IMG/VR virus record: IMGVR_UViG_3300044701_002789 | Span: 194,363-258,362 of that record | Strand: one strand, 5' to 3' | DNA length: 64,000 nt | In this document: in pieces, positions 1 through 64,000 of the stretch | How positions within the stretch are numbered: the stretch's first letter is position 1 | Layout of the letters: each line of letters opens with the position of its first letter | Program-made: the position numbers and the translations under genes | Notes under the pieces: generated by a model | What the model was told of the DNA's origin: nothing | What the model saw: only the letters and a program-made list of their open reading frames with translations | Databases searched by the model: none

Positions 1-100
1 TACTTGCAGCAATGTTACGAACTGTATCATCTATTTTGGCAATACGTTTCGATTTTTGGCGAAGAGGTTTTTCACCATCCTGCAGTATAGTTAATGTCAT
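1..100 (-). CDS. def: peptide deformylase, N-terminal fragment (runs off the window)
   Basis: Not in the ORF track. ATG at 100 reads MTLTILQDGEKPLRQKSKRIAKIDDTVRNIAAS, matching the PDF N-terminus pattern (IL..GDP.LR.K...V..ID). ATGA overlap with the upstream stop. Catalytic motifs lie outside the window. Confidence 0.65.
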   Translation of the reverse strand, partial: MTLTILQDGEKPLRQKSKRIAKIDDTVRNIAAS

Positions 101-372
101 GTGTTAAAATTCCTTTTGAATTCTTCTAGTTTTTCTGGTTCATTGATGACAGTCATTAGTCCGTACTGAGCGATGAAGGAATCTAGTGCCGGATCTTGAA
201 TGGTTTCTTCCAAGTACAAACCACTTACCTTGTCGTAGAATTTCTCAACGTCTTCGGAAACGTAAGAACCCACATCACTGTCAAGTCCTGATCTTGCGTA
301 AGAGTAGAGAGCGTCGCTGAGAATTTCTAATTCTTGCTCAGAGAGTTGGAAAGTTACTTTATACTGGGACAT
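97..372 (-). CDS. hypothetical protein
   Basis: 91-aa ORF in a tightly packed minus-strand run. Confidence 0.7.
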   Translation of the reverse strand: MSQYKVTFQLSEQELEILSDALYSYARSGLDSDVGSYVSEDVEKFYDKVSGLYLEETIQDPALDSFIAQYGLMTVINEPEKLEEFKRNFNT

Positions 373-377
373 TTTGG

Positions 378-578
378 TTAACTTTTTTCTTTATTTAGAT
401 AAAAATCCTTTAAAGTGTTTGTGTCAATCGTCAAATGGTTAGTATTTGAATCATATTCAACTCCACTACCTTTTTCAGTGGAAAGTTGAGAAAGTCCAGC
501 GAAAAGTATATATTGATGCACTTTCCAACCAAGAGCAAATCCAATAGCAAAAGCAATAATAAGAAATAGTTGAATCAT
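378..578 (-). CDS. small membrane protein
   Basis: N-terminal hydrophobic helix; 4-bp overlap with the upstream ORF. Confidence 0.7.
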   Translation of the reverse strand: MIQLFLIIAFAIGFALGWKVHQYILFAGLSQLSTEKGSGVEYDSNTNHLTIDTNTLKDFYLNKEKS

Positions 579-808
579 TCTTCTTTACGTTTAGGTTTGT
601 CGCAATTGTTGCAGTAATAACTGAATCCGTGTTTGAAATTTTTCACTTTCTGGAAGTTATCCAGACTGAGTGATTTAGTTTCCTTACACTTGGAGCAAGT
701 TCGTTCAGCGGGGGCAAATGATGACTTCTTTTGCTCCTTGCTCTTTGACGAGCGATTCCCAATAAAAAGCATCTTCAATTTTAAGAAATGTAGCAGTTTC
801 TTTAGCAT
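575..808 (-). CDS. small zinc-finger-like protein
   Basis: CSKC...F...G.SYYCNNC (two CxxC pairs). Confidence 0.65.
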   Translation of the reverse strand: MLKKLLHFLKLKMLFIGNRSSKSKEQKKSSFAPAERTCSKCKETKSLSLDNFQKVKNFKHGFSYYCNNCDKPKRKEE

Positions 809-847
809 AACCTTTCTTTTTAGGTTTAAGGTAAGTGACTTCGTACT

Positions 848-1033
848 TCATTTTTCGCTTTGTTTAAAAAGTTCAATTTTACTATAATCTTTCTGGTAGA
901 CAAGTATGCACACATTTCTGCGCTTTTCTTCCGAAAATAATCTAACACAAATGGTAACATAATTACTACCAACAAATGTAATAGGTCCGATATAGTTTTC
1001 ATATCGGACCATTACTCCTTCAGCAAACATCAT
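848..1033 (-). CDS. hypothetical protein
   Basis: 61-aa ORF overlapping the end of the phosphoesterase gene. Confidence 0.65.
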   Translation of the reverse strand: MMFAEGVMVRYENYIGPITFVGSNYVTICVRLFSEEKRRNVCILVYQKDYSKIELFKQSEK

Positions 1034-1736
1034 GGAACTTCTTGAGAACTTTATTATTTACATCATAAAGCCCAAGAGCACCTCCATTAGAACCACACTC
1101 CGGATCAAGGACGATAGAATTTTCACTGATAGCAGTGACATGGTAGTGACCAGAAACCATAACATAATCATGATTTCGGTTGTTATTCCACCACTCAACT
1201 CTACCCTTGGTTTCCCTATCAATCGGACCGTAGAGCATAATAGACTTTGCTGCCTTACTTAGATCATCCTCATAAAGAAGACAATGATCTTCGTACTCCG
1301 GAACATTAACGCGACTTGAAAAATAAGCGTGAGAAACACGGTATTCTTTTTGATTCTTATCCCGGAACACAACACCATACGGCATGGCGCACAGAAAATC
1401 ATAAACTTCTTGAAGACTAATTCCGGCATTTTGGAAGTCATCAAGAGTCTTTTGAAGATCTTCACCAACGAAGACCTTATTTCCTTTGATGTACCGAATC
1501 AGTTTGTTTTGATGATTGGATTGGATGCAGATTGCAGAATTGTTTTCAACCTGCTCTCGCACCTGAAGGTAAACTGATGCAGAATCCGAATGGTCTACCC
1601 GAGAGTCAAACAAATCCCCAAGAAATATCGGAGTCAAATTATGATTGATGCAGTATTCAATTGCTTGTTGTAGCAAATGTGCTTGAGAATGCACATCACT
1701 GATAAAGGCGAAATTCATGGAGAGGTTCCGTGTCAT
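1020..1736 (-). CDS. calcineurin-like metallophosphoesterase
   Basis: SDVH, GDLFD, SNH (GNH variant), SHA and GHYH motifs; start could be 1718. Confidence 0.9.
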   Translation of the reverse strand: MTRNLSMNFAFISDVHSQAHLLQQAIEYCINHNLTPIFLGDLFDSRVDHSDSASVYLQVREQVENNSAICIQSNHQNKLIRYIKGNKVFVGEDLQKTLDDFQNAGISLQEVYDFLCAMPYGVVFRDKNQKEYRVSHAYFSSRVNVPEYEDHCLLYEDDLSKAAKSIMLYGPIDRETKGRVEWWNNNRNHDYVMVSGHYHVTAISENSIVLDPECGSNGGALGLYDVNNKVLKKFHDVC

Positions 1737-1742
1737 GCATTA

Positions 1743-1800
1743 ATTATACCAGTATGGAGGGGTTCTGGGAACTCCCGATGGTCGGTTTCTAAAGTGTCCC
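1743..1800 (-). promoter_or_regulatory. early promoter-like element, copy 1 (palindrome + 30 bp + TGnTATAAT)
   Basis: Minus strand GGACACTT-TAGA-AACCGACCA, 30 nt, TATAAT (1743-1748). Confidence 0.7.
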
Positions 1801-1809
1801 TATATCAAT

Positions 1810-2283
1810 TCAGTTACCACGCTCAATGGTCTCAAAGTCTTCCGAGTTGTTCGGAACCTCAAATGAATGATACATTGAGGTCAGAACACTTTCGGGAATA
1901 ACTTTACCTGGACGATGCTTGTTACGTTCGAGTGCTTCTTTGAGAGGAATCACGAAGTAAACAGCACGTTTACGATACATATCGGCAGGTACTTTGGAAG
2001 TTTTATTCTTCCGGGACTTCCGAGTTAGATTAGTCTGATCAATGATGATGTCTTTTCCATCACGAATCGCCAACTTCAGTTGCAAATCCATATGACTCGT
2101 TGCCTTTGAGATAGTGCTCTTAAAGACATCATCATAGGTTTTATTCTGTTCTTCCGCAACCCTTTGGATATAATTGTCAGTGGAGATTACCACTGCATTT
2201 TCCCAATAGGGCATTGCAAGTAGAGTTTTAACATAGGTGGATTTTCCAGAAGTAGGAATACCACACAGCATAATCAATTCCAT
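1810..2283 (-). CDS. P-loop polynucleotide kinase-like protein (AAA_33 type)
   Basis: GIPTSGKST Walker A, STD, DQTNL, ERN..R lid; ATG at 2283 overlaps the ligase end. Confidence 0.85.
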   Translation of the reverse strand: MELIMLCGIPTSGKSTYVKTLLAMPYWENAVVISTDNYIQRVAEEQNKTYDDVFKSTISKATSHMDLQLKLAIRDGKDIIIDQTNLTRKSRKNKTSKVPADMYRKRAVYFVIPLKEALERNKHRPGKVIPESVLTSMYHSFEVPNNSEDFETIERGN

Positions 2284-3485
2284 TTGAGATTCCCCCACAT
2301 CCAACGGTTTTCGTTTACTTTGGTTTGAGTATTGATAGAAGTTTTAATCTTTTCCACCAGCAAATTTTTGATGGGAACTCCATTACGAAGAGAGAACATA
2401 AAACTTTGGTGAGTTTTGGGAATATGGGAGTTTACAAGGATTGCAAACTCTTTTTGGCTCTGACCCCTTTCAAACTGCTTGTACAGATCATAAATGTCAG
2501 TTCCAACATCCTCCAAAGATGCCCAGAACGCAGTCTGGAACTTCTTGAGACGATCTACATCTTCTTCCGTAAGAAGAGGAATAAGATCATCTACATCATC
2601 ATTAACAATGGTAGCAATTACATTTTTTTCCTGATTAATCGCTTCCTTGGACTTATGGCGAAGAACATATTGATTCGCCTTAATTTTTACCATGTGACCA
2701 TTTTCAAAGCGCAGAACGATTCCTTCAGAATCCTCCCATTCGCGGATCTGATCCACAAACAAATGGATATTCTGAATTGCCAAACCATCTACTGCCTTAA
2801 CAACAGGAATGTTCCAAGCAGTCGCATAACTAACCATAGTCTTATAGTTGACATAAGACCCATTGTAATTATAACGAATAGCCGTAAGAATCAGTTGATC
2901 TTCAGGATAATCCAGAACAATTCGGTTTTTGCGAGAGCACCATTCAAAAATAGGAGTGGTTCCTTTTTGAATACACTTCATAATAAAAGTATGGTATGGT
3001 TTATGTCGTTCATTAGTAGGAATCCACTTATCAGAAATAAACTTTTCTGCCTGCTCTGAAATTTCGGTTACACCCGCTTTCGTGCCAAGAAGAAAACCAT
3101 CACCATAAGGAATCGGACGAATCATAGACCCATCCAATTTCTCAAGAACCACATGAGGTTCATAGAGATTAATCTTATTAGTTTGAGTTTCCAGTTTTTC
3201 ACCTACGTTGAAAAACTTGTGATACGGACGAGAAATGAGTTTTCCATTAGCATCAAAAATCAGACCACGGCACTCGCGTCGGATAGCATACTGTAGAGTA
3301 CGCTCAGCACGCATTTTCGCAGAACCACCAGAACACTTTACCTCAGGAAAAGTATCCTCCAGATTTACTGCATAATTAATTACAGTGTACCAACCTTTAT
3401 TAATAACAAGAAATTCTTCTCTATCTTTGATGTGAGGAAGAACATCATCAATGGTTTCAATTTGTGGGAAAGAGTAATTAAACAT
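2274..3485 (-). CDS. rnlA: T4-type RNA ligase 1
   Basis: RECRG, RPYHKFFN, motif I EKLDGS, FEW, motif IV EGIV, motif V KIK; ATG at 3485 preferred. Confidence 0.9.
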   Translation of the reverse strand: MFNYSFPQIETIDDVLPHIKDREEFLVINKGWYTVINYAVNLEDTFPEVKCSGGSAKMRAERTLQYAIRRECRGLIFDANGKLISRPYHKFFNVGEKLETQTNKINLYEPHVVLEKLDGSMIRPIPYGDGFLLGTKAGVTEISEQAEKFISDKWIPTNERHKPYHTFIMKCIQKGTTPIFEWCSRKNRIVLDYPEDQLILTAIRYNYNGSYVNYKTMVSYATAWNIPVVKAVDGLAIQNIHLFVDQIREWEDSEGIVLRFENGHMVKIKANQYVLRHKSKEAINQEKNVIATIVNDDVDDLIPLLTEEDVDRLKKFQTAFWASLEDVGTDIYDLYKQFERGQSQKEFAILVNSHIPKTHQSFMFSLRNGVPIKNLLVEKIKTSINTQTKVNENRWMWGNLKWN

Positions 3486-3506
3486 AATCAAATCTCGTAC
3501 ATAACT

Positions 3507-3552
3507 ATCATACAACAAAAAAAGGGGGCGTGGATGCCCCCTTGTGCCAGTT
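3507..3552 (-). promoter_or_regulatory. early promoter-like element, copy 2
   Basis: Half-site AACTGGCAC, 31 nt, TATGAT (3507-3512), upstream of the ligase. Confidence 0.65.
3517..3543 (-). terminator. intrinsic terminator nested inside promoter copy 2
   Basis: AAGGGGGC-ATCCAC-GCCCCCTT followed by a T run on the minus strand, just after the 3552 stop. Confidence 0.8.
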
Positions 3553-3917
3553 CAGGGATTGGGTTTTCTTGTCATAAGTTTTTTCGCAACATTGACTGTA
3601 GATTTGCCCAATTTATATGTTCCCTTTATTGCCTTTTTAGCATTTTTTGCATTTGCAGATATTTTCTGTCTAGTAAGTTGACTTTGTTGCGCTCTTCTAG
3701 CATTCAGTTTTTCAGTTCTTTGCTTTTGTTCAGAACTTCTTTTTTGTGCTGCTTGTTTTGCCGAAAGAGTTTTTTGTTTATTTTTAGTGACAAATTGTTT
3801 AGTTATCTGTTTTCTATTAGAAGATTCCTTACGAGCATTTGCTACCCTTTCAAGTCTTTTTTGTCTTTGTTCATCACTGAGACTTGCTTCTTCACAAAAT
3901 TGCTTAAAGGATTTCAT
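3552..3917 (-). CDS. basic protein with T4-type capsid-targeting N-terminus (putative internal head protein)
   Basis: Starts MKSFKQFCEEA; K/R/Q-rich; late-promoter-like CATAAATA at 3941-3948. Confidence 0.65.
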   Translation of the reverse strand: MKSFKQFCEEASLSDEQRQKRLERVANARKESSNRKQITKQFVTKNKQKTLSAKQAAQKRSSEQKQRTEKLNARRAQQSQLTRQKISANAKNAKKAIKGTYKLGKSTVNVAKKLMTRKPNP

Positions 3918-3943
3918 AAACGGAAAAGATATTTTTCTAATAT

Positions 3944-4144
3944 TTATGAAATATCTTCATGAAAGGGCATAAAAATGTAGTTATCAGGATCTGGTTCTTC
4001 CCCATCAACTACAAACTCTTCAAATATAGAATGAGCGTCTTCAAAATGCTCATTTTCAACTAAAAATTTCATTCTGGAACAATAAAATTCTTCTATATGA
4101 TAGATGTTCCATTCCTTTGGAGAAAGATCCATTAACATCCTCAT
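3944..4144 (-). CDS. hypothetical acidic protein
   Basis: 66-aa ORF with ATGA overlap. Confidence 0.65.
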   Translation of the reverse strand: MRMLMDLSPKEWNIYHIEEFYCSRMKFLVENEHFEDAHSIFEEFVVDGEEPDPDNYIFMPFHEDIS

Positions 4145-4278
4145 ACGTCATAAATTTTGTTGTGTGTTTCTTTGAGAAGTTTAATTTCTTCTTCCAGTTC
4201 TTCAATAGTAACAAGTAACTGCTGCAAAGTTTCTTTTGCAATTTTAAGATCACTAAAATTTTCCAAATTAAGTTCCAT
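4141..4278 (-). CDS. small coiled-coil hypothetical protein
   Basis: 45-aa ORF MELNLENFSDLKIAKETLQQ..., below the track cutoff; overlaps both neighbours. Confidence 0.6.
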   Translation of the reverse strand: MELNLENFSDLKIAKETLQQLLVTIEELEEEIKLLKETHNKIYDV

Positions 4279-4508
4279 CAGGGTACGAAAGCCTCCACTA
4301 CACCAGATTCTTCATCTTCCAATAGAGCAAATCTAGGTGCTCTTTGAATATTCTCACGCAGTTTAGTGTAATATTCCGGCCATGACTCATTATCCCACTG
4401 GACAATAATATCAAAGCATTCATCTTCACTTTCAGCGATGACGTTCAAAAGACCGCCATCGGATGTTGTAACGAAATAATCCACTACAAAAAAATATTTT
4501 TGAGTCAT
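4278..4508 (-). CDS. hypothetical protein
   Basis: 76-aa ORF downstream of a sigma70-like promoter. Confidence 0.7.
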   Translation of the reverse strand: MTQKYFFVVDYFVTTSDGGLLNVIAESEDECFDIIVQWDNESWPEYYTKLRENIQRAPRFALLEDEESGVVEAFVP

Positions 4509-4531
4509 TGTTGTTTCTGAACTACTCCTTG

Positions 4532-4560
4532 AGTTTAGGACGGATCTTTGGATTTGTCAA
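4532..4560 (-). promoter_or_regulatory. sigma70-type promoter
   Basis: TTGACA-17 nt-TAAACT. Confidence 0.65.
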
Positions 4561-4660
4561 TAGGAGCAGAGTTCTTGCCGCTCCCGGCGCGAATTAAATT
4601 TCCAACAAACACTGCGATAGGAATGCTAAGAATAAACCACCAGATAAAAAATGTGATCAT
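4535..4660 (-). CDS. small membrane protein
   Basis: 41-aa ORF MITFFIWWFILSIPIAVFVG..., read manually. Confidence 0.5.
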   Translation of the reverse strand: MITFFIWWFILSIPIAVFVGNLIRAGSGKNSAPIDKSKDPS

Positions 4661-4833
4661 TAATAGTCTCCGCAGTTAAATGAGTCTGCAATTTCTGCAA
4701 CTCTATTGTATTCTGTTAACAATTTAGTTATATGCACATGAATAGTCTTCAATTCATCGTCAGTTTTACCGACGATTGCTTCGTGAATCCGTTCAAATGC
4801 AGCAGCAGTTTGTAAGGTAAGTTTCTTTTCCAT
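4660..4833 (-). CDS. hypothetical protein
   Basis: 57-aa ORF MEKKLTLQTAAAFERIHE..., read manually; TAATG overlap. Confidence 0.55.
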   Translation of the reverse strand: MEKKLTLQTAAAFERIHEAIVGKTDDELKTIHVHITKLLTEYNRVAEIADSFNCGDY

Positions 4834-4849
4834 AAATTTGAATTGATAA

Positions 4850-5350
4850 TTATTTTTGACGGACTTGTTCTACTTGAGATTGTTTTCCGTCTAGATTATA
4901 TTCTTTATTCAGTTCAGAATTCCAAATAGTTCCATGAATAAATCCGGCACCACCAAGAAGAATCGCAGATGCCATAATAATTGCACCCTTTTTCACCTCA
5001 TCTTCCGTTGGATCTTCATTATCCGCAAAATCTGAAACAGTGACACCAGTAAATTTTTGTGCCAACCAAGTTCCACCAGATCCATAAATCAACATAAGAA
5101 CCCAAGGAGTAAAATAAAGGAAAAGAGCTGCTACGCCAAGAAGTCCTACAAACCAAGTTCCACCCCCAGAGGGCATAGAAATACCATCTCCACTACCAGA
5201 TCCACGAATTTGACGAAGATTGCGAATGTTCATTGGGGAATAAATGTGTTGAATATTCCCTTTTGCTTCACCAACTGAACCTCCTTCCACAGTAACAGTA
5301 AAATAATTACCAGGATTGTTCAGAAGAATTTCTGCTTGCCAGGTTGCCAT
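4850..5350 (-). CDS. membrane protein
   Basis: Start moved to MATWQAE (5350), downstream of promoter copy 3; 2-3 hydrophobic helices. Confidence 0.75.
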   Translation of the reverse strand: MATWQAEILLNNPGNYFTVTVEGGSVGEAKGNIQHIYSPMNIRNLRQIRGSGSGDGISMPSGGGTWFVGLLGVAALFLYFTPWVLMLIYGSGGTWLAQKFTGVTVSDFADNEDPTEDEVKKGAIIMASAILLGGAGFIHGTIWNSELNKEYNLDGKQSQVEQVRQK

Positions 5351-5377
5351 GATCAATTTATGTTGAATTACCAATAT

Positions 5378-5433
5378 ATCATACAGCAAAATGGGCGCAT
5401 GTGGTGACTTTTTGTGCCAGTTTTTGAACTGGA
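5378..5433 (-). promoter_or_regulatory. early promoter-like element, copy 3
   Basis: TCCAGTT-CAAA-AACTGGCAC, 30 nt, TATGAT (5378-5383). Confidence 0.7.
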
Positions 5434-5598
5434 TCAACCACCCCTTTGCTGAAGAGAACGAACCATGAGATCCGAAAACCTTTCCATTTTAGTATAATGA
5501 ACGGACGCTGGATCGTCATTAATAGCATTTTTAAGTGCAACTAATTCTTCCCACTCTTCTTTTGATAGATTTCCTGTCTTTGTTTTCGTTAAGGTCAT
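5434..5598 (-). CDS. small hypothetical protein
   Basis: 54-aa ORF MTLTKTKTGNLSKEEWEELVALKNAI..., read manually. Confidence 0.6.
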   Translation of the reverse strand: MTLTKTKTGNLSKEEWEELVALKNAINDDPASVHYTKMERFSDLMVRSLQQRGG

Positions 5599-5690
5599 AA
5601 GTTACTTACAATTAAATTGTCTCACTAATATGTAGTTAATTGTGTGGTTTTGCTGACAATTGATTAAAATATCTTCACAAAAATCAAGTG

Positions 5691-5909
5691 TCACTGAAGA
5701 AAAGTTCCAAACATACCAGAATCCCCAAACTTACGAGATTCAAGTTTATCCATAAGATCTTCAGTTTTTTGAATCATATCTACAGCAAAAAGAAGTTCTG
5801 AAATTTGTTTGCAAACTGCAGTTTTTTCATTGACCGCAGCACTCTTGAGAGCATTGCGAAGATGACTTTGCGCTTCAAGAAGTTCTTCTTTTACTTTATC
5901 GGATAGCAT
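5691..5909 (-). CDS. hypothetical helical protein
   Basis: Start at MLSDKVKEE, preceded by AGGAGG. Confidence 0.75.
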   Translation of the reverse strand: MLSDKVKEELLEAQSHLRNALKSAAVNEKTAVCKQISELLFAVDMIQKTEDLMDKLESRKFGDSGMFGTFLQ

Positions 5910-5920
5910 TAGTTTTCCTC

Positions 5921-6106
5921 CTAACTTTGGATTAGTTCTTGGTATTTTTCTTCGGGTAGCAAACAGAGTACACAAGAAGCAATCTCATAAATGTCTTCTT
6001 CTTCAAGACCATCTAGTGTCATTAGAGGTCCATCACCGAAAGAAATTGAAAATGAATATCCATCGGTGGGATTATACCCACCGCATGTTTGAATTCTACT
6101 TGCCAT
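5921..6106 (-). CDS. hypothetical protein
   Basis: 61-aa ORF overlapping the upstream gene. Confidence 0.65.
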   Translation of the reverse strand: MASRIQTCGGYNPTDGYSFSISFGDGPLMTLDGLEEEDIYEIASCVLCLLPEEKYQELIQS

Positions 6107-6695
6107 TTACTTTTTTAAGTATAAAGGTGCCATCATTATTATCAATCCAATCCACAGTATCACCCTCTTTTAGGTTTGCTTCTTTCAGCAATTCATCAGG
6201 AAACTGGATGAAATACTCACCATTTGTGCTGTCAACTTCTACTGGAATGACCCAACTTTTTTTATCAGTATTAATCATATCGGTAAGATCATTTCCTGCC
6301 GGATCAATCAAATCATTATTTTCTACCCAAAAATTGTAGTGATCAGGTTCAAATTGATTATCAGGAAAATTAGTGATTCTATCTAGAGTCAAATAGTCAT
6401 TTGCCAGGTATTCTAGATCACTATGTCCCCAAGGAGGCATAAAGTCATCCTTGTTTTGATTTCCTAATTCAACTACAGTTTTATTCCAAGCATCTTTAAA
6501 TTTTTCATCAAATTCATCCAAATAATATTTAAGAAATTCATCAGCAGCATACATCAATTTTTCTGCCTTTTCTCTGTTTCCAGATCCTAGGGCATCAATT
6601 GCAGAATCTAGAATATCCCGAGCGGTACTCACTTTACAGACAGTGAGTTCCAGTTCGTTCATTACTTCCCAAACTTTTTCATAATTAAGAGTCAT
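6096..6695 (-). CDS. protein with C-terminal AbrB/MazE-like DNA-binding domain
   Basis: C-terminal YFIQFPDELLKEANLKEGDTVDW...GTFILKK swapped-hairpin signature; N-terminal helical domain. Confidence 0.7.
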   Translation of the reverse strand: MTLNYEKVWEVMNELELTVCKVSTARDILDSAIDALGSGNREKAEKLMYAADEFLKYYLDEFDEKFKDAWNKTVVELGNQNKDDFMPPWGHSDLEYLANDYLTLDRITNFPDNQFEPDHYNFWVENNDLIDPAGNDLTDMINTDKKSWVIPVEVDSTNGEYFIQFPDELLKEANLKEGDTVDWIDNNDGTFILKKVNGK

Positions 6696-6882
6696 GCTTT
6701 TCTCCATAAAGAATGTCAATACGATTGTCTACTGCTTCAATAGAAGACTGAAGAGTTTTGATAGATTGGGAAATTTCTTCCAATCTTGTTTGCATCATAA
6801 AAAATTCGATCCGATTTTCAATATAAGTAGGATCTTTTATTTCCCGCGAAGAAGAAAATAAATTTTTAAAAAACTTCATCAT
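6685..6882 (-). CDS. hypothetical coiled-coil protein
   Basis: 65-aa ORF overlapping its neighbours. Confidence 0.65.
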   Translation of the reverse strand: MMKFFKNLFSSSREIKDPTYIENRIEFFMMQTRLEEISQSIKTLQSSIEAVDNRIDILYGEKHDS

Positions 6883-7171
6883 TTGGAACAGAAATTTGTC
6901 TAAAAGGAATGTTTAGAGTGTCCGCATAAGATGCTGGACAACCCTCAGTAGATCCATGAGCAGGAACCCAAGATCTCAAAAGTTTAGCGGCGCATTTTCC
7001 GCGATAAGAAAACGCTTCCGATCGTTTATTGAAGTATTCTTGGGATTTGAACGGAAAATTTTCTGCTTCTAGGAGAAGAGAGTATTCCGTTTGATTTACA
7101 TATTTGAGGTATCTTTCCCGATTTTCGTCGGTAGGATTTTCAACGAGTGTTTTGATAATTTCCTCAATCAT
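6866..7171 (-). CDS. hypothetical protein
   Basis: 101-aa ORF directly downstream of promoter copy 4. Confidence 0.7.
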   Translation of the reverse strand: MIEEIIKTLVENPTDENRERYLKYVNQTEYSLLLEAENFPFKSQEYFNKRSEAFSYRGKCAAKLLRSWVPAHGSTEGCPASYADTLNIPFRQISVPNDEVF

Positions 7172-7191
7172 GGTTTTTTGTTAACAGATCA

Positions 7192-7249
7192 ATAATAGCA
7201 GAAACCCTCCGACCATTCAGCAGAGGGTGGACAGTTTTTGTATTGTCAC
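7192..7249 (-). promoter_or_regulatory. early promoter-like element, copy 4
   Basis: GTGACAATA-CAAA-AACTGTCCA, 30 nt, TGnTATTAT (7192-7197). Confidence 0.7.
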
Positions 7250-7253
7250 ACAA

Positions 7254-7547
7254 TTAACTTTTTTCATCCTTCTTTTGTGTTGGAAAGAGTTTATAAGAAC
7301 CTTTTTTTAAGTTATATCTTTTGATATAGGATTCGCAATGTTCTTTACACATAAAAAAACATCTCTTAAAATCTTTACCATCCATGTGTTCCAAAGTTAT
7401 TGGAAAGGACTCATGAAATGTATCAGATGGAATAATTGCATTTCCTGGAGATTTAGGTGTTGGGATCTGCGATTTCTTTTTAATATTTGAAGAATTTTTT
7501 CTTTTTGTTCCTGTAGGTTTTTTCCCTGTTGGTTTCTTATTAGTCAT
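7254..7547 (-). CDS. hypothetical basic protein
   Basis: 97-aa ORF, Lys-rich N-terminus, CFFMCKEH. Confidence 0.7.
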   Translation of the reverse strand: MTNKKPTGKKPTGTKRKNSSNIKKKSQIPTPKSPGNAIIPSDTFHESFPITLEHMDGKDFKRCFFMCKEHCESYIKRYNLKKGSYKLFPTQKKDEKS

Positions 7548-7729
7548 TCTTTGAAATTTAATTTATAATATTTGTTATATCTCAAATAAGAAGACACTGA
7601 GGGTTTAAATCCTAACGAATAACAACTTTCACAATATAAATTAAAATTATACCAAGGTGTTGTGTTGTCTAGTGTCGGGAACTTGTTTTGTTTCGTGTAA
7701 CTTTTTAAGTGCTTCCAAAACTTCAGCAT
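7544..7729 (-). CDS. hypothetical protein
   Basis: 61-aa ORF with YCESC; start uncertain. Confidence 0.55.
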   Translation of the reverse strand: MLKFWKHLKSYTKQNKFPTLDNTTPWYNFNLYCESCYSLGFKPSVSSYLRYNKYYKLNFKE

Positions 7730-7780
7730 TTTCTTCCCAAGTCCATTCGTTATCGTTCTTATCTTTGTAATTTTTTTTAG

Positions 7781-8008
7781 TCATAGTTTACCACCTACAG
7801 TAGATTCATAAGTTTTAATAACTTCAACAAAACCTTCTTGTTTCATTTTGAGATATGATCTAGTAGCATTAATACATTCATCTTCAGTAAGAGAAGTTAT
7901 AATACATTTACCTTCTAAATCGTAAGATCTCCAAGTACCCCATCTTTGCTGAGAAACCGTAAAGCACTCATCATAGATGTTTTTCGTTTCCAATTCTTGC
8001 GTCATCAA
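7781..8008 (-). CDS. hypothetical protein
   Basis: 75-aa ORF. Confidence 0.65.
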   Translation of the reverse strand: MMTQELETKNIYDECFTVSQQRWGTWRSYDLEGKCIITSLTEDECINATRSYLKMKQEGFVEVIKTYESTVGGKL

Positions 8009-8231
8009 ATTCCTTTTGAAGTTCTGTTGCTATCTTAGCATACTCCCATCTTTTAATCAAATTGGTAATTGGATTTCTGGGATGAAATTTTACCATCCAA
8101 AAAAACCGCTCAATATTTAATCTGGTCATTTTAAGGACTAAGGTTAAATATTCTGAAACATTTGGATCTACTATCATCATAAACCCAACCACACCAAAAA
8201 TAATTAAAAGTGTTGCTTGTATGGGAGTCAT
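7971..8231 (-). CDS. small membrane protein
   Basis: N-terminal TM helix. Confidence 0.65.
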   Translation of the reverse strand: MTPIQATLLIIFGVVGFMMIVDPNVSEYLTLVLKMTRLNIERFFWMVKFHPRNPITNLIKRWEYAKIATELQKEFDDARIGNEKHL

Positions 8232-8232
8232 T

Positions 8233-8622
8233 TTATTCTTCCAGGATTTTAGTATTTAGATCATCCAGTTCAACATCTTCAACAAGATTTTTTATTCTAT
8301 CCATAAAAGATTCATCTAAAGGAATGACTTTTTCTTTCCCGGTTTTTATGTCGTGAGACATTTGTAGAAGACTATCTAAGAAGTATTTTGGGCAAATATC
8401 ATCTTCTAAACTATCCCAAAAATACAGAATACACTGTTCTAAAGGATCATCTGTTTTTAGTAGAGCGTAATTCTCATAGTTATTTCCCATGAGATCCCCC
8501 CAATTCTTAAAAGAGTACCAGCAATTGTGCCATCCTTGTATGATACAAGAATACCAAATATATTCTAACCAACTTAATTTTACTTTATCGGTATTTGTTC
8601 CTAAGATGGGTTTTGAGAACAT
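8233..8622 (-). CDS. hypothetical protein
   Basis: 129-aa ORF downstream of a consensus promoter. Confidence 0.7.
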   Translation of the reverse strand: MFSKPILGTNTDKVKLSWLEYIWYSCIIQGWHNCWYSFKNWGDLMGNNYENYALLKTDDPLEQCILYFWDSLEDDICPKYFLDSLLQMSHDIKTGKEKVIPLDESFMDRIKNLVEDVELDDLNTKILEE

Positions 8623-8685
8623 TATTTTTTTACCTCAGATTGAATACGAACTGGACAAGATGGAACCACTTCTCCAAGTTCTTTC

Positions 8686-8714
8686 ATTATAGACACTTTT
8701 TGTTCTCTTGTCAA
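8686..8714 (-). promoter_or_regulatory. perfect-consensus sigma70 promoter
   Basis: TTGACA-17 nt-TATAAT. Confidence 0.85.
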
Positions 8715-8791
8715 TCCCACCACAGATTGAATTCTATCTCCAATTCCAATAACATCATTACAATTTAATAGTGTTATCAGAAAAATATTCA

Positions 8792-9115
8792 TTAGTCTCT
8801 ACGCCTCCACTCTCCATTATCATTATTATCCCTACGAAACCAGTCTGCAATTTCATCTGGACTATTGAACCCAGTTTTGTGATTGCTGGGATCAGGATCT
8901 CCCAAATCAAGTGCGTTGAGAAACCCATCTGTACTATTTTGATCCATTTCTGGATTCATAGATTTTCTTCGCGCCTGACGAATCATTGTAGCAGCACTAG
9001 CATTTACTTTTGCAAGTTTTTCTGCCCAAATCATTTCGTCTAAACTTACTTCTTCATGGGATACAATTTTTTCACAAATAGACTGAAGTTTTAGACGATA
9101 ATTAGTGCTCAGCAT
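8792..9115 (-). CDS. hypothetical protein
   Basis: 107-aa ORF preceded by AAGGAG. Confidence 0.75.
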   Translation of the reverse strand: MLSTNYRLKLQSICEKIVSHEEVSLDEMIWAEKLAKVNASAATMIRQARRKSMNPEMDQNSTDGFLNALDLGDPDPSNHKTGFNSPDEIADWFRRDNNDNGEWRRRD

Positions 9116-9145
9116 GAATTCTCTCCTTAGTAGTAGTATTTAGAA

Positions 9146-9946
9146 TTAAATTTCAATCCCAAAATCAGCATTGAAATTAAGATTAAGTCCATGATTGTTG
9201 TATCCATTGTAATAACCCCTAGGATTGCAAATGATTCTACATTCCCCAATAGTGTAGTCAAAACTCTCATGAGTATGACCATGACTCCAATATTTAATCT
9301 GAGGATGATCTAAAATGAGATCGTCAAGATCACTGACATAGGCACCGTTTGCAATTCCACTATTTCGGTATTTTTCATGAACAGACTGATAGGAAGGTGC
9401 ATGGTGAGTGAGAACCCAGATTTTATCATTTTTAAATTCTTCTAGTTTCTCTAGAAGATATTGCTTGGATTTTTTATGAAATCCTAGAGTATCATCAGGA
9501 TTCATCTTACGAAACTTTGGAGTAATACGAATGATTTTATAGTCATTCATACACTGAGAAGCTTCCATCATTTCCAGAGCATTCTCATTCCGAAAATCAG
9601 TCCAAAAAGTTGAACCAATAAAAATCCAGTCTTTAATTTTCACATAATCATTCTCAAGAAGGTGAACACCAACTGGCATCTGTTCTCTAAGAACATTCCA
9701 AGATCCTTCATAATTGTATCCGTATGCTTCATGATTGCCTGCAATATACAGGACATGCTCAAAGTTGTCGGAACACTTCTTTAGAAAGTCATCGTAGACC
9801 TTATGGAGTTTTCCATTGGTTTTAAAGTGGCGAGCACAAAGAATGTCACCACCAAGAATCAGAACGTCACCTTCACCTAGGTCTGGGACTCCATGACCAT
9901 ATTCACACATTTCCAGGTGAAGATCACTAACAACTTTAACTTTCAT
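9146..9946 (-). CDS. calcineurin-like metallophosphoesterase
   Basis: SDLH, GGDI, GNHE, THHAP and GHTH motifs. Confidence 0.9.
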   Translation of the reverse strand: MKVKVVSDLHLEMCEYGHGVPDLGEGDVLILGGDILCARHFKTNGKLHKVYDDFLKKCSDNFEHVLYIAGNHEAYGYNYEGSWNVLREQMPVGVHLLENDYVKIKDWIFIGSTFWTDFRNENALEMMEASQCMNDYKIIRITPKFRKMNPDDTLGFHKKSKQYLLEKLEEFKNDKIWVLTHHAPSYQSVHEKYRNSGIANGAYVSDLDDLILDHPQIKYWSHGHTHESFDYTIGECRIICNPRGYYNGYNNHGLNLNFNADFGIEI

Positions 9947-10176
9947 TTCTCAACCTTCCAGTGTTCATTTCCTTCTTTTTGAATCCAAAAAAAGTATTTG
10001 CGATTTATGGACGCCAAGAAAAACATAGTTTCAGTTTCTTGTTCCACTTCGCAAGCATGAAAAGAATTCATTATATTTGCAAATCTATTCTTTGCTTTTG
10101 AACTTAGTGGAATCACATTAACAATCTTTCTTTTCACTTTACCAAGTTTCAGTGGTGTACTAGTGCAGTTTAGCAT
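9943..10176 (-). CDS. hypothetical protein
   Basis: Start moved to MLNCTSTP to avoid overlap with 10190..10372. Confidence 0.65.
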   Translation of the reverse strand: MLNCTSTPLKLGKVKRKIVNVIPLSSKAKNRFANIMNSFHACEVEQETETMFFLASINRKYFFWIQKEGNEHWKVEK

Positions 10177-10189
10177 GATCTCATCCCCA

Positions 10190-10372
10190 TCAGAGGAACT
10201 GAGTGACACCTTGCCCACTGTCCTCCCTGTGTGATTTGATGAACGCATTTGCTTCATGAACAGTTCTAACATCCCCGATTTGCTGACCTCTATGGATAAT
10301 CACAAGTCTCTTTCCCCAAGGAACTGCCATGTATCCATCTGGAGTTTCAAACCCATCACTTTTTCTGGGCAT
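10190..10372 (-). CDS. hypothetical protein
   Basis: 60-aa ORF. Confidence 0.65.
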   Translation of the reverse strand: MPRKSDGFETPDGYMAVPWGKRLVIIHRGQQIGDVRTVHEANAFIKSHREDSGQGVTQFL

Positions 10373-10940
10373 AATATTCTAAATCTTCATTATATCTTTG
10401 TATAATCATGAGGCAAATGTTATCAAAATTTATAATATTTTTTTCCAACTGCTCCAAAGAAGAATCAAAATTATTTGTCATTGATTCTATTAAATCAAAA
10501 GAAGGAATGCATGATGACAATAACGCCAGTGCAGATATGATATAAGCAGCAGTATGATGACCAGGAGAAATATCTGGCATTTTAATAATCTGCTCAAAAG
10601 GATTTACTGGAGCGTCTTCATATAGTGGATGATTTTCCGAATACCAATAGATTGCCGCCAAACCACAAAGATACACACAGTCTTTGATTAAAAAATCTTT
10701 AGATTGAACATCCATTTTATCCAAATCTTCTTTACTAGGCATCATTCCATTTTTCAGTGCCGAAGATACTTCTTCTGGAACATCGCCAAATTCTTGATCT
10801 TCATCCATAACCCTAAAAAGATCATGCCGATTTGCCAAACATTCCAAATATCTTAAAGCAAACTCTGTAGTTTGTTCGGTCTGCTCTTTTACTTCACTGA
10901 TTCGTGTCTGTAGTGCTTTGATGTTAAATTTATCTTCCAT
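10356..10940 (-). CDS. hypothetical protein
   Basis: 194-aa ORF with TAATG coupling. Confidence 0.75.
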   Translation of the reverse strand: MEDKFNIKALQTRISEVKEQTEQTTEFALRYLECLANRHDLFRVMDEDQEFGDVPEEVSSALKNGMMPSKEDLDKMDVQSKDFLIKDCVYLCGLAAIYWYSENHPLYEDAPVNPFEQIIKMPDISPGHHTAAYIISALALLSSCIPSFDLIESMTNNFDSSLEQLEKNIINFDNICLMIIQRYNEDLEYYAQKK

Positions 10941-11509
10941 TATTCTACCAAAAATTGTTTTTCATAGTCCAAAATTTCTTGAGGAGTTTCAATATAATTA
11001 CTCACATAATCTGTTGGAGTATTATACCAGTTTCTTCCGTAATTTCTTCTGAGCAATCTAATGTCAAGATGCTGATACTTTTTATCAGTGGGCACATATA
11101 TCTTAAAATCGCCCGCCTTATTGGACGTTAATAAAGAAAGTCTTCGGTTTTCATCCGAAGTAATGTCTATGGTGGTACACGCTATGAGAAAAATCTCTTT
11201 GAACTTATCGTAGTCTGTCAGGTATATATCTGGATTATCCATGATCATCCTAGCAATAAACTGAGGAGAGTAGCAGTGGTCTTTACAGATCGTCCATTTT
11301 GGGTTGCTTCTCTTCTCCAGTAAAGCGTTTTCTGTGATGTACCCCGAGGGCATTGAGAGAGCGTGTACTAGGTCGTAGTACGGTCTCGTAACCCCTCGGA
11401 GCACATCCTTATCATTCGGTTTGGACTGCCATAGATCTAAACATGCTCGTAAGCAGTGAAAAGCAATTAAACAATAAATATCAATTCTGTATTGAGTTGT
11501 TAGTTTCAT
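10940..11509 (-). CDS. hypothetical protein, possible His-Me (HNH-like) nuclease fold
   Basis: CKDHCYSP ... ITSDEN spacing; the function is inferred. Confidence 0.6.
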   Translation of the reverse strand: MKLTTQYRIDIYCLIAFHCLRACLDLWQSKPNDKDVLRGVTRPYYDLVHALSMPSGYITENALLEKRSNPKWTICKDHCYSPQFIARMIMDNPDIYLTDYDKFKEIFLIACTTIDITSDENRRLSLLTSNKAGDFKIYVPTDKKYQHLDIRLLRRNYGRNWYNTPTDYVSNYIETPQEILDYEKQFLVE

Positions 11510-11545
11510 TCAATAAAATAAAATAATTTGCAACCTAATTTTATA

Positions 11546-12106
11546 TTAGGATCTACCAAGTCTCCACCCATCCCCAGGACACTCTACACTCATAGTTGTT
11601 TTTTGTCCATCTGTCCACCACACTTTTCCTTTTGTTGGACTAGATTTTCCTTTTCTAGTTCTACTCATCTTTTGTCTAGCTTCAAAACTATGATTTTTTC
11701 CCGACCAATAATCACATTTTTTTCTATATTCGTCATTCATTTTTTTACCTTTATTCCAAACATCATAACTTAAAGGTTTATTTTTTCTGGATTCTGAAAG
11801 TTTTCTTTTAGTTTCCAATGATCTTTTTCTGCCCAAATGATTTGGTGGATGATCGCCACCATTAGTCATATTAATAAGAATTCCTGTGCCCAAATCTTTT
11901 CTTCCAAATAAAGAAATCATGTATATTTCATGATTAAAAGCATGTATTTCATCCTTAAAATATTTTAAAATAATTATATTTTTGGGATTATTTGGTCGTA
12001 TATCCAAAGATCCTCTTTTATGTGATTGATATGCTCTATTTTTAGATCCTTTTCCAATATAATAAGGAGTTTTATCTTCTCGCAGATATGCGTAGGTATA
12101 ATACAT
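11546..12106 (-). mobile_element. free-standing GIY-YIG homing endonuclease with NUMOD3 repeats
   Basis: YTYAY-(8)-YYIG, conserved R, E and NMTNGG; G.K(R/H)S.E.(K/R).K.S repeats. Confidence 0.85.
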
Positions 12107-12108
12107 TT

Positions 12109-12169
12109 ATGTCTGGGGATAACTGCTGATATTTATATGGGACTTACACAATTATATCTCCCCAGACAT
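12109..12169 (-). promoter_or_regulatory. 11-bp stem enclosing a late promoter upstream of the endonuclease
   Basis: ATGTCTGGGGA (12109-12119) pairs with TCCCCAGACAT (12159-12169); TATAAATA at 12130-12137 in the loop. Confidence 0.75.
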
Positions 12170-12197
12170 TAATTGATGCCCACATCAATAATTTAGA

Positions 12198-13427
12198 TCA
12201 TTTAATTACATCAGCAACAATATTTCCCCTAACGAACACCTCATCAACAACATTTTCAACTCTTTTAGCAGTTGCAACACCTACTTTATTATTGTAAACT
12301 GGAATAACTATTTTACCAAAAGGTTTTAGATAATTATCAAAATCACCAGGAATAAGTTCGCCAGATTTGATACGAAGAGTATCTACAGGGTGAACTCTGA
12401 TACAACGACCAATACTTTGAACAGTTGAAACAAAATTTTGCTGCCGCAAAAAAATGCATGATTGAATACCAGGAACGCTGATTCCCTCAGTCAAAATCCC
12501 AATATGAAGAACAACAAATTTTCTATTAGGATCAGAACCATAATTATTCAGGGTTTCTAAAAATTCTCTACGCGAAACTTTACGATTATTAATGTGAGCT
12601 CCCCAACGGCTAGTAATATGCATAACATCATAACCATTCTCTCGCATTTCTTCCAGGAAGGAAGTCATGGCAAACATTGCCATCATAACCCTGGTACTGG
12701 GAGCGACAATCAGAACTTTATCCATTTGTTCTTCATTGAAGATAGTATCACAGAGAGTATAGAAGTCTCGCTCAGCAGCATTGTTCTTGTCACGATAAGA
12801 TCCAATTTCCATAACAGAAGTCTTCGGAGGAAGAATGCTACCGTTCTTGAGAAGTTCTGGTGCGCTAACATTATGAATCTTGCTACCAAACACTTCAGCA
12901 TCGTTGTTTCCGGGTTTGGAAGCAACCTGACTGAACTTAGGAGTTGCAGTCATAGAATAGAAGTGATTGGACATCGCACTGAGATCCTTGACAGAATCAA
13001 AGAACCGACGATTAACAGCATTGTGACACTCATCAAGATACACAGTATCAATCTCAATCTCTGCCTTGACGATTTTATCAAGAGAGTGGTAAGTAGTGAA
13101 GATAAGTTTGTTACCTTCTGTAGTCTCATGCCAATAGGCAAGTTCTAGAAAATCTTTGATGCGAGTGTGCTTGGTTTCACCACTATGTACATGAGCAACG
13201 TGAACACCACTAATGAGCGTCTCAAACTCATGAGACAGTTGTTGACAAAGAAGAATCTTCGGTGCAACAACTACAATGGTTTTGTTCTGACCTTGCTCAA
13301 AGCGATACTTCGCATCAGCAATCATCATGATGGTCTTACCCGCACTCGTAGGAGCGACTGTAAGCATCATGGAATGCTCACGCATCAGAGAAAAAACTTC
13401 TTCTTGTTGGGGACGGAGTTCAATCAT
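12198..13427 (-). CDS. superfamily 2 (DExH) helicase
   Basis: APTSAGKT, DECH, TAT, EGIS and QSIGR motifs. Confidence 0.9.
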   Translation of the reverse strand: MIELRPQQEEVFSLMREHSMMLTVAPTSAGKTIMMIADAKYRFEQGQNKTIVVVAPKILLCQQLSHEFETLISGVHVAHVHSGETKHTRIKDFLELAYWHETTEGNKLIFTTYHSLDKIVKAEIEIDTVYLDECHNAVNRRFFDSVKDLSAMSNHFYSMTATPKFSQVASKPGNNDAEVFGSKIHNVSAPELLKNGSILPPKTSVMEIGSYRDKNNAAERDFYTLCDTIFNEEQMDKVLIVAPSTRVMMAMFAMTSFLEEMRENGYDVMHITSRWGAHINNRKVSRREFLETLNNYGSDPNRKFVVLHIGILTEGISVPGIQSCIFLRQQNFVSTVQSIGRCIRVHPVDTLRIKSGELIPGDFDNYLKPFGKIVIPVYNNKVGVATAKRVENVVDEVFVRGNIVADVIK

Positions 13428-13450
13428 GGCGAATGGTTTTCTATGAGGTT

Positions 13451-13507
13451 ATTGTACAGCAAAAAAAGCCTCTACAAGAACCAGAGTGGACAGTCTTTAA
13501 AGTGTCC
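13451..13507 (-). promoter_or_regulatory. early promoter-like element, copy 5
   Basis: GGACACTT-TAAA-GACTGTCCA, 30 nt, TACAAT (13451-13456). Confidence 0.7.
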
Positions 13508-13553
13508 TGATTCTTATAGAAGCTTATAACTTGTCTTGAAGCGGCACAAACCT

Positions 13554-13582
13554 ATCCTAGGTATGTTTTAGATTCTTGTCAA
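13554..13582 (-). promoter_or_regulatory. sigma70-type promoter
   Basis: TTGACA-17 nt-TAGGAT. Confidence 0.6.
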
Positions 13583-13999
13583 GCCCTTGTGTTTTAGGTA
13601 ATCTTGGTATAGGATTGACTCAAAATAATGTGCCTCAATCTCATGAGGTTGTTCCCAATAATCCAAATCATCAACACACTCCCCATCAAAATATCTTTTG
13701 GATGATCGGTATTTCATCTCCCCTTTCACCCATTGATACATATGCCAGAGTTCATGGCAAAGAACCTTAATGTAATCTTTTTTACTTAGGTAAGTGTTTA
13801 TTTCAATTAAAAAACTTCTTGGTCTATAGGTTTCTCCGGATATGTCACAATATCCGATTACTTTTTCTTTATTGAGACCACGATGGAGAACTTCAATCTC
13901 TAACTTATATCTTGGGAGGTATTCGGACACGAACCAACAAACAACATCTTTACATAGACGCTTTGAGTATCCGTATCCAGTTGTTTCAAGGATGATCAT
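13568..13999 (-). CDS. zincin-like metallopeptidase domain protein
   Basis: HELWH (HExxH) plus downstream PHEIEA. Confidence 0.75.
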   Translation of the reverse strand: MIILETTGYGYSKRLCKDVVCWFVSEYLPRYKLEIEVLHRGLNKEKVIGYCDISGETYRPRSFLIEINTYLSKKDYIKVLCHELWHMYQWVKGEMKYRSSKRYFDGECVDDLDYWEQPHEIEAHYFESILYQDYLKHKGLTRI

Positions 14000-14031
14000 T
14001 GGAGGTCATATGGGCACTAGGATGCCTTCAT

Positions 14032-14088
14032 AGCATAAGGCACCTCACAGGCGCTCCTGGAGGTGCCTCAGACGGTTTCTGATCCGTC
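14032..14088 (-). promoter_or_regulatory. early promoter-like element, copy 6 (divergent)
   Basis: GACGGAT-CAGA-AACCGTCTG, 31 nt containing a 9-bp hairpin, TATGCT (14032-14037). Confidence 0.55.
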
Positions 14089-14090
14089 CT

Positions 14091-15572
14091 TCAGTCGGTG
14101 TCAAAGAAAAACATTTGCCATAGTCGTCCATTGTCCATAACTGTCCCAAAGTATTGAGAAGCACTATGAATACAACTTGCATCAAAGATAACCAGACGAT
14201 TATAAACATTTCCTAGAACATCAACAGGTTCAAATGGGGTTCCATCTAAATGACACCCTCCAGGAACATCAATCCACGCATCATTCCATCCTTCCTCATA
14301 ATAAGTTCTTGCTTTTGTTTTCTTGTTAGCGTATAATGTGGTTCCACACTGATATGGTGCATTCGGTGTGAGGTACAACATACCACCCCACTTTTGATCG
14401 TCGCAATGATAAACTAAAGGTTCACCAGACCACGCAACTTGAAATCTCCCATTCATCCCATGTTCTTCCCACTTTGTTATTTTTCTTCCCATGATTTCTT
14501 CAAATTTTTCTTTGAGTCCAGGAAATAAAAATTGTTGATGAGTTCTTCTTCCAATGAATCCCCTACCCAAACCACCTTCAAGATAGTCTTGTTTTAATGC
14601 AAACTCTCTTACTTCATCTGGGTTCTCATAAAAGTTATCTATAATCCAAGAAGTTGATTTGGAGTTAATATTAATATTAAATAGATTTTCTTGTTTAGGA
14701 AGCAAGAAATTTCTTACATTTGGCAAATTGAAGATAATTTGTGGTAACAGATTAACTGGATAATTTTTTTGACTTAGTTTACTAGTTTGTTCTACTTCAA
14801 TAATATCTTTCATAGATTCTGAACTTAAAGTATTAAGGTTGGAAAGATTATCGGATAAAACAGTAGTTTTTGCTTTATATTTTCTTAAAGTTTCATCTCC
14901 CATCCAAGTAAAATGCCACCCACAGTCTTCAATTATTTTTCCATTTTCAGTAATCCAAACCGGATCCAATGGACTACCATATTGTCCCCTGAATTTTGTC
15001 GGAGATCCTCCATTTGATAATTGTCTTTTAGTACACAAAAGAAGAGATTGACTCCAATCTGCCGGCACATCTCCCTCATAAAGTCTTTTATTCGCTTGAC
15101 CTTCTAAAAGAACTAAAGGAACTTTAATGATATTGTTTGGAATATTTCTACAACATGTTGAAAAATATAGAATAAATTCTGGATTGATTATTTCATCACA
15201 ATCACTTACGATAAAAACATCATCATCATCGTATTCATCTATTACAGACATTAGAGCATCTCTTTGTAATCTTTCTCTAGTCCAATTTTTAACTTGAGTT
15301 GATTTTGCTTCTAATGAATAGACATAATCAGATTCATCTGGAATTAAATCTTCACTATCCGGCACAATAGTTTCAATAACCTGAATTTTATCCTTTGGTA
15401 AATTAAGATCTTCTATTAGTTTTTTACAAATAAAATCTTTATCATCTCCATTATGTGTTTTATTTGATTCAGAGATAATAAACTTATCCACATGATCTTT
15501 TAGTAGATTAATTCTAAGTTCTAATAATTCTTTTTCAATGAAAAAAGTAAAATAATCAATAATCTTTTTCAT
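14091..15572 (-). CDS. GT17-like glycosyltransferase fused to a 2OG-Fe(II) oxygenase-like domain
   Basis: N-terminal ELLELRI..FIISES, RE..QR, SDCDEI, GWHFTW; C-terminal IDNFY, HCD, YNRLVIF, HSA, RLWQMFFF. Confidence 0.8.
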   Translation of the reverse strand: MKKIIDYFTFFIEKELLELRINLLKDHVDKFIISESNKTHNGDDKDFICKKLIEDLNLPKDKIQVIETIVPDSEDLIPDESDYVYSLEAKSTQVKNWTRERLQRDALMSVIDEYDDDDVFIVSDCDEIINPEFILYFSTCCRNIPNNIIKVPLVLLEGQANKRLYEGDVPADWSQSLLLCTKRQLSNGGSPTKFRGQYGSPLDPVWITENGKIIEDCGWHFTWMGDETLRKYKAKTTVLSDNLSNLNTLSSESMKDIIEVEQTSKLSQKNYPVNLLPQIIFNLPNVRNFLLPKQENLFNININSKSTSWIIDNFYENPDEVREFALKQDYLEGGLGRGFIGRRTHQQFLFPGLKEKFEEIMGRKITKWEEHGMNGRFQVAWSGEPLVYHCDDQKWGGMLYLTPNAPYQCGTTLYANKKTKARTYYEEGWNDAWIDVPGGCHLDGTPFEPVDVLGNVYNRLVIFDASCIHSASQYFGTVMDNGRLWQMFFFDTD

Positions 15573-16190
15573 TTAATACCACTCTGTAAATTTAATTCTA
15601 TTTTCCGAAAATACTTTTTTGTAATTTTCTATTTTATTTCTATAAACAACTAAATCATCAAAAAAATGTGGATGAAATTCAATGTAAATTTCATTAATGT
15701 ATTTAATTGTGCCAGATGATATTAATTTATCTATAATATCAAATTCGCTTCCTTCAACATCTAATTTTACAACAATAAAATCATTAATACTAGAAAATGT
15801 TTCTATAATATTTGAAAAATCTAATACCCTTACTATCTCTGTTTCTGAATTATATTTAATTGGATTCTCTTGTAATTTTTGTGGGGGATTTAATAATATA
15901 TTAGAAGACTGCCCAGTAAATGTACCAACTTCAGTTCCATCCCAAATAGTAGATTCGGATAGGTTTAAATTTACATAATCATTTTTATTAGATACACCAG
16001 CATTAAAATGAATAATATTCAATCCATCATCTAATAATTTTAAATAATTTTCTTTTGAACTAATATATGTTTTTGGATTTGGTTCAAAACAATAACATTC
16101 CCAACTAGAATCTATACCATAGATTTTAGATATTTCGTTGAACCCCTGAAACAAGTGTGTTCCGCAGTCAAAGAATTTTTTTTTTTTAAA
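15573..16190 (-). CDS. FkbM-family methyltransferase domain, out of frame with the upstream gene at an A12 tract
   Basis: Frame opens FKKKKFFDCGTHLFQG (SAM motif I) with no ATG; FEPNP, KLDVEGSEF, IEFH. Confidence 0.8.
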   Translation of the reverse strand, partial: FKKKKFFDCGTHLFQGFNEISKIYGIDSSWECYCFEPNPKTYISSKENYLKLLDDGLNIIHFNAGVSNKNDYVNLNLSESTIWDGTEVGTFTGQSSNILLNPPQKLQENPIKYNSETEIVRVLDFSNIIETFSSINDFIVVKLDVEGSEFDIIDKLISSGTIKYINEIYIEFHPHFFDDLVVYRNKIENYKKVFSENRIKFTEWY

Positions 16191-17482
16191 TTTTTATTAG
16201 TACTCTGAATTTCATTATTAATATAAACCATAAATTCACAATTATAAGTGTCAATAAAAGTATCATCAAATATTTTATCAGTTATGTCTAGTGATTTTCC
16301 CCAAGAAATATTTTGTCTGGTGCAAGACATTACCTTGTAATCGTTGAACTTAGTTAAATATGTATCTCTGAATTTTTTGAATTTTTCTCTGAAATTATAA
16401 CCTTTGAGGTGAATTTCTATTGATATAAATTTAACATTATTGAATATAAAATCTATATTTTCTTCGGTAAAAATATTATATTCACCACCTTCACAGTCAA
16501 CTTTCATATAATCAATATGATTAATTGAATATGTTGATATAAGTTCTTTAAAAGTAATGGGAATAAAACTCTTATCATTCCCAAAAACATTAATTTCATC
16601 AGTATTATTACTTACTATTCCATTATTAATATAAGTTATTGATGTATTAAAGTTATTGAATAATTTTTCGGAACAGTTTTTAACCAATGTTTTTAGTAAA
16701 TTTTTAGATGGTTCAACACAATATACTTTTTTTGGTTTTTGATCTAAAATTGATATAGTATATGCACCAACACTTGCACCAATATCCAAAACAATATCAT
16801 TTTCTTTTACATCTTTCCAAAATCTATAAACATTTTCATGTATCACTTCTCTTTCTATTGTAACAATGTCTTCTTCCGTTAGGTCTGCCCAATCAAAGTT
16901 GTTTGGATAATTAAATGTTTGACCGATTGAATTTTTTCCTAATCTAATTAAGTTTTGATTTATACTATTTTTGTGTAATTCATCAAAATTATCCCAGTAA
17001 TTTTTTGTAAGAAGATCAAATAGATTTCTACTTTCATCACCTTTACCCCACCACCAAGCTGCAACTGCTTTTTGGAATAACAATAAATGTTTTCCACTAT
17101 ACTCAGGAATGTTAATACTTTCTATTTCATTATTATGACATTGTAGACCAAGATTTGCATAGGTATAACAACTTTGCCATTCTTGGTTCTTTTCATACAA
17201 TAGAGATAAGAAATAATATGCCTCTGGTCTTTGTGGCAATAAGTTTAAGGCATTTTCTAATGTTACTTTTTCAGTATTATCTCTTGAACCTTGTAATTTA
17301 TAACAAAACGCTGATTTTAGTAAACATTCATAAGCAAGTAAATCATTTTTAGATCTTTCCGCAGTTCTTAGATAATAAGTGTGTGCGGGTGCATACTGAC
17401 CTTGTTTTTCATACCATTTCGCGAGATTATAATTATTTTCTGGATTTTCGGTATCTAGTGAAAATTTAATAAGCTCATTCAT
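16112..17482 (-). CDS. TPR domain + FkbM-family methyltransferase
   Basis: TPR-like N-terminus (PQRPEAYYFL); LDIGASVG, VEP, KVDCEGGE, IEIH. Confidence 0.85.
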   Translation of the reverse strand: MNELIKFSLDTENPENNYNLAKWYEKQGQYAPAHTYYLRTAERSKNDLLAYECLLKSAFCYKLQGSRDNTEKVTLENALNLLPQRPEAYYFLSLLYEKNQEWQSCYTYANLGLQCHNNEIESINIPEYSGKHLLLFQKAVAAWWWGKGDESRNLFDLLTKNYWDNFDELHKNSINQNLIRLGKNSIGQTFNYPNNFDWADLTEEDIVTIEREVIHENVYRFWKDVKENDIVLDIGASVGAYTISILDQKPKKVYCVEPSKNLLKTLVKNCSEKLFNNFNTSITYINNGIVSNNTDEINVFGNDKSFIPITFKELISTYSINHIDYMKVDCEGGEYNIFTEENIDFIFNNVKFISIEIHLKGYNFREKFKKFRDTYLTKFNDYKVMSCTRQNISWGKSLDITDKIFDDTFIDTYNCEFMVYINNEIQSTNKNLKKKNSLTAEHTCFRGSTKYLKSMV

Positions 17483-18452
17483 TAATAAAGTCCTCAACTA
17501 CTGATTTTGAAATTCTGAGTATATACGCTGCGTTGTCTTGCGTTCCAAATGTAATTAGAAAATCATCATTATATTCGGCCATGCCACAAGAAAATTCAAT
17601 TTTAAAATTTAAAAATGAAAATAACTTTGATACTTTTTGAAGTTTAAAATTCTTATCCCATATAACAAACCGATGACGATAAGTTGCATCTTTTCTACCT
17701 TGTTCTGAATTATAAAGTTCTGTTTCATGGAGAAGAGAAAGATATCCATTTTGATATGGAATAACTTGTGAACCACCTCTTAAATCATTTTTTAATTCTG
17801 TAGTGTAAGGACTTGTTTCAATTATTGTGGAATCTTTTCCTGTAATATCAAATTTCAATAATGCAGTTGGATTAGTCCATTTTAAAAGATGAAAAGGTTT
17901 ATCTTCAATTGGAGTACAATTTTTCATACAATATTCATCATCTGGTGGAGGACCTGGAATTCTATATCTAGAAACTTCTTTAACTTCAGAACCATTGAAC
18001 CTCAATTCAGAAAGTTCCATTCTTCCAGTTCCAATAGTGTCTACATCTCTGCGTACACCTATAGCGTAAATCTTACCGTTCCATTGAATCAAACGAACAT
18101 CTTCCAACCCAACAAATTCCCATTGTGGTTGATAAGTATCAAAATTTGATGTATCTATTTTTGAGTAATGGAGTATATTTAAATCTTCATCTAATTCTGC
18201 AATATGATTTGCAGTTCTGAGGTGCATATCATTCTCTGGGTGTATGTAGGATAATGGTCCCCACATATGTTCAAATTTATTTAATTCCGAATGATATAAT
18301 GTGTAATTTACATTTCTGATATTGACTAATATTCTTCCATCAACTACTAAAACTGATGGATTTGTGAGAGAAGGTCCACAGAGATCTTCGGGATTTATGA
18401 GAAGTGGTTTAATAATGCCACCATTATCTAATGCAAGTTTTACAAAATTCAT
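17475..18452 (-). CDS. five-bladed beta-propeller glycosidase/phosphorylase-like protein (GH130-like)
   Basis: NPSV, GLEDVRL, KNCTP, LRGGSQ and EFSCG motifs. Confidence 0.7.
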   Translation of the reverse strand: MNFVKLALDNGGIIKPLLINPEDLCGPSLTNPSVLVVDGRILVNIRNVNYTLYHSELNKFEHMWGPLSYIHPENDMHLRTANHIAELDEDLNILHYSKIDTSNFDTYQPQWEFVGLEDVRLIQWNGKIYAIGVRRDVDTIGTGRMELSELRFNGSEVKEVSRYRIPGPPPDDEYCMKNCTPIEDKPFHLLKWTNPTALLKFDITGKDSTIIETSPYTTELKNDLRGGSQVIPYQNGYLSLLHETELYNSEQGRKDATYRHRFVIWDKNFKLQKVSKLFSFLNFKIEFSCGMAEYNDDFLITFGTQDNAAYILRISKSVVEDFINE

Positions 18453-18479
18453 AATACTATAACGAGTTCTTGAATGTAT

Positions 18480-18830
18480 TTATTCTGGTTTAATGGGCCA
18501 AATAATTTCTCTAGGAAATTTTGATTGTTGAGGAATATCTAAAAGTAATTGTCTATATTCAGTCCAATTGTCTTTTTCTTCTTGAGTAAAAGAATTCCAA
18601 CGAATAACATTTATTGTATCAATGTAAATTGAAAGATACTTATTTCTTCGGATTCTTTGTTTTTGGCACCATTCCTCATAGGTCATCCATCCATTTTCAT
18701 TCCAAAACCATCCAATTTCTCCGTCGTTTTGTGGAGTAGAAATAAGTTCTTCTGTATCAGTCCAAGATTGGTCGTATAGAATATCTACACATTCTCTTGT
18801 ATTCTTATTAATGACACATATTTTATTCAT
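18480..18830 (-). CDS. tail fibre assembly chaperone-like protein
   Basis: R.RRN..L ... W..YRQ.L.DIPQQ..FP..I.WP.KP; immediately follows a fibre gene. Confidence 0.85.
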   Translation of the reverse strand: MNKICVINKNTRECVDILYDQSWTDTEELISTPQNDGEIGWFWNENGWMTYEEWCQKQRIRRNKYLSIYIDTINVIRWNSFTQEEKDNWTEYRQLLLDIPQQSKFPREIIWPIKPE

Positions 18831-18842
18831 TTATTTTACTCC

Positions 18843-20297
18843 TTATAGTTTTAAATATTCTACTATTAAAATTGTACCCGCAGCTCCGGTTCCACCAACA
18901 ACACCTGTAAGTAAATTTATATTTACTGCACCAGAACCTCCTGCACCGGGTTGTGTTGCGTTTATTCCAGCATTTGAACCTGCAGTAAATCTTACTGGTC
19001 CGTTTGCTCCGCCGCCCCAATATGATGCACCACCGTTCCCCGCAGTAACCGTATTGTTACCCACACCCAAACCGGGCAAACCATCGAGTCCAGTATGAAG
19101 AATGTCACCTCCAGTAGGAATTCCACCATTTCCACCATTAAATGCCGATGTGTTGGCTGCATAAGCACTTCCAGTTCCAAATCCACCTTCTCCACCAGTT
19201 CCGACTAAAACAATGGAATCAATTCCAGTACAGGTAAAAATTGAGTTAGATCCATTTCCACCATTTCCGCCAAGAACAGTACCTGCAGCACCTCCACCTC
19301 CAACAGTATAGGTGGCGGTTGTCCCCAATTGTGCGGCAGTTAACCATTTAATTGATGTTCCTCCTCCTCCTCCGCCTCCAGAGCAACTACCAGATGAACC
19401 ATCGGAGTCGGATCCTCCTCCTCCACCACCTCCACCAGTGACGAATACTTGAGCAATTATTGTTTTTGGATCTCTAGTAAAAGTTCCTGAACCTACTGAA
19501 TTATATCTGGTTATTTTTACTGATGATATTCCTACGCTTCCATCTACTTCCACACTCCCATCCACTTTTACATTTCCAGCAACATGGAGTTTTGAATTTA
19601 ATTGTGGATTCAATGTTCCTATACTAATAGAACCATCTAGAAATAAATTACTTGTACTCGGATTAAAACTGAATGGGGGTGATGTTGTTCTTATACTTGG
19701 CGTCTGATTTCCAGTTCCTGCAACAAACACTGGATAAAATGTCGAATTGGTAGTAGTATCAAATGCTGAAATGACATTAGATGGTCCATTTAATCCTTGA
19801 ATTCCTTGAGATCCTGTAGTTCCTTGAATTGATATTCCCTGAGTTCCTTGAATACCAAAATTACCTTGAATACCTTGAATTCCTTGAGATCCTGTAGTTC
19901 CTTGAATTGATATTCCCTGAGTTCCTTGAATACCAAAATTACCTTGAATACCTTGAATTCCTTGAGATCCTGTAGTTCCTTGAATTGATATTCCCTGAGT
20001 TCCTTGAATACCAAAATTACCTTGAATACCTTGAATTCCTTGAGATCCTGTAGTTCCTTGACGACCTTGAATACCTTGAGTTCCTTGAGATCCTGTAGAT
20101 CCTTGAGTACCTTGAATACCTTGAGTTCCTTGAGATCCTGTAGATCCTTGAGTACCTTGAATACCTTGAGTTCCTTGAGATCCTGTAGTTCCTTGACGAC
20201 CTTGAATACCCTGAGTTCCTTGAGATCCTGTAGATCCTTGAATTCCCTGAGTGCCCCTAAAACTTGAATCTAAAAATGCGGAAAGATTTACTGGCAT
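18843..20297 (-). CDS. collagen-like fibre with C-terminal glycine-rich domain
   Basis: G-X-Q triplets, ISIGT..P...LHV.G module, polyglycine-rich C-terminus. Confidence 0.85.
   Translation of the reverse strand: MPVNLSAFLDSSFRGTQGIQGSTGSQGTQGIQGRQGTTGSQGTQGIQGTQGSTGSQGTQGIQGTQGSTGSQGTQGIQGRQGTTGSQGIQGIQGNFGIQGTQGISIQGTTGSQGIQGIQGNFGIQGTQGISIQGTTGSQGIQGIQGNFGIQGTQGISIQGTTGSQGIQGLNGPSNVISAFDTTTNSTFYPVFVAGTGNQTPSIRTTSPPFSFNPSTSNLFLDGSISIGTLNPQLNSKLHVAGNVKVDGSVEVDGSVGISSVKITRYNSVGSGTFTRDPKTIIAQVFVTGGGGGGGGSDSDGSSGSCSGGGGGGGTSIKWLTAAQLGTTATYTVGGGGAAGTVLGGNGGNGSNSIFTCTGIDSIVLVGTGGEGGFGTGSAYAANTSAFNGGNGGIPTGGDILHTGLDGLPGLGVGNNTVTAGNGGASYWGGGANGPVRFTAGSNAGINATQPGAGGSGAVNINLLTGVVGGTGAAGTILIVEYLKL
19787..20258 (-). 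repeat. collagen-like coding microrepeat
   Basis: 9-bp-periodic CAAGG(A/T)NNN units; three near-exact GIQGIQGNFGIQGTQGISIQGTTGSQ blocks. Confidence 0.9.
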
Positions 20298-20378
20298 ATT
20301 AAAATATTTTTAACTGTTTATTTTTTATATTATATCCCTGAACCACAAGATTTTTATGTATTATATGCGTTAAAATAT

Positions 20379-20738
20379 TTATGTGTATATTTTTATTTCT
20401 TTATAAAGAGAATTATGTGTCTCGTTAATTTCTCTTTTTATTCTTGCTCTTTCATCATTAGTAATATAAACACCTCTCGCAAGTTCTATAAATTTCTCAT
20501 CAAACACTTGAGATTTTTCCATCACTCTTAATTCATCTTCAATTTTCCAGAGTTTACGATTGATTGTAAGTAATTTTGAAACATAAGATGCATCATAAAC
20601 CTTATGTTCTTGTGCAATTTGAATAAGTTCTTGAAGTTCCTTCTTTACATATTCATTAGAAGTGTGTTGTGACTTAATGGAAAGTATAGAAATTTTATCT
20701 AAAAGTTCACCGACTGATACTGGAATTTCAATTCTCAT
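20379..20738 (-). CDS. DUF6165-like protein
   Basis: IPVSVGELLDKISIL.IK, N..LW.IED..R, F.ELAR.VY..ND.R..IK..IN; family usually sits beside glycosyltransferases. Confidence 0.8.
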   Translation of the reverse strand: MRIEIPVSVGELLDKISILSIKSQHTSNEYVKKELQELIQIAQEHKVYDASYVSKLLTINRKLWKIEDELRVMEKSQVFDEKFIELARGVYITNDERARIKREINETHNSLYKEIKIYT

Positions 20739-22284
20739 TTGTAGTATTATAAAGATTTAAAATTGCATCAGTTCTTTCTTTGAGATTTATTGTTTCTTGT
20801 GAAAATCCAGATGCAAATATAATGATATTTGGATTTTGTGTGAGTTTTCCAATGTTTAATAGATGAGTAAATGCCTTACCCATTAAATGACCACCAAGGT
20901 TCATTGCTTCACTTAATGCGTGAAATGCATAATTAGATGCTCTTGAAATATCTTGAAGTTGTATGAGACAAATACTCGTCATAATAAACACATCAACTCT
21001 TGTCGGGTCAAAATAAGGTTTAGACATATTCAAATATTCTTGACCCAATTCAACTGCTTTTTGAATGTTTTGAACTTGATAATAATGTTTAAATATAAAC
21101 CAGAGATAATAAATGTTTTGATACTGTTCATACTCTCTTTCACAAATTGAAAGATAGAATAATTCCTTATCTATTGTATTATGAATATTTTTTGTAATCT
21201 TAATTGTGGTATCTACTGCAACTTCATTTAGATAATCTTTTGTTGGAATAAACATTGGAGTTTCATGAACTGAATTCACCCAGGTATAATTCTTGGTTCG
21301 GTGAAAGCGAATATGTGAAGTTTGACCCAAGGTTGGTTCATTGTCTCCTTCTTTATCATATCGTTCGTGTCTAAATGCAGTGAATTCATTTGAGATTACT
21401 TCAAGACCTTCTGGAAAGAAATCATCTAAATCTTCATTAAAATCCAATGAAAATGCCCAGTCAGTTTTTACATAAGATAATGCTTGATTTCTTGCGATTG
21501 AGAAATCAAACTCTTCTCTGGTTTGTGAGTGTTGATGAACTTCAATTCCCGCTTCTTGCAGTAGTTCTACTGTTTTATCAGTACTTCCGGTATCAACTAC
21601 AACAGTGTGAGTGAATTTCTTTGAGTTCTCAATGAACTTTTGAATATTCTTTTCTTCGTTTTTGCAAATTGCATATAATGTAATTTCCATTTTATCTCCT
21701 TGTTTTTGATGTAACCAAACTTTACTTAATGTACAATCTCCACGATTAAGAAGAACTACAGATTTACCTGTAAAATATTCATTAACTGCTTGAATAACTC
21801 CATTCCAACTAATTACATAATCATCGCCGGTAATAAAACCTCCCGGTTTGACCTTTGGATACCATGCAATAATGTCTGCAAGAACATTTTCATAATCGTG
21901 AGATGCATCAATATGAACAAAATCAAGACTATTATCTTCAAACTGTTTTGCTGCCTCAATACTTGTGGTTTGTAATGGTATTACATAATTACTTACACCA
22001 CATTGTTCAAGATTATATTTAAATGCATCAAATAAAGTAAAATTCTGTGTCTTTAATCTATTTAATGCTTCTTTATGAGCATCTTCATCACTACCTTCCC
22101 AAGTATCTACTGCATAAAACTTGATGTTTTTATTTGAGTTCTTAATCTGTTCTCCCATATAACAAGTTGATTGCCCCATCCAAGAACCCACTTCTACGAA
22201 AGTTGAGTTATCTGGGCAGTATTTGATTGCTAAATCATAAAGATTAGTATAAGAAAAATAACCCTCAATGTCTTTCCAATTCAT
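20728..22284 (-). CDS. class I SAM methyltransferase + GT2-like glycosyltransferase + TPR-like fusion
   Basis: VEVGSWMG, DTW, HIDASH, GDDY; then ICKNEE, VDTGSTD, FS.ARN.AL, HE. Confidence 0.85.
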   Translation of the reverse strand: MNWKDIEGYFSYTNLYDLAIKYCPDNSTFVEVGSWMGQSTCYMGEQIKNSNKNIKFYAVDTWEGSDEDAHKEALNRLKTQNFTLFDAFKYNLEQCGVSNYVIPLQTTSIEAAKQFEDNSLDFVHIDASHDYENVLADIIAWYPKVKPGGFITGDDYVISWNGVIQAVNEYFTGKSVVLLNRGDCTLSKVWLHQKQGDKMEITLYAICKNEEKNIQKFIENSKKFTHTVVVDTGSTDKTVELLQEAGIEVHQHSQTREEFDFSIARNQALSYVKTDWAFSLDFNEDLDDFFPEGLEVISNEFTAFRHERYDKEGDNEPTLGQTSHIRFHRTKNYTWVNSVHETPMFIPTKDYLNEVAVDTTIKITKNIHNTIDKELFYLSICEREYEQYQNIYYLWFIFKHYYQVQNIQKAVELGQEYLNMSKPYFDPTRVDVFIMTSICLIQLQDISRASNYAFHALSEAMNLGGHLMGKAFTHLLNIGKLTQNPNIIIFASGFSQETINLKERTDAILNLYNTTNEN

Positions 22285-22979
22285 AAGTATTTTTTCCAAT
22301 CAATACAAGGTGATAAGAGGTCTGCTTCGCAATGTGTAGAATAACCAGGAATGGAAGATATTAATACTCTTCCATTTTGTGATAGTTCTATAAATTTTGA
22401 ATGGTCTGTTGATGGTTCTACATCTGTTGAATGTTTGATATGAGTATCAAAATCATTCATTAAAGTTGAATATTCAACCGCAAAAGTATTTGTAGTTGAA
22501 GGGGTCGCCATCCAATGAGATGAGTTGGTATGAAGAACCTTGGTTCTAAAATCTCTGTAGAACTCCATGTATTTATCTCTATGGTCATATAGGGTTACAT
22601 AATCTGCATAAAGTTCAAAACCCTCTAAAAGAATTTTATCCCAACCTGGACGATGAATATAGTCATCTTCTAAAAAGTAAATGATTTCTCCTTTACGATG
22701 AACAGTATTTTTAACAAGATTTAGAGTTTCAATAAAACTCTTTGCTTCTCCACCAGAGTTAATAATATGAACTTTTTCTTCTTGGGATAAAAAGGTGTCT
22801 TCAATCTTACCGTAATATTCATCATACACAATAGTGTAATTGGTGGTTTCTGGATTTAAAGTGTTCTTAAAATTTTGAAAAACCTTTTCTTTACTCCACC
22901 ACTTTGGTCTTTGTTTTCCGGGAGTTTCTTGTATTTTAGACTGATAACAGTGTCTTAAATAAACATTAATTTTTTTCAT
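22281..22979 (-). CDS. GT-A fold glycosyltransferase-like protein
   Basis: YFLEDDYIH motif; IPGYSTH. Confidence 0.75.
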   Translation of the reverse strand: MKKINVYLRHCYQSKIQETPGKQRPKWWSKEKVFQNFKNTLNPETTNYTIVYDEYYGKIEDTFLSQEEKVHIINSGGEAKSFIETLNLVKNTVHRKGEIIYFLEDDYIHRPGWDKILLEGFELYADYVTLYDHRDKYMEFYRDFRTKVLHTNSSHWMATPSTTNTFAVEYSTLMNDFDTHIKHSTDVEPSTDHSKFIELSQNGRVLISSIPGYSTHCEADLLSPCIDWKKYL

Positions 22980-23769
22980 TGAGTTTCTCCAAATCATATT
23001 CATTCCACCAGGATTTCCAATCAATAAAGAAATCTTTATCCCAATCTGTTTGCATATGTAATGCTAACGATGGAATTGGATTAAAACAGTAGTATCCTCT
23101 TTCATAATAAATTCGGTCAATACTTTCCATTTCCATTACTGGTGAGACTTCACTGGTTCCCATCTTGTAGAATAAATCCCAGTTCTTTTCTATTATACTC
23201 ACATGGGTCATTAAAGTAAATGCAGGATGAATATTTGTTCTCCAGTATCTGTCTTTGCCGACAACGATGTTACAAGGTACTGCAGTGTTTTGTGGGTCGT
23301 GATATTCTGCAGGTTTGTTAAAAGGAAAGATACTTGCAGGAGCACCTAAATTACAACTGAATTGATTGATTGCGTGTATCATCAGTTCAATTGAATTCTT
23401 TTGATGAAGAAAATCATCTTGAACAAAATAAACCCAATCTCTTCCAAATGATTTTCCATACTCATAACATCTCAAAATAGAAGGCATAATACCATAAGTT
23501 TCAAGATGTGTTAGGTTAATCTTGAATTTTGCAATATTGATTAATTTTTGAAGAATATCTAAGAATTCTTGAGATGAATGGTCATCAAAAATTTGCAGTT
23601 GTATTTCATAATCAGGATATTTTTCTTGAGCAAAATTCAAACTATCAATTAAAGAAAATACACAATGAGATGATACTTCTATCTTTGGTGCATTGCAGTA
23701 TCTTGTTTGACTATCATCCCGATTTCCTTTTGAGTGAGTTTGCAAAACAACTAACAAATGAGTTTTCAT
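22966..23769 (-). CDS. GT-A fold glycosyltransferase-like protein
   Basis: DDHS, YFVQDDFLH, PIPSLALH. Confidence 0.7.
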   Translation of the reverse strand: MKTHLLVVLQTHSKGNRDDSQTRYCNAPKIEVSSHCVFSLIDSLNFAQEKYPDYEIQLQIFDDHSSQEFLDILQKLINIAKFKINLTHLETYGIMPSILRCYEYGKSFGRDWVYFVQDDFLHQKNSIELMIHAINQFSCNLGAPASIFPFNKPAEYHDPQNTAVPCNIVVGKDRYWRTNIHPAFTLMTHVSIIEKNWDLFYKMGTSEVSPVMEMESIDRIYYERGYYCFNPIPSLALHMQTDWDKDFFIDWKSWWNEYDLEKLNEKN

Positions 23770-24548
23770 ATATCAAATTTGGAATATAGTTTCATATTTT
23801 CTTCTCCTATAATTTCTATAGGGTCTTGTGAGATTTTAGAAAGATTTGGACGAATAGTGTGAAGGTCTTTCAGTCCCCATGCCTCATCTTTTTCTTCTCC
23901 ACAAGCATTTTCAATATTGTGAAAAGTATTTGTGTGAGATGTAACTTCTAAAAACTCATAGATTTTATTGAGTTCTTGTTGTGGATTGTTTAGTAGTTGA
24001 TTGTATTCTACCAGATGAACCCACTCCGGATATTTATTCAGTCCATAAATCATACTCTCATAAGAAGGAGAAACATAATATCTCCAAATGTATTCTGCAC
24101 GATTGTTATTTGTAATGGAAAGATTATCTTTTTTTAAGTGATTATCAATAAAGTTATCTTGATGTCCTGTTCTTTCTATGAGGGAGATATAGGAAGTAAG
24201 AACTTCTGGAATGGGACGATAAGTTGCGACAATCTTGGGTTTGTTTGATAAGAACATTTGTACTGTATCAAGGTTCTTGCCCCAAAATCTATGTTTGTCT
24301 AATATGATTGATTTTGGAATATGATTATAGAAATTTGCAAGAACTGACTTATAGACATTATAAGAGATTGATTTGCGGTCAAAGGTGAATTGTTGGTCTA
24401 TACGATTAAAAGATTTCTCAATATCAGTCACTACATCTCCTAATGGTGATGTAGGAGATACATAAATTTCTGGATGTTGATTGAGAATTGAACCTAATAA
24501 TGTTGAACCACTTCTTGGAAGTCCTCCAAGAAAATATAAAGTTTTCAT
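23766..24548 (-). CDS. sulfotransferase
   Basis: PAPS-binding loop GLPRSGSTLL, R...EVL.S, V.Y..L...P; start moved to MKTLYF. Confidence 0.88.
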   Translation of the reverse strand: MKTLYFLGGLPRSGSTLLGSILNQHPEIYVSPTSPLGDVVTDIEKSFNRIDQQFTFDRKSISYNVYKSVLANFYNHIPKSIILDKHRFWGKNLDTVQMFLSNKPKIVATYRPIPEVLTSYISLIERTGHQDNFIDNHLKKDNLSITNNNRAEYIWRYYVSPSYESMIYGLNKYPEWVHLVEYNQLLNNPQQELNKIYEFLEVTSHTNTFHNIENACGEEKDEAWGLKDLHTIRPNLSKISQDPIEIIGEENMKLYSKFDI

Positions 24549-24556
24549 AGTTGTTT

Positions 24557-25747
24557 TTATAATGTTGGGTCGTTGTATGTGAGTGCTACCGTATGAGTAG
24601 CTCCACCATTCACTTGTTTCCAATTAGTTCCACCGGCAAATGTAGTGATTGGAGTACTTCTGTTTCCTGTAGTTGCTCCATTTCCAAGTCGTCCACTATC
24701 TCCACTACCCCAAATCCAAAGGGTTCCATCGGTCTTGATTGCTACTATGTGATCACTTCCAGCATTCACCTGTTTCCAGGTGGTTCCTCCAGCAAATGTG
24801 GTGACTGGAGTACTTATATTTCCAGTAGTTACTCCATTTCCAAGTTCTCCAGTACTTCCAAAACCCCAAGTCCATAGAGTTCCATCAGTCTTGATTGCTG
24901 CTGTGTTTGCTCTACTAACACTCACTTGTTTCCAATTGGTTCCGCCAGCAAATGTGGTGACTGGAGTACTTCTGTCTGTGGTTGAGGCATTCCCAAGATT
25001 TCCATATTGATTTCTACCCCAAGTCCATAGAGTTCCATCGGTTTTGATTGCTGCTGTGTGAGGGGCGGCGGTGCCGCTGACAGCACTTACTTGTTTCCAA
25101 TTCTTGCCACCGGCAAATGTGGTGACTGGAGTGCTTCTATTTGTAGTTTGTGCATTTCCAAGTGATCCATTACCATTAAACCCCCAAGTCCAAAGGGTTC
25201 CATCGGTTTTGATTGCTGATATGTAATCACCACCAGCACTCACTTGTTTCCAGTTAGTTCCACCAGCAAATGTGGTGACTGGAGTGCTTCTATCTGTAGT
25301 ATTTGCATTTCCAAGTTGTCCATTAGTTCCATATCCCCAAGTCCAAAGAGTTCCATCAGTTTTGATTGCTGCCGTATTCCTACCACCAACACTCACTTGT
25401 TTCCAATTGGTTCCTCCAGCAAATGTGGTGATTGGAGTACTAAAGGTTCCAGTAGTTGCTCCATTTCCAAGTTGTCCGTATCTCCCATAACCCCAAGTCC
25501 AAAGAGTTCCATCGGTTTTGATTGCTGCTACGATAGAATTTCCGCAACTTACTTGTTTCCAATTAGTTCCACCAGCAAATGTAGTAACTGGAGTGCTTCT
25601 ATTTGTAGTTTGTGCATTTCCAAGTCTTCCATTACTTCCAAAACCCCACACCCATAAGTTTCCATCACGAAATAAATCCGCAGGAATAAAGACATCATCA
25701 AAAGAATAATCAACTCCGTCTTGTCTAAAGTTGTAAAATGTGGGCAT
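24557..25747 (-). CDS. RCC1/BLIP-II repeat beta-propeller, 7 repeats
   Basis: Seven ~51-aa units KQVSxG..HT.AIKTDGTLWTWG....GxLG. Confidence 0.92.
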   Translation of the reverse strand: MPTFYNFRQDGVDYSFDDVFIPADLFRDGNLWVWGFGSNGRLGNAQTTNRSTPVTTFAGGTNWKQVSCGNSIVAAIKTDGTLWTWGYGRYGQLGNGATTGTFSTPITTFAGGTNWKQVSVGGRNTAAIKTDGTLWTWGYGTNGQLGNANTTDRSTPVTTFAGGTNWKQVSAGGDYISAIKTDGTLWTWGFNGNGSLGNAQTTNRSTPVTTFAGGKNWKQVSAVSGTAAPHTAAIKTDGTLWTWGRNQYGNLGNASTTDRSTPVTTFAGGTNWKQVSVSRANTAAIKTDGTLWTWGFGSTGELGNGVTTGNISTPVTTFAGGTTWKQVNAGSDHIVAIKTDGTLWIWGSGDSGRLGNGATTGNRSTPITTFAGGTNWKQVNGGATHTVALTYNDPTL

Positions 25748-25763
25748 TTTGGAAATCCTTAAG

Positions 25764-26117
25764 TTACTCTACAAATATTACTGAAGTATTCATCTTATCA
25801 CCCCAATTTTGAAGATACTTTTTAACATCAGGGTTCATCTTCATATTATTTATTGCAAGTGCCTTTAAGTATTGTCCGTTCTCATTATTTTCCACAGAAA
25901 CCAGTACATCACACTTATCAGGTCTCATTTCTTCAGGAAGTAGATGTTGAGACCATGCACACTGATAATTTCTACAAACCTCTGGTCGTGCCTTATGAAC
26001 TCCACAACCTCCCTCTTCAAGAAACTTACATGACTTTCCGCATCCAAAGTTCCAACCAAATGCATCACCAACCAACCAAGAACAACACGCAGTGCATTCT
26101 CCACATTCACGAAACAT
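25764..26117 (-). CDS. YkgJ-like cysteine-cluster (Zn/Fe-S) protein
   Basis: CGECTACC, CKFL, C.VH..RP.VC..Y.C. Confidence 0.85.
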   Translation of the reverse strand: MFRECGECTACCSWLVGDAFGWNFGCGKSCKFLEEGGCGVHKARPEVCRNYQCAWSQHLLPEEMRPDKCDVLVSVENNENGQYLKALAINNMKMNPDVKKYLQNWGDKMNTSVIFVE

Positions 26118-26760
26118 AATTCACCTCTCTATAAAAGTATGTATAAGGTTCGTGGTCTTCTGGTTGATATAATGACTTGAATTTACCTTCACCACTACCA
26201 ATCCAAAATTCACGGTCTAATCTAAAATCACTTTTCAAAAACTCATCATTTAATCTATTTACATAAGATGCATTTGCCCACCAAAAGTTTCCAACAAAGT
26301 GTTGAGTTCCTGCTTTCTCCCAAGATTGTCTCCCATCACTCCAAGTAGTCGGTCCTAAAATCTTAAGATTACTTCCCACTGCATCATAATTCTCCAAATA
26401 CTTCACACACTCCTTCCATCTATCAATGACGAAATACTCCATCATCAATCTCCAACTCTCTGCATTCATACTTTCTTTTGATACTCCTTTTGTATGAAAG
26501 TAAAGAACTCTATAATCTGGATTTTCTTTACAAAAATCTCTTAAGGAAATTAGAGTATCTGTTTCTTCCTTATGATTTTGATTATAGGTCACAATGGTTT
26601 TTTCTGGAATATTAAAGAGTTCCTTATTTCCATTTACTCCAAAGTGTATATGAAATGCCTCTTGTATTAATCCTGAAGTATATAATCTATGAACCTGTTG
26701 TTGGTAAATAAATGCACCCAAATTACATTGAAAAATATGGTAAAAGATTGCAAGTTTCAT
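26107..26760 (-). CDS. glycan-modification-associated protein (GT-like)
   Basis: LYFHTKG, GNFWWA and REFW motifs; gene context. Confidence 0.6.
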   Translation of the reverse strand: MKLAIFYHIFQCNLGAFIYQQQVHRLYTSGLIQEAFHIHFGVNGNKELFNIPEKTIVTYNQNHKEETDTLISLRDFCKENPDYRVLYFHTKGVSKESMNAESWRLMMEYFVIDRWKECVKYLENYDAVGSNLKILGPTTWSDGRQSWEKAGTQHFVGNFWWANASYVNRLNDEFLKSDFRLDREFWIGSGEGKFKSLYQPEDHEPYTYFYREVNYVS

Positions 26761-27536
26761 ATTTTGTAACTGTCTCCCTCCATTCCTTTAATTGTAGTCA
26801 ATCCAAGATTAGGAATACTAATCACATTTTTTTGATTTAAGAACCGATATAAAGAGTGTTCTACATCAGTACCTGCAGTGTATTGCATCATCTTTTCAAG
26901 ATAAGTAAAAGTTTTTTCAAGAGAACTTACAATCTCATTAAAGAGTATTCGGTCAAAAGACCAAAGACCAGTCACCATCATTCCTTTTGCACCATAAAGA
27001 TATGCATAGACATTCTCAAGTTCTTTTTCATCATAATTTTCTGCCTCTTGAGAAAGGTAATCATATTTTTTAATTACATATCGTTCTTCAAGAAACTTTG
27101 ATTTATAATCATTAATATCAAAGTATTCATTTAATAAGTATCTTCCAGTAAGTTTAAAAACTCTTTGACTATCTGGAAAAAGATTATGAGTTTTTATGTA
27201 ATATAAAGTATTCAATAGTCCTCTGGTTTCTAATAAAGATTTACCATAAGTAATCAGTTCTGGTCTTTTTTCAAGATTGGAATAGATTTGTTGAAGAACT
27301 GGTTCATTTGAAAAATCTAAAAACAAGTCACATTTATTTCTTAAAATATTCTTATATTCTTCCGCAAGTGTTTGATGAGAACATTCAAATAAAATAATAT
27401 AAGAAGTTGGTACTTTTTCTCTTACACATTCAATTGTTTTAAGTGTCTGTTCAAATCGTTGTTCTTCTGTAAATGCACTAAAGTTATTTTCCTGAAAATG
27501 TTTGAGTGCAGAACCAATTAGGAATAAAAATTTCAT
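26757..27536 (-). CDS. hypothetical protein, possibly GT-like
   Basis: R.EQTL.TI, FKLTGRY, D.EH; 4-bp overlaps on both sides. Confidence 0.6.
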   Translation of the reverse strand: MKFLFLIGSALKHFQENNFSAFTEEQRFEQTLKTIECVREKVPTSYIILFECSHQTLAEEYKNILRNKCDLFLDFSNEPVLQQIYSNLEKRPELITYGKSLLETRGLLNTLYYIKTHNLFPDSQRVFKLTGRYLLNEYFDINDYKSKFLEERYVIKKYDYLSQEAENYDEKELENVYAYLYGAKGMMVTGLWSFDRILFNEIVSSLEKTFTYLEKMMQYTAGTDVEHSLYRFLNQKNVISIPNLGLTTIKGMEGDSYKI

Positions 27537-27991
27537 AGGTAATCTGTATTAAAACTAATAATTATTCTTTCTTCTGTTTCTTCTTCAGTATAATGAATTA
27601 AATCACTTGAGAAAATAACCAAAAGACCTGGATAGGGTGCAATAGATTTATTTGGAAATATCAATGGTGTCTTTCCTGAAATATAAAATGCACCACTGAT
27701 GATACTTTCTTCGTGTTTATGTGCCTTGAGTTTATTTCCTGGTTGTGATATATTGAACCAACTGTTGATAATCTTAAGTGATGGAATGTGATATTTATTG
27801 CAATATGTATGAATATATTTTTCTATGATGACTTTTAATCCATTTAACTCTGGATACATTAAAATCGGCATTCCATAATTATAAGTAGAAACTCCATTTG
27901 TTACAAGACCGTGAGTACTGGTTTTGATTTGTAGAAGTTTATTTTTAATAGAATTTAGATTGAGAAAAGAAAGATTATATTCCTCTATCAT
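27533..27991 (-). CDS. 2OG-Fe(II) oxygenase-like protein
   Basis: SW.N, HKH, SGAFY, G.LVIF, H, RIIISFN. Confidence 0.8.
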   Translation of the reverse strand: MIEEYNLSFLNLNSIKNKLLQIKTSTHGLVTNGVSTYNYGMPILMYPELNGLKVIIEKYIHTYCNKYHIPSLKIINSWFNISQPGNKLKAHKHEESIISGAFYISGKTPLIFPNKSIAPYPGLLVIFSSDLIHYTEEETEERIIISFNTDYL

Positions 27992-29315
27992 TCAAAAACT
28001 CCTTTAGTTGTTTGAGGGGTTCATTCCAGTTTCTGGGTTTCTTTTGTTTAAAAAGATGAACATTATTTCCATACCACCAAGATTTATTTGTAGAACTTGT
28101 CCAAACATAGTATTCCATAATGGGAACAAAGACACAAACTTCTTTACCTTGTGATGCTGCGATGTGTGCAATGGAAGTACAGGAAGTAATCACCAAGTCC
28201 ATTTGAGATACCAGTGAGAATGTATCTGTAAAATCACGATTTTGAATATCAAAGGTTTTGATATCATAACCTTCTGGTGGTGTTTGGTCTGGTAGTTGAA
28301 GTGAATATAGGGATGCTGAGGTTTTTGAAAGAACATCAAATAATGGTTCGGGTTCAATGGAACGAAAATGTGCCTGTTCAAATCCAGAACCAGAATTCCA
28401 GAACACTCCAATCTTATATTTTTGGTCTTCTTTTAGGTATGAATATTGTTGTTCTTTTTCTGGAAGTGGTTGAAGATAGGGTTCTTGACCTAAATCTTGA
28501 ACTGTGAGATTGAGATAATAAGGTAATGCAAGAGCATAAACCCAAACTGAATTTTCTGGAAAAGTGATTTTATCATAGACACAAACTGAAGTAAACCCGT
28601 TATAATTGAAGAGTTTCACCATTTCTTTTCTGGTAGAAGTCCAGATTGGTTTCATTCCAAGTTCTTTTAGGTGTTTCATAAACCGAATGTGAATAATCTC
28701 GTCTCCTGCACCACATTGACTGTCTATGATGATTGTTTGACCTGGTGTTACGGTTCCGTCCCACTTTTTGAAAGGTGGGAGTTTCTTATTCTTATATGCT
28801 TCTACTTCTCCTGCTTTGAGAAAGTGTTGAAGACCTATATGTAAGTCATCTTTACGAAAATAATGTCCTGAAAGATTATGATATGCTTTTCGTTCTATTT
28901 CAGGTGAAAGTGATTTTTGAAGTAATTGAAACAAAAGTTTCTCTGACTTTTCTTTTTGATTAAGTGCAGAATAAGAAAATGTTTCTTCTAAAAGAAGTTC
29001 AATATCTTGTGAGTTTTTTGATTTAATCTTTGAGATTTGAGTGAGTGCCTTATCTGGGTAATTGTTTTGATTGTATGCGTTGATGAGGTTTTTTGTGGTG
29101 ATATAATTTTCTTCTTTGGTTTTTGTGAGTTTTAATGCTTTTTCGCCATAGGTAATTGCATTGGAGAAGTCTTTGATTTCAAAGAATATCTTTGCAACAT
29201 CATTGTATTGTTCAAATGTTTCTGCTCTTTTTCCAAATGCAAGGAGAACTTGTGTTGTAAGTTCCTTTTCTTCAAAGGAATGCAGGGTTTTTGTGACCAA
29301 CTCAAGGGGGTTCAT
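27975..29315 (-). CDS. TPR + GT9-like (GT-B) glycosyltransferase
   Basis: TPR N-terminus; WDG, GAGD.I..RF, YSLQ, DLVITSCTSIAH.A. Confidence 0.85.
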   Translation of the reverse strand: MNPLELVTKTLHSFEEKELTTQVLLAFGKRAETFEQYNDVAKIFFEIKDFSNAITYGEKALKLTKTKEENYITTKNLINAYNQNNYPDKALTQISKIKSKNSQDIELLLEETFSYSALNQKEKSEKLLFQLLQKSLSPEIERKAYHNLSGHYFRKDDLHIGLQHFLKAGEVEAYKNKKLPPFKKWDGTVTPGQTIIIDSQCGAGDEIIHIRFMKHLKELGMKPIWTSTRKEMVKLFNYNGFTSVCVYDKITFPENSVWVYALALPYYLNLTVQDLGQEPYLQPLPEKEQQYSYLKEDQKYKIGVFWNSGSGFEQAHFRSIEPEPLFDVLSKTSASLYSLQLPDQTPPEGYDIKTFDIQNRDFTDTFSLVSQMDLVITSCTSIAHIAASQGKEVCVFVPIMEYYVWTSSTNKSWWYGNNVHLFKQKKPRNWNEPLKQLKEFLNDRGI

Positions 29316-29342
29316 TGTGTGATTATAGTGTATCTTGAGTAT

Positions 29343-31721
29343 TTAGAATGATACAAAATCTACTGATTGGATTGCTGTTGTGTGAGCATTTCCAGCACTC
29401 ACTTGTTTCCAATTATTCCCTCCAGCAAATGTAGTGACTGGAGTGATTCTACTTATATTATTTGCATTTCCAAGTCTACCATTAGTTCCCTCACCCCAAG
29501 TCCAAAGGGTTCCATCGGTTTTGATTGCTGCTGTGTGAAAACCTCCAGCACTCACTTGTTTCCAATTCGTTCCTCCAGAAAATGTGGTGACTGGAGTACT
29601 TATGTTTGTAGTTTGTGCATTTCCAAGATTTCCATTATTTCCAAAACCCCAAGTCCAAAGAGTTCCATCGGTTTTGACTACTGATGTATGTTGATTTCCT
29701 GCACTCACTTGTTTCCAATTCGTTCCTCCAGCGAATGTTGTGACTGGAGTGCTTCTATTTGTAATATCATTAGTTCCAAGTCTTCCGTTATTTCCATAAC
29801 CCCAAGTCCAAAGGGTTCCATCGGTTTTGATTGCTGCTGTATGTTCATTTCCAGCACTCACTTGTTTCCAATTAGTTCCTCCCGCAAATGTTTCATTTGG
29901 AACCCAATCAATACTATCAAGTCCTGATCCAAGTTGACCGTTAAGATTTATACCGAACAAATAAAGCTCTTTATTTACACCATCATCATATAAAGAAATT
30001 GTATGATCTCTACCACAACTTACTTGTTTCCAATTCGTTCCTCCAGCGAATGTTGTGACTGGAGTGCTTCTATTTGTAATATCATTAGTTCCAAGTCTTC
30101 CGTTATTTCCATAACCCCAAGTCCAAAGGGTTCCATCGGTTTTGATTGCTGCTGTGTGAAAACCTCCAGCACTCACTTGTTTCCAATTCGTTCCTCCGGC
30201 AAATGTTGTGACTGGAGTGCTTCTATTTGTAGTTTGTGCATTTCCAAGTTGTCCAAAACCTCCATAACCCCAAGTCCAAAGGGTTCCATCGGTTTTGATT
30301 GCTGCGGTAAAACTACCTCCAGCACTCACTTGTTTCCAATTCGTTCCTCCAGCGAATGTTGTGACTGGAGTGCTTCTATTTGTAGTTTGTGCATTTCCAA
30401 GTTGTCCAAATGGACTACTAAAAAGACTATTTGACCCCCAAGTCCAAAGAGTTCCATCGGTTTTGATTGCTGCCGTATGAGTGGAAAAATTACTCGCCGA
30501 TATTGCTGTTCCACAACTTACTTGTTTCCAATTGGTTCCTCCAGCAAAGGTGGTAACTGGAGTACTAAAGGTTCCTGTAGTTGCTCCATTTCCAAGTCTT
30601 CCATTACTACCAAGACCCCAAGTCCAAAGAGTACCATCTGTTTTAATTGCTGCTGTGTAATTAACTCCAGCACTCACTTGTTTCCAATTGGTTCCTCCAG
30701 AAAATGTGGTGACTGGAGTGCTTCTATTTGTAGTTTGTGCATTTCCAAGTTGTCCAAAACCTCCATAACCCCAAGTCCAAAGGGTTCCATCGGTTTTGAC
30801 TACTGCTGTATAATAACCTCCAGCACTTACTTGTTTCCAGTTAGTTCCTCCAGCAAAGGTGGTAACTGGAGTACTAAAGGTTCCTGTAGTTGCTCCATTT
30901 CCAAGTCTTCCGTTATTTCCATAACCCCAAGTCCAAAGAGTTCCATCGGTTTTGATTGCTGCTGTGTGAAAACCTCCAGCACTTATTGTATATAAATCTT
31001 CTGGTTCTGATGAAGGTACATCTTTCCAATTTATTCCTCCAGCGAATGTAGTTACAGGAGTAACTTTATTGGTTCCTATAGCAAATCTTCCAAGCCTTCC
31101 ATTACCTCCATAACCCCAAGTCCAAAGGGTTCCATCGGTTTTGATTGCCGTTACATGAATAGTTCCTAAACTCACTTGTTTCCAATTCGTTCCTCCAGCA
31201 AATGTTGTGACTGGAGTGCTTCTATTTGTAATATCATTAGCTCCAAGTTTTCCATTATCACCATAACCCCAAGTCCAAAGAGTACCATCTGTTTTAATTG
31301 CTGCTGTGTAATTAACTCCAGCACTCACTTGTTTCCAATTGGTTCCTCCAGAAAATGTGGTGACTGGAGTACTTGTATCAGTAATAGTTGCATTTCCAAG
31401 TCGTCCACCACTTCCACTACCCCAAACCCAAAGGGTTCCATCGGTTTTGATTGCTGCTGTGTGAAAACCTCCAGCACTCACTTGTTTCCAATTCGTTCCT
31501 CCAGCAAATGTGGTAACTGGAGTAATTCTATCTGTAATTGCTGAATTTCCAAGATTTCCATTATTTCCAAAACCCCAACACCAAAGTTCTGGAGGAATAC
31601 CAATCTGTTGTCCAATAGAAGGATAAACACTCAACAAATAATCCTTACGAACTAACTTACTTCCCAAATCAACTCCATTACTATCTTTAAAATTGGTAGT
31701 GATATTTTGATTAGAACTCAT
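29343..31721 (-). CDS. RCC1/BLIP-II repeat protein, 14 repeats (double propeller)
   Basis: 14 units counted, two of them irregular. Confidence 0.92.
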   Translation of the reverse strand: MSSNQNITTNFKDSNGVDLGSKLVRKDYLLSVYPSIGQQIGIPPELWCWGFGNNGNLGNSAITDRITPVTTFAGGTNWKQVSAGGFHTAAIKTDGTLWVWGSGSGGRLGNATITDTSTPVTTFSGGTNWKQVSAGVNYTAAIKTDGTLWTWGYGDNGKLGANDITNRSTPVTTFAGGTNWKQVSLGTIHVTAIKTDGTLWTWGYGGNGRLGRFAIGTNKVTPVTTFAGGINWKDVPSSEPEDLYTISAGGFHTAAIKTDGTLWTWGYGNNGRLGNGATTGTFSTPVTTFAGGTNWKQVSAGGYYTAVVKTDGTLWTWGYGGFGQLGNAQTTNRSTPVTTFSGGTNWKQVSAGVNYTAAIKTDGTLWTWGLGSNGRLGNGATTGTFSTPVTTFAGGTNWKQVSCGTAISASNFSTHTAAIKTDGTLWTWGSNSLFSSPFGQLGNAQTTNRSTPVTTFAGGTNWKQVSAGGSFTAAIKTDGTLWTWGYGGFGQLGNAQTTNRSTPVTTFAGGTNWKQVSAGGFHTAAIKTDGTLWTWGYGNNGRLGTNDITNRSTPVTTFAGGTNWKQVSCGRDHTISLYDDGVNKELYLFGINLNGQLGSGLDSIDWVPNETFAGGTNWKQVSAGNEHTAAIKTDGTLWTWGYGNNGRLGTNDITNRSTPVTTFAGGTNWKQVSAGNQHTSVVKTDGTLWTWGFGNNGNLGNAQTTNISTPVTTFSGGTNWKQVSAGGFHTAAIKTDGTLWTWGEGTNGRLGNANNISRITPVTTFAGGNNWKQVSAGNAHTTAIQSVDFVSF

Positions 31722-32395
31722 TCCAGTCCTCCTAAGAAATCAAAAGGTCTTTCTGGTTGTTCACGAACCACTACATTATAAACATCATCAATGGTCGCAC
31801 ACGCATCAATTTCCTGAAGTTTTGAGAGTTCCCAGTCAAATGCCTCTTGAACTTTTAAGTCAACCTGATGAATAATATATTGAAGTTCTTCAGTGGTAAT
31901 CTCCAACCAAGTGTTTTTAAACTTAAAGTTATGAGGACCAGGAGATGCAGAAAGTTTTGCTGCTAATAAAATTCTTTCTTCTCTTGAGGTTGATACTTCT
32001 ACTTCAGTTTCATTTACTGTGAGTGTAATTGTAGTATTTTCTTTTTCTCTTCTATAAGGTGCAACTTCTTGTTTGCGACGTTCTTTGACTTCTTCAAGGG
32101 TTTTATCAGTAACTGGATAAGTCAATAAAACCTTAATAGGAACATTGTTCTCTTCAACAATTGACCAAGTAAAATTACCAATATTTTGATACTTGGGGTC
32201 GTGTGATGGAATATCTTTTTCTATTTGTAAAAGATGTGTAAGACCATCACTAAAATGAATTGGAATTTCTGTGTAACTTGAAGGATTGAGAGTTTCTTCT
32301 ACTTCAAGGTCTTCTAATTCAGCATTCATCATTCGGACATTGTAACCAATCGGTCCTAAAATCAATGAGTTGTTATGAATAAGTGCGAGTTCCAT
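31718..32395 (-). CDS. DUF4376-like tail fibre assembly/accessory protein
   Basis: K...R..KE...I, VQ.AFDWE...EI.A pattern; lies between fibre-associated genes. Confidence 0.65.
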   Translation of the reverse strand: MELALIHNNSLILGPIGYNVRMMNAELEDLEVEETLNPSSYTEIPIHFSDGLTHLLQIEKDIPSHDPKYQNIGNFTWSIVEENNVPIKVLLTYPVTDKTLEEVKERRKQEVAPYRREKENTTITLTVNETEVEVSTSREERILLAAKLSASPGPHNFKFKNTWLEITTEELQYIIHQVDLKVQEAFDWELSKLQEIDACATIDDVYNVVVREQPERPFDFLGGLE

Positions 32396-32411
32396 TGGTC
32401 TTTATGAGTAT

Positions 32412-33593
32412 TTATGAGAGTGGAAGGTCTGCTGGGATACCTGCGGTGACTGCTGCTGTGTTAGAAATCTGTTTCCAGTTAGTTCCACCAGCAAATGTAG
32501 TGACTGGAGTACTTCTATCAGTATTATTTGCATTTCCGAGTTTTCCACTAACTCCAGAGCCCCAAATCCACAAGGTTCCATCAGTCTTAATTGCTGTTAT
32601 GTAATTAACTCCACAACTAACTTGTTTCCAATTAGTCCCCCCAGCAAATGTAGTGACTGGAGTACTTCTATCAGTATTATTTGCATTTCCAAGTTGTCCA
32701 GAAGTCCCAGTACCCCAAGTCCACAAGGTTCCATCAGTCTTAATTGCTGTTGTGTGATAAAATCCACAACTTACTTGTTTCCAATTAGTCCCCCCAGCAA
32801 ATGTAGTGACTGGAGTACTTCTATCAGTATTATTTGCATTTCCAAGTTGTCCAGCATACCCATAACCCCAAGTCCAAAGAGTTCCATCGGTTTTGACTGC
32901 TGCTGTATGACTATATCCACAACTCACTTGTTTCCAGTTCGTCCCTCCGGCAAATGTGGTGACCGGAGTACTCGTGTTTCCAGTAACTATCCCGTTTCCA
33001 AGTTCTCCAAAAGACTCACTACCCCAAAGCCAAAGAGTTCCATCGGTTTTGATTGCTGCTGTACAATAACCTACAGAACTCACTTGTTTCCAGTTCGTCC
33101 CCCCGGCAAAAGTGGTAATGGGGGTGCTTCTATTTGTAGCATTTGCATTTCCAAGTTGTCCAGAATACCCACGACCCCAGGTCCAAAGAGTTCCATCTGT
33201 TTTAATTGCTGTTGTGTGATAACTTCCAAATCCCGAACTCACTTGTTTCCAGTTGGTTCCTCCTGCAAATGTGGTAACCGGGGTACTTCTTACTGTATAA
33301 CCTGCATTTCCAAGTTGTCCACTATCTCCACTACCCCAAGTCCAAAGCGTACCATCAGTTTTAATTGCTGTTGTGTGAACACTTCCAGCACTCACTTGTT
33401 TCCAATTAGTCCCCCCAGCAAATGTAGTGAGGGGGGTACTAAAGTTTCCAGTAGTTGCTCCATTTCCAAGTCTTCCATTATCACCATAACCCCAAGTCCA
33501 AAGTTCATCACCAATATATTGGTCAATTAACCAATATTCACTCACATAATAATTCTCAATGTCTCCTTCTGGGGATAAGAACTGATTAGGCAT
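32412..33593 (-). CDS. RCC1/BLIP-II repeat beta-propeller, 7 repeats
   Basis: Seven units; start overlaps the fibre gene stop by 8 bp. Confidence 0.92.
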   Translation of the reverse strand: MPNQFLSPEGDIENYYVSEYWLIDQYIGDELWTWGYGDNGRLGNGATTGNFSTPLTTFAGGTNWKQVSAGSVHTTAIKTDGTLWTWGSGDSGQLGNAGYTVRSTPVTTFAGGTNWKQVSSGFGSYHTTAIKTDGTLWTWGRGYSGQLGNANATNRSTPITTFAGGTNWKQVSSVGYCTAAIKTDGTLWLWGSESFGELGNGIVTGNTSTPVTTFAGGTNWKQVSCGYSHTAAVKTDGTLWTWGYGYAGQLGNANNTDRSTPVTTFAGGTNWKQVSCGFYHTTAIKTDGTLWTWGTGTSGQLGNANNTDRSTPVTTFAGGTNWKQVSCGVNYITAIKTDGTLWIWGSGVSGKLGNANNTDRSTPVTTFAGGTNWKQISNTAAVTAGIPADLPLS

Positions 33594-36500
33594 TTATCTT
33601 ATCCTCCAATTCTTCAATGCGAATTTGTTGTTCCTTAATTGCTTCAATTAATACTGCAACAATGTTTCCGTAAGAAACTGTTTTCAATCCTTTTGCATTT
33701 GTAGTTACAACTTCAGGTAATACCTTTTCAATTTCTTGTGCAATCACACCGATAGATGATTTATTATGTCCATCAATCCAATCATAATAAACACCATCAA
33801 TTCGTTTTACCAATTCCACTGCATTCTCAATGGGTCTTATATTTTCTTTCTGGGTTTGGTCAGATAGTGATGTGAATACAGTTGCATAAAGAGTTCCAGT
33901 GCTTGGTTGGAATTCTAATTTATTGTCTGATGCATATGTTGCGGTAGGTGTTCCGGTTGCAACATCCGAGAATGTTGGGAAGAAAATGTTTGAAGATGCA
34001 GTTTCGTTAGTGATGCTACCACTTCCACCGGAGGTTCCTTGAATACCTTGAATTGAAGTTCCTTGAGTACCTTGAATACCTGTGGTTCCTTGAATACCTT
34101 GTGTTCCTTGAGATCCTGTGGTTCCTTGGCGACCCTGTATACCTTGAGTACCTTGAGATCCTGTGATACCTTGTGTTCCTTGAGATCCTGAACCTGTAAT
34201 TCCTTGAGTACCTTGAATACCTTGGATACCTTGTGATCCTGTGATACCTTGTGTTCCTTGAGATCCTGAACCTGTAATTCCTTGGCGACCTTGAATACCT
34301 TGTGATCCCGTGGTTCCCTGGATACCTTGTGTTCCTTGTGATCCCGTGGTTCCCTGGATACCTTGTGTTCCTTGAGATCCTGTAGTTCCTTGAATACCTT
34401 GTGTTCCTTGAGATCCTGTGGTTCCTTGGATACCTTGTGTTCCTTGAGATCCTGTGGTTCCTTGGCGACCCTGTATACCTTGAGTACCTTGAGATCCTGT
34501 GGTTCCTTGGATACCTTGAGTTCCTTGAGAACCAGTAGTTCCTTGAATACCTTGAGTTCCTTGAGATCCTGTGGTTCCTTGGAGACCCTGTATACCTTGA
34601 GTTCCTCCAGATGACCAACTTACTCCAATTCCAGTAGAAATTAATATCGAACCTGCAGTACCTACCTGATTATTACTATCATAAAGACCATTGCGAATTC
34701 TAATATTTCCAACTATATCTAATTTTTGTGATGGATTGGTAGTTCCCAAACCAATGTTCCCATCAAAAGGTGCAAGTTGTATAGTTCCATTTGCATCCAC
34801 ATCAATACTTGGAATACCGGAAACATCGTTAACACTAAAGATAGAACCACTTGTAAGATTATTTGTAATGCTGAATAATTGTCCAGCAGACGCTTCAAAT
34901 GATAGTGTCCCAGAATTGAGAGTATCATAATGAATAATATCAATAATAGTTCCAATACCAACTGTACCAATACCAGATGATGGTCCACTATAAGTTAAAC
35001 TTGTACTTCCAGTTGGGTTATTAGATGCATCTTTATAAACAATTTGATTTGCAGAACCAGCAACAGGACCTGTTATTCCTTGAATACCTTGAGTTCCTTG
35101 AGATCCTGTGGTTCCCTGAATACCTTGAGTTCCTTGAGATCCTGTGGTTCCCTGAATACCTTGAGTACCTTGAGATCCTGTGGTTCCTTGAGATCCTGTG
35201 GTTCCCTGAATACCTTGAGTACCTTGAGAACCAGTGGTTCCTTGAATACCTTGAGTTCCTTGAGATCCTGTGGTTCCTTGACGACCTTGAATACCTTGAG
35301 AACCAGTGGTTCCTTGAATACCTTGAGTTCCTTGAGATCCTGTGGTTCCCTGAATACCTTGAGTACCTTGAGATCCTGTGGTTCCCTGGATACCTTGAGT
35401 TCCTTGAGATCCTGTGGTTCCTTGAATTCCTTGAGTACCTTGAGATCCTGTGGTTCCTTGAGATCCTGTGGTTCCCTGAATACCTTGTGTTCCCTGGATA
35501 CCTTGTGTTCCTTGAGAACCTGTGGTTCCCTGAGAACCTGTGGTTCCTTGAATTCCTTGAGTACCTTGAGATCCTGTGGTTCCTTGAGATCCTGTGGTTC
35601 CCTGGATACCTTGTGTTCCTTGAGAACCAGTTGTTCCTTGACGACCTTGAATACCTTGAGATCCTGTGGTTCCTTGAATTCCTTGTGTTCCCTGGATACC
35701 TTGTGTTCCTTGAGATCCTGTGGTTCCCTGAGAACCTGTGGTTCCTTGAATTCCTTGAGTACCTTGAGATCCTGTGGTTCCCTGGATACCTTGTGTTCCT
35801 TGAGATCCTGTGGTTCCCTGGATACCTTGTGTTCCTTGAGATCCTGTGGTTCCTTGACGACCTTGAATACCTTGAGAACCTGTGGTTCCTTGAATACCTT
35901 GAGTTCCTTGAGATCCTGTGGTTCCCTGAATACCTTGAGTACCTTGAGATCCTGTGGTTCCTTGGATACCCTGAACACCTTGCAGTGCAGCACTTTGAAT
36001 AGTATCTTTCTTTAACTGACCATCAGTTACATCATAGAATAAAATAAAATCATTACTTGCTGCGGCAGTTTGAGTTCTATCATTAATTAATCCAGGATTT
36101 GCACTTCTAATATTGGAAATTGTTACTCCAGTACCTAAAGTAGTAGAAGATAAAACCTCAGTACCCCCAATTTCATATACTTTTCCAACTTCAAGATTAA
36201 CATTATCACTAAATTTTAATGCGGAATTAGTGTTATCCCAGGTAATTGTTTTTCTTATATTTGTAGAACCAATACCAATTCCTGCACCATCAAGGAGTAT
36301 ATTTGTTCCAATAGTAGATGCAACTCCAATTTGATAATCTGCAAGTTCAATAGTTGTAGAATTTACTTGTGTAGTTGTTCCGTCAACATACAAATCACCT
36401 TTAATTCTTACAAGTCCAGTATTATCTCCTATTGTAGTTGGGTCAATAATAAGTTCAGTTGGACCATTAATTTGATTTACATACAGTGATGTTCCATCAA

Positions 36501-37581
36501 AAGTTAAATTTGGAGAACCAGTTGGATTATTTGAACCATCTTTATATACTACTTGATTTGCAGAACCAGCAACAGGACCTGTTGTTCCTTGAATTCCTTG
36601 AGTACCTTGAGATCCTGTGGTTCCTTGAATTCCTTGAGTACCTTGAGATCCTGTGGTTCCTTGAGATCCTGTGGTTCCTTGGATTCCTTGAGTTCCTTGA
36701 GATCCTGTGGTTCCCTGGATACCTTGAGTTCCTTGAGATCCTGTGGTTCCTTGACGACCTTGAATACCTTGAGATCCTGTGGTTCCTTGACGACCTTGAA
36801 TACCTTGAGATCCTGTGGTTCCTTGAATACCTTGTGTTCCTTGAGATCCTGTGGTTCCCTGAGAACCTGTGGTTCCCTGAATACCTTGAGTTCCTTGAGA
36901 ACCTGTGGTTCCCTGAATACCTTGAGTTCCTTGAGATCCTGTGGTTCCCTGGATACCTTGAGTTCCTTGAGATCCTGTGGTTCCCTGGATACCTTGAGTA
37001 CCTTGAGTACCTTGAGTACCTTGAGATCCTGTAGTTCCTTGAGATCCTGTGGTTCCTTGAATACCTTGTGTTCCTTGAGATCCTGTGGTTCCTTGAGAAC
37101 CTGTGGTTCCCTGAATACCTTGAGTTCCTTGAGATCCTGTGGTTCCTTGAATACCTTGAGTACCTTGAGTACCTTGAGAACCTGTGGTTCCTTGACGACC
37201 TTGAATACCTTGAGAACCTGTGGTTCCCTGGATACCTTGAGTACCTTGAGTACCTTGAGATCCTGTAGTTCCTTGGATTCCTTGAGTACCTTGTGATCCT
37301 GTGGTTCCTTGAACTCCTTGCAATGCAGCAGTTGATATTGATTCCCACTTAATACCAGAACCAGTGGATAATAGAACTGATGTTGCAGCACCCACTTGAT
37401 CAAAACTATCATAAATTCCACCACGAATTCTTACATCTCCCGCAACATCTAATTCTTGTGTTGCATTCGTGGTTCCAATACCAACCTTACCAGTAACCTC
37501 AAGTACTATTTGATTTTCAGTATAAGAAGTAATACCGATTCTGAGATTTCTTTGACGATTACTAATATATCCTTTAGGCAT
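33586..37581 (-). CDS. long collagen-like tail fibre with C-terminal peptidase S74 intramolecular chaperone
   Basis: Three G-X-Y blocks, VGIGT modules, C-terminal SD...K.NI, GVIAQE, VSY, LIEAIKE. Confidence 0.9.
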   Translation of the reverse strand: MPKGYISNRQRNLRIGITSYTENQIVLEVTGKVGIGTTNATQELDVAGDVRIRGGIYDSFDQVGAATSVLLSTGSGIKWESISTAALQGVQGTTGSQGTQGIQGTTGSQGTQGTQGIQGTTGSQGIQGRQGTTGSQGTQGTQGIQGTTGSQGTQGIQGTTGSQGTTGSQGTQGIQGTTGSQGTTGSQGTQGTQGTQGIQGTTGSQGTQGIQGTTGSQGTQGIQGTTGSQGTQGIQGTTGSQGTTGSQGTQGIQGTTGSQGIQGRQGTTGSQGIQGRQGTTGSQGTQGIQGTTGSQGTQGIQGTTGSQGTTGSQGTQGIQGTTGSQGTQGIQGTTGPVAGSANQVVYKDGSNNPTGSPNLTFDGTSLYVNQINGPTELIIDPTTIGDNTGLVRIKGDLYVDGTTTQVNSTTIELADYQIGVASTIGTNILLDGAGIGIGSTNIRKTITWDNTNSALKFSDNVNLEVGKVYEIGGTEVLSSTTLGTGVTISNIRSANPGLINDRTQTAAASNDFILFYDVTDGQLKKDTIQSAALQGVQGIQGTTGSQGTQGIQGTTGSQGTQGIQGTTGSQGIQGRQGTTGSQGTQGIQGTTGSQGTQGIQGTTGSQGTQGIQGTTGSQGTTGSQGTQGIQGTQGIQGTTGSQGIQGRQGTTGSQGTQGIQGTTGSQGTTGSQGTQGIQGTTGSQGTTGSQGTQGIQGTQGIQGTTGSQGTTGSQGTQGIQGTTGSQGTQGIQGTTGSQGTQGIQGTTGSQGTQGIQGTTGSQGIQGRQGTTGSQGTQGIQGTTGSQGTQGIQGTTGSQGTTGSQGTQGIQGTTGSQGTQGIQGTTGSQGTQGIQGITGPVAGSANQIVYKDASNNPTGSTSLTYSGPSSGIGTVGIGTIIDIIHYDTLNSGTLSFEASAGQLFSITNNLTSGSIFSVNDVSGIPSIDVDANGTIQLAPFDGNIGLGTTNPSQKLDIVGNIRIRNGLYDSNNQVGTAGSILISTGIGVSWSSGGTQGIQGLQGTTGSQGTQGIQGTTGSQGTQGIQGTTGSQGTQGIQGRQGTTGSQGTQGIQGTTGSQGTQGIQGTTGSQGTQGIQGTTGSQGTQGIQGTTGSQGIQGRQGITGSGSQGTQGITGSQGIQGIQGTQGITGSGSQGTQGITGSQGTQGIQGRQGTTGSQGTQGIQGTTGIQGTQGTSIQGIQGTSGGSGSITNETASSNIFFPTFSDVATGTPTATYASDNKLEFQPSTGTLYATVFTSLSDQTQKENIRPIENAVELVKRIDGVYYDWIDGHNKSSIGVIAQEIEKVLPEVVTTNAKGLKTVSYGNIVAVLIEAIKEQQIRIEELEDKINA
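34030..37321 (-). repeat. three collagen-like coding repeat blocks (~34030-34606, ~35066-35982, ~36575-37321)
   Basis: GTT-GSQ-GTQ-GIQ-GRQ triplets with near-identical codons. Confidence 0.9.
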
Positions 37582-37590
37582 TGTTCTTAA

Positions 37591-37920
37591 TTAGTTGAGG
37601 GTTTCTAAAATACTTGCGATAAATTTCAAGTTGGTCCCATTACTACCCGATAGAACTAATCTATCACCACTTTCTAATACTAACTTTCCCGGAAGAAGAT
37701 TTGCAGTATCATTACCAGAAATTGGAAATTGTTTCAATATTTCCGTATCAGTAGAACTTCTACGATGCGTAAAAGATATATCTTGAGAAGTTGACCCAAT
37801 ATTCGTGACTTGCGCAAGAAGAACTACTCCAGTATAACCAACTGGTGCAGTATAAATTGAAGTTGTTGCGACACCAACAACTGCAGTGACTGTTTTAAAA
37901 ACATTAAGTGCTAACGCCAT
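37591..37920 (-). CDS. small virion structural protein (putative)
   Basis: beta-rich, YTAP..., KLVLESGD; gene context. Confidence 0.7.
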   Translation of the reverse strand: MALALNVFKTVTAVVGVATTSIYTAPVGYTGVVLLAQVTNIGSTSQDISFTHRRSSTDTEILKQFPISGNDTANLLPGKLVLESGDRLVLSGSNGTNLKFIASILETLN

Positions 37921-37924
37921 CTTA

Positions 37925-40282
37925 TTAATCTCCTCCTAATGCAAGAATGAATGGGGTTACTGTTGAGAACAAACTCTTTGAATAAAATGTTCCACTAATG
38001 GTTCCAGTTTGTTGATTGATTACAACACCATCACCAATTCGGAAGTTACCAGATTGGTCTGTGGTTGTAAAAACAACAATACCTCCATTATTTGTGACTG
38101 TTTCATTTTCCTGAATTGGAACACCACCAGCAGCAGGAAGTGCAGTTGCAATATTTGTTCCAGAACCAATATATTCAAGTGAATGTCCTGATGCTAATAC
38201 ACGACTTTGTTTAAAGAAAGGAACCTCCATTCCCGCAGTGACTGCATAAGGAACATTATCAGTAAAGGTAATCGTACAAATACCTGCAGAAACTGGAGTA
38301 CATTTTTCAATGATATAATAAGTTGGGATCATATTTACACTTCCAGTTGCAGTATTAATTCCTACATCTGGTGTGTTGAATGTAACTCTTGGAGTTGTTG
38401 TATATCCTCTTCCGTTTGAAATCATTTCAACAGAAACTACAGAACCGTTTTTAACCTCTGCAACTGCAGTTGCTGGAATTCCCCAAGGTGTTTCTGGGTC
38501 TTCTATAGTAAGTTCTGCAGTTCCCGTATATCCAGTTCCACCAGAACCAACCGTAACTCCACCAATACTATAATAAAGTTTATCAAAATAAACTACCTGA
38601 CCATCAAAAGGTCTGATGATATTAATTTTTGCGGTTCCGCCTGAATCATAAGTATGGGAAAGTGTAGATACTCCCACATAAACACTGAATGTTGTACTTG
38701 CAGCAGATACTGTGGGAAGTGCATTTCCGCCATTAATATTTCCAGCATCCAAACGAGTTGTAATAATTCCTACAAGATTATCAATAAAGGATTGAACATC
38801 CGCACAAGAATTTACACTTGTATTTGAACCAGTTGCAGGGTCGGGTGCAATTGTTAAGTCCTTATTGGTTAGATTATTTGTAATTGCAAGTTTCATCAAA
38901 TCTCTTGCAGATGTAAACCCTACAATTGTTTGTGGAACTTCCCCATCTACACCATTTGTAAGTATAGTTCCATCTATCTTAAAATATGCTTTGGTTGCTT
39001 CTAAAGTATTTCTTGATGTGAAATCTCGTACATCAAGAGATACTGCATCCACAATAAATCCTAAGTCTCTTTTACATTTATCGGGACTTGGATTTGAGAA
39101 CGAAGGATATGCAATTCCAATGGCATCATATGCATCATCAATGATTTCTTGACGATTTGCTTGAATAAGATTATAAGAATCTACATATCTTCCGGGCGCA
39201 ACAGTGACCGTTTCAAATATATACCCTTTATTCCCGGATGGGTAAGTTACAATTCCTGGACCAGAAGAACAAGTAAATGCAAGTCCTGCAAGTGAAATTC
39301 CCATTCCCACTGAAAAATTATGTGCAGAATTCGTAGTTGCAGTAAGAATTCCAGTTACATTATCATATTTTGCAGAAGTGATATTTAAAGTTGGAGTATT
39401 TAAATCAACAACAAATTCAAATGCATTTGGTTCTTCGGTACTTGTAATAATTCCAGTGTATTTTCTTGGTCCAACTCCATCAGCAACCAATCCAAAATTA
39501 CCAAATGAAGAGTTTGAGTTTGTTAAATCACACGCAGCACCACTACCGCAGAAGATTGCAGTATCATTACAGATTGTAAAAATTGAAACTAACTGTGCGT
39601 ATCCTTCATTGGTAATGGAAACTCCAATACCACCTTGATTGTATTGAGTATAACTATCAACAACCATTGACTTTAATGGTCCAATTGCCTTGGAACCATC
39701 AATTTTCATTCCAATACTATTTGGAATAAAATTGGTGCAGTTCTGCACATAAGGTGATTGATTGAAGTATCCAATTTGATTTGGATTAAATGCAAAAATT
39801 GCCTTACCTGAATTTAAAGTTCCAGTGTAAGACATCTCCGCAATATAGTTTCCATTTGAAACATAAAACAAGTCCTGATTTGCATTTAATGGTTGAACAG
39901 ATACCTCTCTTAAACTATCTCCAACAATTGAAACTTGTTCTGGAATAACTAATGGATTGTTTTCTAAATAAGATCCAGCACTAACTTTAATAACTGTTCC
40001 TGTTGTTGCTGCTGTGAGTGCTGCTCCGATTGTTGCCTTTGCGTCTCCAAGTTTTTTTCCGGTGTTGTTGTTGCTTCCGTCTTTTGTGACATATAGGATA
40101 TTAGTAACTGTTGCTCCGGCACCAATTCTTATAATATCGGTGCCTATTCCTACTCTTTCTCTGCGGGCAAAGAGTTCTGCGTCGTATGTATTAAGACCAA
40201 GTTCCCCTAACGGTAATTGTTCTATTGATGGTATCTTGCCGGGAACCGCCGACCTTTTAATTCTTATATTTGGATTACTCAT
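37925..40282 (-). CDS. tail-associated protein with interrupted beta-helix (pectin-lyase-like)
   Basis: IRIKRS...GELGLN N-terminus; LYV..DG.N, TI.AAL, VGDSLR, SNSSFG. Confidence 0.75.
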   Translation of the reverse strand: MSNPNIRIKRSAVPGKIPSIEQLPLGELGLNTYDAELFARRERVGIGTDIIRIGAGATVTNILYVTKDGSNNNTGKKLGDAKATIGAALTAATTGTVIKVSAGSYLENNPLVIPEQVSIVGDSLREVSVQPLNANQDLFYVSNGNYIAEMSYTGTLNSGKAIFAFNPNQIGYFNQSPYVQNCTNFIPNSIGMKIDGSKAIGPLKSMVVDSYTQYNQGGIGVSITNEGYAQLVSIFTICNDTAIFCGSGAACDLTNSNSSFGNFGLVADGVGPRKYTGIITSTEEPNAFEFVVDLNTPTLNITSAKYDNVTGILTATTNSAHNFSVGMGISLAGLAFTCSSGPGIVTYPSGNKGYIFETVTVAPGRYVDSYNLIQANRQEIIDDAYDAIGIAYPSFSNPSPDKCKRDLGFIVDAVSLDVRDFTSRNTLEATKAYFKIDGTILTNGVDGEVPQTIVGFTSARDLMKLAITNNLTNKDLTIAPDPATGSNTSVNSCADVQSFIDNLVGIITTRLDAGNINGGNALPTVSAASTTFSVYVGVSTLSHTYDSGGTAKINIIRPFDGQVVYFDKLYYSIGGVTVGSGGTGYTGTAELTIEDPETPWGIPATAVAEVKNGSVVSVEMISNGRGYTTTPRVTFNTPDVGINTATGSVNMIPTYYIIEKCTPVSAGICTITFTDNVPYAVTAGMEVPFFKQSRVLASGHSLEYIGSGTNIATALPAAGGVPIQENETVTNNGGIVVFTTTDQSGNFRIGDGVVINQQTGTISGTFYSKSLFSTVTPFILALGGD

Positions 40283-40334
40283 TTAATTAAGAATGGTATT
40301 TACCGCAGAACTCCTTATATAAGAAGTTATTAGT

Positions 40335-40342
40335 TATTTATA
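40335..40342 (-). promoter_or_regulatory. T4-type late promoter
   Basis: TATAAATA upstream of 40282. Confidence 0.75.
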
Positions 40343-40374
40343 GTTTTTTATAATCCAAAATGAGATTGAATTTA

Positions 40375-43224
40375 TTATGCCTGTGCCTCAGACCAAGAAA
40401 TTCTTGCATTGATAGTAGTTGCAGCAGCACCTACATTTCTTGCTGCCACAATAATTAAATCTGGACCATCTGGATATATATTGCTAACAGTAGTTGGTGC
40501 AGTTAATGTTGTTCCTCCTCCCAATATACCATTACCCAAATCTCTAACTAGATTCAATTCTCTGACAATAATACCATTGTTAACAAAAAAGGAATACACA
40601 GTTTCGCCACCTGTAATAGTTGTTCCCGCTGCATGAACACATATTTGGGAAAGAGATGATCCACCGGCTGCTGCATATGTTCCTGCAGAAACACGTCCAT
40701 TTAGTATTAAACTGATTAGAAAATTTCCACCAGAAAGAATTCCAACCTCACGAAGAGTTAATTGCATTCGGTTAATGAGTTCCCTCGCACCAAGAGTTCC
40801 AGTAAGTCCAGAATCAACACTAGGAGCAAGACGAAGAGAAAGAAGTGCATTAGTAGCCCCAGCATTCACAGATAATGCAGTAACCATACCTGAAGTAAAT
40901 ACAAAAGATCTATCATCATCATATCTACCATCCATAATAATTGATGAACCCCAGTGACCAACATTTAATGCAGTTTGTGGGGAATGCAATTCTACTGAAA
41001 TTGGAGCAGTTGCGGAAAAAGTAAATGTTCCTCCGCCAGCAGTTGAAGTTCCTCCACCTCCAGTTAATCCACCAGGACCAGTTAAAGATGTTACTGCTCT
41101 AGTTAGTCCAGTAAATGATGTGGTGGTTTTTCCAGTATAATTTACATATTCAACAACAGCACCAGTATTTCCAGCAGCACGAATACACAAAGTTCCAGAA
41201 GATGGAAATTCACTTGTACTAGCAACGTTCACTGTAGTTGCAGCATTTGCTAAAGTTGATGTTATATAGGTAATTGGTGGAATTGTATTACATTCATATC
41301 TTGCTGGCAAATTACCAGATCTCATATATGCTTCAGTTCTATAGTTCGCATTAGGAATTCTATGCGCATGAATCACTTCACCTCTTTGATTTTTAAAACC
41401 GTAACGAATTGCACCAGCACCATACCAGGAATAATCAATATAAATCATCTGCATCTTAGTAAGATCGAGATTGAATCCCGAAGGACCAGTTCCATCACAC
41501 TTATCAATATTCCATTCAGATTGTGGTACTCTTTGTTGTGTTCTTTTTGTAACAATAACTGCACCACTAGAAATTGTAGTTCCTCTATATTCTGGAGAAA
41601 CAATCATTTGAGTATCACTTGTAATAGAAAGAACAAGATATGACATTCCACGAATGGTAACATAATCACCGGGTTTCAATTGAGATGAGAAGAAAGTCTG
41701 AAAGTTTCCACTCGCATTTCCTGTAATCACAGGAGAACCATTTGTAACAGAAACTCCTCCAGAGATTTGATCTGTGCTCGATCTTCTTACTGCATATAAA
41801 GTTTGTCCATCATATTCATAGAAAAATCCATTTTGTTCATCAAACATTCCAATTCTAATTCTAGATCCATACCAATTTCCTGGTGAAATAGTAATCGGAA
41901 ATCCAGTTGCCGGAGAAGATGAAGGAGTACTCAATGCAGTATATGTGAATGTCAAATCTGTTGGTACAGTTGCAACTGTAAAAGTGCCATTATATGCAGT
42001 CTGATCTGCACCAGAAACAATTACAGTTGCACCTGGACCCAAATTATGTGGGAATTTTGTTCTTACGGTTACTGTAGTTCCAGATGATGTAACTGCGTCA
42101 ACTTGCAATGCTGCCTTTAAATTAGTTCCAGTACTAAACTGAATACCTTTACCGGATTGATAACGAAAATATCTTCTTGTCTGTCTTATTAATTGATTTC
42201 CATGATATGGGCTTCCTGCTGAGAAATTAACACCACCATCAAAAGGTCTATGAATGGATGAAGTATAAGGTCTTGCATAGAGATTTTGTGACCCTCCATT
42301 TGCAGTAATTGTACCAGTTGGTGCTATGTCAACATCAAAAGTAAATGTATTTGATGTTGGAACTGTCTTTACAAAAAATGCTCCATTTGGAGGATTGCCA
42401 GCTGCGGTTGTGTTTCTTACAAAAATACCATCACCCACCGTTAATCCATGAGCATTTGTTGTAGTGCAAGTAACTGTAGTTCCACTATTAGTAAATGCAG
42501 CACCTGCAGTAGCACTTACTGTAATTTGAGATCCAGTAAAGAAACTTCCACCAAATACATAAGTTTTTGATGCATCAAAGATCTGTCCATTAAATACGTT
42601 TGCTCGTGCGACATAAGTAAATGATGACGCTGAACTTGTTTCGGTTAACTGCCATCCATTTGCAATTGGATCTTCTGTATCCTGGACAAAAATAGGTACA
42701 CCAACACCAGGGTTTGTTGTTGAGGTTACAGTAACAGTTCTAGTACCATTTCCTGTTATATTAGTAACATTATAGGGTAAAACTGGATCATAAAATACTG
42801 ATGGCCTATTGTTAAGTAGTGTAGTAGTTTCCCATTTTGTTTGTTGAGTACCATATTCAAAGTCAGTATCAATTAATGCCTGTGGCGTAGACACACGCAT
42901 CTTACCAACGGGATCCATCAGTTCTTCAGATGGTTCTATTTTCTGTGCAGGATCATCTACAATAATCTGTAGTTTATCACCTGAACTCATTCCTGTGGTA
43001 CTGTAATTTAATACTACCGTTGTTGTATCTGTAGTTCCATTTATTGTATATGAGGTTGCTCTTAAATTTGAATCTGCAAAATTATAAATTACTACATTCG
43101 TTGTTACATTTGTAATTAATATTAATCTTTCTCTAGGTATTGCTCTAGGTAAGACAACATTACCTATACCACTTTCTCCAGGTGTAAATGTATATCCACT
43201 TTCCAATATTACTTTTCTTGCCAT
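40375..43224 (-). CDS. large virion structural protein
   Basis: 949 aa, Thr/Gly-rich; repeated T...HG/NL..G..I.V......NG.F.V..V....TFT(Y/F) modules. Confidence 0.8.
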   Translation of the reverse strand: MARKVILESGYTFTPGESGIGNVVLPRAIPRERLILITNVTTNVVIYNFADSNLRATSYTINGTTDTTTVVLNYSTTGMSSGDKLQIIVDDPAQKIEPSEELMDPVGKMRVSTPQALIDTDFEYGTQQTKWETTTLLNNRPSVFYDPVLPYNVTNITGNGTRTVTVTSTTNPGVGVPIFVQDTEDPIANGWQLTETSSASSFTYVARANVFNGQIFDASKTYVFGGSFFTGSQITVSATAGAAFTNSGTTVTCTTTNAHGLTVGDGIFVRNTTAAGNPPNGAFFVKTVPTSNTFTFDVDIAPTGTITANGGSQNLYARPYTSSIHRPFDGGVNFSAGSPYHGNQLIRQTRRYFRYQSGKGIQFSTGTNLKAALQVDAVTSSGTTVTVRTKFPHNLGPGATVIVSGADQTAYNGTFTVATVPTDLTFTYTALSTPSSSPATGFPITISPGNWYGSRIRIGMFDEQNGFFYEYDGQTLYAVRRSSTDQISGGVSVTNGSPVITGNASGNFQTFFSSQLKPGDYVTIRGMSYLVLSITSDTQMIVSPEYRGTTISSGAVIVTKRTQQRVPQSEWNIDKCDGTGPSGFNLDLTKMQMIYIDYSWYGAGAIRYGFKNQRGEVIHAHRIPNANYRTEAYMRSGNLPARYECNTIPPITYITSTLANAATTVNVASTSEFPSSGTLCIRAAGNTGAVVEYVNYTGKTTTSFTGLTRAVTSLTGPGGLTGGGGTSTAGGGTFTFSATAPISVELHSPQTALNVGHWGSSIIMDGRYDDDRSFVFTSGMVTALSVNAGATNALLSLRLAPSVDSGLTGTLGARELINRMQLTLREVGILSGGNFLISLILNGRVSAGTYAAAGGSSLSQICVHAAGTTITGGETVYSFFVNNGIIVRELNLVRDLGNGILGGGTTLTAPTTVSNIYPDGPDLIIVAARNVGAAATTINARISWSEAQA

Positions 43225-43253
43225 AATTTTGGTAATTTTTTATTAGTTATTAA

Positions 43254-43261
43254 TATTTATA
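43254..43261 (-). promoter_or_regulatory. T4-type late promoter
   Basis: TATAAATA overlapping the upstream stop. Confidence 0.7.
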
Positions 43262-44015
43262 AATTAAATCTACCTTTACTTGAGTTGTAATTTATAATTA
43301 TTTCTTCAGTAGTAAGTGATCTATTATAAATCGATAAAAAAGCAAGAGACATAGGCATTTCATAACCAAAAAACCTTTGCCAAGATGCAATTCTTCCACT
43401 TCCATTATTAAAATTTCTATTTGAACTATTTTCTGTACCCTGTTGTTGAGATAAAGTTTGTTCTACTGTATTAATATACATTTTATTATTTGTATAAGAA
43501 ACATCACTTCTCATTTCAAAAACATAATGTTTCCAATTATTCACAAGACCTAAAGAAGATACAGTTCCTGAAGATATTCCATAGAGATCATTATTTGATG
43601 TATTAAATCCAAATGATCCATTTCCTCCCCAAATAGTATAAGAACCAAATCCAAACAAGGTATTATTTGTATAATTTGATCCAATATTTGCCCAAATTTC
43701 AATCGTAGTAGTAGTGTTTAAATTTGATACAGTAATATCTAAATAATTTCCTATTCCATTAAAAGTTATGATTCCTCCATTTGAGGAACTATATGATGGT
43801 AAAGATGTTGATGGTGAATTTGGAATAATATAATCGGCAACTTCTAAATCATAAACTTTATAAAAAGTATCCTTTACGGATAGTTCAGTATTTGTTTGAT
43901 TGATTGGATTTGTAACAGTTGTTCCAGAACCAGAATACGATTTTGTATTCCCAATATCTATTACTAATCCAAAATTACTTGATCCTGAATTTTTTGGTCC
44001 AGCATAAGCACCCAC
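43257..44015 (-). CDS. LamG/concanavalin A-like domain protein
   Basis: KSYSGSGTT, FNG..NY, W.H.V, IYNRSL..EI..NY; GTG start. Confidence 0.8.
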   Translation of the reverse strand: MGAYAGPKNSGSSNFGLVIDIGNTKSYSGSGTTVTNPINQTNTELSVKDTFYKVYDLEVADYIIPNSPSTSLPSYSSSNGGIITFNGIGNYLDITVSNLNTTTTIEIWANIGSNYTNNTLFGFGSYTIWGGNGSFGFNTSNNDLYGISSGTVSSLGLVNNWKHYVFEMRSDVSYTNNKMYINTVEQTLSQQQGTENSSNRNFNNGSGRIASWQRFFGYEMPMSLAFLSIYNRSLTTEEIIINYNSSKGRFNL

Positions 44016-44016
44016 C

Positions 44017-44271
44017 TTACTCTTCCTCCATCGGTGAAGACCATTCGGAAGTACTCAAAATACTCAACATTTCTTCATAAGTATAATAACCAACAATAGA
44101 TGTGAGTGCTTGTACTGATGGTGGTGGAGTTTCTCCGTCCCATTTTACAAAAGTCAAATCACCCGATGTAGAAACTCTTACAGTCTCTGCAGAAGTTTCC
44201 AGGACTTCTTCAAAGTTGATTTGGTTGAGTTCTGATGTTGCAAAGATTGCGAACTGTCTGTTTTCGTACAT
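44017..44271 (-). CDS. small acidic protein associated with the LamG genes
   Basis: 84-aa ORF. Confidence 0.75.
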   Translation of the reverse strand: MYENRQFAIFATSELNQINFEEVLETSAETVRVSTSGDLTFVKWDGETPPPSVQALTSIVGYYTYEEMLSILSTSEWSSPMEEE

Positions 44272-44289
44272 AGTTTTTTTAGTTATTTA

Positions 44290-45075
44290 TTAGAAGTATC
44301 TGGATTTAGTTGCATTAAAGTTTTGTTGGATTTCTGATGCTGTGAGGACACGGTTATATATAGAATAGGATGCAATATTGAGATTTGTTTTCGCAAGCTC
44401 TCCTGAAATTACATCTAGATTTGTGCTAATTCTAGAGGTATTTTGAAAATTTATTGGATAAAGACTATCTGACCAATTTTGAGATCCAATTGAGATACCA
44501 TTAACATAAACGGTGATAGTGTGGGTTATTCCAGAAAATTCATGAACCATGTCTGCTCTATACCATTGTTCCGGTTCTAGAGTTGCTTCCGCATTTTCAA
44601 AAGAAATAGATCCATACCCCTGCGTTACTCCTGGTGTTCCATTTAAATTTCTAACTCCGCATCTAAGAGTAGCCCTTGTCCAAAATCCGTCTACACCATC
44701 TAAGTACGCCAAATTGATTCCATATGATGGATTATATGAACCTTTCTGTAAAAGTCCGCATATTCGCGGACCCCTAGGAGGGAAAGGTAAGTTGTATCTA
44801 AATGTGACCGAAAAGGTGAAAGAAGAACTATTTCCTATGTTGTTAACAGGTGTTAAGTTGGTTGTGAACTGTATTGAGTCATCAGCATTATCCAATACAA
44901 TATTTTCCGGACCAGAACTACTATAGGTTGGACCATTTACAAGAGACGCATTAATGTTATTACCACTCAAATCAGTCCAAGTGGTTCCACTACCAGGATA
45001 AGATTTTGGATTTGCTGCGTCAAGACACAAAACCAATCCATCAGTAACCACCCGACTATTGTATGCTACTCCCAT
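44290..45075 (-). CDS. LamG/concanavalin A-like domain protein
   Basis: LVLCLDAANPKSYPGSG, YVNG, IYNRVLTASEI. Confidence 0.85.
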   Translation of the reverse strand: MGVAYNSRVVTDGLVLCLDAANPKSYPGSGTTWTDLSGNNINASLVNGPTYSSSGPENIVLDNADDSIQFTTNLTPVNNIGNSSSFTFSVTFRYNLPFPPRGPRICGLLQKGSYNPSYGINLAYLDGVDGFWTRATLRCGVRNLNGTPGVTQGYGSISFENAEATLEPEQWYRADMVHEFSGITHTITVYVNGISIGSQNWSDSLYPINFQNTSRISTNLDVISGELAKTNLNIASYSIYNRVLTASEIQQNFNATKSRYF

Positions 45076-45109
45076 ATTCTCTCAGTGCCTCTTCGTTTTT
45101 GTATTTAGG

Positions 45110-45832
45110 TTATTGGTAACGGGACTTGAGTGCATTGTAGTTTTGTTGGATTTCTGATGCGGTGAGTGCTCTGTTGTATATGGATACTTGTGCGATGTTT
45201 CCTTTAAGTAATCTATCAGTATTTGATATCTCCCCCCTACCAATTATCCATCTTGCACTTGTTCCACTTACGGGAGTTCTAAAGTTTCCAGTAAAAGAAA
45301 CTTGATTACTCAAAGTACCATTAATATAAATTGATGCAGTTGAACCATTATAAGTTCCAACTAAATTGTAATAAGTGGATTCTAAGGTAGTTGTAATACC
45401 GGAGACAAATGTTACAATACCAGATGTATTAACTAATTCAAAATGAGGAAAACTATCAGAAAAACCATTTATACATAATCTAATTGGTTCATTATTATTA
45501 ACATTAATTTGGTCTTCCCACATTACAAGATTTTGAAAAGATATTCCAATACCAGTCGTTCTCCCCCAACAAGAAACTGTTACCTGTGAAGTTCCTGCAA
45601 AATATAATCCATTGGTTGATGGTACAGTTACATAGTCATTAGTTGCATCAAAACTCAAAGAACCTAAATTACCACTACTATAAGTAGGTCCATTCACAAG
45701 AGTTCCATTGTTCCCACGACCACTCAAATCAGTCCAAGTGGTTCCACTACCAGGATAAGACTTTGGATTTGCTGCGTCTAAACAAAGGACTAAATTTTGA
45801 AGCACTATCTGCGGACTGTGAGACAAAGACAT
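45110..45832 (-). CDS. LamG/concanavalin A-like domain protein
   Basis: LVLCLDAANPKSYPGSG, YING, IYNRALTASEI. Confidence 0.85.
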   Translation of the reverse strand: MSLSHSPQIVLQNLVLCLDAANPKSYPGSGTTWTDLSGRGNNGTLVNGPTYSSGNLGSLSFDATNDYVTVPSTNGLYFAGTSQVTVSCWGRTTGIGISFQNLVMWEDQINVNNNEPIRLCINGFSDSFPHFELVNTSGIVTFVSGITTTLESTYYNLVGTYNGSTASIYINGTLSNQVSFTGNFRTPVSGTSARWIIGRGEISNTDRLLKGNIAQVSIYNRALTASEIQQNYNALKSRYQ

Positions 45833-46041
45833 TATTCAAACTCTCCTTCTACCTTTGTGCCTCTTTTGGGTTTTTTGAGTTTTTCAATTTCTTCATTAAG
45901 TTCTATTACTTTCTTATTCAATGCCTCAATAAGTTGATTTGAATTCATTAGTCGTGCTTCTAATGCAATCGTTTGTGCAGTTAAATCACTTACTCTTTGT
46001 TGATATACTGTAAGAAGATTTTTAATTTCTTGTTCGTTCAT
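45832..46041 (-). CDS. small coiled-coil protein
   Basis: Heptad pattern; TAATG coupling. Confidence 0.75.
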   Translation of the reverse strand: MNEQEIKNLLTVYQQRVSDLTAQTIALEARLMNSNQLIEALNKKVIELNEEIEKLKKPKRGTKVEGEFE

Positions 46042-46071
46042 TTCAATTCATTCTACTGTCTTATTTAGAAT

Positions 46072-46100
46072 AAAAAAGGAGTGAGATAAATCTCACTCCT
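46072..46100 (-). terminator. intrinsic terminator
   Basis: AGGAGTGAGA-TTTA-TCTCACTCCT followed by a T run. Confidence 0.85.
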
Positions 46101-46125
46101 ATTGAATAAGATTAAAAATTAATTA

Positions 46126-47769
46126 TCAGACAAAAAACCCACCATCAATAACAACATTAGAAAGTGCAAGTTCATTGTTTACACAAGAGATAACTGTATC
46201 AGTACCACCTGTGCAAGTATTATTAATTTCTAAACCACCAGCAAGAACTGTTGCATAAGCAGATGCAGTGAGAACACCGTTAGACTCACTAACTTCACTT
46301 GCGAAAGTAATTCTTGAAGTACTTTCATCCCAGTAAACCGCTGCTTTCTTAGCTGCAGTATCATAATAATGGAATACTACACCGATATCAACTGTAGTAT
46401 CAGTTGAAGGAGCAATAAGGTTGCCACTGCCATCGTCAACAAGACCAACTTCAATTAGGGAGTCCTTAACAAGAAGAGTCTCTGTTTCAATAGTGGTTGT
46501 AGAACCATTAACAGTGAGGTTTCCTGCAATGGTAACACTACTTGCAAATGAAACATTACCGGTTGTATCGGCAATAGTGATAGCAGCAGCACCATTAGAA
46601 GCCTTAACTGCACCAGTCTCAACAGTTGAAACATCAAGAGTATTTGATGATGGATTATAAGAAATTCCAGCATCTACACGAATTGTTTCACTTTGAGTTG
46701 AAGAACTATTTGTAACAAATGGAATATAGAAAGATGCATCAGTTGATGTTGCAGTAGTATCAACTTGAGTTGAACGAGTTGCAGTTGAAATAGTACCAGT
46801 TAGAGTACCGAGGAATGTAGCATTAGCGTTAACAGTAAGAGTATCTCCACTGTCACTACCAAGAGTTACATTACCATTCGCAGTAACGGCACCAGTAAAT
46901 GTGGAAACACCAGTTACGCCAAGATCATTATTTAGAGTTGTTTGACCGGTTACATCTAATCCAGCATTAGCGTCAAGAAGACCACCGATAGTGCTGATTC
47001 CAGCGACATTGAGAGTATCAAAGTCGTTAGGATCTAATGAAAGTAAATCTTCAAAAGTTGCCTTGGTTGTTGCATCAAGTGTTGCAATTCCAGAAAGTGC
47101 AACTAAACCACCTTCAGTGGAAAGAACTTTAGTAGATCCAACATAAAGTGAACCTACAGTAGAAATACCAGAGGTTGTTGAATTATTATAAGCAAGTTCA
47201 GTGAAAGTACCTGCAGCAGCAGAAGATGCACCGATTACAGTACCATCAATGTTACCACCGTTGATATCGGTACTTGTAATAGTACCTACACCAGTTACAT
47301 TGATGTTATCAAAAGTTGAACCACCGGTTACATCAATACCACCATTTGCATCAATAAGACCACTGAAAGTTGAAATTCCACTAAAAGTTGAATTGCTAAT
47401 GGTAACATTATCAAATGAAGCGCCAGAAGTTACTGATGCCCATTCAAGAACACCAGAGTTACCTAATTTGAGGAAGTGACCTGTTGTACCGCCACCCTGA
47501 GGTAGAGTATAAGTTACAGGAGTAGTTACTGTTGCTGGAGCGCGAAGTGAAACGCTATTAGTACCATCTTTATCTACAAGATTTAACTTGAGAGATTCGT
47601 CAGTACCATTTTCTTTGGTCCAATAACGGTGTGATCCGAAAAACTTGTTTCCGCCTACACCACCTACATAAAAATCGTTTTTGTCTGTTGTAAATCCTGG
47701 TTCGCCTGCACGAAGTTCAGGAAGATTTACAAACAGACCTCTTTTAAACTGAAGTGTTGGAGATGCCAT
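46126..47769 (-). CDS. fibre-like virion protein
   Basis: N-terminal QFKRG...L.AGEPGF..D (Mtd-N/hyaluronidase-like), GIST repeats, GNLTVNGSTTTI, C-terminal IDGGFF. Confidence 0.8.
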   Translation of the reverse strand: MASPTLQFKRGLFVNLPELRAGEPGFTTDKNDFYVGGVGGNKFFGSHRYWTKENGTDESLKLNLVDKDGTNSVSLRAPATVTTPVTYTLPQGGGTTGHFLKLGNSGVLEWASVTSGASFDNVTISNSTFSGISTFSGLIDANGGIDVTGGSTFDNINVTGVGTITSTDINGGNIDGTVIGASSAAAGTFTELAYNNSTTSGISTVGSLYVGSTKVLSTEGGLVALSGIATLDATTKATFEDLLSLDPNDFDTLNVAGISTIGGLLDANAGLDVTGQTTLNNDLGVTGVSTFTGAVTANGNVTLGSDSGDTLTVNANATFLGTLTGTISTATRSTQVDTTATSTDASFYIPFVTNSSSTQSETIRVDAGISYNPSSNTLDVSTVETGAVKASNGAAAITIADTTGNVSFASSVTIAGNLTVNGSTTTIETETLLVKDSLIEVGLVDDGSGNLIAPSTDTTVDIGVVFHYYDTAAKKAAVYWDESTSRITFASEVSESNGVLTASAYATVLAGGLEINNTCTGGTDTVISCVNNELALSNVVIDGGFFV

Positions 47770-47881
47770 ATTTGATTTGTCCTAAATTGTTAATTTGACT
47801 ACTAGTAGTACAAAATCAAATCAAAAGATAATACTATGTAAAACTAAAATTCCATTATATTTATTTATTTAAAATTAAAAA

Positions 47882-48160
47882 TTAAAAATCTCCACCATCA
47901 AAATTAACCCTATCATCAAGATCTTCATCAAGTTTGTTAATAAAATCTTCAGGTAAAAAGTTATCTGCAACCGATTTACTTAGTATTGTATCAGGATCTG
48001 AAAATTCATATTTTTTATCTTCATCGTTATACATTAAAACATAACCATCTTGAACGTTGGAAATATCTATATCGTCAAGAACAGTTATGGTATCTGGTAT
48101 TACAATCTGAGTTTTGACTTTTATTTGAGGCGTTCTTGAGAGTTTGATTTGAATTGCCAT
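47882..48160 (-). CDS. small acidic virion-associated protein
   Basis: Shares a ~65-aa domain with the upstream gene. Confidence 0.75.
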   Translation of the reverse strand: MAIQIKLSRTPQIKVKTQIVIPDTITVLDDIDISNVQDGYVLMYNDEDKKYEFSDPDTILSKSVADNFLPEDFINKLDEDLDDRVNFDGGDF

Positions 48161-48738
48161 TAGAATTCTCCAGAATCTGCAAAATTTCCGGCATCTAGAT
48201 CAATCTTATCATCCAAAATTTCATCAAGTTTACCAATGAAATCACTAGGAAGAGAATTATCTTCTACAGACTTACTTAAGATTGTATCTGGATCAACAAA
48301 AACATACTTTCTTCTTTCTGCATCATACATGAGAACATATCCATCTTGAATATTAGTAATATCAATGTTTCCAAGACCATCTAGATTATCACTAATTGCT
48401 GAACCTAGAGTTGCACTCTCATTTACAATAATATTTCCTTCAATGACTTTTTTAATTTTACCATTCCTATCAATAAGAAACATATCATAATAATTTCTAC
48501 CACTTGTAAGACCAGAAGTTTGGTCACTATCTAGTGATATTTTTATTCTTCCTTGTTCTCTATTAATAAAAGTAATTGTAAAAGATTTGTGTTTTGGTGA
48601 TGTTGGATATTTTCTTATTTTTGCAGAACAAGTGTAATCCGAAAGATTTAGTGGAGATCCATCATCTTCGGTAAGATTTAATTCTGTCTCAAAATCAGTT
48701 CCTTTATCTAAGATATAATTGACGGCGTATACTGCCAT
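48160..48738 (-). CDS. baseplate-associated Ig-like protein + acidic repeat domain
   Basis: KGTDF...P.NLS.Y....IRK ... G.I.I.L...QT..L..GR.YYD ... IEG.I.V. Confidence 0.75.
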   Translation of the reverse strand: MAVYAVNYILDKGTDFETELNLTEDDGSPLNLSDYTCSAKIRKYPTSPKHKSFTITFINREQGRIKISLDSDQTSGLTSGRNYYDMFLIDRNGKIKKVIEGNIIVNESATLGSAISDNLDGLGNIDITNIQDGYVLMYDAERRKYVFVDPDTILSKSVEDNSLPSDFIGKLDEILDDKIDLDAGNFADSGEF

Positions 48739-48760
48739 TTGAGTATTTGTGTCTTTTAAT

Positions 48761-48768
48761 TATTTATA
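48761..48768 (-). promoter_or_regulatory. T4-type late promoter
   Basis: TATAAATA upstream of 48738. Confidence 0.75.
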
Positions 48769-48774
48769 GTTTTT

Positions 48775-49668
48775 TTATAGATCTCCGGTATTTGTGGATG
48801 GGTATTCTCTTTGCAATCCCCATATGATTCTTACTGCACCATCCGCACCATCTGCACTATCATGACCTGCAGTAATATCTCCACCACCTCCTCCGCCACC
48901 ATAAAGACCACCATTACCAGCACGAGAATTGATATTGCCGGGATCTCCATTATTACCACCACTTCCAGATCCTCCACCAGCAGCATCATTAATTCCAGCA
49001 GAACCAGTAGAACCAAATTGTATTATTCCTACTCCACCACCTCCACCACCTGATTGACCTCCTCCGGCACCACCTCCACCTGAACCCGAATTAGTTGTTC
49101 CAGGATTTCCACTATTTGTTCCTCCAGCACCTCCATTCCCAAAATATCCACCAGCGCCTCCTCCACCACCAGCATTTCCGTTTAATAATTGTCCATCTCC
49201 ACCTTTCCCACCATTTCCGCCACCAATATTTCCTCCAATTGTAGATCCTCCGCCACCAAGACCCCCAGCATCATCTACTCCAGATTTTCCACCATCTGCA
49301 AATAGTAATTTAATCACACCTCTAGATAATGATGATTCTCCACCATCTGTTCCATTTATTGTATTTATTGTATTATCAGCAAGTCCACCAGTTCCTCCAT
49401 AACCAACTACAACGGTTAATGTTTCTCCTGGAACTACATCTAAATCTTTAATCCATCGCAATCCTCCTCCACCACCACCCGAACCATCATTTACATCAGA
49501 ACCTCCACCAGCACTGGATCCAGTATCTCCACCTCCACCACCACCAACACAAACTGCAGATATTCTAAAAACATTTTGAGGTACTGTAAAACTATAAGTT
49601 CCCTTTTCTGTAAATGCGGATTGTCCTATAGACACATTTGATGCAAAAAAAGATTGTATGATTGTCAT
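48775..49668 (-). CDS. glycine-rich domain protein (putative fibre-tip adhesin)
   Basis: GTYSFTVP..V..I..V.VGGGGGG, PGE.LTV.VG.GG, GAVRII; polyglycine tracts. Confidence 0.8.
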   Translation of the reverse strand: MTIIQSFFASNVSIGQSAFTEKGTYSFTVPQNVFRISAVCVGGGGGGDTGSSAGGGSDVNDGSGGGGGGLRWIKDLDVVPGETLTVVVGYGGTGGLADNTINTINGTDGGESSLSRGVIKLLFADGGKSGVDDAGGLGGGGSTIGGNIGGGNGGKGGDGQLLNGNAGGGGGAGGYFGNGGAGGTNSGNPGTTNSGSGGGGAGGGQSGGGGGGVGIIQFGSTGSAGINDAAGGGSGSGGNNGDPGNINSRAGNGGLYGGGGGGGDITAGHDSADGADGAVRIIWGLQREYPSTNTGDL

Positions 49669-49670
49669 AA

Positions 49671-51362
49671 TTATACTATAACTCCAGCGATAACGAATGT
49701 GGAAATACCTGCATTAGAACTTACGCAAAGAATGTTTGCAATTCCATAAGCTAAAATTGTTCTATTTCCGGTCAATGTAGTTCCAGAAAAACGAAGAGTC
49801 ACATTACTTCCTTGAGTAATTGTCTGTCCTGTAGCAGAGTCATTGTAAATTGTAATTGCATCGCCAGGATTAAATATCCCAGCAGGAACTGTAACTCCAC
49901 CACTAGTAATTGAAATATGTTTTCCTGCATCAGATATCTGTAAAGTATATGATGTTGTTTGTGAGTTTTGTGGAATATCTCTAAGATTTCCTGAAGTATC
50001 TGAAACTATTCCAGAGAAGTTTCCGTTGTTTACATTAATAAGATTTCTAGAAGAATCAATTACCTGATTAGAACCCACATAAAAACTGTTCGCAGTTACA
50101 ATACCACTAAAGTTTGCTCCAACGACATTAATAAGATTTCTGGTATTATTAATTACTTGATTTGCATCAACATAAAAACTGTTTGCAGTTACAATGCCAC
50201 TAAAGTTACCACCAACGACATTAATAAGATTTCTAGAAGAATCAATTACCTGATTAGAACCCACATAAAAACTGTTTGCAGTTACAACACCACTAGAATT
50301 TAGTGAGGTTACTGATATATTTCCTACAGAAAATCCTCCATTACTTCTTGCAACTATAGTATTTCCAGTAGTATCTGAACTTTCTGCATTTAATCCCAAC
50401 GTAACCGATGATGATCCATTATAAGATGAACCAGTAAAATATGTTCCGAAAGTTAATGTATTTAAATCACTGCCTAATCCAACTCCAGAAATAGTAGAAT
50501 TCTCAAGTTGTCCATTTGTAATTGCTGCACCAACCGCAATATCACTACTTGTAATTGAATTTGTGAGATTTAACTTACTATATGATATTGCCGCATTTGT
50601 AGAAACATCTGAATTAGTAATTCCGGAACCATCTACAGAATCAAATGATAATTTACCATAAGTAATGCCTGCACCAACTTCAATATCTTCTGATTTGATT
50701 GTACCATTGGCAATCATTCCAGTTGTAATTACACCCACTGACTGCGGTGTAATTAATGTAGCGATTCCAGAAACTGAAGGTAAAACAAGAACTCCAGATG
50801 CAGTAGGTGAAACAGTTAATGTTACTATTCCGCTTGAAGAACCTTCAAACAAAAGTCCCGATCCTATGCCACTTATAATTGGAGATGTTAGTTGTTTATT
50901 TGTTAATGTCTGATTGTCGGTGGTTCCTACTATATCACCAGATGGTGCCGATTTACCTTCAAGAAAAGAAACATTTAAATTTCCTACTTGCGCAGTAGAA
51001 TTTACTGAAAATGGTGGAAGTGAAGACTCTTCAGAAATAAATCTTGCGGATTTTACAGTTCCAGATACTTCTAATTTTTCTGAAGGAATAGAGGTTCCAA
51101 TACCAACATTTCCAGTTGGACGGTAAATATCACTTCCGGATTCTTGCCAACGATCTAAAGTTGGATTAACTAATGGTGTTCCATTTAAAGTAAATGATTC
51201 TGCGTTTATATTCCCTAAAACATCTAATTTATATTGGGGATTCGTAGTACCAATTCCAACATAAGGAAGTTCTCCTGATGTAATCGCAATTTCCTGCGAA
51301 GAATTCTCCACATAGATGAAGGAACCAAATTGCGAAAGTTCTCGGTTTCTTATGATAGACAT
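49671..51362 (-). CDS. tail fibre protein
   Basis: VGIGT modules, ISYSKL repeats, C-terminal YTL..SDAGK domain. Confidence 0.8.
   Translation of the reverse strand: MSIIRNRELSQFGSFIYVENSSQEIAITSGELPYVGIGTTNPQYKLDVLGNINAESFTLNGTPLVNPTLDRWQESGSDIYRPTGNVGIGTSIPSEKLEVSGTVKSARFISEESSLPPFSVNSTAQVGNLNVSFLEGKSAPSGDIVGTTDNQTLTNKQLTSPIISGIGSGLLFEGSSSGIVTLTVSPTASGVLVLPSVSGIATLITPQSVGVITTGMIANGTIKSEDIEVGAGITYGKLSFDSVDGSGITNSDVSTNAAISYSKLNLTNSITSSDIAVGAAITNGQLENSTISGVGLGSDLNTLTFGTYFTGSSYNGSSSVTLGLNAESSDTTGNTIVARSNGGFSVGNISVTSLNSSGVVTANSFYVGSNQVIDSSRNLINVVGGNFSGIVTANSFYVDANQVINNTRNLINVVGANFSGIVTANSFYVGSNQVIDSSRNLINVNNGNFSGIVSDTSGNLRDIPQNSQTTSYTLQISDAGKHISITSGGVTVPAGIFNPGDAITIYNDSATGQTITQGSNVTLRFSGTTLTGNRTILAYGIANILCVSSNAGISTFVIAGVIV
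50009..50294 (-). repeat. three tandem 93-bp coding repeats
   Basis: SG(V/I)VTANSFYV..NQVI...RNLINV...NF x3. Confidence 0.85.
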
Positions 51363-51386
51363 TTAAAATCTTCCTTATGAATATAT

Positions 51387-52010
51387 TTAGAATAATGTAA
51401 ATGATGTACTACCTATTCCAGACACGGAAATGGTAATTACATTATTGGAATAAGAAATATTAATTGGTGCCGAACTTTCTACATTAAAATATCCACCAAA
51501 ATAATTTTCATCAGAATTTATAGATATAATTTCTACAGTTTCTCCACCAAAACATGAATCATTTAAAATGATACTTTCGCCATCTGATGCGTCATATTCA
51601 TTGGATGAAAGTTTAACACCATTTATGAAAACATCCATTAAATTTGGAGTATATGGTGTTAAAAATGTAGTTTGTAATTCTGATGCAGTAAATGTAACTG
51701 AGGTTCTTTCCGTCACATTACTTTTCCAAGTAACACCTGTACCAGTTGAAACCAAATATTGACCAGCAGATCCTAATGAACTTCCTGCACTTAACCTCCC
51801 ATCAATTCTTATGTTATTGACTGTAGAGACGCCAGCAACAATTGAATTTCTGGTTATGTTTAAATCAGTAGCACCAATTCCCCCATTTACATCTAATCTA
51901 TAAAGTGGATTGGTTGTTCCTACACCAACTCTATTATCAAAATCTCTTGCGAAGATTAAATTTTCATTGACTTCAAGACCGTTTTTTACAACAAAATTTT
52001 TATTTGCCAT
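51387..52010 (-). CDS. tail/baseplate structural protein
   Basis: NFVVKNGL, VGVGT, QTTF..., DVFINGVKL...EY. Confidence 0.8.
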   Translation of the reverse strand: MANKNFVVKNGLEVNENLIFARDFDNRVGVGTTNPLYRLDVNGGIGATDLNITRNSIVAGVSTVNNIRIDGRLSAGSSLGSAGQYLVSTGTGVTWKSNVTERTSVTFTASELQTTFLTPYTPNLMDVFINGVKLSSNEYDASDGESIILNDSCFGGETVEIISINSDENYFGGYFNVESSAPINISYSNNVITISVSGIGSTSFTLF

Positions 52011-52039
52011 TCGGTTTCACTCTCCACCGATTTTTATAC

Positions 52040-52057
52040 TATTTATAAATCTAAATA
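52040..52057. promoter_or_regulatory. back-to-back late promoters
   Basis: TATAAATA on the minus strand (52040-52047) and CTAAATA on the plus strand (52051-52057), between divergent genes. Confidence 0.6.
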
Positions 52058-52082
52058 GTAAAAAGAAATATTGAAGATAAAA

Positions 52083-52724
52083 ATGACAACACAAGTATTA
52101 ACTGGATATTTTGCCAGAACTGGAGATTTAAATCTTTATACTAATAATACTGGACAAAATGTGAGAGTAATATTTAATTATCTGTCCATTGAAGGTACTG
52201 GAACAAATGAGATGCGTATTGTTACTCCAGCACAAACAAACCAAACACCAGCGTTTGATGAACTTGGTAGGGCGATAACTCAACAAACATCCGTACCATC
52301 CACTTATGTGCAATTACCAAATCTTCCCGATGTTGATAATGATTGGATTGAAGGCATTATTGGAAATAAATTAACTTCTTCTGGAATAAATTATGATTGG
52401 TATTGGAGAAGATGGTGGGGATTTAGTAGATATAGACAAGGTGGTGGAGATAATGCTTATGGTTATATATTTTTAACCTCAAGAGAAGATGTTGTTGGAA
52501 CTAAGTATAAATTTTTTGGATTTGATTATAATTGGTGGAGAAAATATAGAAGATCTATGGAGATTCCTTTTCCAGTAGAAGTATTTTTAACTCCAAACCA
52601 ATCTATTGTTTTTGTTTCCAGAAAGCAATTAGCCATAGATGAAAGAAATAGAGCTACAATTCCTGTGGCACCACAACAAATCACATATAATGTATTAGTG
52701 ATGCCAGAAGGAGGTTGTGCTTAA
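52083..52724 (+). CDS. hypothetical protein (only convincing plus-strand gene)
   Basis: ATG at 52083; YTNNTGQNVRV; W/R-rich segments; fills the gap exactly. Confidence 0.8.
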   Translation: MTTQVLTGYFARTGDLNLYTNNTGQNVRVIFNYLSIEGTGTNEMRIVTPAQTNQTPAFDELGRAITQQTSVPSTYVQLPNLPDVDNDWIEGIIGNKLTSSGINYDWYWRRWWGFSRYRQGGGDNAYGYIFLTSREDVVGTKYKFFGFDYNWWRKYRRSMEIPFPVEVFLTPNQSIVFVSRKQLAIDERNRATIPVAPQQITYNVLVMPEGGCA

Positions 52725-55700
52725 ATAGGAAGTGCAAATCCTCGGGTATTGAATGGGGAGAAGTTTGAAGTGACTGTAACCTTATAATCAATTTTATCAG
52801 TAATGTCATTATATTCAATAGTCATTCCACAAACTACTCCCAGTTTGTTTATAATTGCTCTAGCAACTCTATCTTCCCTAAAGTATAGATTTGTATTACC
52901 TTCAGGAAGATCATCGGTTGTAGAGAGACTTAAGAAAGACTTAATTGAAGTCCAACCAAGAACACCAGGAGATACTGAATAAAGTATACTATTTGCAGCA
53001 CCAACTACATTTGGAAGTGTCCAAATTAGATTTGTATTTAATGATGGTACTTGGAATCCTGCATAATTTGATCTGGATGAATTATAAATTCTTATTTGTC
53101 CAGTAACTGCAGTATTTCCAATTACATCTAATGCAATTCCGGAAAGAACAGTCAAAGTATTAATTCCAACATTACCATTTACATCAATTATAAATGGTGT
53201 AGTGTCCCCAACTGTATTATCAATTCTTACTATATTTTCAATCGGGGCGCCAGCAGAAGAACGAATGCGAAGACCTGGCTGATCAACAACTTGCACATCA
53301 AGTTTTGCTTGCGGAACTGCAATACCAACACCGATTGATCCATTATTAGTAATTACAAATGGCGACGCATCGTTTGCCTCGTCTTCAATTAAGACAGCAT
53401 TTCCGGTTCCAGTTTGTGTTACTCTTATTGCAGAAGATTCTGTTGTCACTGCCACATTAACAGTGGAAACAAGATTAACTATATTATCAACAGTATCATA
53501 AGATGAACCAGTTACTCCAGCGAACAGTAATCCATCTTTATTATATTGAAGTTCTCCGATAGCACCGCCCACTGGTGGAATATCTGGAAGTTCATCCAAT
53601 GATAACCCATCCATTGTAATAGTTGCAATTCCCGTAGTTGGATCAAACGCAGATGTGATTGTTATTCCAACACCAACAAAGTTTAACTGAGTTGCCATAC
53701 CAACATAGTTGTTGGTAACATTTCTAGAAACCCCGATTCTATTTGCGCCAGTGATAGTAAGAGTCGTGATTCCTACTTCATCATTATTTTCTCCAGTAAT
53801 ATTAATATCACCTAAAGTCTTGAAGTCTATTAATGTGCAGATTCCAACAAAATTATTATTTGTTGAAATGCCAATTCTATTAGATGGACTTCTTTGCTGT
53901 TCACCAATAATTCCAAACTTTTCCCAAATATTATTGGTAGTGTAAACCCAACCATAATGTTTTCCACTTTCAGGGAATGCATTAATTACAACATCTCCTG
54001 GGTTTCCAGATTCTATGGGAGTAGAAATTCCAACAGTGGTTTTTCTGGAAACAGTGGCGTCACCTTGCAGATAAAGTGAAGATGCTTCTATACCCTTAGG
54101 AGAAGTTGATGTAATCTTGTTATTGAAAATTACTGGGCCATCAAATTGTGAAACTAATTTTCCATTTTCTCCACCTTCAACACGAATGGATCTATTGACA
54201 TTTATTTCCAGAGGAGTAATAACATCAAATCCAATATTTACAATACTAGAATTTAAATCTTCTCCAGTTACTGTGGGAATAGGTGCATCAAATATTTCTT
54301 CTTGTCCGGTAGTTGAATTTATTTTCTTATTACCAGTGTAGAAATCTCCATCACTATTCATACCAGTAAAGATACTTACCCCACCATCAATTTTTGTTGA
54401 CTGTGAAAGTAATTCTTCTTGACCCGAAATTACACGATCTTGTCTTTCTGGTAATGCTGTGGAATAATTACCGGGACCAAATCCCATATATTCAAAGGTA
54501 TGTCCAGATGCACGAATAATAGAATTTCTTCTAAATTCAATCGGAAGAACTTTTATCTTCTTAACAACTGAATTATCTAAGTGTACTTGTTTTTGAGTTC
54601 CGAGAACTGCACGGAAACATCTTACACTATTACTTACAACAGATTCTTTGATTCTGAAAATTTCATTATCAATTTGTAAGTAATCACCAATTTTTAGTCC
54701 AAGTTGAACAGCATTTTCTATTTGCAGAGGATCATCATCTGTTGCAGTTATATCAATTAATGCAGTTGAAATAGTAGTTACACCATCATAATATGTAATC
54801 AAACGAGAAGAAGTTATTTCATTGTCTCTCGCAATGCTACCACCATAGGATGATGCACCAAAAGGATAAACCGTAATATCTCCACCTGTTACAATTGTAT
54901 TATCTTTAATTCCTAGATCAATAGTAATTGAAGTAGTTGCAGTTCCTCCTGGGCCAAATGTAGATTTAATAATAAAATCGCGGTTGAATGAACTATTTTC
55001 GGCACCAGCAATACGAATCTTATCATTGACCTTAAGACCATGGGCAGAATTAAAGACAATAGTAGAAATGCCAGTGTTGGAATTATAAAAAGAAGTTGTA
55101 ATTCCTAGAGTCTTTCCAACCAAAATTACATTTGATTTTTCTGTAGCAAAACTTCCAAGACCAACAGTGGATGGGTTTTCTACTATAGTTGAAGATTCAA
55201 TTTCAATTTGTTTGGAATTTCCGGTTGTAATTCCTACAATTTTATAAAGAGTATCATAATCTTTAGATATTCCGGAAATACTTAAACAGTCTCCAATATT
55301 TTGTTGAATATTTTCTACACGAACAACCGCATCAAAAGAACCAAAGTTTCTTGGTACATCTTTAATTGCAAGAGTATTTCCGATACCATAAGCACTACCA
55401 CCATCCATTATAACAACATTACTAATGGTTCCTGCAGCACTTACTGTTACTCTTGCAGTTGCACTATTACCTCCTACTGATTCACTTATCAGAGGAACAT
55501 TATAATATATTCCAGTGACATAAGTTGATCCTCCACCAACAATACTTAAGTTGGTGATTGATAATAATCCATGATCTTCATTTGTAAATATTGTGTGCGC
55601 CGTTCCGGTTGGATTGGATACAATATCAGTAACACCAAATCCAACATTTAAATCAACAAGTAAATCATTTAAAGTTTCTTTGGTGATTGACTTTTGTGGT

Positions 55701-58700
55701 TCATTAATAGTAACTCCTCCAATTAAATCGGATGAAGCATGACATCTTGATGGTTCTGGGTCGGATACCGGATTATCGCGATTTAATTGAGGATAAAGAT
55801 TTTGAATTGGTTGCGAGAATTTTAAATTATTAAATGGTGTTACTGTAGGTGAATTTGAACAGTTGGTAACAATTAAGTGATATATTCCATCTTGAACATT
55901 TGCAATATATTCTTGAATTTCTTGACTTCTATAAAGTTGATATGTTCCTTGAAGTTTCTTTCTTGAAAACCTAGGAAGATTTGAATCTCTAATTGAAGTA
56001 TTGTTAGTAAACTCACCGGGATTGACTGAAAGATCAAAAGTAAAATGTCTTCTTGATGGAATAGATTTTACAACAAAAGTTCCGTTAAATCCAAAATTGT
56101 TTATGCCAGAAGTGTTTTGAGTACTTACTACGTTTACAATTTCAACTTCATTTCCTACTTTTAGTCTATGTGGAAGTTCTGTTGTAACTGTTGCAATTCC
56201 AGAAGAACTCCATGTGCAAGTTGCAATAAATCTAGGACTTCTGAGTTCGTTTGAATTTGTTAAAACTGCAGAATTTGTTGGATCAAAGTATTTGGAAATT
56301 TCTTCGGTTCCTGTTCCAATTCCAGAACTTGATTCTTGAAGAATAAATGAATCTAATGGAGGTCTTCCCGAAAATGAACTAGATCTTGGAATAATATAAC
56401 GTAGTTTATAAATTTTATCAGATAGACTTCTATTATCAGAAATTCTTCTCACATAAGTTCTTGGAGTCGCTGCCCCCAATCCTGCTGTTCCGACACCAAC
56501 AATTTTCGGATAAATTGTGTTTTCAAATTCTCCAACAGAAACATTGATGTACCATTGATTATTGTCACTATCCCATTGAACCGGATGACCAATATCGCCA
56601 GAATTTTTATCAGATACTCTACTTACAATAGTTAATACACCACCTTTTTTGTTTGGTGAAATAGATTCTCCTCTAAAGGCATCGCTTAAAGTTTGTGCAA
56701 CCTTAATTTGTGTACTTCCTATTCCAACACCAGGAAGTTGATCTGTAATTGCATAATAAATTTTGTTTGGAGAAATGCCATCTGGTAATGATGCATTATC
56801 ACTTATGATTCTAATGGATTCTCCTTGCAAGAATGAATGGGGTTCTATAAATGTAAAAACACCATCTGCTATATTGTTCTCAATATCTTGATTGTTAATT
56901 CTTTGAACTTCAAAAGATTTTTCAAATATAGATTCTTCTGCAATATTATCTACAGAAGGCATTACAATAAGAGAAAAATAAGAAGAAGTAATTCCAGACT
57001 CAAGAATATTTAAGTTTAAATAATCATCTTTCTTTGCACCAATTCTATAACCATCTATGACTGTTTCTGGAATTACATTAATATCATCATAATCATAAAG
57101 ATACAAACGACCAGTTGATGCAACACCAATAGTTTTTTCTACATCTATGGATAAGAATTCAATAGAGGATTCTTTTGTCTCTATTTCTTGAGGAGATACG
57201 ATATGTGTAATATATCCAGTATCATCTCTAGTGAATGAATTTCTCTTATATCCTTTTGCAACTAATGATTTGGATCCAAAGTTGGAATTAGAGTTGTTAA
57301 TTGAAATATCGCCACCATTTTCTGCAACAAAATGATTTGCATATCCAATTGCGAATACCGATACTACTTGAATGTATGCATCATTTGTCGCCTTAATGTG
57401 GAAACTTTCATATTCTGGTCTATATTTTGAAAGTGAATCTGAGAATAGATTGGTTAAATTTGAATTGAAGGAATACTTATATGTTCCTGTTGCCTTATCA
57501 TATCTCGTAAATGCCCTGTCGTCTTTCTGTAAACCAATTCCAGTGAATTGTGCAACGACCATACTCTTAAATCCATCTGCCTTATCACCATCAGCCAAAA
57601 GTCCAGACATTCCATATACCGTTCTCATTGAAACATTAAAAATATATGGAGATGCTGATGATACAGTATCTACAGTTAATCTAACAAATGCATTTGCAGT
57701 TCCACCAATTGCGTTTGGTGGTGGATCTTGAACAACATATTCAAATTCTTGTAGATCATTTACCTTACTTACCACATACTGACCATCGTATCCGGGATTT
57801 GATACACCTTGTATCTGAACCGCAGTATCAACATTAAGTCCAGGTAAAGGAGTTGCTAGAGATACTGTGATGGTTTTATTTGCAGTAATACCATCACCGG
57901 CACGAATACTTGTAATTCCAATCTCACCTCCGCGAGGACCAACAATTCTAAATTCATCAATTGCTGGTTCAATGTCCACATCATCTGGATAGTCGGAAGG
58001 AATATCTCTACCTGAAGTTGGTCCGTATGCAAGTCCAATTTTTTGATAATATAATTCTAAGTCTGTTCTATCTGTAGAGTAATCCGAAATATAATCATCA
58101 TCAATCTTTACACTATTCACACCATCCGCATATTCAATTGCGGTTAATTTGTGATGTGAAAATGCAGGAACAAATGTATTTCTAGTATAATCAGAATAGC
58201 AAAGACCATTTGGATCTGCATCCAAAATAGTAAATTGCCATAGATAACAAGCACCAGTCAAACGAAAAACACAAGAAGGTGCAATATCATTCTCTACGGG
58301 ATTTGGAACATATTTTGGTCTAATTCTTGTTTTACGAAGATCCATTCCTACAATGGATGTTCCACGAGGAATTATAACACCACCATAAACAGAGTTTAAT
58401 TTATATAAAACATTGTTCTCGGAAGATACATCAAAGTTTGTATTTAGATCCCACTGATTAAAGTCTGAAGATACTTCACTACTTCTGAGTCTAAATTTAA
58501 GAGTTCCCGCATCCTCAAATGGAATCCATCCTGGACGGTTATCTACAATATGATCGCCTGGATAAAGAACAATTGTAGTCTTTCCAAATCTATCGTTTTT
58601 ATTTCCTCTTTGATATGAAAATCTGGCAGATTCTGCTAAGGCTCTTTGTAAGGTTCTAAATGGTCTTACGGGAGAAGTGCCAGTATTTTCTATAGAATCC

Positions 58701-58783
58701 GTTGCATCTAAACTGTTTGGATCAACATATAAAATTGTTCCTCGGGCACTACGAAGAAAATTATCTAGGCGACTTAATCCCAT
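52721..58783 (-). CDS. very large virion structural/tail protein
   Basis: 2020 aa; LYVDP..DA.D, PF.TLQRA, G.DLRKT, interrupted beta-helix, HG/HRL..G modules. Confidence 0.85.
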   Translation of the reverse strand: MGLSRLDNFLRSARGTILYVDPNSLDATDSIENTGTSPVRPFRTLQRALAESARFSYQRGNKNDRFGKTTIVLYPGDHIVDNRPGWIPFEDAGTLKFRLRSSEVSSDFNQWDLNTNFDVSSENNVLYKLNSVYGGVIIPRGTSIVGMDLRKTRIRPKYVPNPVENDIAPSCVFRLTGACYLWQFTILDADPNGLCYSDYTRNTFVPAFSHHKLTAIEYADGVNSVKIDDDYISDYSTDRTDLELYYQKIGLAYGPTSGRDIPSDYPDDVDIEPAIDEFRIVGPRGGEIGITSIRAGDGITANKTITVSLATPLPGLNVDTAVQIQGVSNPGYDGQYVVSKVNDLQEFEYVVQDPPPNAIGGTANAFVRLTVDTVSSASPYIFNVSMRTVYGMSGLLADGDKADGFKSMVVAQFTGIGLQKDDRAFTRYDKATGTYKYSFNSNLTNLFSDSLSKYRPEYESFHIKATNDAYIQVVSVFAIGYANHFVAENGGDISINNSNSNFGSKSLVAKGYKRNSFTRDDTGYITHIVSPQEIETKESSIEFLSIDVEKTIGVASTGRLYLYDYDDINVIPETVIDGYRIGAKKDDYLNLNILESGITSSYFSLIVMPSVDNIAEESIFEKSFEVQRINNQDIENNIADGVFTFIEPHSFLQGESIRIISDNASLPDGISPNKIYYAITDQLPGVGIGSTQIKVAQTLSDAFRGESISPNKKGGVLTIVSRVSDKNSGDIGHPVQWDSDNNQWYINVSVGEFENTIYPKIVGVGTAGLGAATPRTYVRRISDNRSLSDKIYKLRYIIPRSSSFSGRPPLDSFILQESSSGIGTGTEEISKYFDPTNSAVLTNSNELRSPRFIATCTWSSSGIATVTTELPHRLKVGNEVEIVNVVSTQNTSGINNFGFNGTFVVKSIPSRRHFTFDLSVNPGEFTNNTSIRDSNLPRFSRKKLQGTYQLYRSQEIQEYIANVQDGIYHLIVTNCSNSPTVTPFNNLKFSQPIQNLYPQLNRDNPVSDPEPSRCHASSDLIGGVTINEPQKSITKETLNDLLVDLNVGFGVTDIVSNPTGTAHTIFTNEDHGLLSITNLSIVGGGSTYVTGIYYNVPLISESVGGNSATARVTVSAAGTISNVVIMDGGSAYGIGNTLAIKDVPRNFGSFDAVVRVENIQQNIGDCLSISGISKDYDTLYKIVGITTGNSKQIEIESSTIVENPSTVGLGSFATEKSNVILVGKTLGITTSFYNSNTGISTIVFNSAHGLKVNDKIRIAGAENSSFNRDFIIKSTFGPGGTATTSITIDLGIKDNTIVTGGDITVYPFGASSYGGSIARDNEITSSRLITYYDGVTTISTALIDITATDDDPLQIENAVQLGLKIGDYLQIDNEIFRIKESVVSNSVRCFRAVLGTQKQVHLDNSVVKKIKVLPIEFRRNSIIRASGHTFEYMGFGPGNYSTALPERQDRVISGQEELLSQSTKIDGGVSIFTGMNSDGDFYTGNKKINSTTGQEEIFDAPIPTVTGEDLNSSIVNIGFDVITPLEINVNRSIRVEGGENGKLVSQFDGPVIFNNKITSTSPKGIEASSLYLQGDATVSRKTTVGISTPIESGNPGDVVINAFPESGKHYGWVYTTNNIWEKFGIIGEQQRSPSNRIGISTNNNFVGICTLIDFKTLGDINITGENNDEVGITTLTITGANRIGVSRNVTNNYVGMATQLNFVGVGITITSAFDPTTGIATITMDGLSLDELPDIPPVGGAIGELQYNKDGLLFAGVTGSSYDTVDNIVNLVSTVNVAVTTESSAIRVTQTGTGNAVLIEDEANDASPFVITNNGSIGVGIAVPQAKLDVQVVDQPGLRIRSSAGAPIENIVRIDNTVGDTTPFIIDVNGNVGINTLTVLSGIALDVIGNTAVTGQIRIYNSSRSNYAGFQVPSLNTNLIWTLPNVVGAANSILYSVSPGVLGWTSIKSFLSLSTTDDLPEGNTNLYFREDRVARAIINKLGVVCGMTIEYNDITDKIDYKVTVTSNFSPFNTRGFALPI

Positions 58784-58824
58784 TTTATTAATGTTTATAG
58801 TTCCGTTATAAGTTATTTATTCAT

Positions 58825-58850
58825 AAAAAACCCCCGAATTTCTTCGGGGG
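58825..58850 (-). terminator. intrinsic terminator
   Basis: CCCCCGAA-GAAA-TTCGGGGG followed by T6. Confidence 0.85.
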
Positions 58851-58857
58851 AAAATAA

Positions 58858-59133
58858 TTATAATATTTCATCAAGTACTTCTGGATTTTCTAGATCTAAT
58901 TCAAATAGGCAAGGATGACATTCTTCATCTATGAGATAAAATGAACATTTGAAAAAAATTTCTGGTGTCATTAAAAGTTGTTCTTCCGCCTTTTTAATTA
59001 TTTCCGGATCATTTTGTAAAGTGTCTGGTATCTCATCAAATGTAAAAGGTATCATATTGATATAATATGTTTTTATAATAAACTTTTCATAATCTGTTTT
59101 ATACCAAGTGTAGGCATATGTGATACGATACAT
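58858..59133 (-). CDS. hypothetical protein
   Basis: 91-aa ORF. Confidence 0.7.
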   Translation of the reverse strand: MYRITYAYTWYKTDYEKFIIKTYYINMIPFTFDEIPDTLQNDPEIIKKAEEQLLMTPEIFFKCSFYLIDEECHPCLFELDLENPEVLDEIL

Positions 59134-59154
59134 TATTGGAGATTTTATGAATAT

Positions 59155-59334
59155 TTATTTGAATTCAATTGGGTGGTATTTTAGATATTCATAAAATGTT
59201 AACTTCATTTCTTTATTTGTCATTCCACAATGTTCTGCGGCTTGAGGAAGATTCATTTTAGAATAAAAGAGTCCTTCATTAGATTCTTTTACATTTTGTG
59301 GAGTTGTTTTTACTCTTACTTCATTTGAGTTCAT
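59155..59334 (-). CDS. small hypothetical protein (possible HTH-like)
   Basis: 59-aa ORF read manually, MNLPQAAEHCGMT.KEMK. Confidence 0.6.
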   Translation of the reverse strand: MNSNEVRVKTTPQNVKESNEGLFYSKMNLPQAAEHCGMTNKEMKLTFYEYLKYHPIEFK

Positions 59335-59366
59335 GTTGCATGATTGTTTAGAGTTTATTCATATTA

Positions 59367-62300
59367 TCATGCAATTCCTGCATTGTCAAGTCTCTGTTTT
59401 AGTTCATCAATTTGTTGTTGTTGGTTTTCAATGATTTCTTGTTGTTCTTGAATTGCTTTGATGATTGGGGAGATGAATTCCCCATAACTTAACCCCTGTA
59501 TACTATCCGGATCACTTAGATCTGTCAGAACCCAACCTGCAAAATCAGGAATATCAAATTCTTTCCATGTTTTTTCCACTTCTTGTGCTATAAAACCATA
59601 ATGGGTTCTTAGTCCTGGTTTAGATTCGGTTATTTTTTCTCCGGTTTCTTCATCCACTTTTTCAATGTAACCTCCAGTTATCCATTTATAAGAAACTGGA
59701 TTTAATTTTTTAATAAATTCTAACCCAAGTTTTGATGGTGTGATATCTATTTTTTCTCTTCTATCTGATGGTTGTATTTGTTGGTTCTGTGCATATACTA
59801 CAGACCAAAATCTATTAGTTGTTCCAAGGCTGTAAGTATTTGAATCTGTTGGCTGAACATCATCTTTAAATCTTATGTCCCCATTAGTGGATTCAAATAT
59901 CATATTTCTATTGGTTGCTTCAATTTTAATTTGACCACCATCTGCCCCGATACTAAATACACTATTATTATTTTGAACAATACCATAACAACCACTTAAA
60001 TTAGTATTGTTCCTATAAGCGACAATATTTCCATCAGATTGTAGTGCTGCAAAAGGAAAATTTCCAAAATTTGAATTCATACTTCGGGCATAAAAATCCA
60101 ATCCTTGTTCAATACCATTAGATCTCACATTATTGACTGCACCGTTTGGTTCTGTTGTTTGCCATGCTGGGTTTGTTGAATATGTTAATGTTGCAGCTGA
60201 ACTTTGCCTTCTTGATAATTCATAAACATTAAATCCACCAAAATCGGATGCCTTTTTAACCCAAAGTTGCATATTGGTAGTCCATCCACCACTGATAACT
60301 TTGAATGAATCATTAACAATATGGAATGAATTGGTGGTTCCTCCTTTAGATAATATTTTAACCTCTACTGTTGGATTTGTATTTATTGAATTAGATCTAA
60401 AGAACACTGATATAATAGCAGAATCATGTCCACTAGTTGCTTCATTTACAAAACCTAGAATCAAAGTACAATCAGCAAACTGAACTGTTCCTGTAGAAAA
60501 TGTTGCAATTAATGCCCATGTATTTGCTGATGCGGATGACCCATTTTGCGTGGAACAAACCAGTCTTCCAAATGATCTAGAATCTAAATCATCTAATAAG
60601 TCGGCATTTAAATTATTAACTTTGGTTGTTGAATTAACGGAAAGTGGTGAGGTTCCAGTTGCAATACTGGAAATTAATTGCGATGAGGCAGTTATTGATC
60701 CAGTAACATCTAATGCTGTGGTTGGATTATTCTTCTTAATGCCAACATCACCATTTGTAGTAATTCTTATTCCACCAATAGTGTTTCGCCAAGGGGCAAT
60801 GACAAAGTTTGCAGTGCTATTTTCAGTTCCTCCTGAAAATATAATTCCTTTATCGCCAGCAGATACAATAGAATTGTAACTACCATTCAAAAGTCCATTA
60901 TGAAAATCTATAAATCCTTGCCCAGAAATTCTAAATTCTGGATCATTATTATTGGATGTACCTGCCCAAACATCTAATCTTGCATTTGTTATATCAGTTC
61001 TTATACCAACATTACCAGAAAAATTCAATAATCCATCGGAAACATTCGTTATTCTATATGTAAAATCATTATCATCAGTATCTGTCAAATGAAAATCAAT
61101 ATATCTACCAATTTCCATTACACCATCACTACCAACATAAGGAATAACGCCAAAATAATTTTGTAATCCTGTTGTATCAAACCCATCTAATAAGTCGGCA
61201 TTCAAATTAGTAACAACTTGAGTAGAATTAACTGAAAATGGTGCCGATCCTGATGATGGTGTTCCCGCAACAGTTGAAATAAACCGACTCGCTGTTATAT
61301 TTGCAGCAACAGAAACTTGTCCCGGAAAACTACTATTTCCGGAACCGTCGAGAAGAGTAAGAGTTCTTGAGAGTGTTGTAAAATCTCCAGAGTATTGTCT
61401 TACATAAATCGGTTCAGATGCATCATCTGCAGTAGCAATTTCTGCATATCCAGCATTAGTTGCAGTTCCACCAACTAAAATTCTGAACTGATCATTATCT
61501 GCCATCGAAGCGCGAATAAGTTCCGTTGTACCTGAACCAGTCGCAGTTCTGATAAGTCTACCAGTGAAGTCATTTGCGCTAAAATTCCCCGAAGAATCTC
61601 TTCTTATTAGAGTATTTGCAGTATTTGCTTCATCTTGTATAATTGAGTTCATACTCTCATTAGCGGATAATGTAATACCATTATTAAAATATACTGAACC
61701 ATTATCACCATTTCTTATGCAAATTAGAATCCAATTATAAGGAACATCTAAAACGGAAGTATATGAAACAACGCGGAAGTTTTCTGGTTTAGTACCATTG
61801 TTAGATCCAATTGGCAAAATATAGTAAAGTGCTTCCCACGCATTAAGAAGAATACCATCGGAAGTTGCATTTCTAGTTGGAGCACCACCATCTACAGTAA
61901 TTGGTCCAGTTATCGGGCAAACGATATCAAAATATCCATTACTACTAAAATTATTACCGTAACCATTTGAAATTACAATAAATCTTGATGACCAAGAAAC
62001 ACTATAAGAAGGATTAACTTTAATTGTTCCACCACCAGTCAGATTGCGATTTGATCTAAGTGCGGATGCAAATAATGTTGTTGTTATTCCACACCAAACA
62101 TCAGCATCTAACCCACTACCAAAACCATCATTTAAATTCGTCCATATTTTAGCCCAACCACTTGTCCCTAAATTATTTGTTGAACGATAATATAGATTCA
62201 AACTATCTGTATATTTTGATGCAAATTGCATTGCATAGTAAGTTGGTGATGCATCTGTTGTTGTTACTGATAACAAGTGCATTTGATTTCCGGCAATAGG

Positions 62301-64000
62301 CCATCCTTCCGCAGTTGTGGCAGTTTGAGTTTGATAAAATCCAGTATCAATTCTGGATGTTATATTTTCTATATTTTGAGATCCTAATGTAAATGTAGTA
62401 GTAAGTGCCCCACTAATTCCTTGAATTCCTTGTATACCTTGTGCCCCTTGAGTTCCCGTAGCACCTTGAACTGAAGCACCTTGAACTGAATCCCCCCTAA
62501 GACCCTGTGTTCCTTGTGATCCTTGTACAGAATTACCTGGAGAACCTGCAGTACCTTGAGTGCCTTGAATTGAAGTTCCTTGTGTTCCTTGAGTACCTTG
62601 AACAGAAGTGCCTTGAGAACCTGAAGTACCTTGAGTACCTTGTACTGAAGTTCCTTGAGTACCTTGAGTACCTTGAGTTCCTTGAACCGAAGTACCTTGA
62701 GCACCTTGAGGTCCAACATTTGTATAAATTTCCCAGGTAGTTCCATCGTAAATAAAATCTACGATTATACCTTTAACATCAAGTATGAAATCGTCATTAA
62801 TTCCTTCTATTAAAGAACCATTTCTTAATATAGTTAAATTATTTGTTGACCAATCTTGACCATCGGCAAAAGCAACAAAATCACCCTCTGAAGGTAAAGC
62901 GGGTAGAGTAATTGCAAAAGATCCTCCAGAAGTATCTGCAATAACTCTTTCGTTTTTTATTGCAGTATATGTGGTAGTTACTCTTTTCCAAGGATTAAAT
63001 TGTCCAGAAGGACCATCTAAACCTCTAGTACCTTGAGTACCTTGTACTGAAGTTCCTTGAGTACCTTGGATACCTTGAGTTCCTTGTACAGAATTACCTG
63101 GAGTACCTGCAGTACCTTGGGTTCCTTGTACTGAAGTTCCTTGTGTTCCTTGAGTACCTGTAGATCCTTGAACACTTGTTCCTTGAGATCCTGCAGTACC
63201 TTGGGTTCCTTGTACTGAAGTTCCTTGTGTTCCTTGAGTACCTGTAGATCCTTGAACACTTGTTCCTTGAGATCCTGCAGTACCTTGTGTGCCCTGAATT
63301 GAAGTACCTTGGGTTCCTTGAGTTCCCTGAGATCCTGTGGTTCCTTGAGTTCCCTGAGATCCTGTGGTTCCTTGAGTACCTTGAGTTCCCTGAGTACCTG
63401 TAGATCCTTGAACACTTGTTCCTTGAGATCCAGAAGTACCTTGAGTGCCTTGAATTGAAGTACCTTGGGTTCCTTGAGTTCCCTGAGATCCTGTAGTTCC
63501 TTGTGATCCTTGAATACCTTGAGTACCTTGGGTTCCCTGAGTACCTGTAGATCCTTGAACACTTGTTCCTTGAGATCCTGCAGTACCTTGTGTGCCCTGA
63601 ATTGAAGTACCTTGGGTTCCTTGAGTTCCCTGAGATCCTGTGGTTCCTTGAGTTCCCTGAGATCCTGTGGTTCCTTGAGATCCTGTGGTTCCTTGAGTAC
63701 CTTGTGTTCCTTGAGATCCACCTAGTCCTTGAACACTTGTTCCTTGAGTACCTTGAGAACCTGTGGTTCCTTGTGTTCCTTGAGTACCTTGAGTACCTTG
63801 AGATCCTGTAGTTCCCTGAGTACCTTGAGTACCTTGAGTACCTTGAGATCCTGTAGTTCCCTGAGTACCTTGTGTTCCTTGAGATCCTGTGGTTCCTTGA
63901 GTACCTTGTGTTCCTTGAGATCCACCTAGTCCTTGAACACTTGTTCCTTGAGTACCTTGAGAACCTGTGGTTCCTTGTGTTCCTTGAGTACCTTGAGTAC
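59367..64000 (-). CDS. collagen-like long tail fibre with C-terminal peptidase S74 chaperone (5' end outside window)
   Basis: The 971-aa track ORF is in frame with upstream ...QGIQGISGALTTTFTLGSQ... and stays open toward 64000. Contains NADLLD repeats, a DTSGG.F.ITLP..P..GD domain, SDRREK and GFIAQEV. Confidence 0.88.
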   Translation of the reverse strand, partial: TQGTQGTQGTTGSQGTQGTSVQGLGGSQGTQGTQGTTGSQGTQGTQGTTGSQGTQGTQGTQGTTGSQGTQGTQGTQGTTGSQGTQGTSVQGLGGSQGTQGTQGTTGSQGTTGSQGTQGTTGSQGTQGTQGTSIQGTQGTAGSQGTSVQGSTGTQGTQGTQGIQGSQGTTGSQGTQGTQGTSIQGTQGTSGSQGTSVQGSTGTQGTQGTQGTTGSQGTQGTTGSQGTQGTQGTSIQGTQGTAGSQGTSVQGSTGTQGTQGTSVQGTQGTAGSQGTSVQGSTGTQGTQGTSVQGTQGTAGTPGNSVQGTQGIQGTQGTSVQGTQGTRGLDGPSGQFNPWKRVTTTYTAIKNERVIADTSGGSFAITLPALPSEGDFVAFADGQDWSTNNLTILRNGSLIEGINDDFILDVKGIIVDFIYDGTTWEIYTNVGPQGAQGTSVQGTQGTQGTQGTSVQGTQGTSGSQGTSVQGTQGTQGTSIQGTQGTAGSPGNSVQGSQGTQGLRGDSVQGASVQGATGTQGAQGIQGIQGISGALTTTFTLGSQNIENITSRIDTGFYQTQTATTAEGWPIAGNQMHLLSVTTTDASPTYYAMQFASKYTDSLNLYYRSTNNLGTSGWAKIWTNLNDGFGSGLDADVWCGITTTLFASALRSNRNLTGGGTIKVNPSYSVSWSSRFIVISNGYGNNFSSNGYFDIVCPITGPITVDGGAPTRNATSDGILLNAWEALYYILPIGSNNGTKPENFRVVSYTSVLDVPYNWILICIRNGDNGSVYFNNGITLSANESMNSIIQDEANTANTLIRRDSSGNFSANDFTGRLIRTATGSGTTELIRASMADNDQFRILVGGTATNAGYAEIATADDASEPIYVRQYSGDFTTLSRTLTLLDGSGNSSFPGQVSVAANITASRFISTVAGTPSSGSAPFSVNSTQVVTNLNADLLDGFDTTGLQNYFGVIPYVGSDGVMEIGRYIDFHLTDTDDNDFTYRITNVSDGLLNFSGNVGIRTDITNARLDVWAGTSNNNDPEFRISGQGFIDFHNGLLNGSYNSIVSAGDKGIIFSGGTENSTANFVIAPWRNTIGGIRITTNGDVGIKKNNPTTALDVTGSITASSQLISSIATGTSPLSVNSTTKVNNLNADLLDDLDSRSFGRLVCSTQNGSSASANTWALIATFSTGTVQFADCTLILGFVNEATSGHDSAIISVFFRSNSINTNPTVEVKILSKGGTTNSFHIVNDSFKVISGGWTTNMQLWVKKASDFGGFNVYELSRRQSSAATLTYSTNPAWQTTEPNGAVNNVRSNGIEQGLDFYARSMNSNFGNFPFAALQSDGNIVAYRNNTNLSGCYGIVQNNNSVFSIGADGGQIKIEATNRNMIFESTNGDIRFKDDVQPTDSNTYSLGTTNRFWSVVYAQNQQIQPSDRREKIDITPSKLGLEFIKKLNPVSYKWITGGYIEKVDEETGEKITESKPGLRTHYGFIAQEVEKTWKEFDIPDFAGWVLTDLSDPDSIQGLSYGEFISPIIKAIQEQQEIIENQQQQIDELKQRLDNAGIA
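62408..64000 (-). repeat. collagen-like coding repeats with periodic GTS(V/I)Q interruptions
   Basis: Two blocks (~62408-62714 and ~63010-64000). Confidence 0.85.

What the first reader, a model, noticed from the sequence alone, without database searches (positions are those of the whole stretch)
14091..37581. Candidate virion-fibre glycan decoration system: modifying enzymes interleaved with Thr/Ser collagen fibres and propellers
Seen: about 20 co-oriented genes, many with 4-20 bp overlaps. In transcription order: S74 collagen fibre, RCC1, DUF4376-like, RCC1, TPR-GT9, 2OG oxygenase, two GT-like genes, Cys-cluster protein, RCC1, sulfotransferase, two GT-A, MTase-GT2-TPR, DUF6165, collagen fibre, chaperone, GH130-like, TPR-FkbM(-FkbM), GT17-2OG. 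Late-promoter-like (C/A)TAAATA elements lie in the gaps (~32410, 29340, 20375, 18477), and no nucleotide-sugar synthesis genes are present. Known: TPR-fused GT2/GT9, FkbM and YkgJ-like genes are typical of protein (e.g. flagellin) glycosylation loci, and some viruses glycosylate virion proteins. Inference: a late-expressed pathway that glycosylates, then O-methylates, sulfates and hydroxylates, the hundreds of Thr/Ser residues in the fibres. This could alter adsorption, stability or shielding.
Basis: partly seen in the sequence, partly recalled or inferred. Interest (0 to 1): 0.85.

Follow-up and report, generated by a model that had tools for sequence, protein, structure and literature searches.

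The report
Sugar-modifying enzymes inside cyanophage tail-fibre genes
A freshwater cyanobacterial virus carries about a dozen sugar-adding, methylating and sulfating enzyme genes among its tail-fibre genes, and they most likely decorate the fibres, which would be an unusually elaborate case of a bacterial virus glycosylating its own particle; this is predicted, not shown.

Summary
These include the hard ones: TPR plus a GT9-like GT-B fold, a GH130-like protein, and MTase-GT2-TPR.

The window is the end of a 258-kb freshwater T4-like cyanomyovirus. Its nearest isolate is Synechococcus phage S-SRM01.

New findings:
- A 14-gene core (three RCC1 propellers plus the enzymes) is syntenic in S-SRM01 and about 55 viral contigs, down to about 50% identity. 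It almost always follows a tail fibre with an S74 end.
- The late-promoter-like motifs are conserved across these loci.
- The GT2-TPR unit resembles the peptide and protein glycosyltransferases SunS, ThuS and GmaR. Its methyltransferase domain resembles sugar O-methyltransferases.
- TPR-GT9 has the layout of the flagellin glycosyltransferase FlmG.
- No protein has a membrane segment.

Against the collagen-specific reading:
- 7 of 19 distinct locus types have no collagen fibre. They have other Ser/Thr-rich repeats instead.
- The collagen repeats lack Lys and almost lack Pro.
- Most S74 fibres in phages have no such module.

Verdict: fibre or propeller O-glycan decoration is the best explanation (about 0.5) but is unproven. 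I class it as a new variant of phage virion glycosylation.

The parts
33586..37581 (-). Tail fibre, 1331 aa. It has three blocks of Pro/Lys-poor collagen repeats (735 residues of GXY; X is mostly T/S/I and Y mostly Q/T) and a C-terminal Peptidase_S74 intramolecular chaperone.
   Evidence: Pfam Collagen E 4.7e-110 and Peptidase_S74 E 7e-14. Translation. Repeat composition.
32412..33593 (-). RCC1-like seven-bladed beta-propeller (RCC1a, 393 aa, 25% Ser+Thr), probably a virion protein.
   Evidence: WD40_RLD E 8e-114. Conserved directly after the S74 fibre in related loci. An RCC1/ATS1-domain protein was found in phage GAP32 virions by mass spectrometry (PMC5259590).
31718..32395 (-). DUF4376 protein (225 aa), weakly similar to tail-fibre proteins. 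It is preceded by a conserved late-promoter-like motif at 32409-32415.
   Evidence: DUF4376 E 1.6e-5, 25.7 bits against a cut-off of 25. Weak hits to PHROG tail-fibre families. The motif is conserved in 23 of 23 distinct upstream sequences.
29343..31721 (-). Double RCC1-like propeller (RCC1b, 792 aa).
   Evidence: WD40_RLD E 3.7e-162, with 14 RCC1 repeats.
27975..29315 (-). N-terminal TPR domain (about residues 1-175) fused to a compact GT-B glycosyltransferase domain (186-446) of GT9-like fold. A late-promoter-like motif lies at 29340-29346.
   Evidence: AlphaFold model, pLDDT 85.6. Structural matches: 3tov GT9 Z 17.1, TibC Z 15.7, WaaF 15.7, WaaC 15.6. Profile hits to TPR proteins. Motif conserved in 27 of 29 distinct upstream sequences.
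27533..27991 (-). Small 2OG-Fe(II) oxygenase (152 aa) with HxE...H and RxS motifs.
   Evidence: 2OG-FeII_Oxy_5 E 2e-12. Sequence. 84% identical to its S-SRM01 homologue.
26757..27536 (-). Unclassified GT-A-like protein (259 aa).
   Evidence: No Pfam family. Atlas relatives have models similar to GT8, GT77, DUF1647 and RgpF folds, TM 0.66-0.68.
26107..26760 (-). DUF8361-like protein with a GT-A-like fold (217 aa).
   Evidence: Atlas feature score 0.98 to DUF8361 clusters. The same fold is fused to GT17 in giant viruses and to GT34 in phages.
25764..26117 (-). Cys-rich protein (117 aa, 10 Cys) with a CxxCxxCC motif at residues 5-12. It is probably metal-binding; its role is unknown.
   Evidence: Pfam CxxCxxCC E 0.0028, below the cut-off. 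phrog_9155 E 2.8e-20. Sequence.
24557..25747 (-). RCC1-like propeller (RCC1c, 396 aa), placed among the enzyme genes.
   Evidence: WD40_RLD E 3.6e-72. The position is conserved in related loci.
23766..24623 (-). PAPS-type sulfotransferase. The true start is probably Met26, at 24548.
   Evidence: Sulfotransfer_3 E 1.9e-14 and Sulfotransfer_1 E 1.8e-10. The best PDB sequence hits are protein-tyrosine sulfotransferases, E 2.5e-5, over residues 28-98 only. Homologues align from residue 26 onward.
22966..23769 (-). GT2 glycosyltransferase (GT2a). It is an accessory member, present in about half of the locus types.
   Evidence: Glycos_transf_2 E 3.5e-5. Presence/absence matrix.
22281..23024 (-). Conserved core protein (GT2b) with a sub-threshold match to GT2.
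   Evidence: Glycos_transf_2 E 0.024, below the cut-off. 59-79% identical across loci.
20728..22299 (-). Three-domain enzyme: a sugar-O-methyltransferase-like domain (1-195), a GT-A/GT2 domain (199-367) and a TPR-like helical domain (371-517). The likely ATG start is at 22284.
   Evidence: Methyltransf_24 E 8e-24 and GT2 E 2.8e-9. PDB sequence hits: GmaR 2e-7, SunS 1e-5. Model pLDDT 82.7. Structural matches: SunS Z 19.8, ThuS Z 18.8, MeT1 Z 19.5, SpnH 17.2, MycF 17.1.
20379..20738 (-). DUF6165 protein (119 aa), the last gene of the conserved core. Its function is unknown.
   Evidence: DUF6165 E 1.1e-11. Conserved across loci.
18843..20297 (-). Second fibre (484 aa): a collagen stalk with a Gly-rich C-terminal domain. 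It occurs only in near-identical contigs. A late-promoter-like motif lies at 20376-20382.
   Evidence: Collagen E 6.9e-9 and Gly_rich_2 E 4.6e-6. Hits to PHROG tail-fibre families. Present only in L002-L004.
18480..18830 (-). Tail-fibre assembly chaperone.
   Evidence: Phage_tail_APC E 2.3e-11. Hits to PHROG tail-fibre assembly families.
17475..18452 (-). GH130/BMT-like beta-propeller enzyme, either a glycoside phosphorylase or a mannosyltransferase type. A late-promoter-like motif lies at 18477-18483.
   Evidence: Pfam GH130 E 0.04 only. Atlas score 0.94-0.95 to GH130, DUF1861 and BMT clusters. The fold is fused to FkbM, GT2 and TPR in phages and giant viruses. It recurs after the last fibre gene in other contigs and between collagen-like and tail-fibre genes in phage DSL-LC02.
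16112..17497 (-). TPR domain (about residues 13-129) fused to an FkbM methyltransferase.
   Evidence: Methyltransf_21 E 6.9e-9 plus TPR hits. Sequence hits to TPR proteins in the PDB.
15573..16154 (-). Stand-alone FkbM-family methyltransferase.
   Evidence: Methyltransf_21 E 8.4e-11. TIGR01444 E 2.9e-14, above its cut-off.
14091..15572 (-). GT17-like glycosyltransferase domain (residues 2-147) fused to a DUF6445 domain that carries an HxD...H arrangement and is probably oxygenase-like. This is the last gene before the DNA-metabolism genes.
   Evidence: Glyco_transf_17 E 2.7e-11 and DUF6445 E 1.8e-6. Sequence. The DUF6445 domain is 70-87% conserved in many viral contigs, with varying N-terminal fusions. 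Downstream genes are a helicase and a homing endonuclease.

Best explanation
The region is the distal tail-fibre block of a freshwater T4-like cyanomyovirus (Kyanoviridae, near Serangoonvirus S-SRM01). Two accessory enzyme cassettes are embedded in it.

Cassette 1 (20379-33593) is a conserved 14-gene core: three RCC1 propellers, a DUF4376 protein, a TPR-GT-B (GT9-like) enzyme, a small 2OG oxygenase, two unclassified GT-A-like proteins, a CxxCxxCC protein, a sulfotransferase, one or two GT2 enzymes, a sugar-O-MTase-GT2-TPR enzyme, and DUF6165.

Cassette 2 (14091-18452) holds a GH130-like enzyme, TPR-FkbM, FkbM, and GT17-DUF6445.

Proposed mechanism:
1. The enzymes are made late, together with the fibres. 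They are soluble and cytoplasmic.
2. The TPR domains recruit a protein acceptor. The acceptor is most likely the Ser/Thr-rich repeat shaft of the S74-terminated fibres, the RCC1 propellers, or both.
3. A SunS/GmaR-like GT2-TPR enzyme and an FlmG-like TPR-GT-B enzyme start O-linked glycans.
4. The other GT domains extend the glycans.
5. The TylF-type and FkbM methyltransferases O-methylate sugars, and the sulfotransferase adds sulfate from host PAPS.
6. Nucleotide sugars come from the host, and perhaps from the phage's one dehydratase/epimerase-like gene elsewhere in the genome.

Shown here: gene content, folds, synteny, motif conservation and the absence of membrane segments. Inferred: late timing, a protein acceptor, the order of reactions, and the chemistry of the glycan. 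The role of the two oxygenase-like domains is left open.
For: 1. Linkage to fibres.
- The core is syntenic in S-SRM01 at 45-84% amino-acid identity and in about 55 IMG/VR loci down to about 50%.
- 41 of 45 loci with enough upstream sequence have an S74 fibre end about 3.1 kb before the TPR-GT gene, that is, directly before RCC1a.
- More Ser/Thr-rich fibre-like ORFs follow the core.
- Cassette 2 recurs directly after the last fibre gene in other contigs. In phage DSL-LC02 it sits between a collagen-like protein and tail-fibre genes.
- A 28%-identical GT9-like homologue in phage BUCT-ZZ01 follows a tail fibre and a BNR propeller.

2. Late-promoter-like motifs.
- (A/C)TAAATA lies 13-31 nt upstream of starts, as it does for baseplate and fibre genes in the window.
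- It is conserved in 27 of 29 (TPR-GT) and 23 of 23 (DUF4376) distinct upstream sequences.
- Genome-wide, 52 of 115 sites lie within 40 nt upstream of a start.

3. Features that point to a protein acceptor.
- Three enzymes have TPR domains.
- The GT2-TPR unit is closest to GmaR and SunS by sequence. By fold it is closest to SunS and ThuS (Z 19.8 and 18.8, against about 14 for other GT2 enzymes).
- TPR-GT-B has the architecture of FlmG, whose TPR domain binds flagellin (PMC7591256), and of OGT and SPY.
- Its fold matches the protein heptosyltransferase TibC.

4. Sugar-tailoring enzymes. The methyltransferase domain is closest to the sugar O-methyltransferases MeT1, SpnH and MycF.

5. No membrane machinery. 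None of the 21 proteins has a membrane segment, and no initiating phosphotransferase, flippase or polymerase-like protein is present.

6. Acceptors are always at hand. The upstream fibres are 20-34% Ser+Thr and carry tandem repeats, whether collagen-type or other.

7. Precedents. Mycobacteriophage capsid and tail-tube proteins are glycosylated (Freeman 2023, as summarised in PMC12619734). A bacterial hydroxylation-sulfation system for collagen-like and tail-collar proteins has been predicted (PMC2938197).
Against: - There are no expression or virion chemistry data, and no RNA run was listed.
- The late-like motif is not exclusive to structural genes. There are 52 such sites genome-wide, including some near the second glycan cluster.
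- The GT9-like fold matches the LPS heptosyltransferases WaaC and WaaF as well as it matches TibC. No Pfam GT9 hit was obtained.
- The similarity to tyrosine sulfotransferases covers only the PAPS-binding region.
- The module is independent of collagen repeats: 7 of 19 locus types have none.
- S74-terminated fibres occur in 699 phage records, but the module is found only in S-SRM01. Such fibres therefore do not need it.
- The cyanophage literature assigns such genes to modification of the host cell surface (PMC12801897).
- The phage encodes no PAPS, ADP-heptose or sugar-nucleotidyltransferase genes.
Confidence: 0.5

Rival explanations
1. Remodelling of the host envelope. The enzymes alter host LPS, O-antigen, exopolysaccharide or S-layer glycans during infection, for example to block superinfection or to stop progeny sticking to cell debris. 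On this view their position next to the fibre genes reflects only the hypervariable, insertion-tolerant nature of that region.
For: - This is the standard reading of cyanophage glycosyltransferase clusters (PMC12801897).
- The GT9-like fold equals that of the LPS heptosyltransferases WaaC and WaaF.
- GT2, GT17, FkbM and sulfotransferase families are common in polysaccharide pathways.
- The same genome has a second cluster of LPS type: GT25, GT11, an SLH protein and a dehydratase-like gene.
- S-SRM01 has an epimerase directly after its DUF6165 gene.
Against: - There is no membrane protein, initiating phosphoglycosyltransferase, flippase, polymerase or ligase among the 21 proteins.
- The region holds no nucleotide-sugar genes.
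- Three enzymes carry TPR protein-binding domains, and the GT2-TPR unit is closest to protein and peptide glycosyltransferases.
- Gene order within the fibre genes is strictly conserved over about 50% sequence divergence, with conserved late-like promoters. Late synthesis leaves little time for envelope remodelling.
Confidence: 0.25
2. The RCC1 propellers are the real functional partners. Either they are the only glycosylated products, or they act as lectin-like subunits that bind a glycan made by the enzymes. The long fibres would then be bystanders.
For: - Three RCC1 genes are interleaved with the enzymes and belong to the invariant core, while the upstream fibre type varies.
- The RCC1 proteins are 24-25% Ser+Thr.
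- An RCC1/ATS1 protein was found in GAP32 virions (PMC5259590).
- In BUCT-ZZ01 another propeller, of BNR type, sits beside the GT9-like gene.
Against: - No feature shows that the propellers attach to the virion or that they are modified.
- Cassette 2 recurs next to fibres with no RCC1 gene nearby.
- This overlaps with the best explanation rather than excluding it.
Confidence: 0.15
3. A soluble product. The cassette would make a free or peptide-linked glycoconjugate of secondary-metabolite or RiPP type, or would modify phage DNA with glycans.
For: - The closest structural relatives of the GT2-TPR unit are SunS and ThuS, which are RiPP (glycocin) enzymes.
- Tandem dioxygenase clusters in cyanophages have been proposed to make metabolites (PMC2938197).
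- Phage glycosyltransferases can hypermodify DNA (cited in PMC12619734).
Against: - No precursor-peptide, transporter or protease genes were seen. The Cys-rich protein is a conserved member of the CxxCxxCC family.
- The genome has no thymidylate-synthase or dCMP-hydroxymethylase family gene, so a route via hydroxymethyl-pyrimidine DNA is unsupported.
- The late-type promoter motifs and the position within the fibre genes do not fit DNA modification enzymes, which are made early in T4 (established knowledge).
Confidence: 0.07

Closest known systems
Mycobacteriophage virion glycosylation (Freeman et al. 2023, Cell Host Microbe; not held in the library, cited through PMC12619734 and PMC12801897)
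   Same: Phage-encoded glycosyltransferase genes lie next to structural genes. The predicted acceptors are virion proteins, modified in the cytoplasm before assembly.
   Different: - That system has one to a few glycosyltransferases and modifies the C-termini of the capsid and tail-tube proteins. It is shown experimentally.
- Here there are about 8 GT domains, 3 methyltransferases, a sulfotransferase and 2 oxygenase-like domains.
- They sit in the tail-fibre block of a T4-like cyanophage, with RCC1 propellers among them.
- Nothing here is shown experimentally.
Cytoplasmic flagellin O-glycosyltransferases with TPR domains: FlmG of Caulobacter (PMC7591256) and GmaR of Listeria (PDB 22ao)
   Same: - FlmG and the 446-aa protein share an N-terminal TPR followed by a GT-B domain.
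- GmaR is the best PDB sequence match to the GT2 domain of the 523-aa protein (E 2e-7).
- Both modify Ser/Thr of a repetitive structural filament protein before export or assembly.
   Different: - No homology to FlmG was tested.
- The GT-B domain is GT9-like in fold, not Maf- or FlmG-like.
- The acceptor would be a phage fibre, not flagellin.
- The donor sugars are unknown.
Glycocin S-glycosyltransferases SunS and ThuS (GT2 plus TPR; PDB 7msp, 7msk)
   Same: They are the best structural matches to residues 176-508 of the 523-aa protein (Z 19.8 and 18.8, up to 300 residues aligned). The architecture is the same: a GT-A domain followed by a helical peptide-binding domain.
   Different: - The NCBIfam SunS equivalog scores 32 bits against a cut-off of 350, so the protein is not a SunS orthologue.
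- No precursor peptide is present.
- The protein has an extra N-terminal sugar-O-methyltransferase domain.
- Related loci add or drop domains.
Autotransporter heptosyltransferases TibC/AAH and the LPS heptosyltransferases WaaC/WaaF (CAZy GT9)
   Same: The GT-B fold of residues 186-446 matches them at Z 15.6-17.1. TibC O-glycosylates Ser residues in a repetitive beta-helical adhesin, a close functional analogy to a repeat-rich fibre.
   Different: - No Pfam GT9 match was found.
- The domain is shorter, about 260 aa.
- It is fused to a TPR domain.
- No ADP-heptose pathway gene (GmhA) is in the phage.
- Fold alone cannot separate a protein acceptor from an LPS acceptor.
Giant-virus glycan machineries (Mimivirus fibril glycosylation clusters; chlorovirus A064R, a GT-GT-methyltransferase) and glycosylated collagen-like proteins such as Bacillus BclA and Mimivirus L230 (own knowledge, not tested here)
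   Same: - These are virus-encoded, multi-enzyme, cytoplasmic glycosylations of surface fibres, including fusions of GT and methyltransferase domains.
- The GH130-like and DUF8361 folds of this region are also found fused to GT2, TPR and GT17 in Nucleocytoviricota.
   Different: - Those viruses infect eukaryotes and encode their own nucleotide-sugar pathways.
- L230 hydroxylates and glucosylates Lys of collagen, but the repeats here contain no Lys.
Predicted bacterial hydroxylation-sulfation systems for collagen-like and phage tail-collar proteins (Iyer et al. 2010, PMC2938197)
   Same: Genes for a 2OG dioxygenase, a sulfotransferase and a collagen-like or tail-fibre-type protein are co-located. 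The structural protein is proposed as the substrate.
   Different: - Those are bacterial operons with beta-hydroxylase or phytanoyl-CoA-hydroxylase families and PAPS synthetases.
- Here the oxygenase families differ (2OG-FeII_Oxy_5 and DUF6445), glycosyltransferases dominate, and no PAPS genes are present.

Membership tests
CAZy GT9 / Pfam Glyco_transf_9 (heptosyltransferases) | GT-B fold superimposable on GT9 structures | tested here: met
   Residues 186-446 match 3tov (Z 17.1), TibC (15.7), WaaF (15.7) and WaaC (15.6), with 229-242 residues aligned.
CAZy GT9 / Pfam Glyco_transf_9 (heptosyltransferases) | Sequence match to the family profile | tested here: not met
   No Glyco_transf_9 hit in Pfam even at E up to 5; only weak TPR hits. 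A profile search of PDB sequences found TPR proteins only.
CAZy GT9 / Pfam Glyco_transf_9 (heptosyltransferases) | ADP-heptose donor | not testable with these tools
   No GmhA (SIS_2) gene in the phage. The donor is unknown.
TPR-fused protein O-glycosyltransferases (FlmG, OGT/SPY type) | N-terminal TPR domain followed by a C-terminal GT-B catalytic domain in one soluble protein | tested here: met
   Model m43a15b812a7d has helical repeats at 3-173 and a GT-B domain at 186-446. Whole-model Foldseek hits are SPY and OGT, though with low TM (0.26-0.34). FlmG architecture from PMC7591256.
TPR-fused protein O-glycosyltransferases (FlmG, OGT/SPY type) | The TPR domain binds the protein acceptor, and Ser/Thr is glycosylated | not testable with these tools
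   This needs binding and transfer assays.
SunS/ThuS glycocin glycosyltransferases | GT-A (GT2) domain followed by a TPR-like helical domain, structurally superimposable | tested here: met
   SunS Z 19.8 (300 residues aligned) and ThuS Z 18.8, above other GT2 enzymes at about 14. Sequence E 1e-5.
SunS/ThuS glycocin glycosyltransferases | Equivalog-level sequence membership, and a cognate precursor peptide | tested here: not met
   TIGR04195 scores 32.4 bits against a cut-off of 350. No precursor-like small gene was recognised in the region.
Phage virion glycosylation system (mycobacteriophage type) | Glycosyltransferase genes embedded among virion structural genes | tested here: met
   The enzymes lie between fibre genes, and the arrangement is conserved in about 55 loci and S-SRM01.
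Phage virion glycosylation system (mycobacteriophage type) | Glycan demonstrated on a virion protein | not testable with these tools
   No proteomic data. S-SRM01 is in culture and could be tested.
Collagen prolyl/lysyl hydroxylation (animal and Mimivirus L230 type) | Pro or Lys in the X/Y positions of the GXY repeats, as substrate | tested here: not met
   The 245 GXY triplets of the long fibre hold 2 Pro and 0 Lys. The second fibre has none of either.
T4-type late transcription unit | A TATAAATA-like -10 element shortly upstream of the gene | tested here: met
   Motifs at 32415, 29346, 18483 and 20382. Conserved in 27 of 29 and 23 of 23 orthologous upstream sequences.
T4-type late transcription unit | Transcripts appear late in infection | not testable with these tools
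   No RNA run was listed for the stretch.
O-antigen / LPS / EPS biosynthesis gene cluster | A membrane-bound initiating transferase, flippase or ABC transporter, polymerase or ligase, and nucleotide-sugar genes within the cluster | tested here: not met
   The highest 19-residue hydropathy among the 21 proteins is 1.54, so none has a membrane segment. None of these families appears in Pfam scans of the region.
PAPS-dependent sulfotransferase | Profile match above the cut-off, and a 5'-phosphosulfate-binding loop | tested here: met
   Sulfotransfer_3 scores 54.9 bits (cut-off 27) and Sulfotransfer_1 41.1 bits (cut-off 22). The loop LPRSGST lies at residues 35-41.

The most novel reading that the evidence does not exclude
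A T4-like cyanophage lineage builds complex O-methylated and sulfated O-glycans on its own tail fibres and on RCC1-propeller receptor-binding proteins. It would do so with a dedicated, late-expressed, TPR-guided enzyme set of about 12 proteins. This would be the first glycosylated tail fibre in a T4-like phage and the first sulfated glycoprotein in any phage particle. The glycan coat would tune adsorption, host range or resistance to proteases and grazers in fresh water.
Probability: 0.3. Interest if true: 0.8.

Novelty: new variant of a known kind. Interest (0 to 1): 0.62.

Why it matters
Tail fibres decide which cells a phage can infect. If these fibres or propellers carry phage-made glycans, host recognition in abundant freshwater cyanophages would depend on a post-translational layer that sequence-based host-range prediction cannot see.

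It would also extend phage virion glycosylation from mycobacteriophage capsids to the adsorption apparatus of T4-like phages. It would add sulfation and sugar methylation to the known chemistry. It would link phage biology to the fibre-glycosylation machineries of giant viruses, which share several of the unusual folds found here.

The cassette also challenges the default annotation of cyanophage glycosyltransferases as genes that modify the host cell wall. The question can be tested directly, because S-SRM01, which carries the core cassette, is in culture with its host.

Tried and rejected
- Expression evidence. No RNA run was listed for 27900-33600. A second query of kind 'any' returned only DNA metagenomes, mostly freshwater.
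- Cellular context of the TPR-GT family. A profile search found 27,043 representative proteins, many of them giant multi-module bacterial proteins. The two contexts I examined gave no clue to the acceptor, so I dropped this line.
- Context of the distant sulfotransferase homologue in siphovirus S-SKS1. Its neighbours are mostly hypothetical and nucleotide-metabolism genes, which gives no support either way.
- PDB sequence searches. There was no hit for GT17-DUF6445. The small 2OG oxygenase and GT2a gave only insignificant hits.
- DNA glycosylation. Rejected, because the genome has no ThyA or dCMP-hydroxymethylase family gene and because of the late-type motifs.
- Collagen-specific targeting. 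Rejected as an obligatory link. Presence of GT2a tracks collagen only weakly (8/1 against 4/6 locus types, Fisher p = 0.057), and that count is confounded by relatedness.
- Contrast in promoter motifs between this cassette and the second glycan cluster. Not clear-cut, because late-like motifs also occur near that cluster.
I rebuilt the alignment without that row.

Full report
**Origin of the window**

The window is the last 64 kb of a 258,362-bp viral contig, IMGVR_UViG_3300047564_003571. The contig is found almost entirely in freshwater and lake metagenomes. GC content is 27-44% and nearly all genes lie on the minus strand.

The flanking genes are T4-like baseplate, fibre and virion proteins. 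The nearest isolate is the freshwater Synechococcus phage S-SRM01 (Kyanoviridae, Serangoonvirus).

**Check of the observation**

They are tightly packed, with spacings of -67 to +81 nt. Most are short overlaps, and the largest overlaps come from taking upstream TTG starts.

Pfam confirms these families:
- Collagen plus Peptidase_S74.
- Three RCC1 propeller proteins, one of them a double propeller.
- DUF4376, 2OG-FeII_Oxy_5, sulfotransferase and GT2.
- Methyltransf_24 plus GT2, and DUF6165.
- Collagen plus a Gly-rich domain, and Phage_tail_APC.
- TPR plus FkbM, a second FkbM, and GT17 plus DUF6445.

- A model of the 446-aa protein (pLDDT 85.6) has an N-terminal TPR domain and a C-terminal GT-B domain. 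The best structural matches of that domain are GT9 enzymes: 3tov Z 17.1, TibC 15.7, WaaF 15.7, WaaC 15.6.
- The 259-aa and 217-aa proteins resemble GT-A folds; the second is DUF8361-like.
- The 325-aa protein is GH130/BMT-like.
- The 523-aa protein has three domains: methyltransferase, GT-A, and a TPR-like helical domain.

The collagen repeats are unusual. In 245 triplets of the long fibre, X is T, S or I and Y is Q or T. There are 2 Pro and no Lys. The two fibres hold 362 and 108 Ser+Thr residues.

**Promoter-like motifs**

(A/C)TAAATA occurs on the minus strand at 32415, 29346, 20382 and 18483. The first, second and fourth lie 14-25 nt upstream of a start codon, and the third lies 79 nt upstream. 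The same motif lies at 13-31 nt before the window's baseplate, fibre and virion genes. Genome-wide, 52 of 115 sites lie within 40 nt upstream of a same-strand start.

The motif is conserved in the orthologous position in 27 of 29 distinct sequences upstream of the TPR-GT gene. It is conserved in 23 of 23 upstream of the DUF4376 gene, although the flanking bases have diverged.

This supports real promoters of the T4 late type. Timing itself is inferred. The motif is also not restricted to structural genes.

**Comparative anatomy**

A search of viral contigs with the TPR-GT protein returned 60 loci. A presence matrix and gene maps show a conserved core with this order:

S74-terminated fibre, RCC1a, DUF4376, RCC1b, TPR-GT, 2OG, (an extra 227-aa gene absent here), GT-A-like, DUF8361, CxxCxxCC, RCC1c, sulfotransferase, (GT2a), GT2b, (MT-)GT2-TPR, DUF6165.

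- This order holds in S-SRM01 at 45-84% identity and in contigs down to about 50% identity.
- 41 of 45 loci with at least 4.5 kb of upstream sequence have an S74 fibre end about 3.1 kb before the TPR-GT gene.
- Further Ser/Thr-rich fibre-like ORFs follow the core.
- The second collagen fibre and its chaperone occur only in near-identical contigs.

A second cassette is more widely distributed. It holds the GH130-like protein, (TPR-)FkbM, and a protein ending in DUF6445. It sits directly after the last fibre gene and before the same SprT-like gene that bounds the region here. In the freshwater phage DSL-LC02, GH130-like plus two FkbM genes lie between a collagen-like protein and tail-fibre genes. 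A distant GT9-like homologue in phage BUCT-ZZ01 follows a tail fibre and a BNR propeller.

The multi-domain enzymes are modular. The GT2-TPR unit occurs in four forms: alone, with the N-terminal methyltransferase, with an extra C-terminal domain, or with both.

**Test of the collagen link**

Among 19 distinct locus types with enough flank, 12 have a collagen-repeat ORF upstream and 7 have none, S-SRM01 included. The collagen-free fibres carry other Ser/Thr-rich tandem repeats.

A third collagen/S74 fibre lies 22 kb away, at 59367-64000, and is not next to the enzymes. S74-type fibre ends occur in 699 phage records, whereas the TPR-GT occurs only in S-SRM01, with one distant relative. S-CAM7 has no enzymes after its S74 fibre.

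The cassette is therefore an accessory of one lineage. It is tied to Ser/Thr-rich repeat fibres and RCC1 propellers, not to collagen as such.

**What the enzymes look like**

- By sequence, the GT2 domain of the 523-aa protein is closest to GmaR, the Listeria flagellin O-GlcNAc transferase (E 2e-7), and to SunS (1e-5).
- By structure, the GT2-TPR unit matches SunS and ThuS at Z 19.8 and 18.8. That is clearly above wall-teichoic-acid and other GT2 enzymes, at about 14.
- Its methyltransferase domain matches the sugar O-methyltransferases MeT1, SpnH and MycF.
- The TPR-GT-B protein has the layout of FlmG, whose TPR domain binds flagellin (PMC7591256), and of OGT and SPY.
- The best PDB sequence hits of the sulfotransferase are protein-tyrosine sulfotransferases, but only over the PAPS-binding region.
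- The small oxygenase has HxE...H and RxS motifs, and the DUF6445 domain has HxD...H.
- None of the 21 proteins has a membrane segment.

The phage lacks genes for a sugar nucleotidyltransferase, APS kinase and GmhA. It has one dehydratase/epimerase-like gene, in a separate LPS-type cluster 140 kb away. That cluster holds GT25, GT2, GT11, a GT47-like gene, two methyltransferases and an SLH-domain protein.

**Interpretation**

The best-supported reading is a late, cytoplasmic, TPR-guided pathway that O-glycosylates virion fibre and/or propeller proteins, then methylates and sulfates the glycans. It would draw its donors from the host.

The linkage, the motif conservation, the folds and the lack of membrane machinery are shown here. 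The acceptor, the timing and the chemistry are inferred. I put this at about 0.5.

The rivals are:
- Remodelling of host surface glycans, the usual reading in the cyanophage literature (PMC12801897). I put it at about 0.25.
- RCC1-centred variants of the main idea.
- A soluble glycoconjugate, or DNA modification. These are unlikely. The genome has no hydroxymethylase-family gene.

**Comparison with known systems**

- Virion glycosylation by phage-encoded glycosyltransferases is established for mycobacteriophage capsid and tail-tube proteins (Freeman 2023, cited in PMC12619734).
- Giant viruses glycosylate their fibrils with their own enzyme clusters (own knowledge).
- A hydroxylation-sulfation system for bacterial collagen-like and tail-collar proteins was predicted in 2010 (PMC2938197).
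- The paper describing S-SRM01 lists only a few HHpred glycosyltransferase hits and does not discuss the cassette (PMC8557907).

I found no report of glycosylated cyanophage virions.

This is therefore a new and much more elaborate variant of a known kind, predicted but not demonstrated. Because S-SRM01 is in culture, the prediction can be tested directly.

Noticed in passing
window 59367-64000 (minus strand), continuing at genome 68-1534: A third collagen-repeat fibre ORF with an S74-like C-terminal end runs off the end of the contig. The contig's 114-bp 'direct terminal repeat' lies inside this collagen-repeat coding sequence (it reads TQGTQGTQGTTGSQ...). The DTR-based 'complete genome' call may therefore be an assembly overlap within a tandem-repeat gene.
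   Followed up: partly
outside the window: genome 45664-53578 (locus L064:1664-9578): A second, separate glycan cluster of LPS type. It holds an SLH-domain protein, GT25, GT2, GT11, DUF5672, a GT47/RXYLT1-like gene, two methyltransferases and a GDP-mannose-4,6-dehydratase/epimerase-like gene.
   Followed up: partly
window 20728-22299 and its homologues in L005-L059: Domain shuffling. The GT2-TPR unit occurs alone (about 320 aa), with an N-terminal methyltransferase (about 520 aa), with an extra C-terminal domain of about 190 aa (about 510 aa), or with both (about 710 aa).
   Followed up: partly
loci L001, L026, L044, L056 and others, between the 2OG and GT-A-like genes: Most related loci carry an extra 226-228-aa gene between the 2OG oxygenase and the 259-aa GT-A-like gene. 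This gene is missing from the window.
   Followed up: no
window 27975-29315; proteins P0122-P0270: The TPR-GT domain family is very large: 27,043 representative proteins, 966 of them at E <= 1e-30. It includes giant bacterial proteins of 1,300-3,100 aa with 3-10 copies of the domain, all apparently uncharacterised.
   Followed up: partly
window 14091-14840; loci L084-L150: The DUF6445 (HxD...H) domain is 70-87% identical across many viral contigs, while its N-terminal fusion partner varies: GT17, proteins of 613-1071 aa, or none.
   Followed up: partly
window 22966-23769: Presence of the accessory GT2a gene weakly tracks the presence of a collagen-repeat fibre upstream: 8/1 against 4/6 distinct locus types, Fisher p = 0.057, not corrected for relatedness.
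   Followed up: partly
window 43257-45832: Three tandem paralogous genes (252, 261 and 240 aa) match the same PHROG families, phrog_24074 and the virion structural protein family phrog_8510. Two of the three are preceded directly by a late-like motif, and a further motif precedes a small ORF (44017-44271) lying just upstream of the third.
   Followed up: no
window 11546-13427: Immediately beyond the cluster lie a NUMOD3 homing-endonuclease-like gene and a ResIII/DEAD helicase. They mark the switch from structural genes to DNA-metabolism genes.
   Followed up: no
window 52721-58783: A 2020-aa ORF in the baseplate/fibre block is preceded by a late-like motif at 58820. It was not characterised further.
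   Followed up: no

What the first reader, a model, noticed from the sequence alone, without database searches (positions are those of the whole stretch)
16150..16200. A12 tract / T-TTA-AAA slippery site splits a TPR-FkbM-FkbM fusion
Seen: on the minus strand, AAT TTA AAA AAA AAA AAT TCT (12 A, 16176-16187). The -1 frame continues ...KKFFDCGTHLFQG, the SAM-binding motif I of the second methyltransferase. That frame has a stop just upstream and no start codon before the motif; the track's TTG start falls after it. One extra A or a -1 shift yields a 636-aa fusion. Known: X XXY YYZ heptamers drive -1 frameshifting, and long A tracts cause polymerase slippage and phase variation of glycan-modifying genes. 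Inference: an ON/OFF or ratio switch for one glycan methylation.
Basis: partly seen in the sequence, partly recalled or inferred. Interest (0 to 1): 0.7.

Follow-up and report, generated by a model that had tools for sequence, protein, structure and literature searches.

The report
Slippery poly(A) switch in cyanophage methyltransferase
A run of twelve A's, the only long homopolymer in this 258-kb freshwater cyanophage, splits a two-methyltransferase fusion gene; in closely related phages this linker run varies in length and flips the second domain in and out of frame.

Summary
A12 lies at 16176-16187 on the minus strand. The 0 frame ends a TPR-FkbM protein 21 codons later. The -1 frame holds an intact second FkbM domain with no usable start codon. 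A13 would give a 636-aa fusion.

The tract is probably not an assembly error. Three IMG/VR contigs and Logan contigs from four runs all read A12. It is the only homopolymer of 9 nt or more in the genome.

Relatives decide the interpretation. Many encode one in-frame 632-663-aa TPR-FkbM-FkbM protein. Others are frameshifted at a poly(A) run in the same linker, and all keep a full-length second domain. Near-identical strains differ only in tract length:
- A11 (out of frame) versus A12 (in frame) at 99.7% nucleotide identity.
- A10 versus A12, both out of frame, at 99.86% identity.

The second domain shows no relaxed selection in the three frameshifted lineages tested (dN/dS 0.13-0.17).

Best reading: a hypermutable contingency tract that toggles the second methyltransferase domain. 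This phage carries the "one A short" allele. RNA polymerase or ribosome slippage on A12 probably leaks some full-length protein. A structured -1 frameshift signal is not supported. Tract heterogeneity within this phage's own population could not be tested.

The parts
16176..16187 (-). A12 homopolymer (T12 on the + strand) in the Lys-rich linker between the two methyltransferase domains. This is the slippery, hypermutable tract, one A short of the in-frame length.
   Evidence: It is the only homopolymer of 9 nt or more in 258,362 bp, and it reads the same in 3 IMG/VR contigs and in Logan contigs from 4 runs.
16112..17482 (-). ORF A, the genome-encoded product: TPR-like N-terminal region plus FkbM methyltransferase 1 plus a 21-residue out-of-frame tail. 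It is 456 aa from ATG 17482, or 461 aa from TTG 17497.
   Evidence: PF05050 at 36.5 bits, residues 238-381; TPR hits below the cut-off at residues 13-104.
16355..16786 (-). FkbM domain 1 (extent of the Pfam PF05050 match).
16112..16175 (-). Out-of-frame tail of ORF A (NSLTAEHTCFRGSTKYLKSMV plus the stop). The same DNA in the -1 frame encodes motif I of domain 2.
   Evidence: A homologous tail, NSLTVEH...KYLKSII*, occurs in the frameshifted relative L081.
15573..16193 (-). -1 frame that is open from stop to stop: KFKKKK followed by a complete FkbM methyltransferase 2 (about 200 codons), with no start codon ahead of motif I.
   Evidence: PF05050 at 44.7 bits, profile positions 1-161. Full length compared with relatives. 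dN/dS 0.13.
16143..16175 (-). Motif I of domain 2 (FFDCGTHLFQG), the glycine-rich loop predicted to bind SAM.
   Evidence: In the standalone homologues listed (about 190-205 aa), the match typically starts 2-4 residues from their N-terminus, just before this motif.
16152..16154 (-). The TTG that gene callers use as the start of a 193-aa 'ORF B'. It lies inside motif I, so it would give a truncated domain.
16194..16199 (-). Two stop codons (TAA TAA) that close the -1 frame immediately upstream of the tract.
14091..15572 (-). Downstream neighbour: GT17-like glycosyltransferase with a DUF6445 region. Its ATG abuts the stop of domain 2. Syntenic in relatives.
17475..18452 (-). Upstream neighbour: a conserved 325-aa protein, with only a faint GH130-like hit on record for a relative. 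Syntenic in relatives.

Best explanation
The locus is a single TPR-FkbM-FkbM methyltransferase gene of a T4-like freshwater cyanophage. Its Lys-rich interdomain linker is encoded by a hypermutable poly(A) tract that behaves as a contingency (phase-variation) locus. Slippage during DNA replication changes the tract length. In-frame lengths give the bifunctional 630-660-aa enzyme. Out-of-frame lengths give only TPR-FkbM1 and silence FkbM2.

This phage carries an out-of-frame allele (A12, one A short of in-frame A13) as its majority genotype. Its main product is therefore the 456-aa TPR-FkbM1 with a short junk tail.

Inferred, not shown: because A12 exceeds the lengths at which bacterial RNA polymerase and ribosomes slip (A9-A11 in published systems), a minority of transcripts or translations should restore the frame and leak some full-length enzyme. 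Revertant A13 genomes should also arise at high frequency. Either route would keep FkbM2 under selection. The presumed output is presence or absence (or dosage) of one methyl mark on a glycan made by the surrounding glycosyltransferase, sulfotransferase and methyltransferase island. The substrate is unknown.
For: 1. Anatomy. A12 sits at the domain junction. Domain 2 is intact but has no start codon, and Pfam places motif I at its very beginning. The standalone homologues start just before that motif.

2. The tract is probably real. Three IMG/VR contigs read A12. Logan contigs from 4 runs (at most 2 samples, 2 studies; word depth 56-82) span it with no gaps or differences. These may include the source samples, so independence is limited.

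3. The tract is exceptional. It is the only homopolymer of 9 nt or more in 258 kb, against about 15 expected. It is the only Lys run not interrupted by AAG, 1 of 23. Two related complete or near-complete phage genomes have no A9/T9, and a third, partial one has a single run.

4. The fused form is widespread among relatives and is probably ancestral. Single in-frame ORFs of 632-670 aa occur in L051, L009, L012 and P0003-P0007.

5. Out-of-frame alleles recur at a linker poly(A) run. WIN and L081 share one run next to FFD, and L083, L092 and the L084 group carry a run earlier in the linker:
- One nt short: WIN A12, L081/L082 A9, L083 A11, L092 A13, L096 A10, L099 A16.
- One nt extra: L097/L098 A12.

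6. Near-identical genomes differ only at the tract. L083 (A11, out of frame) versus L093-L095 (A12, in frame) is 99.7% identical over 3.6 kb with a single gap. L096 (A10) versus L097 (A12) is 99.86% identical.

7. The 90%-identity protein clusters that hold P0006 and P0012 contain both fused members and separately called pieces of split alleles. Clusters from lineages with an interrupted tract (A9GA3) or no tract hold only fused full-length members or contig-truncated fragments.

8. There is no decay of domain 2. Every out-of-frame allele keeps 197-200 codons of domain 2. Branch dN/dS for domain 2 is 0.13 (WIN), 0.13 (L081) and 0.17 (L083), against 0.13 and 0.17 for the in-frame L051 and L084. 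A neutral ORF would stay open with probability below 0.001 over a divergence of 0.2 or more; WIN's branch dS is 0.29.

9. Published precedent:
- A9 tracts in T2 agt act as reversible contingency loci (bioRxiv 10.1101/2025.10.21.683753).
- The A11 tract in C. rodentium tssM1 gives about 20% frame restoration by transcriptional slippage (PMC4256274).
- Ribosomes slide on A11 or longer but little on A9-A10 (PMC4363877).
Against: No tract-length variant of this phage's own lineage was seen. All seven assemblies read A12. Logan contigs drop minority variants, and no raw reads were served. No in-frame allele closer than 79% identity exists in the protein collection.

Some of the 'independent' assemblies of relatives (JGI versus ENA) may be re-assemblies of the same reads. 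Very long tracts such as A16 are error-prone on Illumina, so that length may be inexact.

Six of seven out-of-frame allele types share the phase that one added A, or a -1 shift, would rescue. That fits RNA-level recoding at least as well as unbiased DNA slippage, although a bias toward deletions could also explain it.

No expression, protein or phenotype data exist. The substrate is unknown.
Confidence: 0.65

Rival explanations
1. Evolved programmed recoding at the RNA level. The out-of-frame allele would be the functional design. RNA polymerase adds one A on the T12 template, or ribosomes shift -1 on A_AAA_AAA or T_TTA_AAA, giving a fixed ratio of short TPR-FkbM1 to long TPR-FkbM1-FkbM2. This would resemble tssM1 or dnaX. 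It does not exclude DNA-level switching.
For: Six of seven out-of-frame allele types are in the phase rescued by +1 A or a -1 shift. Out-of-frame alleles are the consensus of whole populations and recur across lineages about 20-45% diverged at the protein level, with domain 2 intact and dN/dS 0.13-0.17 in the three lineages tested. In the A-domain tree WIN and L081 are sisters (96/94), so they may share one old frameshift that has been kept. All tracts in out-of-frame alleles are 9 nt or longer. A11 gives about 20% restoration in tssM1 (PMC4256274).
Against: Many relatives are simply in frame, including A12 and A11 alleles 95-99.7% identical to out-of-frame ones. The frameshift is therefore not a conserved requirement. 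One allele (L097/98) is in the opposite phase. No stimulatory RNA structure is predicted downstream (z-scores -0.86 and -0.37). The T_TTA_AAA heptamer is not conserved. The B-domain tree does not support WIN+L081 as sisters. No RNA data exist.
Confidence: 0.2
2. Plain inactivating frameshift, that is gene fission or incipient pseudogenisation. One A was lost, FkbM2 is dead in this phage, and its intactness only reflects a very recent event.
For: The closest in-frame relatives (L051, L009) show that a fused form exists in this clade. No in-frame variant of this lineage has been seen. Relatives such as L010 do without FkbM2 altogether.
Against: Domain 2 shows dN/dS 0.13 on WIN's own branch, the same as in-frame L051. 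It has no stop codon in 206 codons of AT-rich sequence. The same state recurs in at least four other lineages, never with decay. An A12 tract is intrinsically reversible.
Confidence: 0.09
3. Sequencing or assembly artefact. The true tract would be in frame (A13 or A10), and the homopolymer was miscalled.
For: Homopolymers are the classic site of indel errors. The contigs come from metagenome assemblies. Some assemblies may share reads. Raw reads could not be inspected.
Against: A12 is recovered by two different assembly pipelines, in 3 IMG/VR contigs and in 4 runs from at most 2 samples in 2 studies, at word depth 56-82. Out-of-frame alleles occur in several other lineages and datasets, with different tract lengths and on different haplotypes. 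A consensus error at A9-A12 on Illumina data at this depth is uncommon (my knowledge).
Confidence: 0.05

Closest known systems
Phage contingency loci in T-even coliphages (A-tract repeats in T2 agt and T4 rIIA; Gomez, Barrick & Waters, bioRxiv 10.1101/2025.10.21.683753)
   Same: Both are T4-type myoviruses. Both have a poly(A) run inside a non-essential carbohydrate-modifying gene (agt is a DNA glucosyltransferase). In both, +/-1 nt changes reversibly switch the reading frame.
   Different: Here the tract is longer (A12, and A9-A16 in relatives). It is the only long tract in a genome that otherwise avoids them. It lies in an interdomain linker, so only the C-terminal domain is switched. The evidence here comes from natural lake populations, not laboratory reversion assays. 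No selective agent is known.
Citrobacter rodentium tssM1 A11 transcriptional frameshifting (PMC4256274)
   Same: Both have a poly(A) tract one nucleotide short of the frame of an essential C-terminal domain. In tssM1, added A's in the mRNA give a short and a full-length product at about 20%.
   Different: In tssM1 the slippage and the need for both products were shown experimentally. Here RNA-level slippage is only inferred. Here in-frame and out-of-frame alleles also coexist among close relatives, which points to DNA-level switching as well.
Homopolymer phase variation of bacterial surface-glycan genes (for example the V. cholerae O1 poly(A) tracts in O-antigen genes, PMC3441752; Campylobacter poly-G phasome, PMC6321876)
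   Same: A homopolymer tract within a glycan-biosynthesis or glycan-modification gene toggles it on and off within a population (abstracts).
   Different: The carrier is a virus, not a cell. The switch removes one domain of a fusion enzyme rather than the whole protein.
Classical programmed -1 ribosomal frameshifting (dnaX A_AAA_AAG; phage lambda G/GT)
   Same: An X_XXY_YYZ heptamer lies in the 0 frame (T_TTA_AAA, A_AAA_AAA), and the -1 frame encodes the extension.
   Different: No downstream stimulatory structure is predicted. The heptamer and the frameshift requirement are not conserved among homologues.

Membership tests
FkbM-family methyltransferase (Pfam PF05050, Methyltransf_21), both domains | Profile match above the curated gathering score | tested here: met
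   Domain 1 scores 36.5 bits and domain 2 scores 44.7 bits, against a cut-off of 22.7.
FkbM-family methyltransferase (Pfam PF05050, Methyltransf_21), both domains | N-terminal glycine-rich motif I at the start of the domain | tested here: met
   Domain 2: FFDCGTHLFQG aligns from profile position 1, is conserved in relatives, and lies at the N-terminus of the standalone homologues. Domain 1: LDIGASVGAYT.
FkbM-family methyltransferase (Pfam PF05050, Methyltransf_21), both domains | SAM-dependent methyl transfer to a defined acceptor | not testable with these tools
   No solved homologue was found by sequence. The substrate is inferred only from neighbouring glycosyltransferase and sulfotransferase genes.
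Simple-sequence-repeat contingency locus (phase variation) | A long homopolymer inside the coding sequence, exceptional for the genome | tested here: met
   A12 is the only run of 9 nt or more in 258 kb and the only uninterrupted AAA Lys run.
Simple-sequence-repeat contingency locus (phase variation) | Tract-length variants among otherwise near-identical genomes that change the reading frame | tested here: met
   This was met in sister lineages. L083 (A11) versus L093-95 (A12) is 99.7% identical. L096 (A10) versus L097/98 (A12) is 99.86% identical. Fused and split members share 90% clusters.
Simple-sequence-repeat contingency locus (phase variation) | Tract-length heterogeneity within this phage's own population | tested here: inconclusive
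   All 3 IMG/VR contigs and 4 Logan assemblies read A12. Only contigs were available, and these hide minority variants. No raw reads were served.
Simple-sequence-repeat contingency locus (phase variation) | The switched-off coding part stays intact and under selection | tested here: met
   All out-of-frame alleles keep 197-200 codons of domain 2. Branch dN/dS is 0.13-0.17 in the three frameshifted lineages tested, equal to in-frame lineages.
Simple-sequence-repeat contingency locus (phase variation) | Measured high-frequency reversible switching, and a selective trade-off | not testable with these tools
   This needs an isolate or deep time-series reads.
Programmed -1 ribosomal frameshifting | Slippery heptamer X_XXY_YYZ in the 0 frame | tested here: met
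   T_TTA_AAA and A_AAA_AAA are present. This is trivially true of any long A run.
Programmed -1 ribosomal frameshifting | Stimulatory downstream structure or other cis signal | tested here: not met
   Folding energies downstream are no better than shuffles (z-scores -0.86 and -0.37).
Programmed -1 ribosomal frameshifting | The frameshift requirement is conserved among homologues | tested here: not met
   Many in-frame homologues exist, and one allele is in the opposite phase.
Programmed transcriptional slippage | A or T run of 9 nt or more, with the downstream ORF in the frame reached by adding one nucleotide | tested here: met
   A12 needs one more A. Six of seven out-of-frame allele types in the family share this phase.
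Programmed transcriptional slippage | A heterogeneous mRNA tract length from a homogeneous DNA template | not testable with these tools
   No RNA run was listed for this sequence.

The most novel reading that the evidence does not exclude
Natural populations of T4-like cyanophages may maintain a bet-hedging switch built into an enzyme linker. The poly(A) length would heritably toggle a second methyltransferase domain. Because tracts of A9 or longer also slip during transcription and translation, the out-of-frame alleles would not be null. They would set a lower, length-dependent dose of the bifunctional enzyme. On this reading the phage tunes the methylation pattern of a glycan, on its own fibres or on the infected cell surface, in response to fluctuating host defence or receptor pressure. 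The near-universal avoidance of long homopolymers elsewhere in the genome would show that this one tract is kept by selection.
Probability: 0.3. Interest if true: 0.75.

Novelty: new member of a known kind. Interest (0 to 1): 0.6.

Why it matters
Homopolymer contingency loci are classic in bacterial pathogens. In the papers found here, phage examples come from laboratory T-even coliphage populations (a 2025 preprint). This locus gives field evidence for a phage contingency locus. In lake metagenomes, phages that are otherwise near-identical carry A10, A11 and A12 alleles that flip one domain of a glycan-methyltransferase fusion in and out of frame. The switched domain stays under purifying selection.

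The locus also has practical value:
- It offers a concrete, trackable marker (tract length) for studying bet-hedging and host-virus arms races in environmental cyanophages.
- It is a caution for annotation. Gene callers report a truncated 192-193-aa 'methyltransferase' starting inside motif I, whereas the real unit is a 630-660-aa fusion.
- It is a natural test case for how much RNA-level slippage rescues out-of-frame alleles.

Tried and rejected
- Megablast and tblastn of the region against GenBank phages gave no close relative, only two distant Synechococcus phage hits to the TPR-FkbM1 part.
- The search for RNA runs listed none, so transcript heterogeneity could not be examined.
- Read laying returned only Logan contigs, not raw reads. 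A11/A12/A13 minority variants could therefore not be counted. The first, longer lay showed a spanning contig for only one run, and the shorter stretch showed all four.
- RNA folding downstream of the tract showed nothing beyond shuffled controls, so a structured -1 frameshift signal was rejected.
- The PDB sequence search for domain 2 gave no hit.
- Independent initiation of domain 2 was considered and rejected. There is no ATG, GTG or TTG before motif I. The TTG at 16154 lies inside the motif. The standalone homologues start just before FFDCG.
- I briefly hypothesised that all out-of-frame alleles share one phase. L097/L098 are in the other phase.
- The protein search for an in-frame allele of this phage's own lineage found nothing closer than 79% identity.
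A cluster-mate, L099, was used instead.
Full report
**1. Context**

The window is the last 64 kb of a 258,362-bp IMG/VR viral contig with direct terminal repeats. The genome is 35% G+C. It encodes a T4-type major capsid protein (PF07068, E = 3e-150) and psbA (PF00124). The sequencing runs that hold it are freshwater metagenomes. It is therefore a T4-like freshwater cyanomyovirus.

The site lies in a carbohydrate-modification island next to a collagen-like tail-fibre gene and a fibre-assembly gene. The island contains:
- a GT17-like glycosyltransferase with DUF6445;
- a conserved 325-aa protein with a faint GH130-like signal on record for a relative;
- a TylF-like methyltransferase fused to GT2;
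- a second GT2;
- a sulfotransferase;
- an RCC1-repeat protein.

**2. The observation**

The minus strand reads AAT TTA AAA AAA AAA AAT TCT, with 12 A at 16176-16187.

The 0 frame is a 456-aa protein from ATG 17482 (461 aa from TTG 17497). It has below-threshold TPR hits and an FkbM domain (PF05050, 36.5 bits). It runs 21 codons past the tract into a junk tail and stops at 16112.

The -1 frame is closed by TAA TAA just upstream. It then reads KFKKKKFFDCGTHLFQGF... for 206 codons to 15573. It is a complete second FkbM domain (44.7 bits) whose Pfam match starts at profile position 1, on FDCG. There is no start codon before the motif. The TTG used by gene callers is the Leu inside GTHLFQG.

In a search of 1.8 billion representative proteins, the standalone homologues listed are about 190-205 aa. 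Their match typically starts at their residue 2-4, that is M-K-K-x-F-F-D-C-G. A product starting at the TTG would therefore lack the beginning of the fold. One extra A gives a 636-aa fusion.

**3. The tract is exceptional**

The genome has 120 homopolymers of 7 nt, 14 of 8 nt, none of 9-11 nt, and this one of 12. Base composition alone predicts about 15 runs of 9 nt or more.

Of 23 Lys runs of 3 or more in ORFs, 22 contain an AAG that breaks the A run, although AAA makes up 69% of Lys codons. The only all-AAA run is this site.

Two related complete or near-complete phage genomes have no A9/T9, and a third, partial one has one. These phages evidently select against slippery runs, so the exception at a domain junction is meaningful.

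**4. Probably not an artefact**

Three IMG/VR contigs carry A12. One of them differs from the others only by a 78-nt repeat indel in the collagen-like gene.

Logan contigs, made by a different assembler, from four runs span the tract with no gap or difference at word depth 56-82. The runs come from at most two samples in two studies, and these may include the source samples.

Minority variants cannot be seen in contigs. No raw reads or RNA runs were available.

**5. Relatives: the fused gene is widespread**

The syntenic gene in L051 is one 637-aa ORF (78% and 83% amino-acid identity in the two parts). Its junction is ATA AAA AAA AAG TTT TTT GAC. L009 and its group encode 632-638-aa ORFs with GTA AAA AAA AAG AAA GTA. 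A more distant contig, L012, has a 670-aa TPR-FkbM-FkbM.

A protein search found six clusters of full-length fusions, 632-643 aa. Other architectures lack domain 2 (L010, 978 aa) or carry it as a standalone gene with its own ATG (P0125, P0126).

**6. Relatives: the frameshift is recurrent and the tract length is polymorphic**

The same search revealed short 'A-only' proteins whose C-termini are out-of-frame readings of the linker. DNA retrieved for them gives the allele series below. WIN and L081 share one run next to FFD. L083, L092 and the L084 group carry a run earlier in the linker.

| Frame state | Alleles |
|---|---|
| One nt short | WIN A12; L081/L082 A9; L083 A11; L092 A13; L096 A10; L099 A16 |
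| One nt extra | L097/L098 A12 |
| In frame | L051 A9G; L009 group A9GA3; L084/85 A11C; L093-95 A12; L086 A7; L087 none |

Near-identical genomes differ only at the tract:
- L083 (A11, out of frame) and L093-95 (A12, in frame) are 99.7% identical over 3.6 kb with a single gap.
- L096 (A10) and L097 (A12) are 99.86% identical.

The 90%-identity clusters that hold P0006 and P0012 contain both fused members and separately called pieces of split alleles. In the L083 lineage, split alleles occur on at least two haplotypes. Lineages with an interrupted tract or no tract contain only fused full-length members or contig-truncated fragments.

This is the signature of a hypermutable repeat that switches frame at the DNA level.

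**7. The silenced domain is not decaying**

Every out-of-frame allele keeps a 197-200-codon domain 2 that ends in the conserved ...KF.EW[YF].

dN/dS for domain 2 between WIN and L051 is 0.13, and between WIN and L081 (both out of frame) it is 0.13, with dS of 0.7-0.9.

Three-taxon branch estimates for domain 2:

| Lineage | Frame state | dN/dS |
|---|---|---|
| WIN | out of frame | 0.13 |
| L081 | out of frame | 0.13 |
| L051 | in frame | 0.13 |
| L083 | out of frame | 0.17 |
| L084 | in frame | 0.17 |

A neutral copy would stay free of stops with probability below 0.001 over a divergence of 0.2 or more, and WIN's branch dS is 0.29.

So the out-of-frame states are either short-lived (frequent switching), or domain 2 is still expressed from them, or both.

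The trees point to repeated changes of frame state rather than one event, probably three or more. The A-domain tree pairs WIN with L081 (96/94), so one shared and maintained frameshift is possible there. The B-domain tree instead pairs WIN with L051 (89/89), which hints at recombination at the linker.

**8. Mechanism**

Shown: the tract, the frames, the natural tract-length alleles, and the selection on domain 2.

Inferred from published work:
- A9 tracts in T2 agt mutate by +/-1 and revert about 1000-fold faster than a point mutation.
- Bacterial RNA polymerase adds A's on an A11 tract and restores about 20% of tssM1. E. coli RNA polymerase showed no detectable slippage on A runs shorter than 8.
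- Ribosomes slide robustly on A11 but little on A9-A10.

An A12 allele should therefore leak some full-length enzyme and spawn A13 revertants.

Six of seven out-of-frame allele types are in the phase rescued by one added A or a -1 shift. That is suggestive of RNA-level rescue but is not statistically decisive.

A classical structured -1 frameshift signal is not supported.

**9. Verdict**

It is a new, field-supported member of a known kind: a homopolymer contingency locus, recently reported for T-even coliphages. Its particular twist is that the tract sits in an interdomain linker and toggles only the second catalytic domain of a glycan-methyltransferase fusion.

Still open:
- heterogeneity within this phage's own population;
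- the share of RNA-level rescue;
- the glycan and the selective pressure involved.

Noticed in passing
window 18843-20297 (-): The collagen-like (GXY repeat) tail-fibre gene differs by a 78-nt repeat-unit indel between two otherwise identical IMG/VR contigs of this phage. This is a second length-variable locus, next to the glycan island.
   Followed up: partly
whole genome G000 (258,362 bp); window throughout: There is strong genome-wide avoidance of long homopolymers: none of 9-11 nt and only 14 of 8 nt. Lys runs are systematically broken by AAG (22 of 23). Two related complete or near-complete phage genomes have no A9/T9, and a third, partial one has one.
   Followed up: yes
window 14091-25747 (-): A carbohydrate-modification island surrounds the site. 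It contains a GT17-like glycosyltransferase with DUF6445, a 325-aa protein with a faint GH130-like signal, a TylF-like methyltransferase fused to GT2, a second GT2, a sulfotransferase and an RCC1-repeat protein. The substrate is unknown.
   Followed up: partly
L010 2369-5305; L051 3401-5314; L012 4001-6013: Relatives show extensive domain shuffling of the same modules. L010 has a 978-aa GT2/GT25-TPR-FkbM without the second FkbM. L051 has a downstream GT17-FkbM-DUF6445 fusion. L012 has a TPR-FkbM-FkbM whose second domain resembles the first.
   Followed up: partly
window 15573-17482 versus L051 and L081: Trees of domain 1 and domain 2 disagree on the window's sister lineage. Domain 1 gives L081 (96/94) and domain 2 gives L051 (89/89). 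This suggests recombination at or near the poly(A) linker.
   Followed up: no
L096 versus L097/L098 (relatives): Two strains 99.86% identical carry A10 and A12, both out of frame but in opposite phases. The in-frame A11 form was seen only in strains about 91% identical. Out-of-frame states may be common or even favoured in that lineage.
   Followed up: partly
window 15570-15575 (-): The stop codon of domain 2 directly abuts the ATG of the downstream GT17-like gene (TAA ATG). The frame state of the tract could therefore also affect translation of the next gene if the two are coupled. This was not tested.
   Followed up: no

What the first reader, a model, noticed from the sequence alone, without database searches (positions are those of the whole stretch)
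24557..33593. 28 interchangeable RCC1 repeat cassettes across three genes with hypervariable loops
Seen: 7+14+7 units of ~153 bp. The scaffold (STPVTTFAGGTNWKQVS / AIKTDGTLWTWG) is nearly invariant even at DNA level across the three separate genes. Variation is concentrated in three loops: after VSxG (GFH, VNY, NEH, RDH, plus insertions such as TAISASNFSTH), after WG (YGNN, YGGF, RNQY, SESF), and after LG (NAQTTNR, NGATTGTF, TNDITNR, NANNTDR). Identical loop variants recur in new combinations and in different genes, e.g. NAQTTNR and NGATTGTF in both 24557 and 29343, and SGDSG in both 24557 and 32412. Known: such loops form the binding faces of RCC1/BLIP-II propellers. Inference: ongoing gene conversion or recombination shuffles loop cassettes, giving a combinatorial binding repertoire at the fibre without a reverse transcriptase.
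Basis: partly seen in the sequence, partly recalled or inferred. Interest (0 to 1): 0.8.

Follow-up and report, generated by a model that had tools for sequence, protein, structure and literature searches.

The report
Recombining RCC1 propeller repeats in cyanophage
A freshwater cyanophage carries three tail-fibre-linked genes built from 28 near-identical RCC1 propeller blades, which swap sequence with one another over evolutionary time while seven loop positions on one face are kept diverse; this matches a way of diversifying a binding surface known from fungal immune receptors and not, as far as my searches show, described in phages.

Summary
Three minus-strand genes (24557-25747, 29343-31721, 32412-33593) encode 7, 14 and 7 RCC1 blades of about 51 aa, with variation concentrated in three loops. 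Loop variants that recur in new combinations are identical at nucleotide level.

One claim is overstated. The scaffold is not invariant at DNA level: synonymous divergence is about 0.5, the same as in the loops.

- Blades do not cluster by gene or by position. Across eight related phages they cluster by genome, which is concerted evolution.
- Exchange tracts break inside units. Recent tracts of 82-134 nt are intragenic; A-B tracts reach at most 49 nt.
- Seven loop positions have pN/pS above 1 in 12-14 of 14 genomes. By strand topology and alignment to UVR8 they lie on one propeller face.
- No adenine-specific pattern fits a DGR (diversity-generating retroelement), and no reverse transcriptase was found in the window.

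Shuffling is not fast. Four assemblies of this phage are identical here, and a related pair shares 12 kb of repeats with one indel.

The module is conserved in isolate S-SRM01 and in hundreds of freshwater viral contigs, with blade counts in multiples of seven, up to about 42. A role at the fibre is inferred from gene context only.

The parts
24557..25747 (-). RCC1 gene A, 396 aa: a 30-aa N-terminal segment followed by 7 blades (units A1-A7; coordinates).
   Evidence: Pfam RCC1 matches 7 stretches at E 5e-66. The orthologue is S-SRM01 gp344, with the same N-terminus.
29343..31721 (-). RCC1 gene B, 792 aa: a 45-aa N-terminal segment followed by 14 blades (two propellers' worth). Orthologues usually have 7 blades. 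Units B10/B11 carry an aberrant junction that looks like a propeller end followed by a propeller start.
   Evidence: Pfam RCC1 matches 14 stretches.
32412..33593 (-). RCC1 gene C, 393 aa, 7 blades. Its start overlaps the stop of the collagen-like fibre gene by 8 nt.
   Evidence: The AF2 model has pTM 0.75 and four strands per unit. Foldseek gives TM 0.73-0.79 to UVR8, RPGR, HERC2 and RCC1.
31718..32395 (-). Small DUF4376 protein between C and B, with weak hits to PHROG tail-fibre families. It overlaps the start of B by 4 nt.
   Evidence: A gene sits at the same position in S-SRM01.
33586..37581 (-). Collagen-like tail fibre protein, 1331 aa, with a C-terminal S74 intramolecular chaperone domain, immediately upstream of gene C.
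   Evidence: Pfam Collagen matches 15 stretches, plus Peptidase_S74. PHROG tail fibre families match at E 1e-163. TRF finds 9/18/36-nt repeats.
25764..29315 (-). Five conserved genes between B and A: a TPR-like protein (27975-29315), a 2OG-Fe(II) oxygenase (27533-27991) and three hypothetical proteins. Neighbouring ORFs overlap or lie at most 27 nt apart.
   Evidence: S-SRM01 has the same gene order, as do the IMG/VR loci, where the B-to-A spacing is about 4 kb.
30022..30155 (-). The longest exact internal repeat, 134 nt, identical to 29707-29840. It spans the B9/B10 and B11/B12 junctions. One IMG/VR contig (L039) ends inside it at position 30148.
31266..31370 (-). 105-nt exact tract shared by B2/B3 and B6/B7 (30615-30719). 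B2 and B6 are identical from alignment nt 84 to the end of the unit (their last ~90 nt) but have different WG and LG loops, so this is a breakpoint inside a unit.
40335..40342 (-). TATAAATA, the T4-type late-promoter motif, 53 nt upstream of tail fibre gene 37925-40282. No further copy occurs on this strand before 12137. It is the putative start of the late transcript that would include the RCC1 genes (inferred).
   Evidence: All 5 copies lie on the coding strand, but the total count does not exceed chance.

Best explanation
The three genes encode RCC1-type seven-bladed beta-propellers: one propeller each in A and C, and two propellers' worth of blades in B. They belong to a late tail-fibre gene cluster of a T4-like freshwater cyanophage.

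The blades evolve in concert. Homologous recombination between the conserved scaffold stretches (gene conversion and unequal crossing-over) copies tracts of about 40-130 nt from blade to blade. This happens often within a gene and more rarely between the three genes. As a result, blades resemble other blades of the same genome more than blades at the same position in related phages.

Purifying selection holds the four strands and the two loops of one face (omega 0.07). Seven positions in the loops of the opposite face are kept different: WG-x-N-x-x-G, LG-x-N-x, and S-x-G-x-x-H. Recombination places existing loop variants into new combinations and changes blade number in steps that keep multiples of seven.

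Shown here: the anatomy, the fold, the mosaic, the concerted evolution, the excess of amino-acid change at loop positions, and the absence of a DGR signature.

Inferred: the variable face binds a ligand, most likely a host surface component, and the proteins are accessory adhesins of the fibre apparatus. The process works over evolutionary time, not within a single infection or bloom.
For: Fold: Pfam RCC1 and WD40_RLD; PDB sequence hits to UVR8 at E 2e-55; AF2 model plus Foldseek TM 0.73-0.79.

Mosaic:
- Shared loops are identical at nucleotide level and occur in all four combinations.
- Segment distances are uncorrelated.
- PHI is significant at windows of 5-10 informative sites.
- The GENECONV-like test shows a large excess of significant pairs.
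- Exact tracts of 134, 105, 91, 84 and 82 nt occur at unit offsets of 1 to 4, with the 134- and 105-nt tracts re-checked.

Concerted evolution:
- Blades cluster by genome (48 changes against 120 shuffled) with no positional signal (133 against 131).
- Blades at the same position in two genomes are barely more alike than blades at different positions.
- Scaffold pS within a genome, both within and between genes (0.22-0.49 across the 14 genomes), is lower than pS between W and the same genome (0.39-0.57) in every case but W's own between-gene value.
- The three genes are nevertheless old: N-termini and gene order are conserved in S-SRM01 and about 60 IMG/VR loci.

Selection: scaffold omega is 0.07 and loop omega 1.4. 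Positions 6, 8, 9, 16, 38, 40 and 41 have pN/pS above 1 in 12-14 of 14 genomes and hold 11-18 residue types, rich in S, N, Y and G.

One face: strand order from DSSP. The xx of GxxHT aligns with W-R of UVR8's GWRHT motif.

Fibre context: gene C overlaps the stop of a collagen-like S74 fibre gene, a DUF4376 tail-fibre-like gene lies between C and B, and in S-SRM01 the long tail fibre distal subunit is directly upstream. An RCC1-like protein of phage GAP32 was found in virions by mass spectrometry (PMC5259590).

Unit gain and loss between near-identical genomes. Blade counts of 7, 14, 21 and about 42.
Against: - No direct evidence places these proteins in the virion or shows that they bind anything. 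The S-SRM01 paper does not mention them.
- The loop columns were chosen after seeing the data. NG86 ratios ignore recombination and codon bias, so 'diversifying selection' is better read as 'selection against homogenising the loops', and it is not a formal site-model test.
- In this phage, synonymous divergence between the three genes (0.42) is about the same as to the nearest related genomes (0.39-0.45). Inter-gene exchange has therefore been rare recently here.
- The permutation null of the GENECONV-like test ignores the spatial clustering of conserved sites, which inflates the many scaffold-only hits involving B11.
- I had no model coordinates. The one-face statement rests on strand topology and homology, not on measured geometry.
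Confidence: 0.6

Rival explanations
1. A fast, programmed repertoire generator: loop segments are shuffled so often that a single phage population carries many variants, comparable to DGR or antigenic-variation systems.
For: Recombination signals are present. Near-identical genomes differ by loss of one unit (L053/L058) and by a 21-nt loop indel (L032/L033). The unique B10-B11 unitig has somewhat lower depth than its flanks (70 against 91-116 in X1; 120 against 141-169 in X2).
Against: Three full IMG/VR assemblies and a fourth contig are 100% identical over 15.6-21.2 kb that include the genes. Perfect unitigs of the loops lie at flank-like depth in 4 runs from 2 samples. L032 and L033 have zero substitutions in 12 kb of repeats while a flanking region differs at 315 sites. 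Units differ at dS 0.3-0.5, so homogenising events are rarer than point mutation.
Confidence: 0.08
2. An ordinary structural repeat protein with unconstrained loops. The blades were recently amplified and the loops drift neutrally, so there is no selected binding repertoire.
For: Pooled loop omega is only 1.4 on columns chosen after the fact. Prokaryotic propellers with very similar blades are known to arise by amplification (my own knowledge; related background in PMC3797127).
Against: The same seven positions exceed the synonymous rate in 12-14 of 14 genomes, at raw ratios of 1.3-2.0 that approach saturation. The 3-gene, 7-blade architecture predates the split of these genomes, so the similarity is maintained rather than new. 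Blade number stays a multiple of 7, which points to selection on closed propellers.
Confidence: 0.15
3. The propellers act inside the infected cell or on host enzymes (BLIP-II-like inhibitor, host takeover) rather than as virion adhesins. The evolutionary mechanism would be the same.
For: RCC1 and BLIP-II propellers are general protein-binding modules (my own knowledge). PHROGs files phage RCC1 families under DNA metabolism, by name only. The cluster also holds sulfotransferase, glycosyltransferase, methyltransferase and 2OG oxygenase genes, so not every gene here is structural.
Against: Gene C is translationally coupled to a fibre gene, and a tail-fibre-like DUF4376 gene lies between C and B. 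The RCC1 protein of GAP32 is in virions. No close homologue exists in one genome per species of 185,579 bacterial and archaeal species.
Confidence: 0.2
4. Diversity-generating retroelement or other targeted mutagenesis of the loops.
For: Hypervariable codons are 74% NNT. The residue mix is S/N/Y/G/A/T/D-rich with almost no K, E, M or W, which superficially resembles AAY-to-NNY mutagenesis. A neighbouring gene has a sub-threshold Mtd_N hit.
Against: Variability is not adenine-specific: by majority base, A 0.19, C 0.18, T 0.15, G 0.12. Scaffold synonymous sites differ as much as loop ones, which homing from one template would erase. No RT domain appears in any scanned ORF of the window, and no template/variable repeat pair was found. 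The NNT bias fits fast change at codon positions 1-2 on an AT-rich codon background.
Confidence: 0.02
5. Assembly artefact: the mosaic or the count of 14 blades comes from mis-joined short reads in a repeat.
For: One contig (L039) ends inside the 134-nt exact repeat. Logan unitigs break at the repeats, and many related phages co-occur in the same samples.
Against: Identical sequence appears in three full-length assemblies. The longest exact repeat, 134 nt, is shorter than a typical read. Perfect unitigs bridge the unique parts. Isolate S-SRM01 shows the same architecture. Fourteen is a multiple of 7, like the counts in relatives.
Confidence: 0.03

Closest known systems
Fungal NLR WD40 repeats with high internal conservation (Podospora anserina het-d/het-e nwd family; PMC1805685, PMC2873952, PMC4986451)
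   Same: Beta-propeller repeats that are highly similar to each other. [quoted passage not shown] Diversity comes from reshuffling of repeats without a reverse transcriptase (abstract read).
   Different: The repeat family differs (RCC1, about 51 aa, against WD40, 42 aa). There is no NACHT/NB-ARC domain and no RIP. The setting is a virus, not a fungus. Blade identity is lower here (about 76% nt), and no allelic hypervariability was seen between near-identical genomes.
RCC1-like propellers UVR8, RCC1, RPGR, HERC2 and BLIP-II
   Same: The same fold and repeat motif. The variable xx of GxxHT corresponds to W-R of UVR8's GWRHT, which lies on its interaction face (alignment; role of the motif from my own knowledge).
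   Different: In cellular RCC1 proteins the blades are far more diverged from each other (my own knowledge). No evidence points to GEF or photoreceptor function. The closest solved relative is about 31% identical.
Synechococcus phage S-SRM01 gp335, gp337 and gp344 (NC_070963), annotated 'regulator of chromosome condensation'
   Same: Orthologous three-gene module with the same neighbours and N-termini, directly downstream of the long tail fibre distal subunit. Scaffold divergence is equal within and between genes (pS 0.31 against 0.31).
   Different: 57-63% protein identity. The middle gene has 7 blades rather than 14, and gp335 shows 6 units. Loop motifs are phage-specific (LGDNTTT, WGxNxxGQ). 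Its paper does not discuss these genes.
Multi-copy RCC1-like genes of jumbo phages (GAP32 GAP_001, 121Q, PBECO4; PMC5259590)
   Same: Phage-encoded RCC1/BLIP-II propellers present in several copies per genome. One was detected in virions by mass spectrometry. GAP32 K4F6B8 is a Foldseek hit at E 2e-15.
   Different: They are distant in sequence (about 23% identity). Whether their blades evolve in concert was not examined.
T-even gp38 adhesin and the DGR target Mtd (other phage receptor-binding diversification systems; my own knowledge)
   Same: A conserved scaffold carries short hypervariable segments, and the gene sits next to the distal fibre gene.
   Different: The folds are unrelated. gp38 diversity arises by recombination between phages, and Mtd diversity by RT-driven adenine mutagenesis. 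Here the donors are sister blades in the same genome. The DGR features were tested and not met.

Membership tests
RCC1-like repeat propeller (Pfam PF00415 / PF25390) | Repeats of about 50 aa that match the RCC1 profile above the curated threshold. | tested here: met
   Pfam finds 7, 14 and 7 RCC1 stretches at 205-428 bits against a cutoff of 21.7. WD40_RLD scores 244-540 bits against a cutoff of 150.
RCC1-like repeat propeller (Pfam PF00415 / PF25390) | Seven-bladed propeller fold with four strands per blade. | tested here: met
   The AF2 model of gene C has pTM 0.75 and four strands per unit. Foldseek gives TM 0.73-0.79 to UVR8, RPGR, HERC2 and RCC1. Mean pLDDT is only 67.
Diversity-generating retroelement target | A reverse transcriptase and a template repeat nearby. 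| tested here: not met
   No RT domain appears in the window ORFs scanned with Pfam. No template/variable repeat pair was found. The rest of the 258-kb genome was not available.
Diversity-generating retroelement target | Variation restricted to template adenines, with all other positions identical. | tested here: not met
   Variability by majority base is A 0.19, C 0.18, G 0.12, T 0.15. Scaffold dS is 0.5.
Repeat arrays with high internal conservation under concerted evolution and diversifying selection (fungal nwd type) | Repeats are exchanged within and between paralogous genes. | tested here: met
   In W itself the between-gene signal is weaker (pS 0.42 against 0.32).
Repeat arrays with high internal conservation under concerted evolution and diversifying selection (fungal nwd type) | A few positions on the interaction surface have omega above 1. 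| tested here: inconclusive
   pN/pS exceeds 1 at 7 positions in 12-14 of 14 genomes. No recombination-aware site model was run, and the face was assigned by topology and homology.
Repeat arrays with high internal conservation under concerted evolution and diversifying selection (fungal nwd type) | An NLR architecture: a NACHT/NB-ARC domain N-terminal to the repeats. | tested here: not met
   Only a 30-45 aa N-terminal segment precedes the repeats, and no other Pfam domain matches. This system works like the fungal family but is not a member of it.
Phage receptor-binding or tail-fibre accessory protein | Presence in the virion and binding to the host surface. | not testable with these tools
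   Only context is available: overlap with the S74 collagen-like fibre gene, the DUF4376 neighbour, and S-SRM01 synteny with the distal fibre subunit. By analogy, GAP32 has virion mass-spectrometry support.

The most novel reading that the evidence does not exclude
A clade of freshwater cyanophages may use arrays of RCC1 blades (21 to more than 70 per genome, spread over three or four fibre-linked genes) as a self-contained, RT-independent diversification system for host recognition. Sister blades would serve as the donor pool, and recombination between scaffold stretches would create new combinations of loop variants on the propeller's binding face. Whole-propeller expansion (7 to 14, 21 and 42 blades) would multiply the binding faces. 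That would make it a viral counterpart of the fungal NLR repeat system.
Probability: 0.3. Interest if true: 0.75.

Novelty: new variant of a known kind. Interest (0 to 1): 0.6.

Why it matters
Phages are known to diversify receptor-binding proteins in three main ways: recombination with other phages, invertible segments, and reverse-transcriptase-driven mutagenesis. This locus points to a further route. An intragenomic pool of near-identical propeller blades exchanges sequence, while selection keeps a small set of surface positions different.

The module is abundant. The scans returned 222 viral and 438 metagenome relatives. It is confined to phages and is present in a cultured phage-host pair, S-SRM01 and Synechococcus KCZYC6. 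The idea that it governs adsorption or host range in freshwater picocyanobacteria can therefore be tested directly.

It also offers a natural series of 7-, 14-, 21- and about 42-blade RCC1 proteins for studying propeller evolution.

Tried and rejected
- DGR reading. It was prompted by the NNT bias of hypervariable codons. It was rejected because variability is not adenine-specific, scaffold and loop dS are equal, and no RT or template repeat was found.
- Population variants from reads. Only Logan contigs were available. Hundreds of unitigs from co-occurring related phages map to the scaffold, so the 'joints' and alternative loops cannot be assigned to this phage. Only the perfect unitigs at flank-like depth were usable.
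- Search for near-identical strains of this phage. IMG/VR returned only 100% identical copies. The metagenome scan found nothing above 72% identity, and GenBank phages gave only S-SRM01 at 63%. Micro-evolution was therefore read from other close pairs, L032/L033 and L053/L058.
- Simple +7 duplication as the origin of the 14 blades. This was rejected because best partners lie at offsets of 1, 2, 3, 4, 9 and 12 units.
- Positional orthology of blades between genomes. Essentially none was found. The exceptions are the C-terminal blades, which group together, and a 52-aa 'NGxxTGxx' blade type.
- Literature. 'Cyanophage' with 'regulator of chromosome condensation' returned two irrelevant or marginal papers. 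The eLife 2020 conflict-systems paper did not contain the repeat-diversification analogy I had recalled.
- Model geometry. The tools return no coordinates, so the loop face was argued from strand order and homology.

Full report
**Where the window comes from.** All genes in and around the region lie on the minus strand. The window carries tail-fibre and virion proteins typical of T4-like cyanophages, along with collagen-like fibres with S74 chaperone domains, 2OG-Fe(II) oxygenase, sulfotransferase, glycosyltransferases, T4-type RNA ligase and helicase. Over 21,179 nt that include all three genes, it is 100% identical to three IMG/VR genomes of about 258 kb. It is also identical to a fourth contig, which ends inside gene B. 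The only cultured relative is the freshwater Synechococcus phage S-SRM01 (Kyanoviridae), at about 74% nucleotide and 63% protein identity.

**The observation.** The ORFs 24557-25747 (A), 29343-31721 (B) and 32412-33593 (C) encode 7, 14 and 7 units of 51-63 aa, mostly 51-52 aa, behind N-terminal segments of 30-45 aa.
- TRF reports periods of 153/156 nt.
- Pfam RCC1 and RCC1-like-domain profiles match far above threshold.
- The closest solved structures are UVR8, HERC1/2, RPGR and RCC1.
- An AlphaFold2 model of C (pTM 0.75, mean pLDDT 67) shows four strands per unit.
- The scaffold is nearly invariant as protein, and variability sits after WG, after LG and after VS.

**The one overstated claim.** It is not. 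Scaffold synonymous divergence is pS 0.37 (dS about 0.5), the same as in the loop codons (dS 0.44). This matters because it removes any need for a mutator aimed at the loops.

**Mosaic structure within this phage.**
- Blades are on average 76% identical within a gene and 74% between genes. On a maximum-likelihood tree they do not group by gene: 11 label changes against 12.1 for shuffled labels, where 2 is the minimum possible.
- Distances in the three loops and two scaffold blocks are mutually uncorrelated, with Mantel r of about -0.1 to 0.2 and none significant.
- The pairwise homoplasy index is significant at short range and not at a window of 20 informative sites.
- In a GENECONV-like test, 81 of 378 pairs have an unexpectedly long identical tract where 3.8 are expected, including 76 of 245 inter-gene pairs at p<0.05. 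Three tracts are globally significant (B10-B12, B2-B6, B1-B9), and all of them end inside a unit. Its null ignores the clustering of conserved sites, so the scaffold-only hits should be discounted.
- In raw DNA the longest exact tracts are 134, 105, 91 and 84 nt inside B and 82 nt between C5 and C6. A-B matches reach 49 nt, and no exact match of 40 nt or more links C to A or B.
- Tracts include scaffold and cross unit borders. What moves is a stretch bounded by homology, not a loop 'cassette'.

**Comparative evidence.**
- S-SRM01 has the same module: sulfotransferase, RCC1, four hypothetical genes, 2OG oxygenase, TPR protein, RCC1, a small gene, RCC1, the long tail fibre distal subunit and a baseplate wedge gene. 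Its gene-specific N-termini match ours.
- About 60 IMG/VR loci share this order, out of 222 hits. A further 438 metagenome stretches encode relatives.
- No close homologue exists in a collection of one genome for each of 185,579 bacterial and archaeal species.
- The three genes are therefore old, yet on a tree of 172 blades from eight genomes the blades cluster by genome (48 changes against 120 shuffled). They cluster only weakly by gene (68 against 81) and not at all by position (133 against 131).
- Scaffold synonymous divergence is lower within a genome, both within and between genes, than between W and that genome in the other 13 genomes. In S-SRM01, within-gene and between-gene values are equal (0.31).
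- This is concerted evolution across the three genes. In the window's phage the inter-gene value (0.42) is close to that against its nearest relatives (0.39-0.45). Recent homogenisation here has been mostly intragenic and is tied to the expansion of B from 7 to 14 blades.

**Selection.**
- Scaffold codons have omega of about 0.07. Pooled loop codons, chosen after seeing the data, have omega of about 1.4.
- Taken site by site and genome by genome, positions 6, 8, 9 (WG-x-N-x-x-G), 16 (LG loop) and 38, 40, 41 (S-x-G-x-x-H) have nonsynonymous diversity above the genome's synonymous diversity in 12-14 of 14 genomes, at raw ratios of 1.3-2.0.
- These positions hold 11-18 residue types, rich in S, N, Y, G, A, T and D.
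- DSSP gives the strand order TPVTTF, NWKQVS, HTAAIK, LWTWG. In a four-strand meander successive loops alternate faces. The strand4-strand1 loop (WG plus LG) and the strand2-strand3 turn (VS) therefore share one face, and the invariant AGGTN and KTDG loops form the other.
- The xx of GxxHT aligns with W-R of UVR8's GWRHT motifs. From my own knowledge, those motifs line UVR8's interaction face.

**Tempo.**
- Four assemblies of this phage are identical in this region.
- In public runs from two samples, perfect unitigs of the loop regions lie at roughly flank depth. The many alternative loop unitigs there cannot be separated from co-occurring relatives.
- L032 and L033 share 12 kb of RCC1 repeats (genes of 1738 and 2291 aa) with no substitution and one 21-nt indel in an LG loop, while a neighbouring region differs at 315 sites.
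- L053 and L058 differ by exact loss of one blade in gene A.
- Unit gain, unit loss and loop indels therefore happen, but the arrays are not hypermutable.

**Rivals.**
- A DGR is excluded. Variability is not adenine-specific, scaffold and loop dS are equal, and no RT or template repeat lies in the window. The 74% NNT bias of hypervariable codons fits rapid change at codon positions 1-2 on AT-rich codons.
- Assembly artefact is unlikely.
- Neutral loops are hard to reconcile.
- A non-virion role cannot be excluded.

**Function (inferred).** Gene C overlaps the stop of a 1331-aa collagen-like fibre protein with an S74 chaperone. A DUF4376 gene with weak tail-fibre hits separates C from B. Neighbouring ORFs in the cluster overlap or lie at most 27 nt apart. 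The nearest T4-type late promoter motif lies upstream of the preceding fibre gene. An RCC1-like protein of phage GAP32 is a virion component, and related jumbo phages carry many copies (PMC5259590). I therefore favour accessory adhesins of the fibre apparatus, at moderate confidence.

**Comparison and novelty.** The mechanism matches the WD40 repeats of fungal NLR genes het-d and het-e: concerted evolution within and between paralogues, variable repeat number, and positive selection at a few propeller-surface positions (PMC1805685; PMC2873952). The fungal family's NLR architecture is absent here, so this system works like that family without belonging to it. RCC1 genes in phages are already annotated, including the S-SRM01 orthologues. 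My literature searches found no description of their concerted evolution, loop diversification or expansion in sevens. I rate it a new variant of a known kind, interest 0.6.

Noticed in passing
window 27533-29315 (-), with 33586-37581, 18843-20297 and 62400-64000: A TPR-like protein gene overlaps a 2OG-Fe(II) oxygenase gene (PF13759), and the pair is conserved in S-SRM01. It sits among several collagen-like fibre genes. The pairing recalls collagen prolyl hydroxylases, which combine a TPR-like substrate-binding domain with an oxygenase, so it might hydroxylate the phage's collagen-like fibres.
   Followed up: no
window 46126-47769 (-): The N-terminus of this 547-aa structural protein hits Pfam Mtd_N, the N-terminal domain of the major tropism determinant that is the DGR target of Bordetella phage. 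The hit is E 1e-5 at 25.9 bits, just under the cutoff of 26.3. No reverse transcriptase was found in the window.
   Followed up: partly
L016, L017, L018, L032, L033, L060 (RCC1 genes): Relatives carry giant RCC1 genes with blade counts in multiples of seven. There are 21 blades in L016 gene A, L017/L018 gene B and one L060 gene. L032/L033 gene B (2291 aa) has about 42. L032 gene C (1738 aa) has 28 or more. Some genomes have a fourth RCC1 gene (L008, L025).
   Followed up: partly
window 29814-30128 (units B10-B11): Unit B10 ends with a tail like the C-terminus of gene A (HTISLYDDGVNKE against HTVALTYNDPTL). Unit B11 starts aberrantly (LYLFGINLNG...SIDWVPNE). This looks like a relic propeller end/start junction inside gene B, flanked by the 134-nt exact repeat, and suggests the 14-blade gene arose by a nested or fused duplication.
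   Followed up: partly
window 30939-31127 (unit B4); L032 gene C units 6, 8, 11: A special blade type has an insertion of about 12 aa after NWK (DVPSSEPEDLYTIS here, ADTPxxxPEDLYTL in L032). It recurs in distant genomes, so some blade types persist despite the homogenisation.
   Followed up: no
window 28125-28218 and 28833-28869 (TPR-like gene): Clusters of linked SNPs appear at roughly 10-40% of depth in runs X2-X4 but not in X1. A co-occurring strain, or a recombinant patch in the gene next to RCC1 gene B, would explain this.
   Followed up: no
window 50032-50301 (-), gene 49671-51362: Three tandem 93-nt (31-aa) repeats at 85-95% identity lie inside a 563-aa protein with no family match.
   Followed up: no
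window 14091-24623 (-): Downstream of RCC1 gene A lies a run of sugar- and methyl-modifying enzymes: sulfotransferase, GT2 glycosyltransferases, a TylF/Methyltransf_24-GT2 fusion, FkbM methyltransferases and a GT17-like protein. They are interleaved with a collagen-like fibre gene and a tail-assembly chaperone. This may be a virion or host-surface glycan modification island.
   Followed up: no
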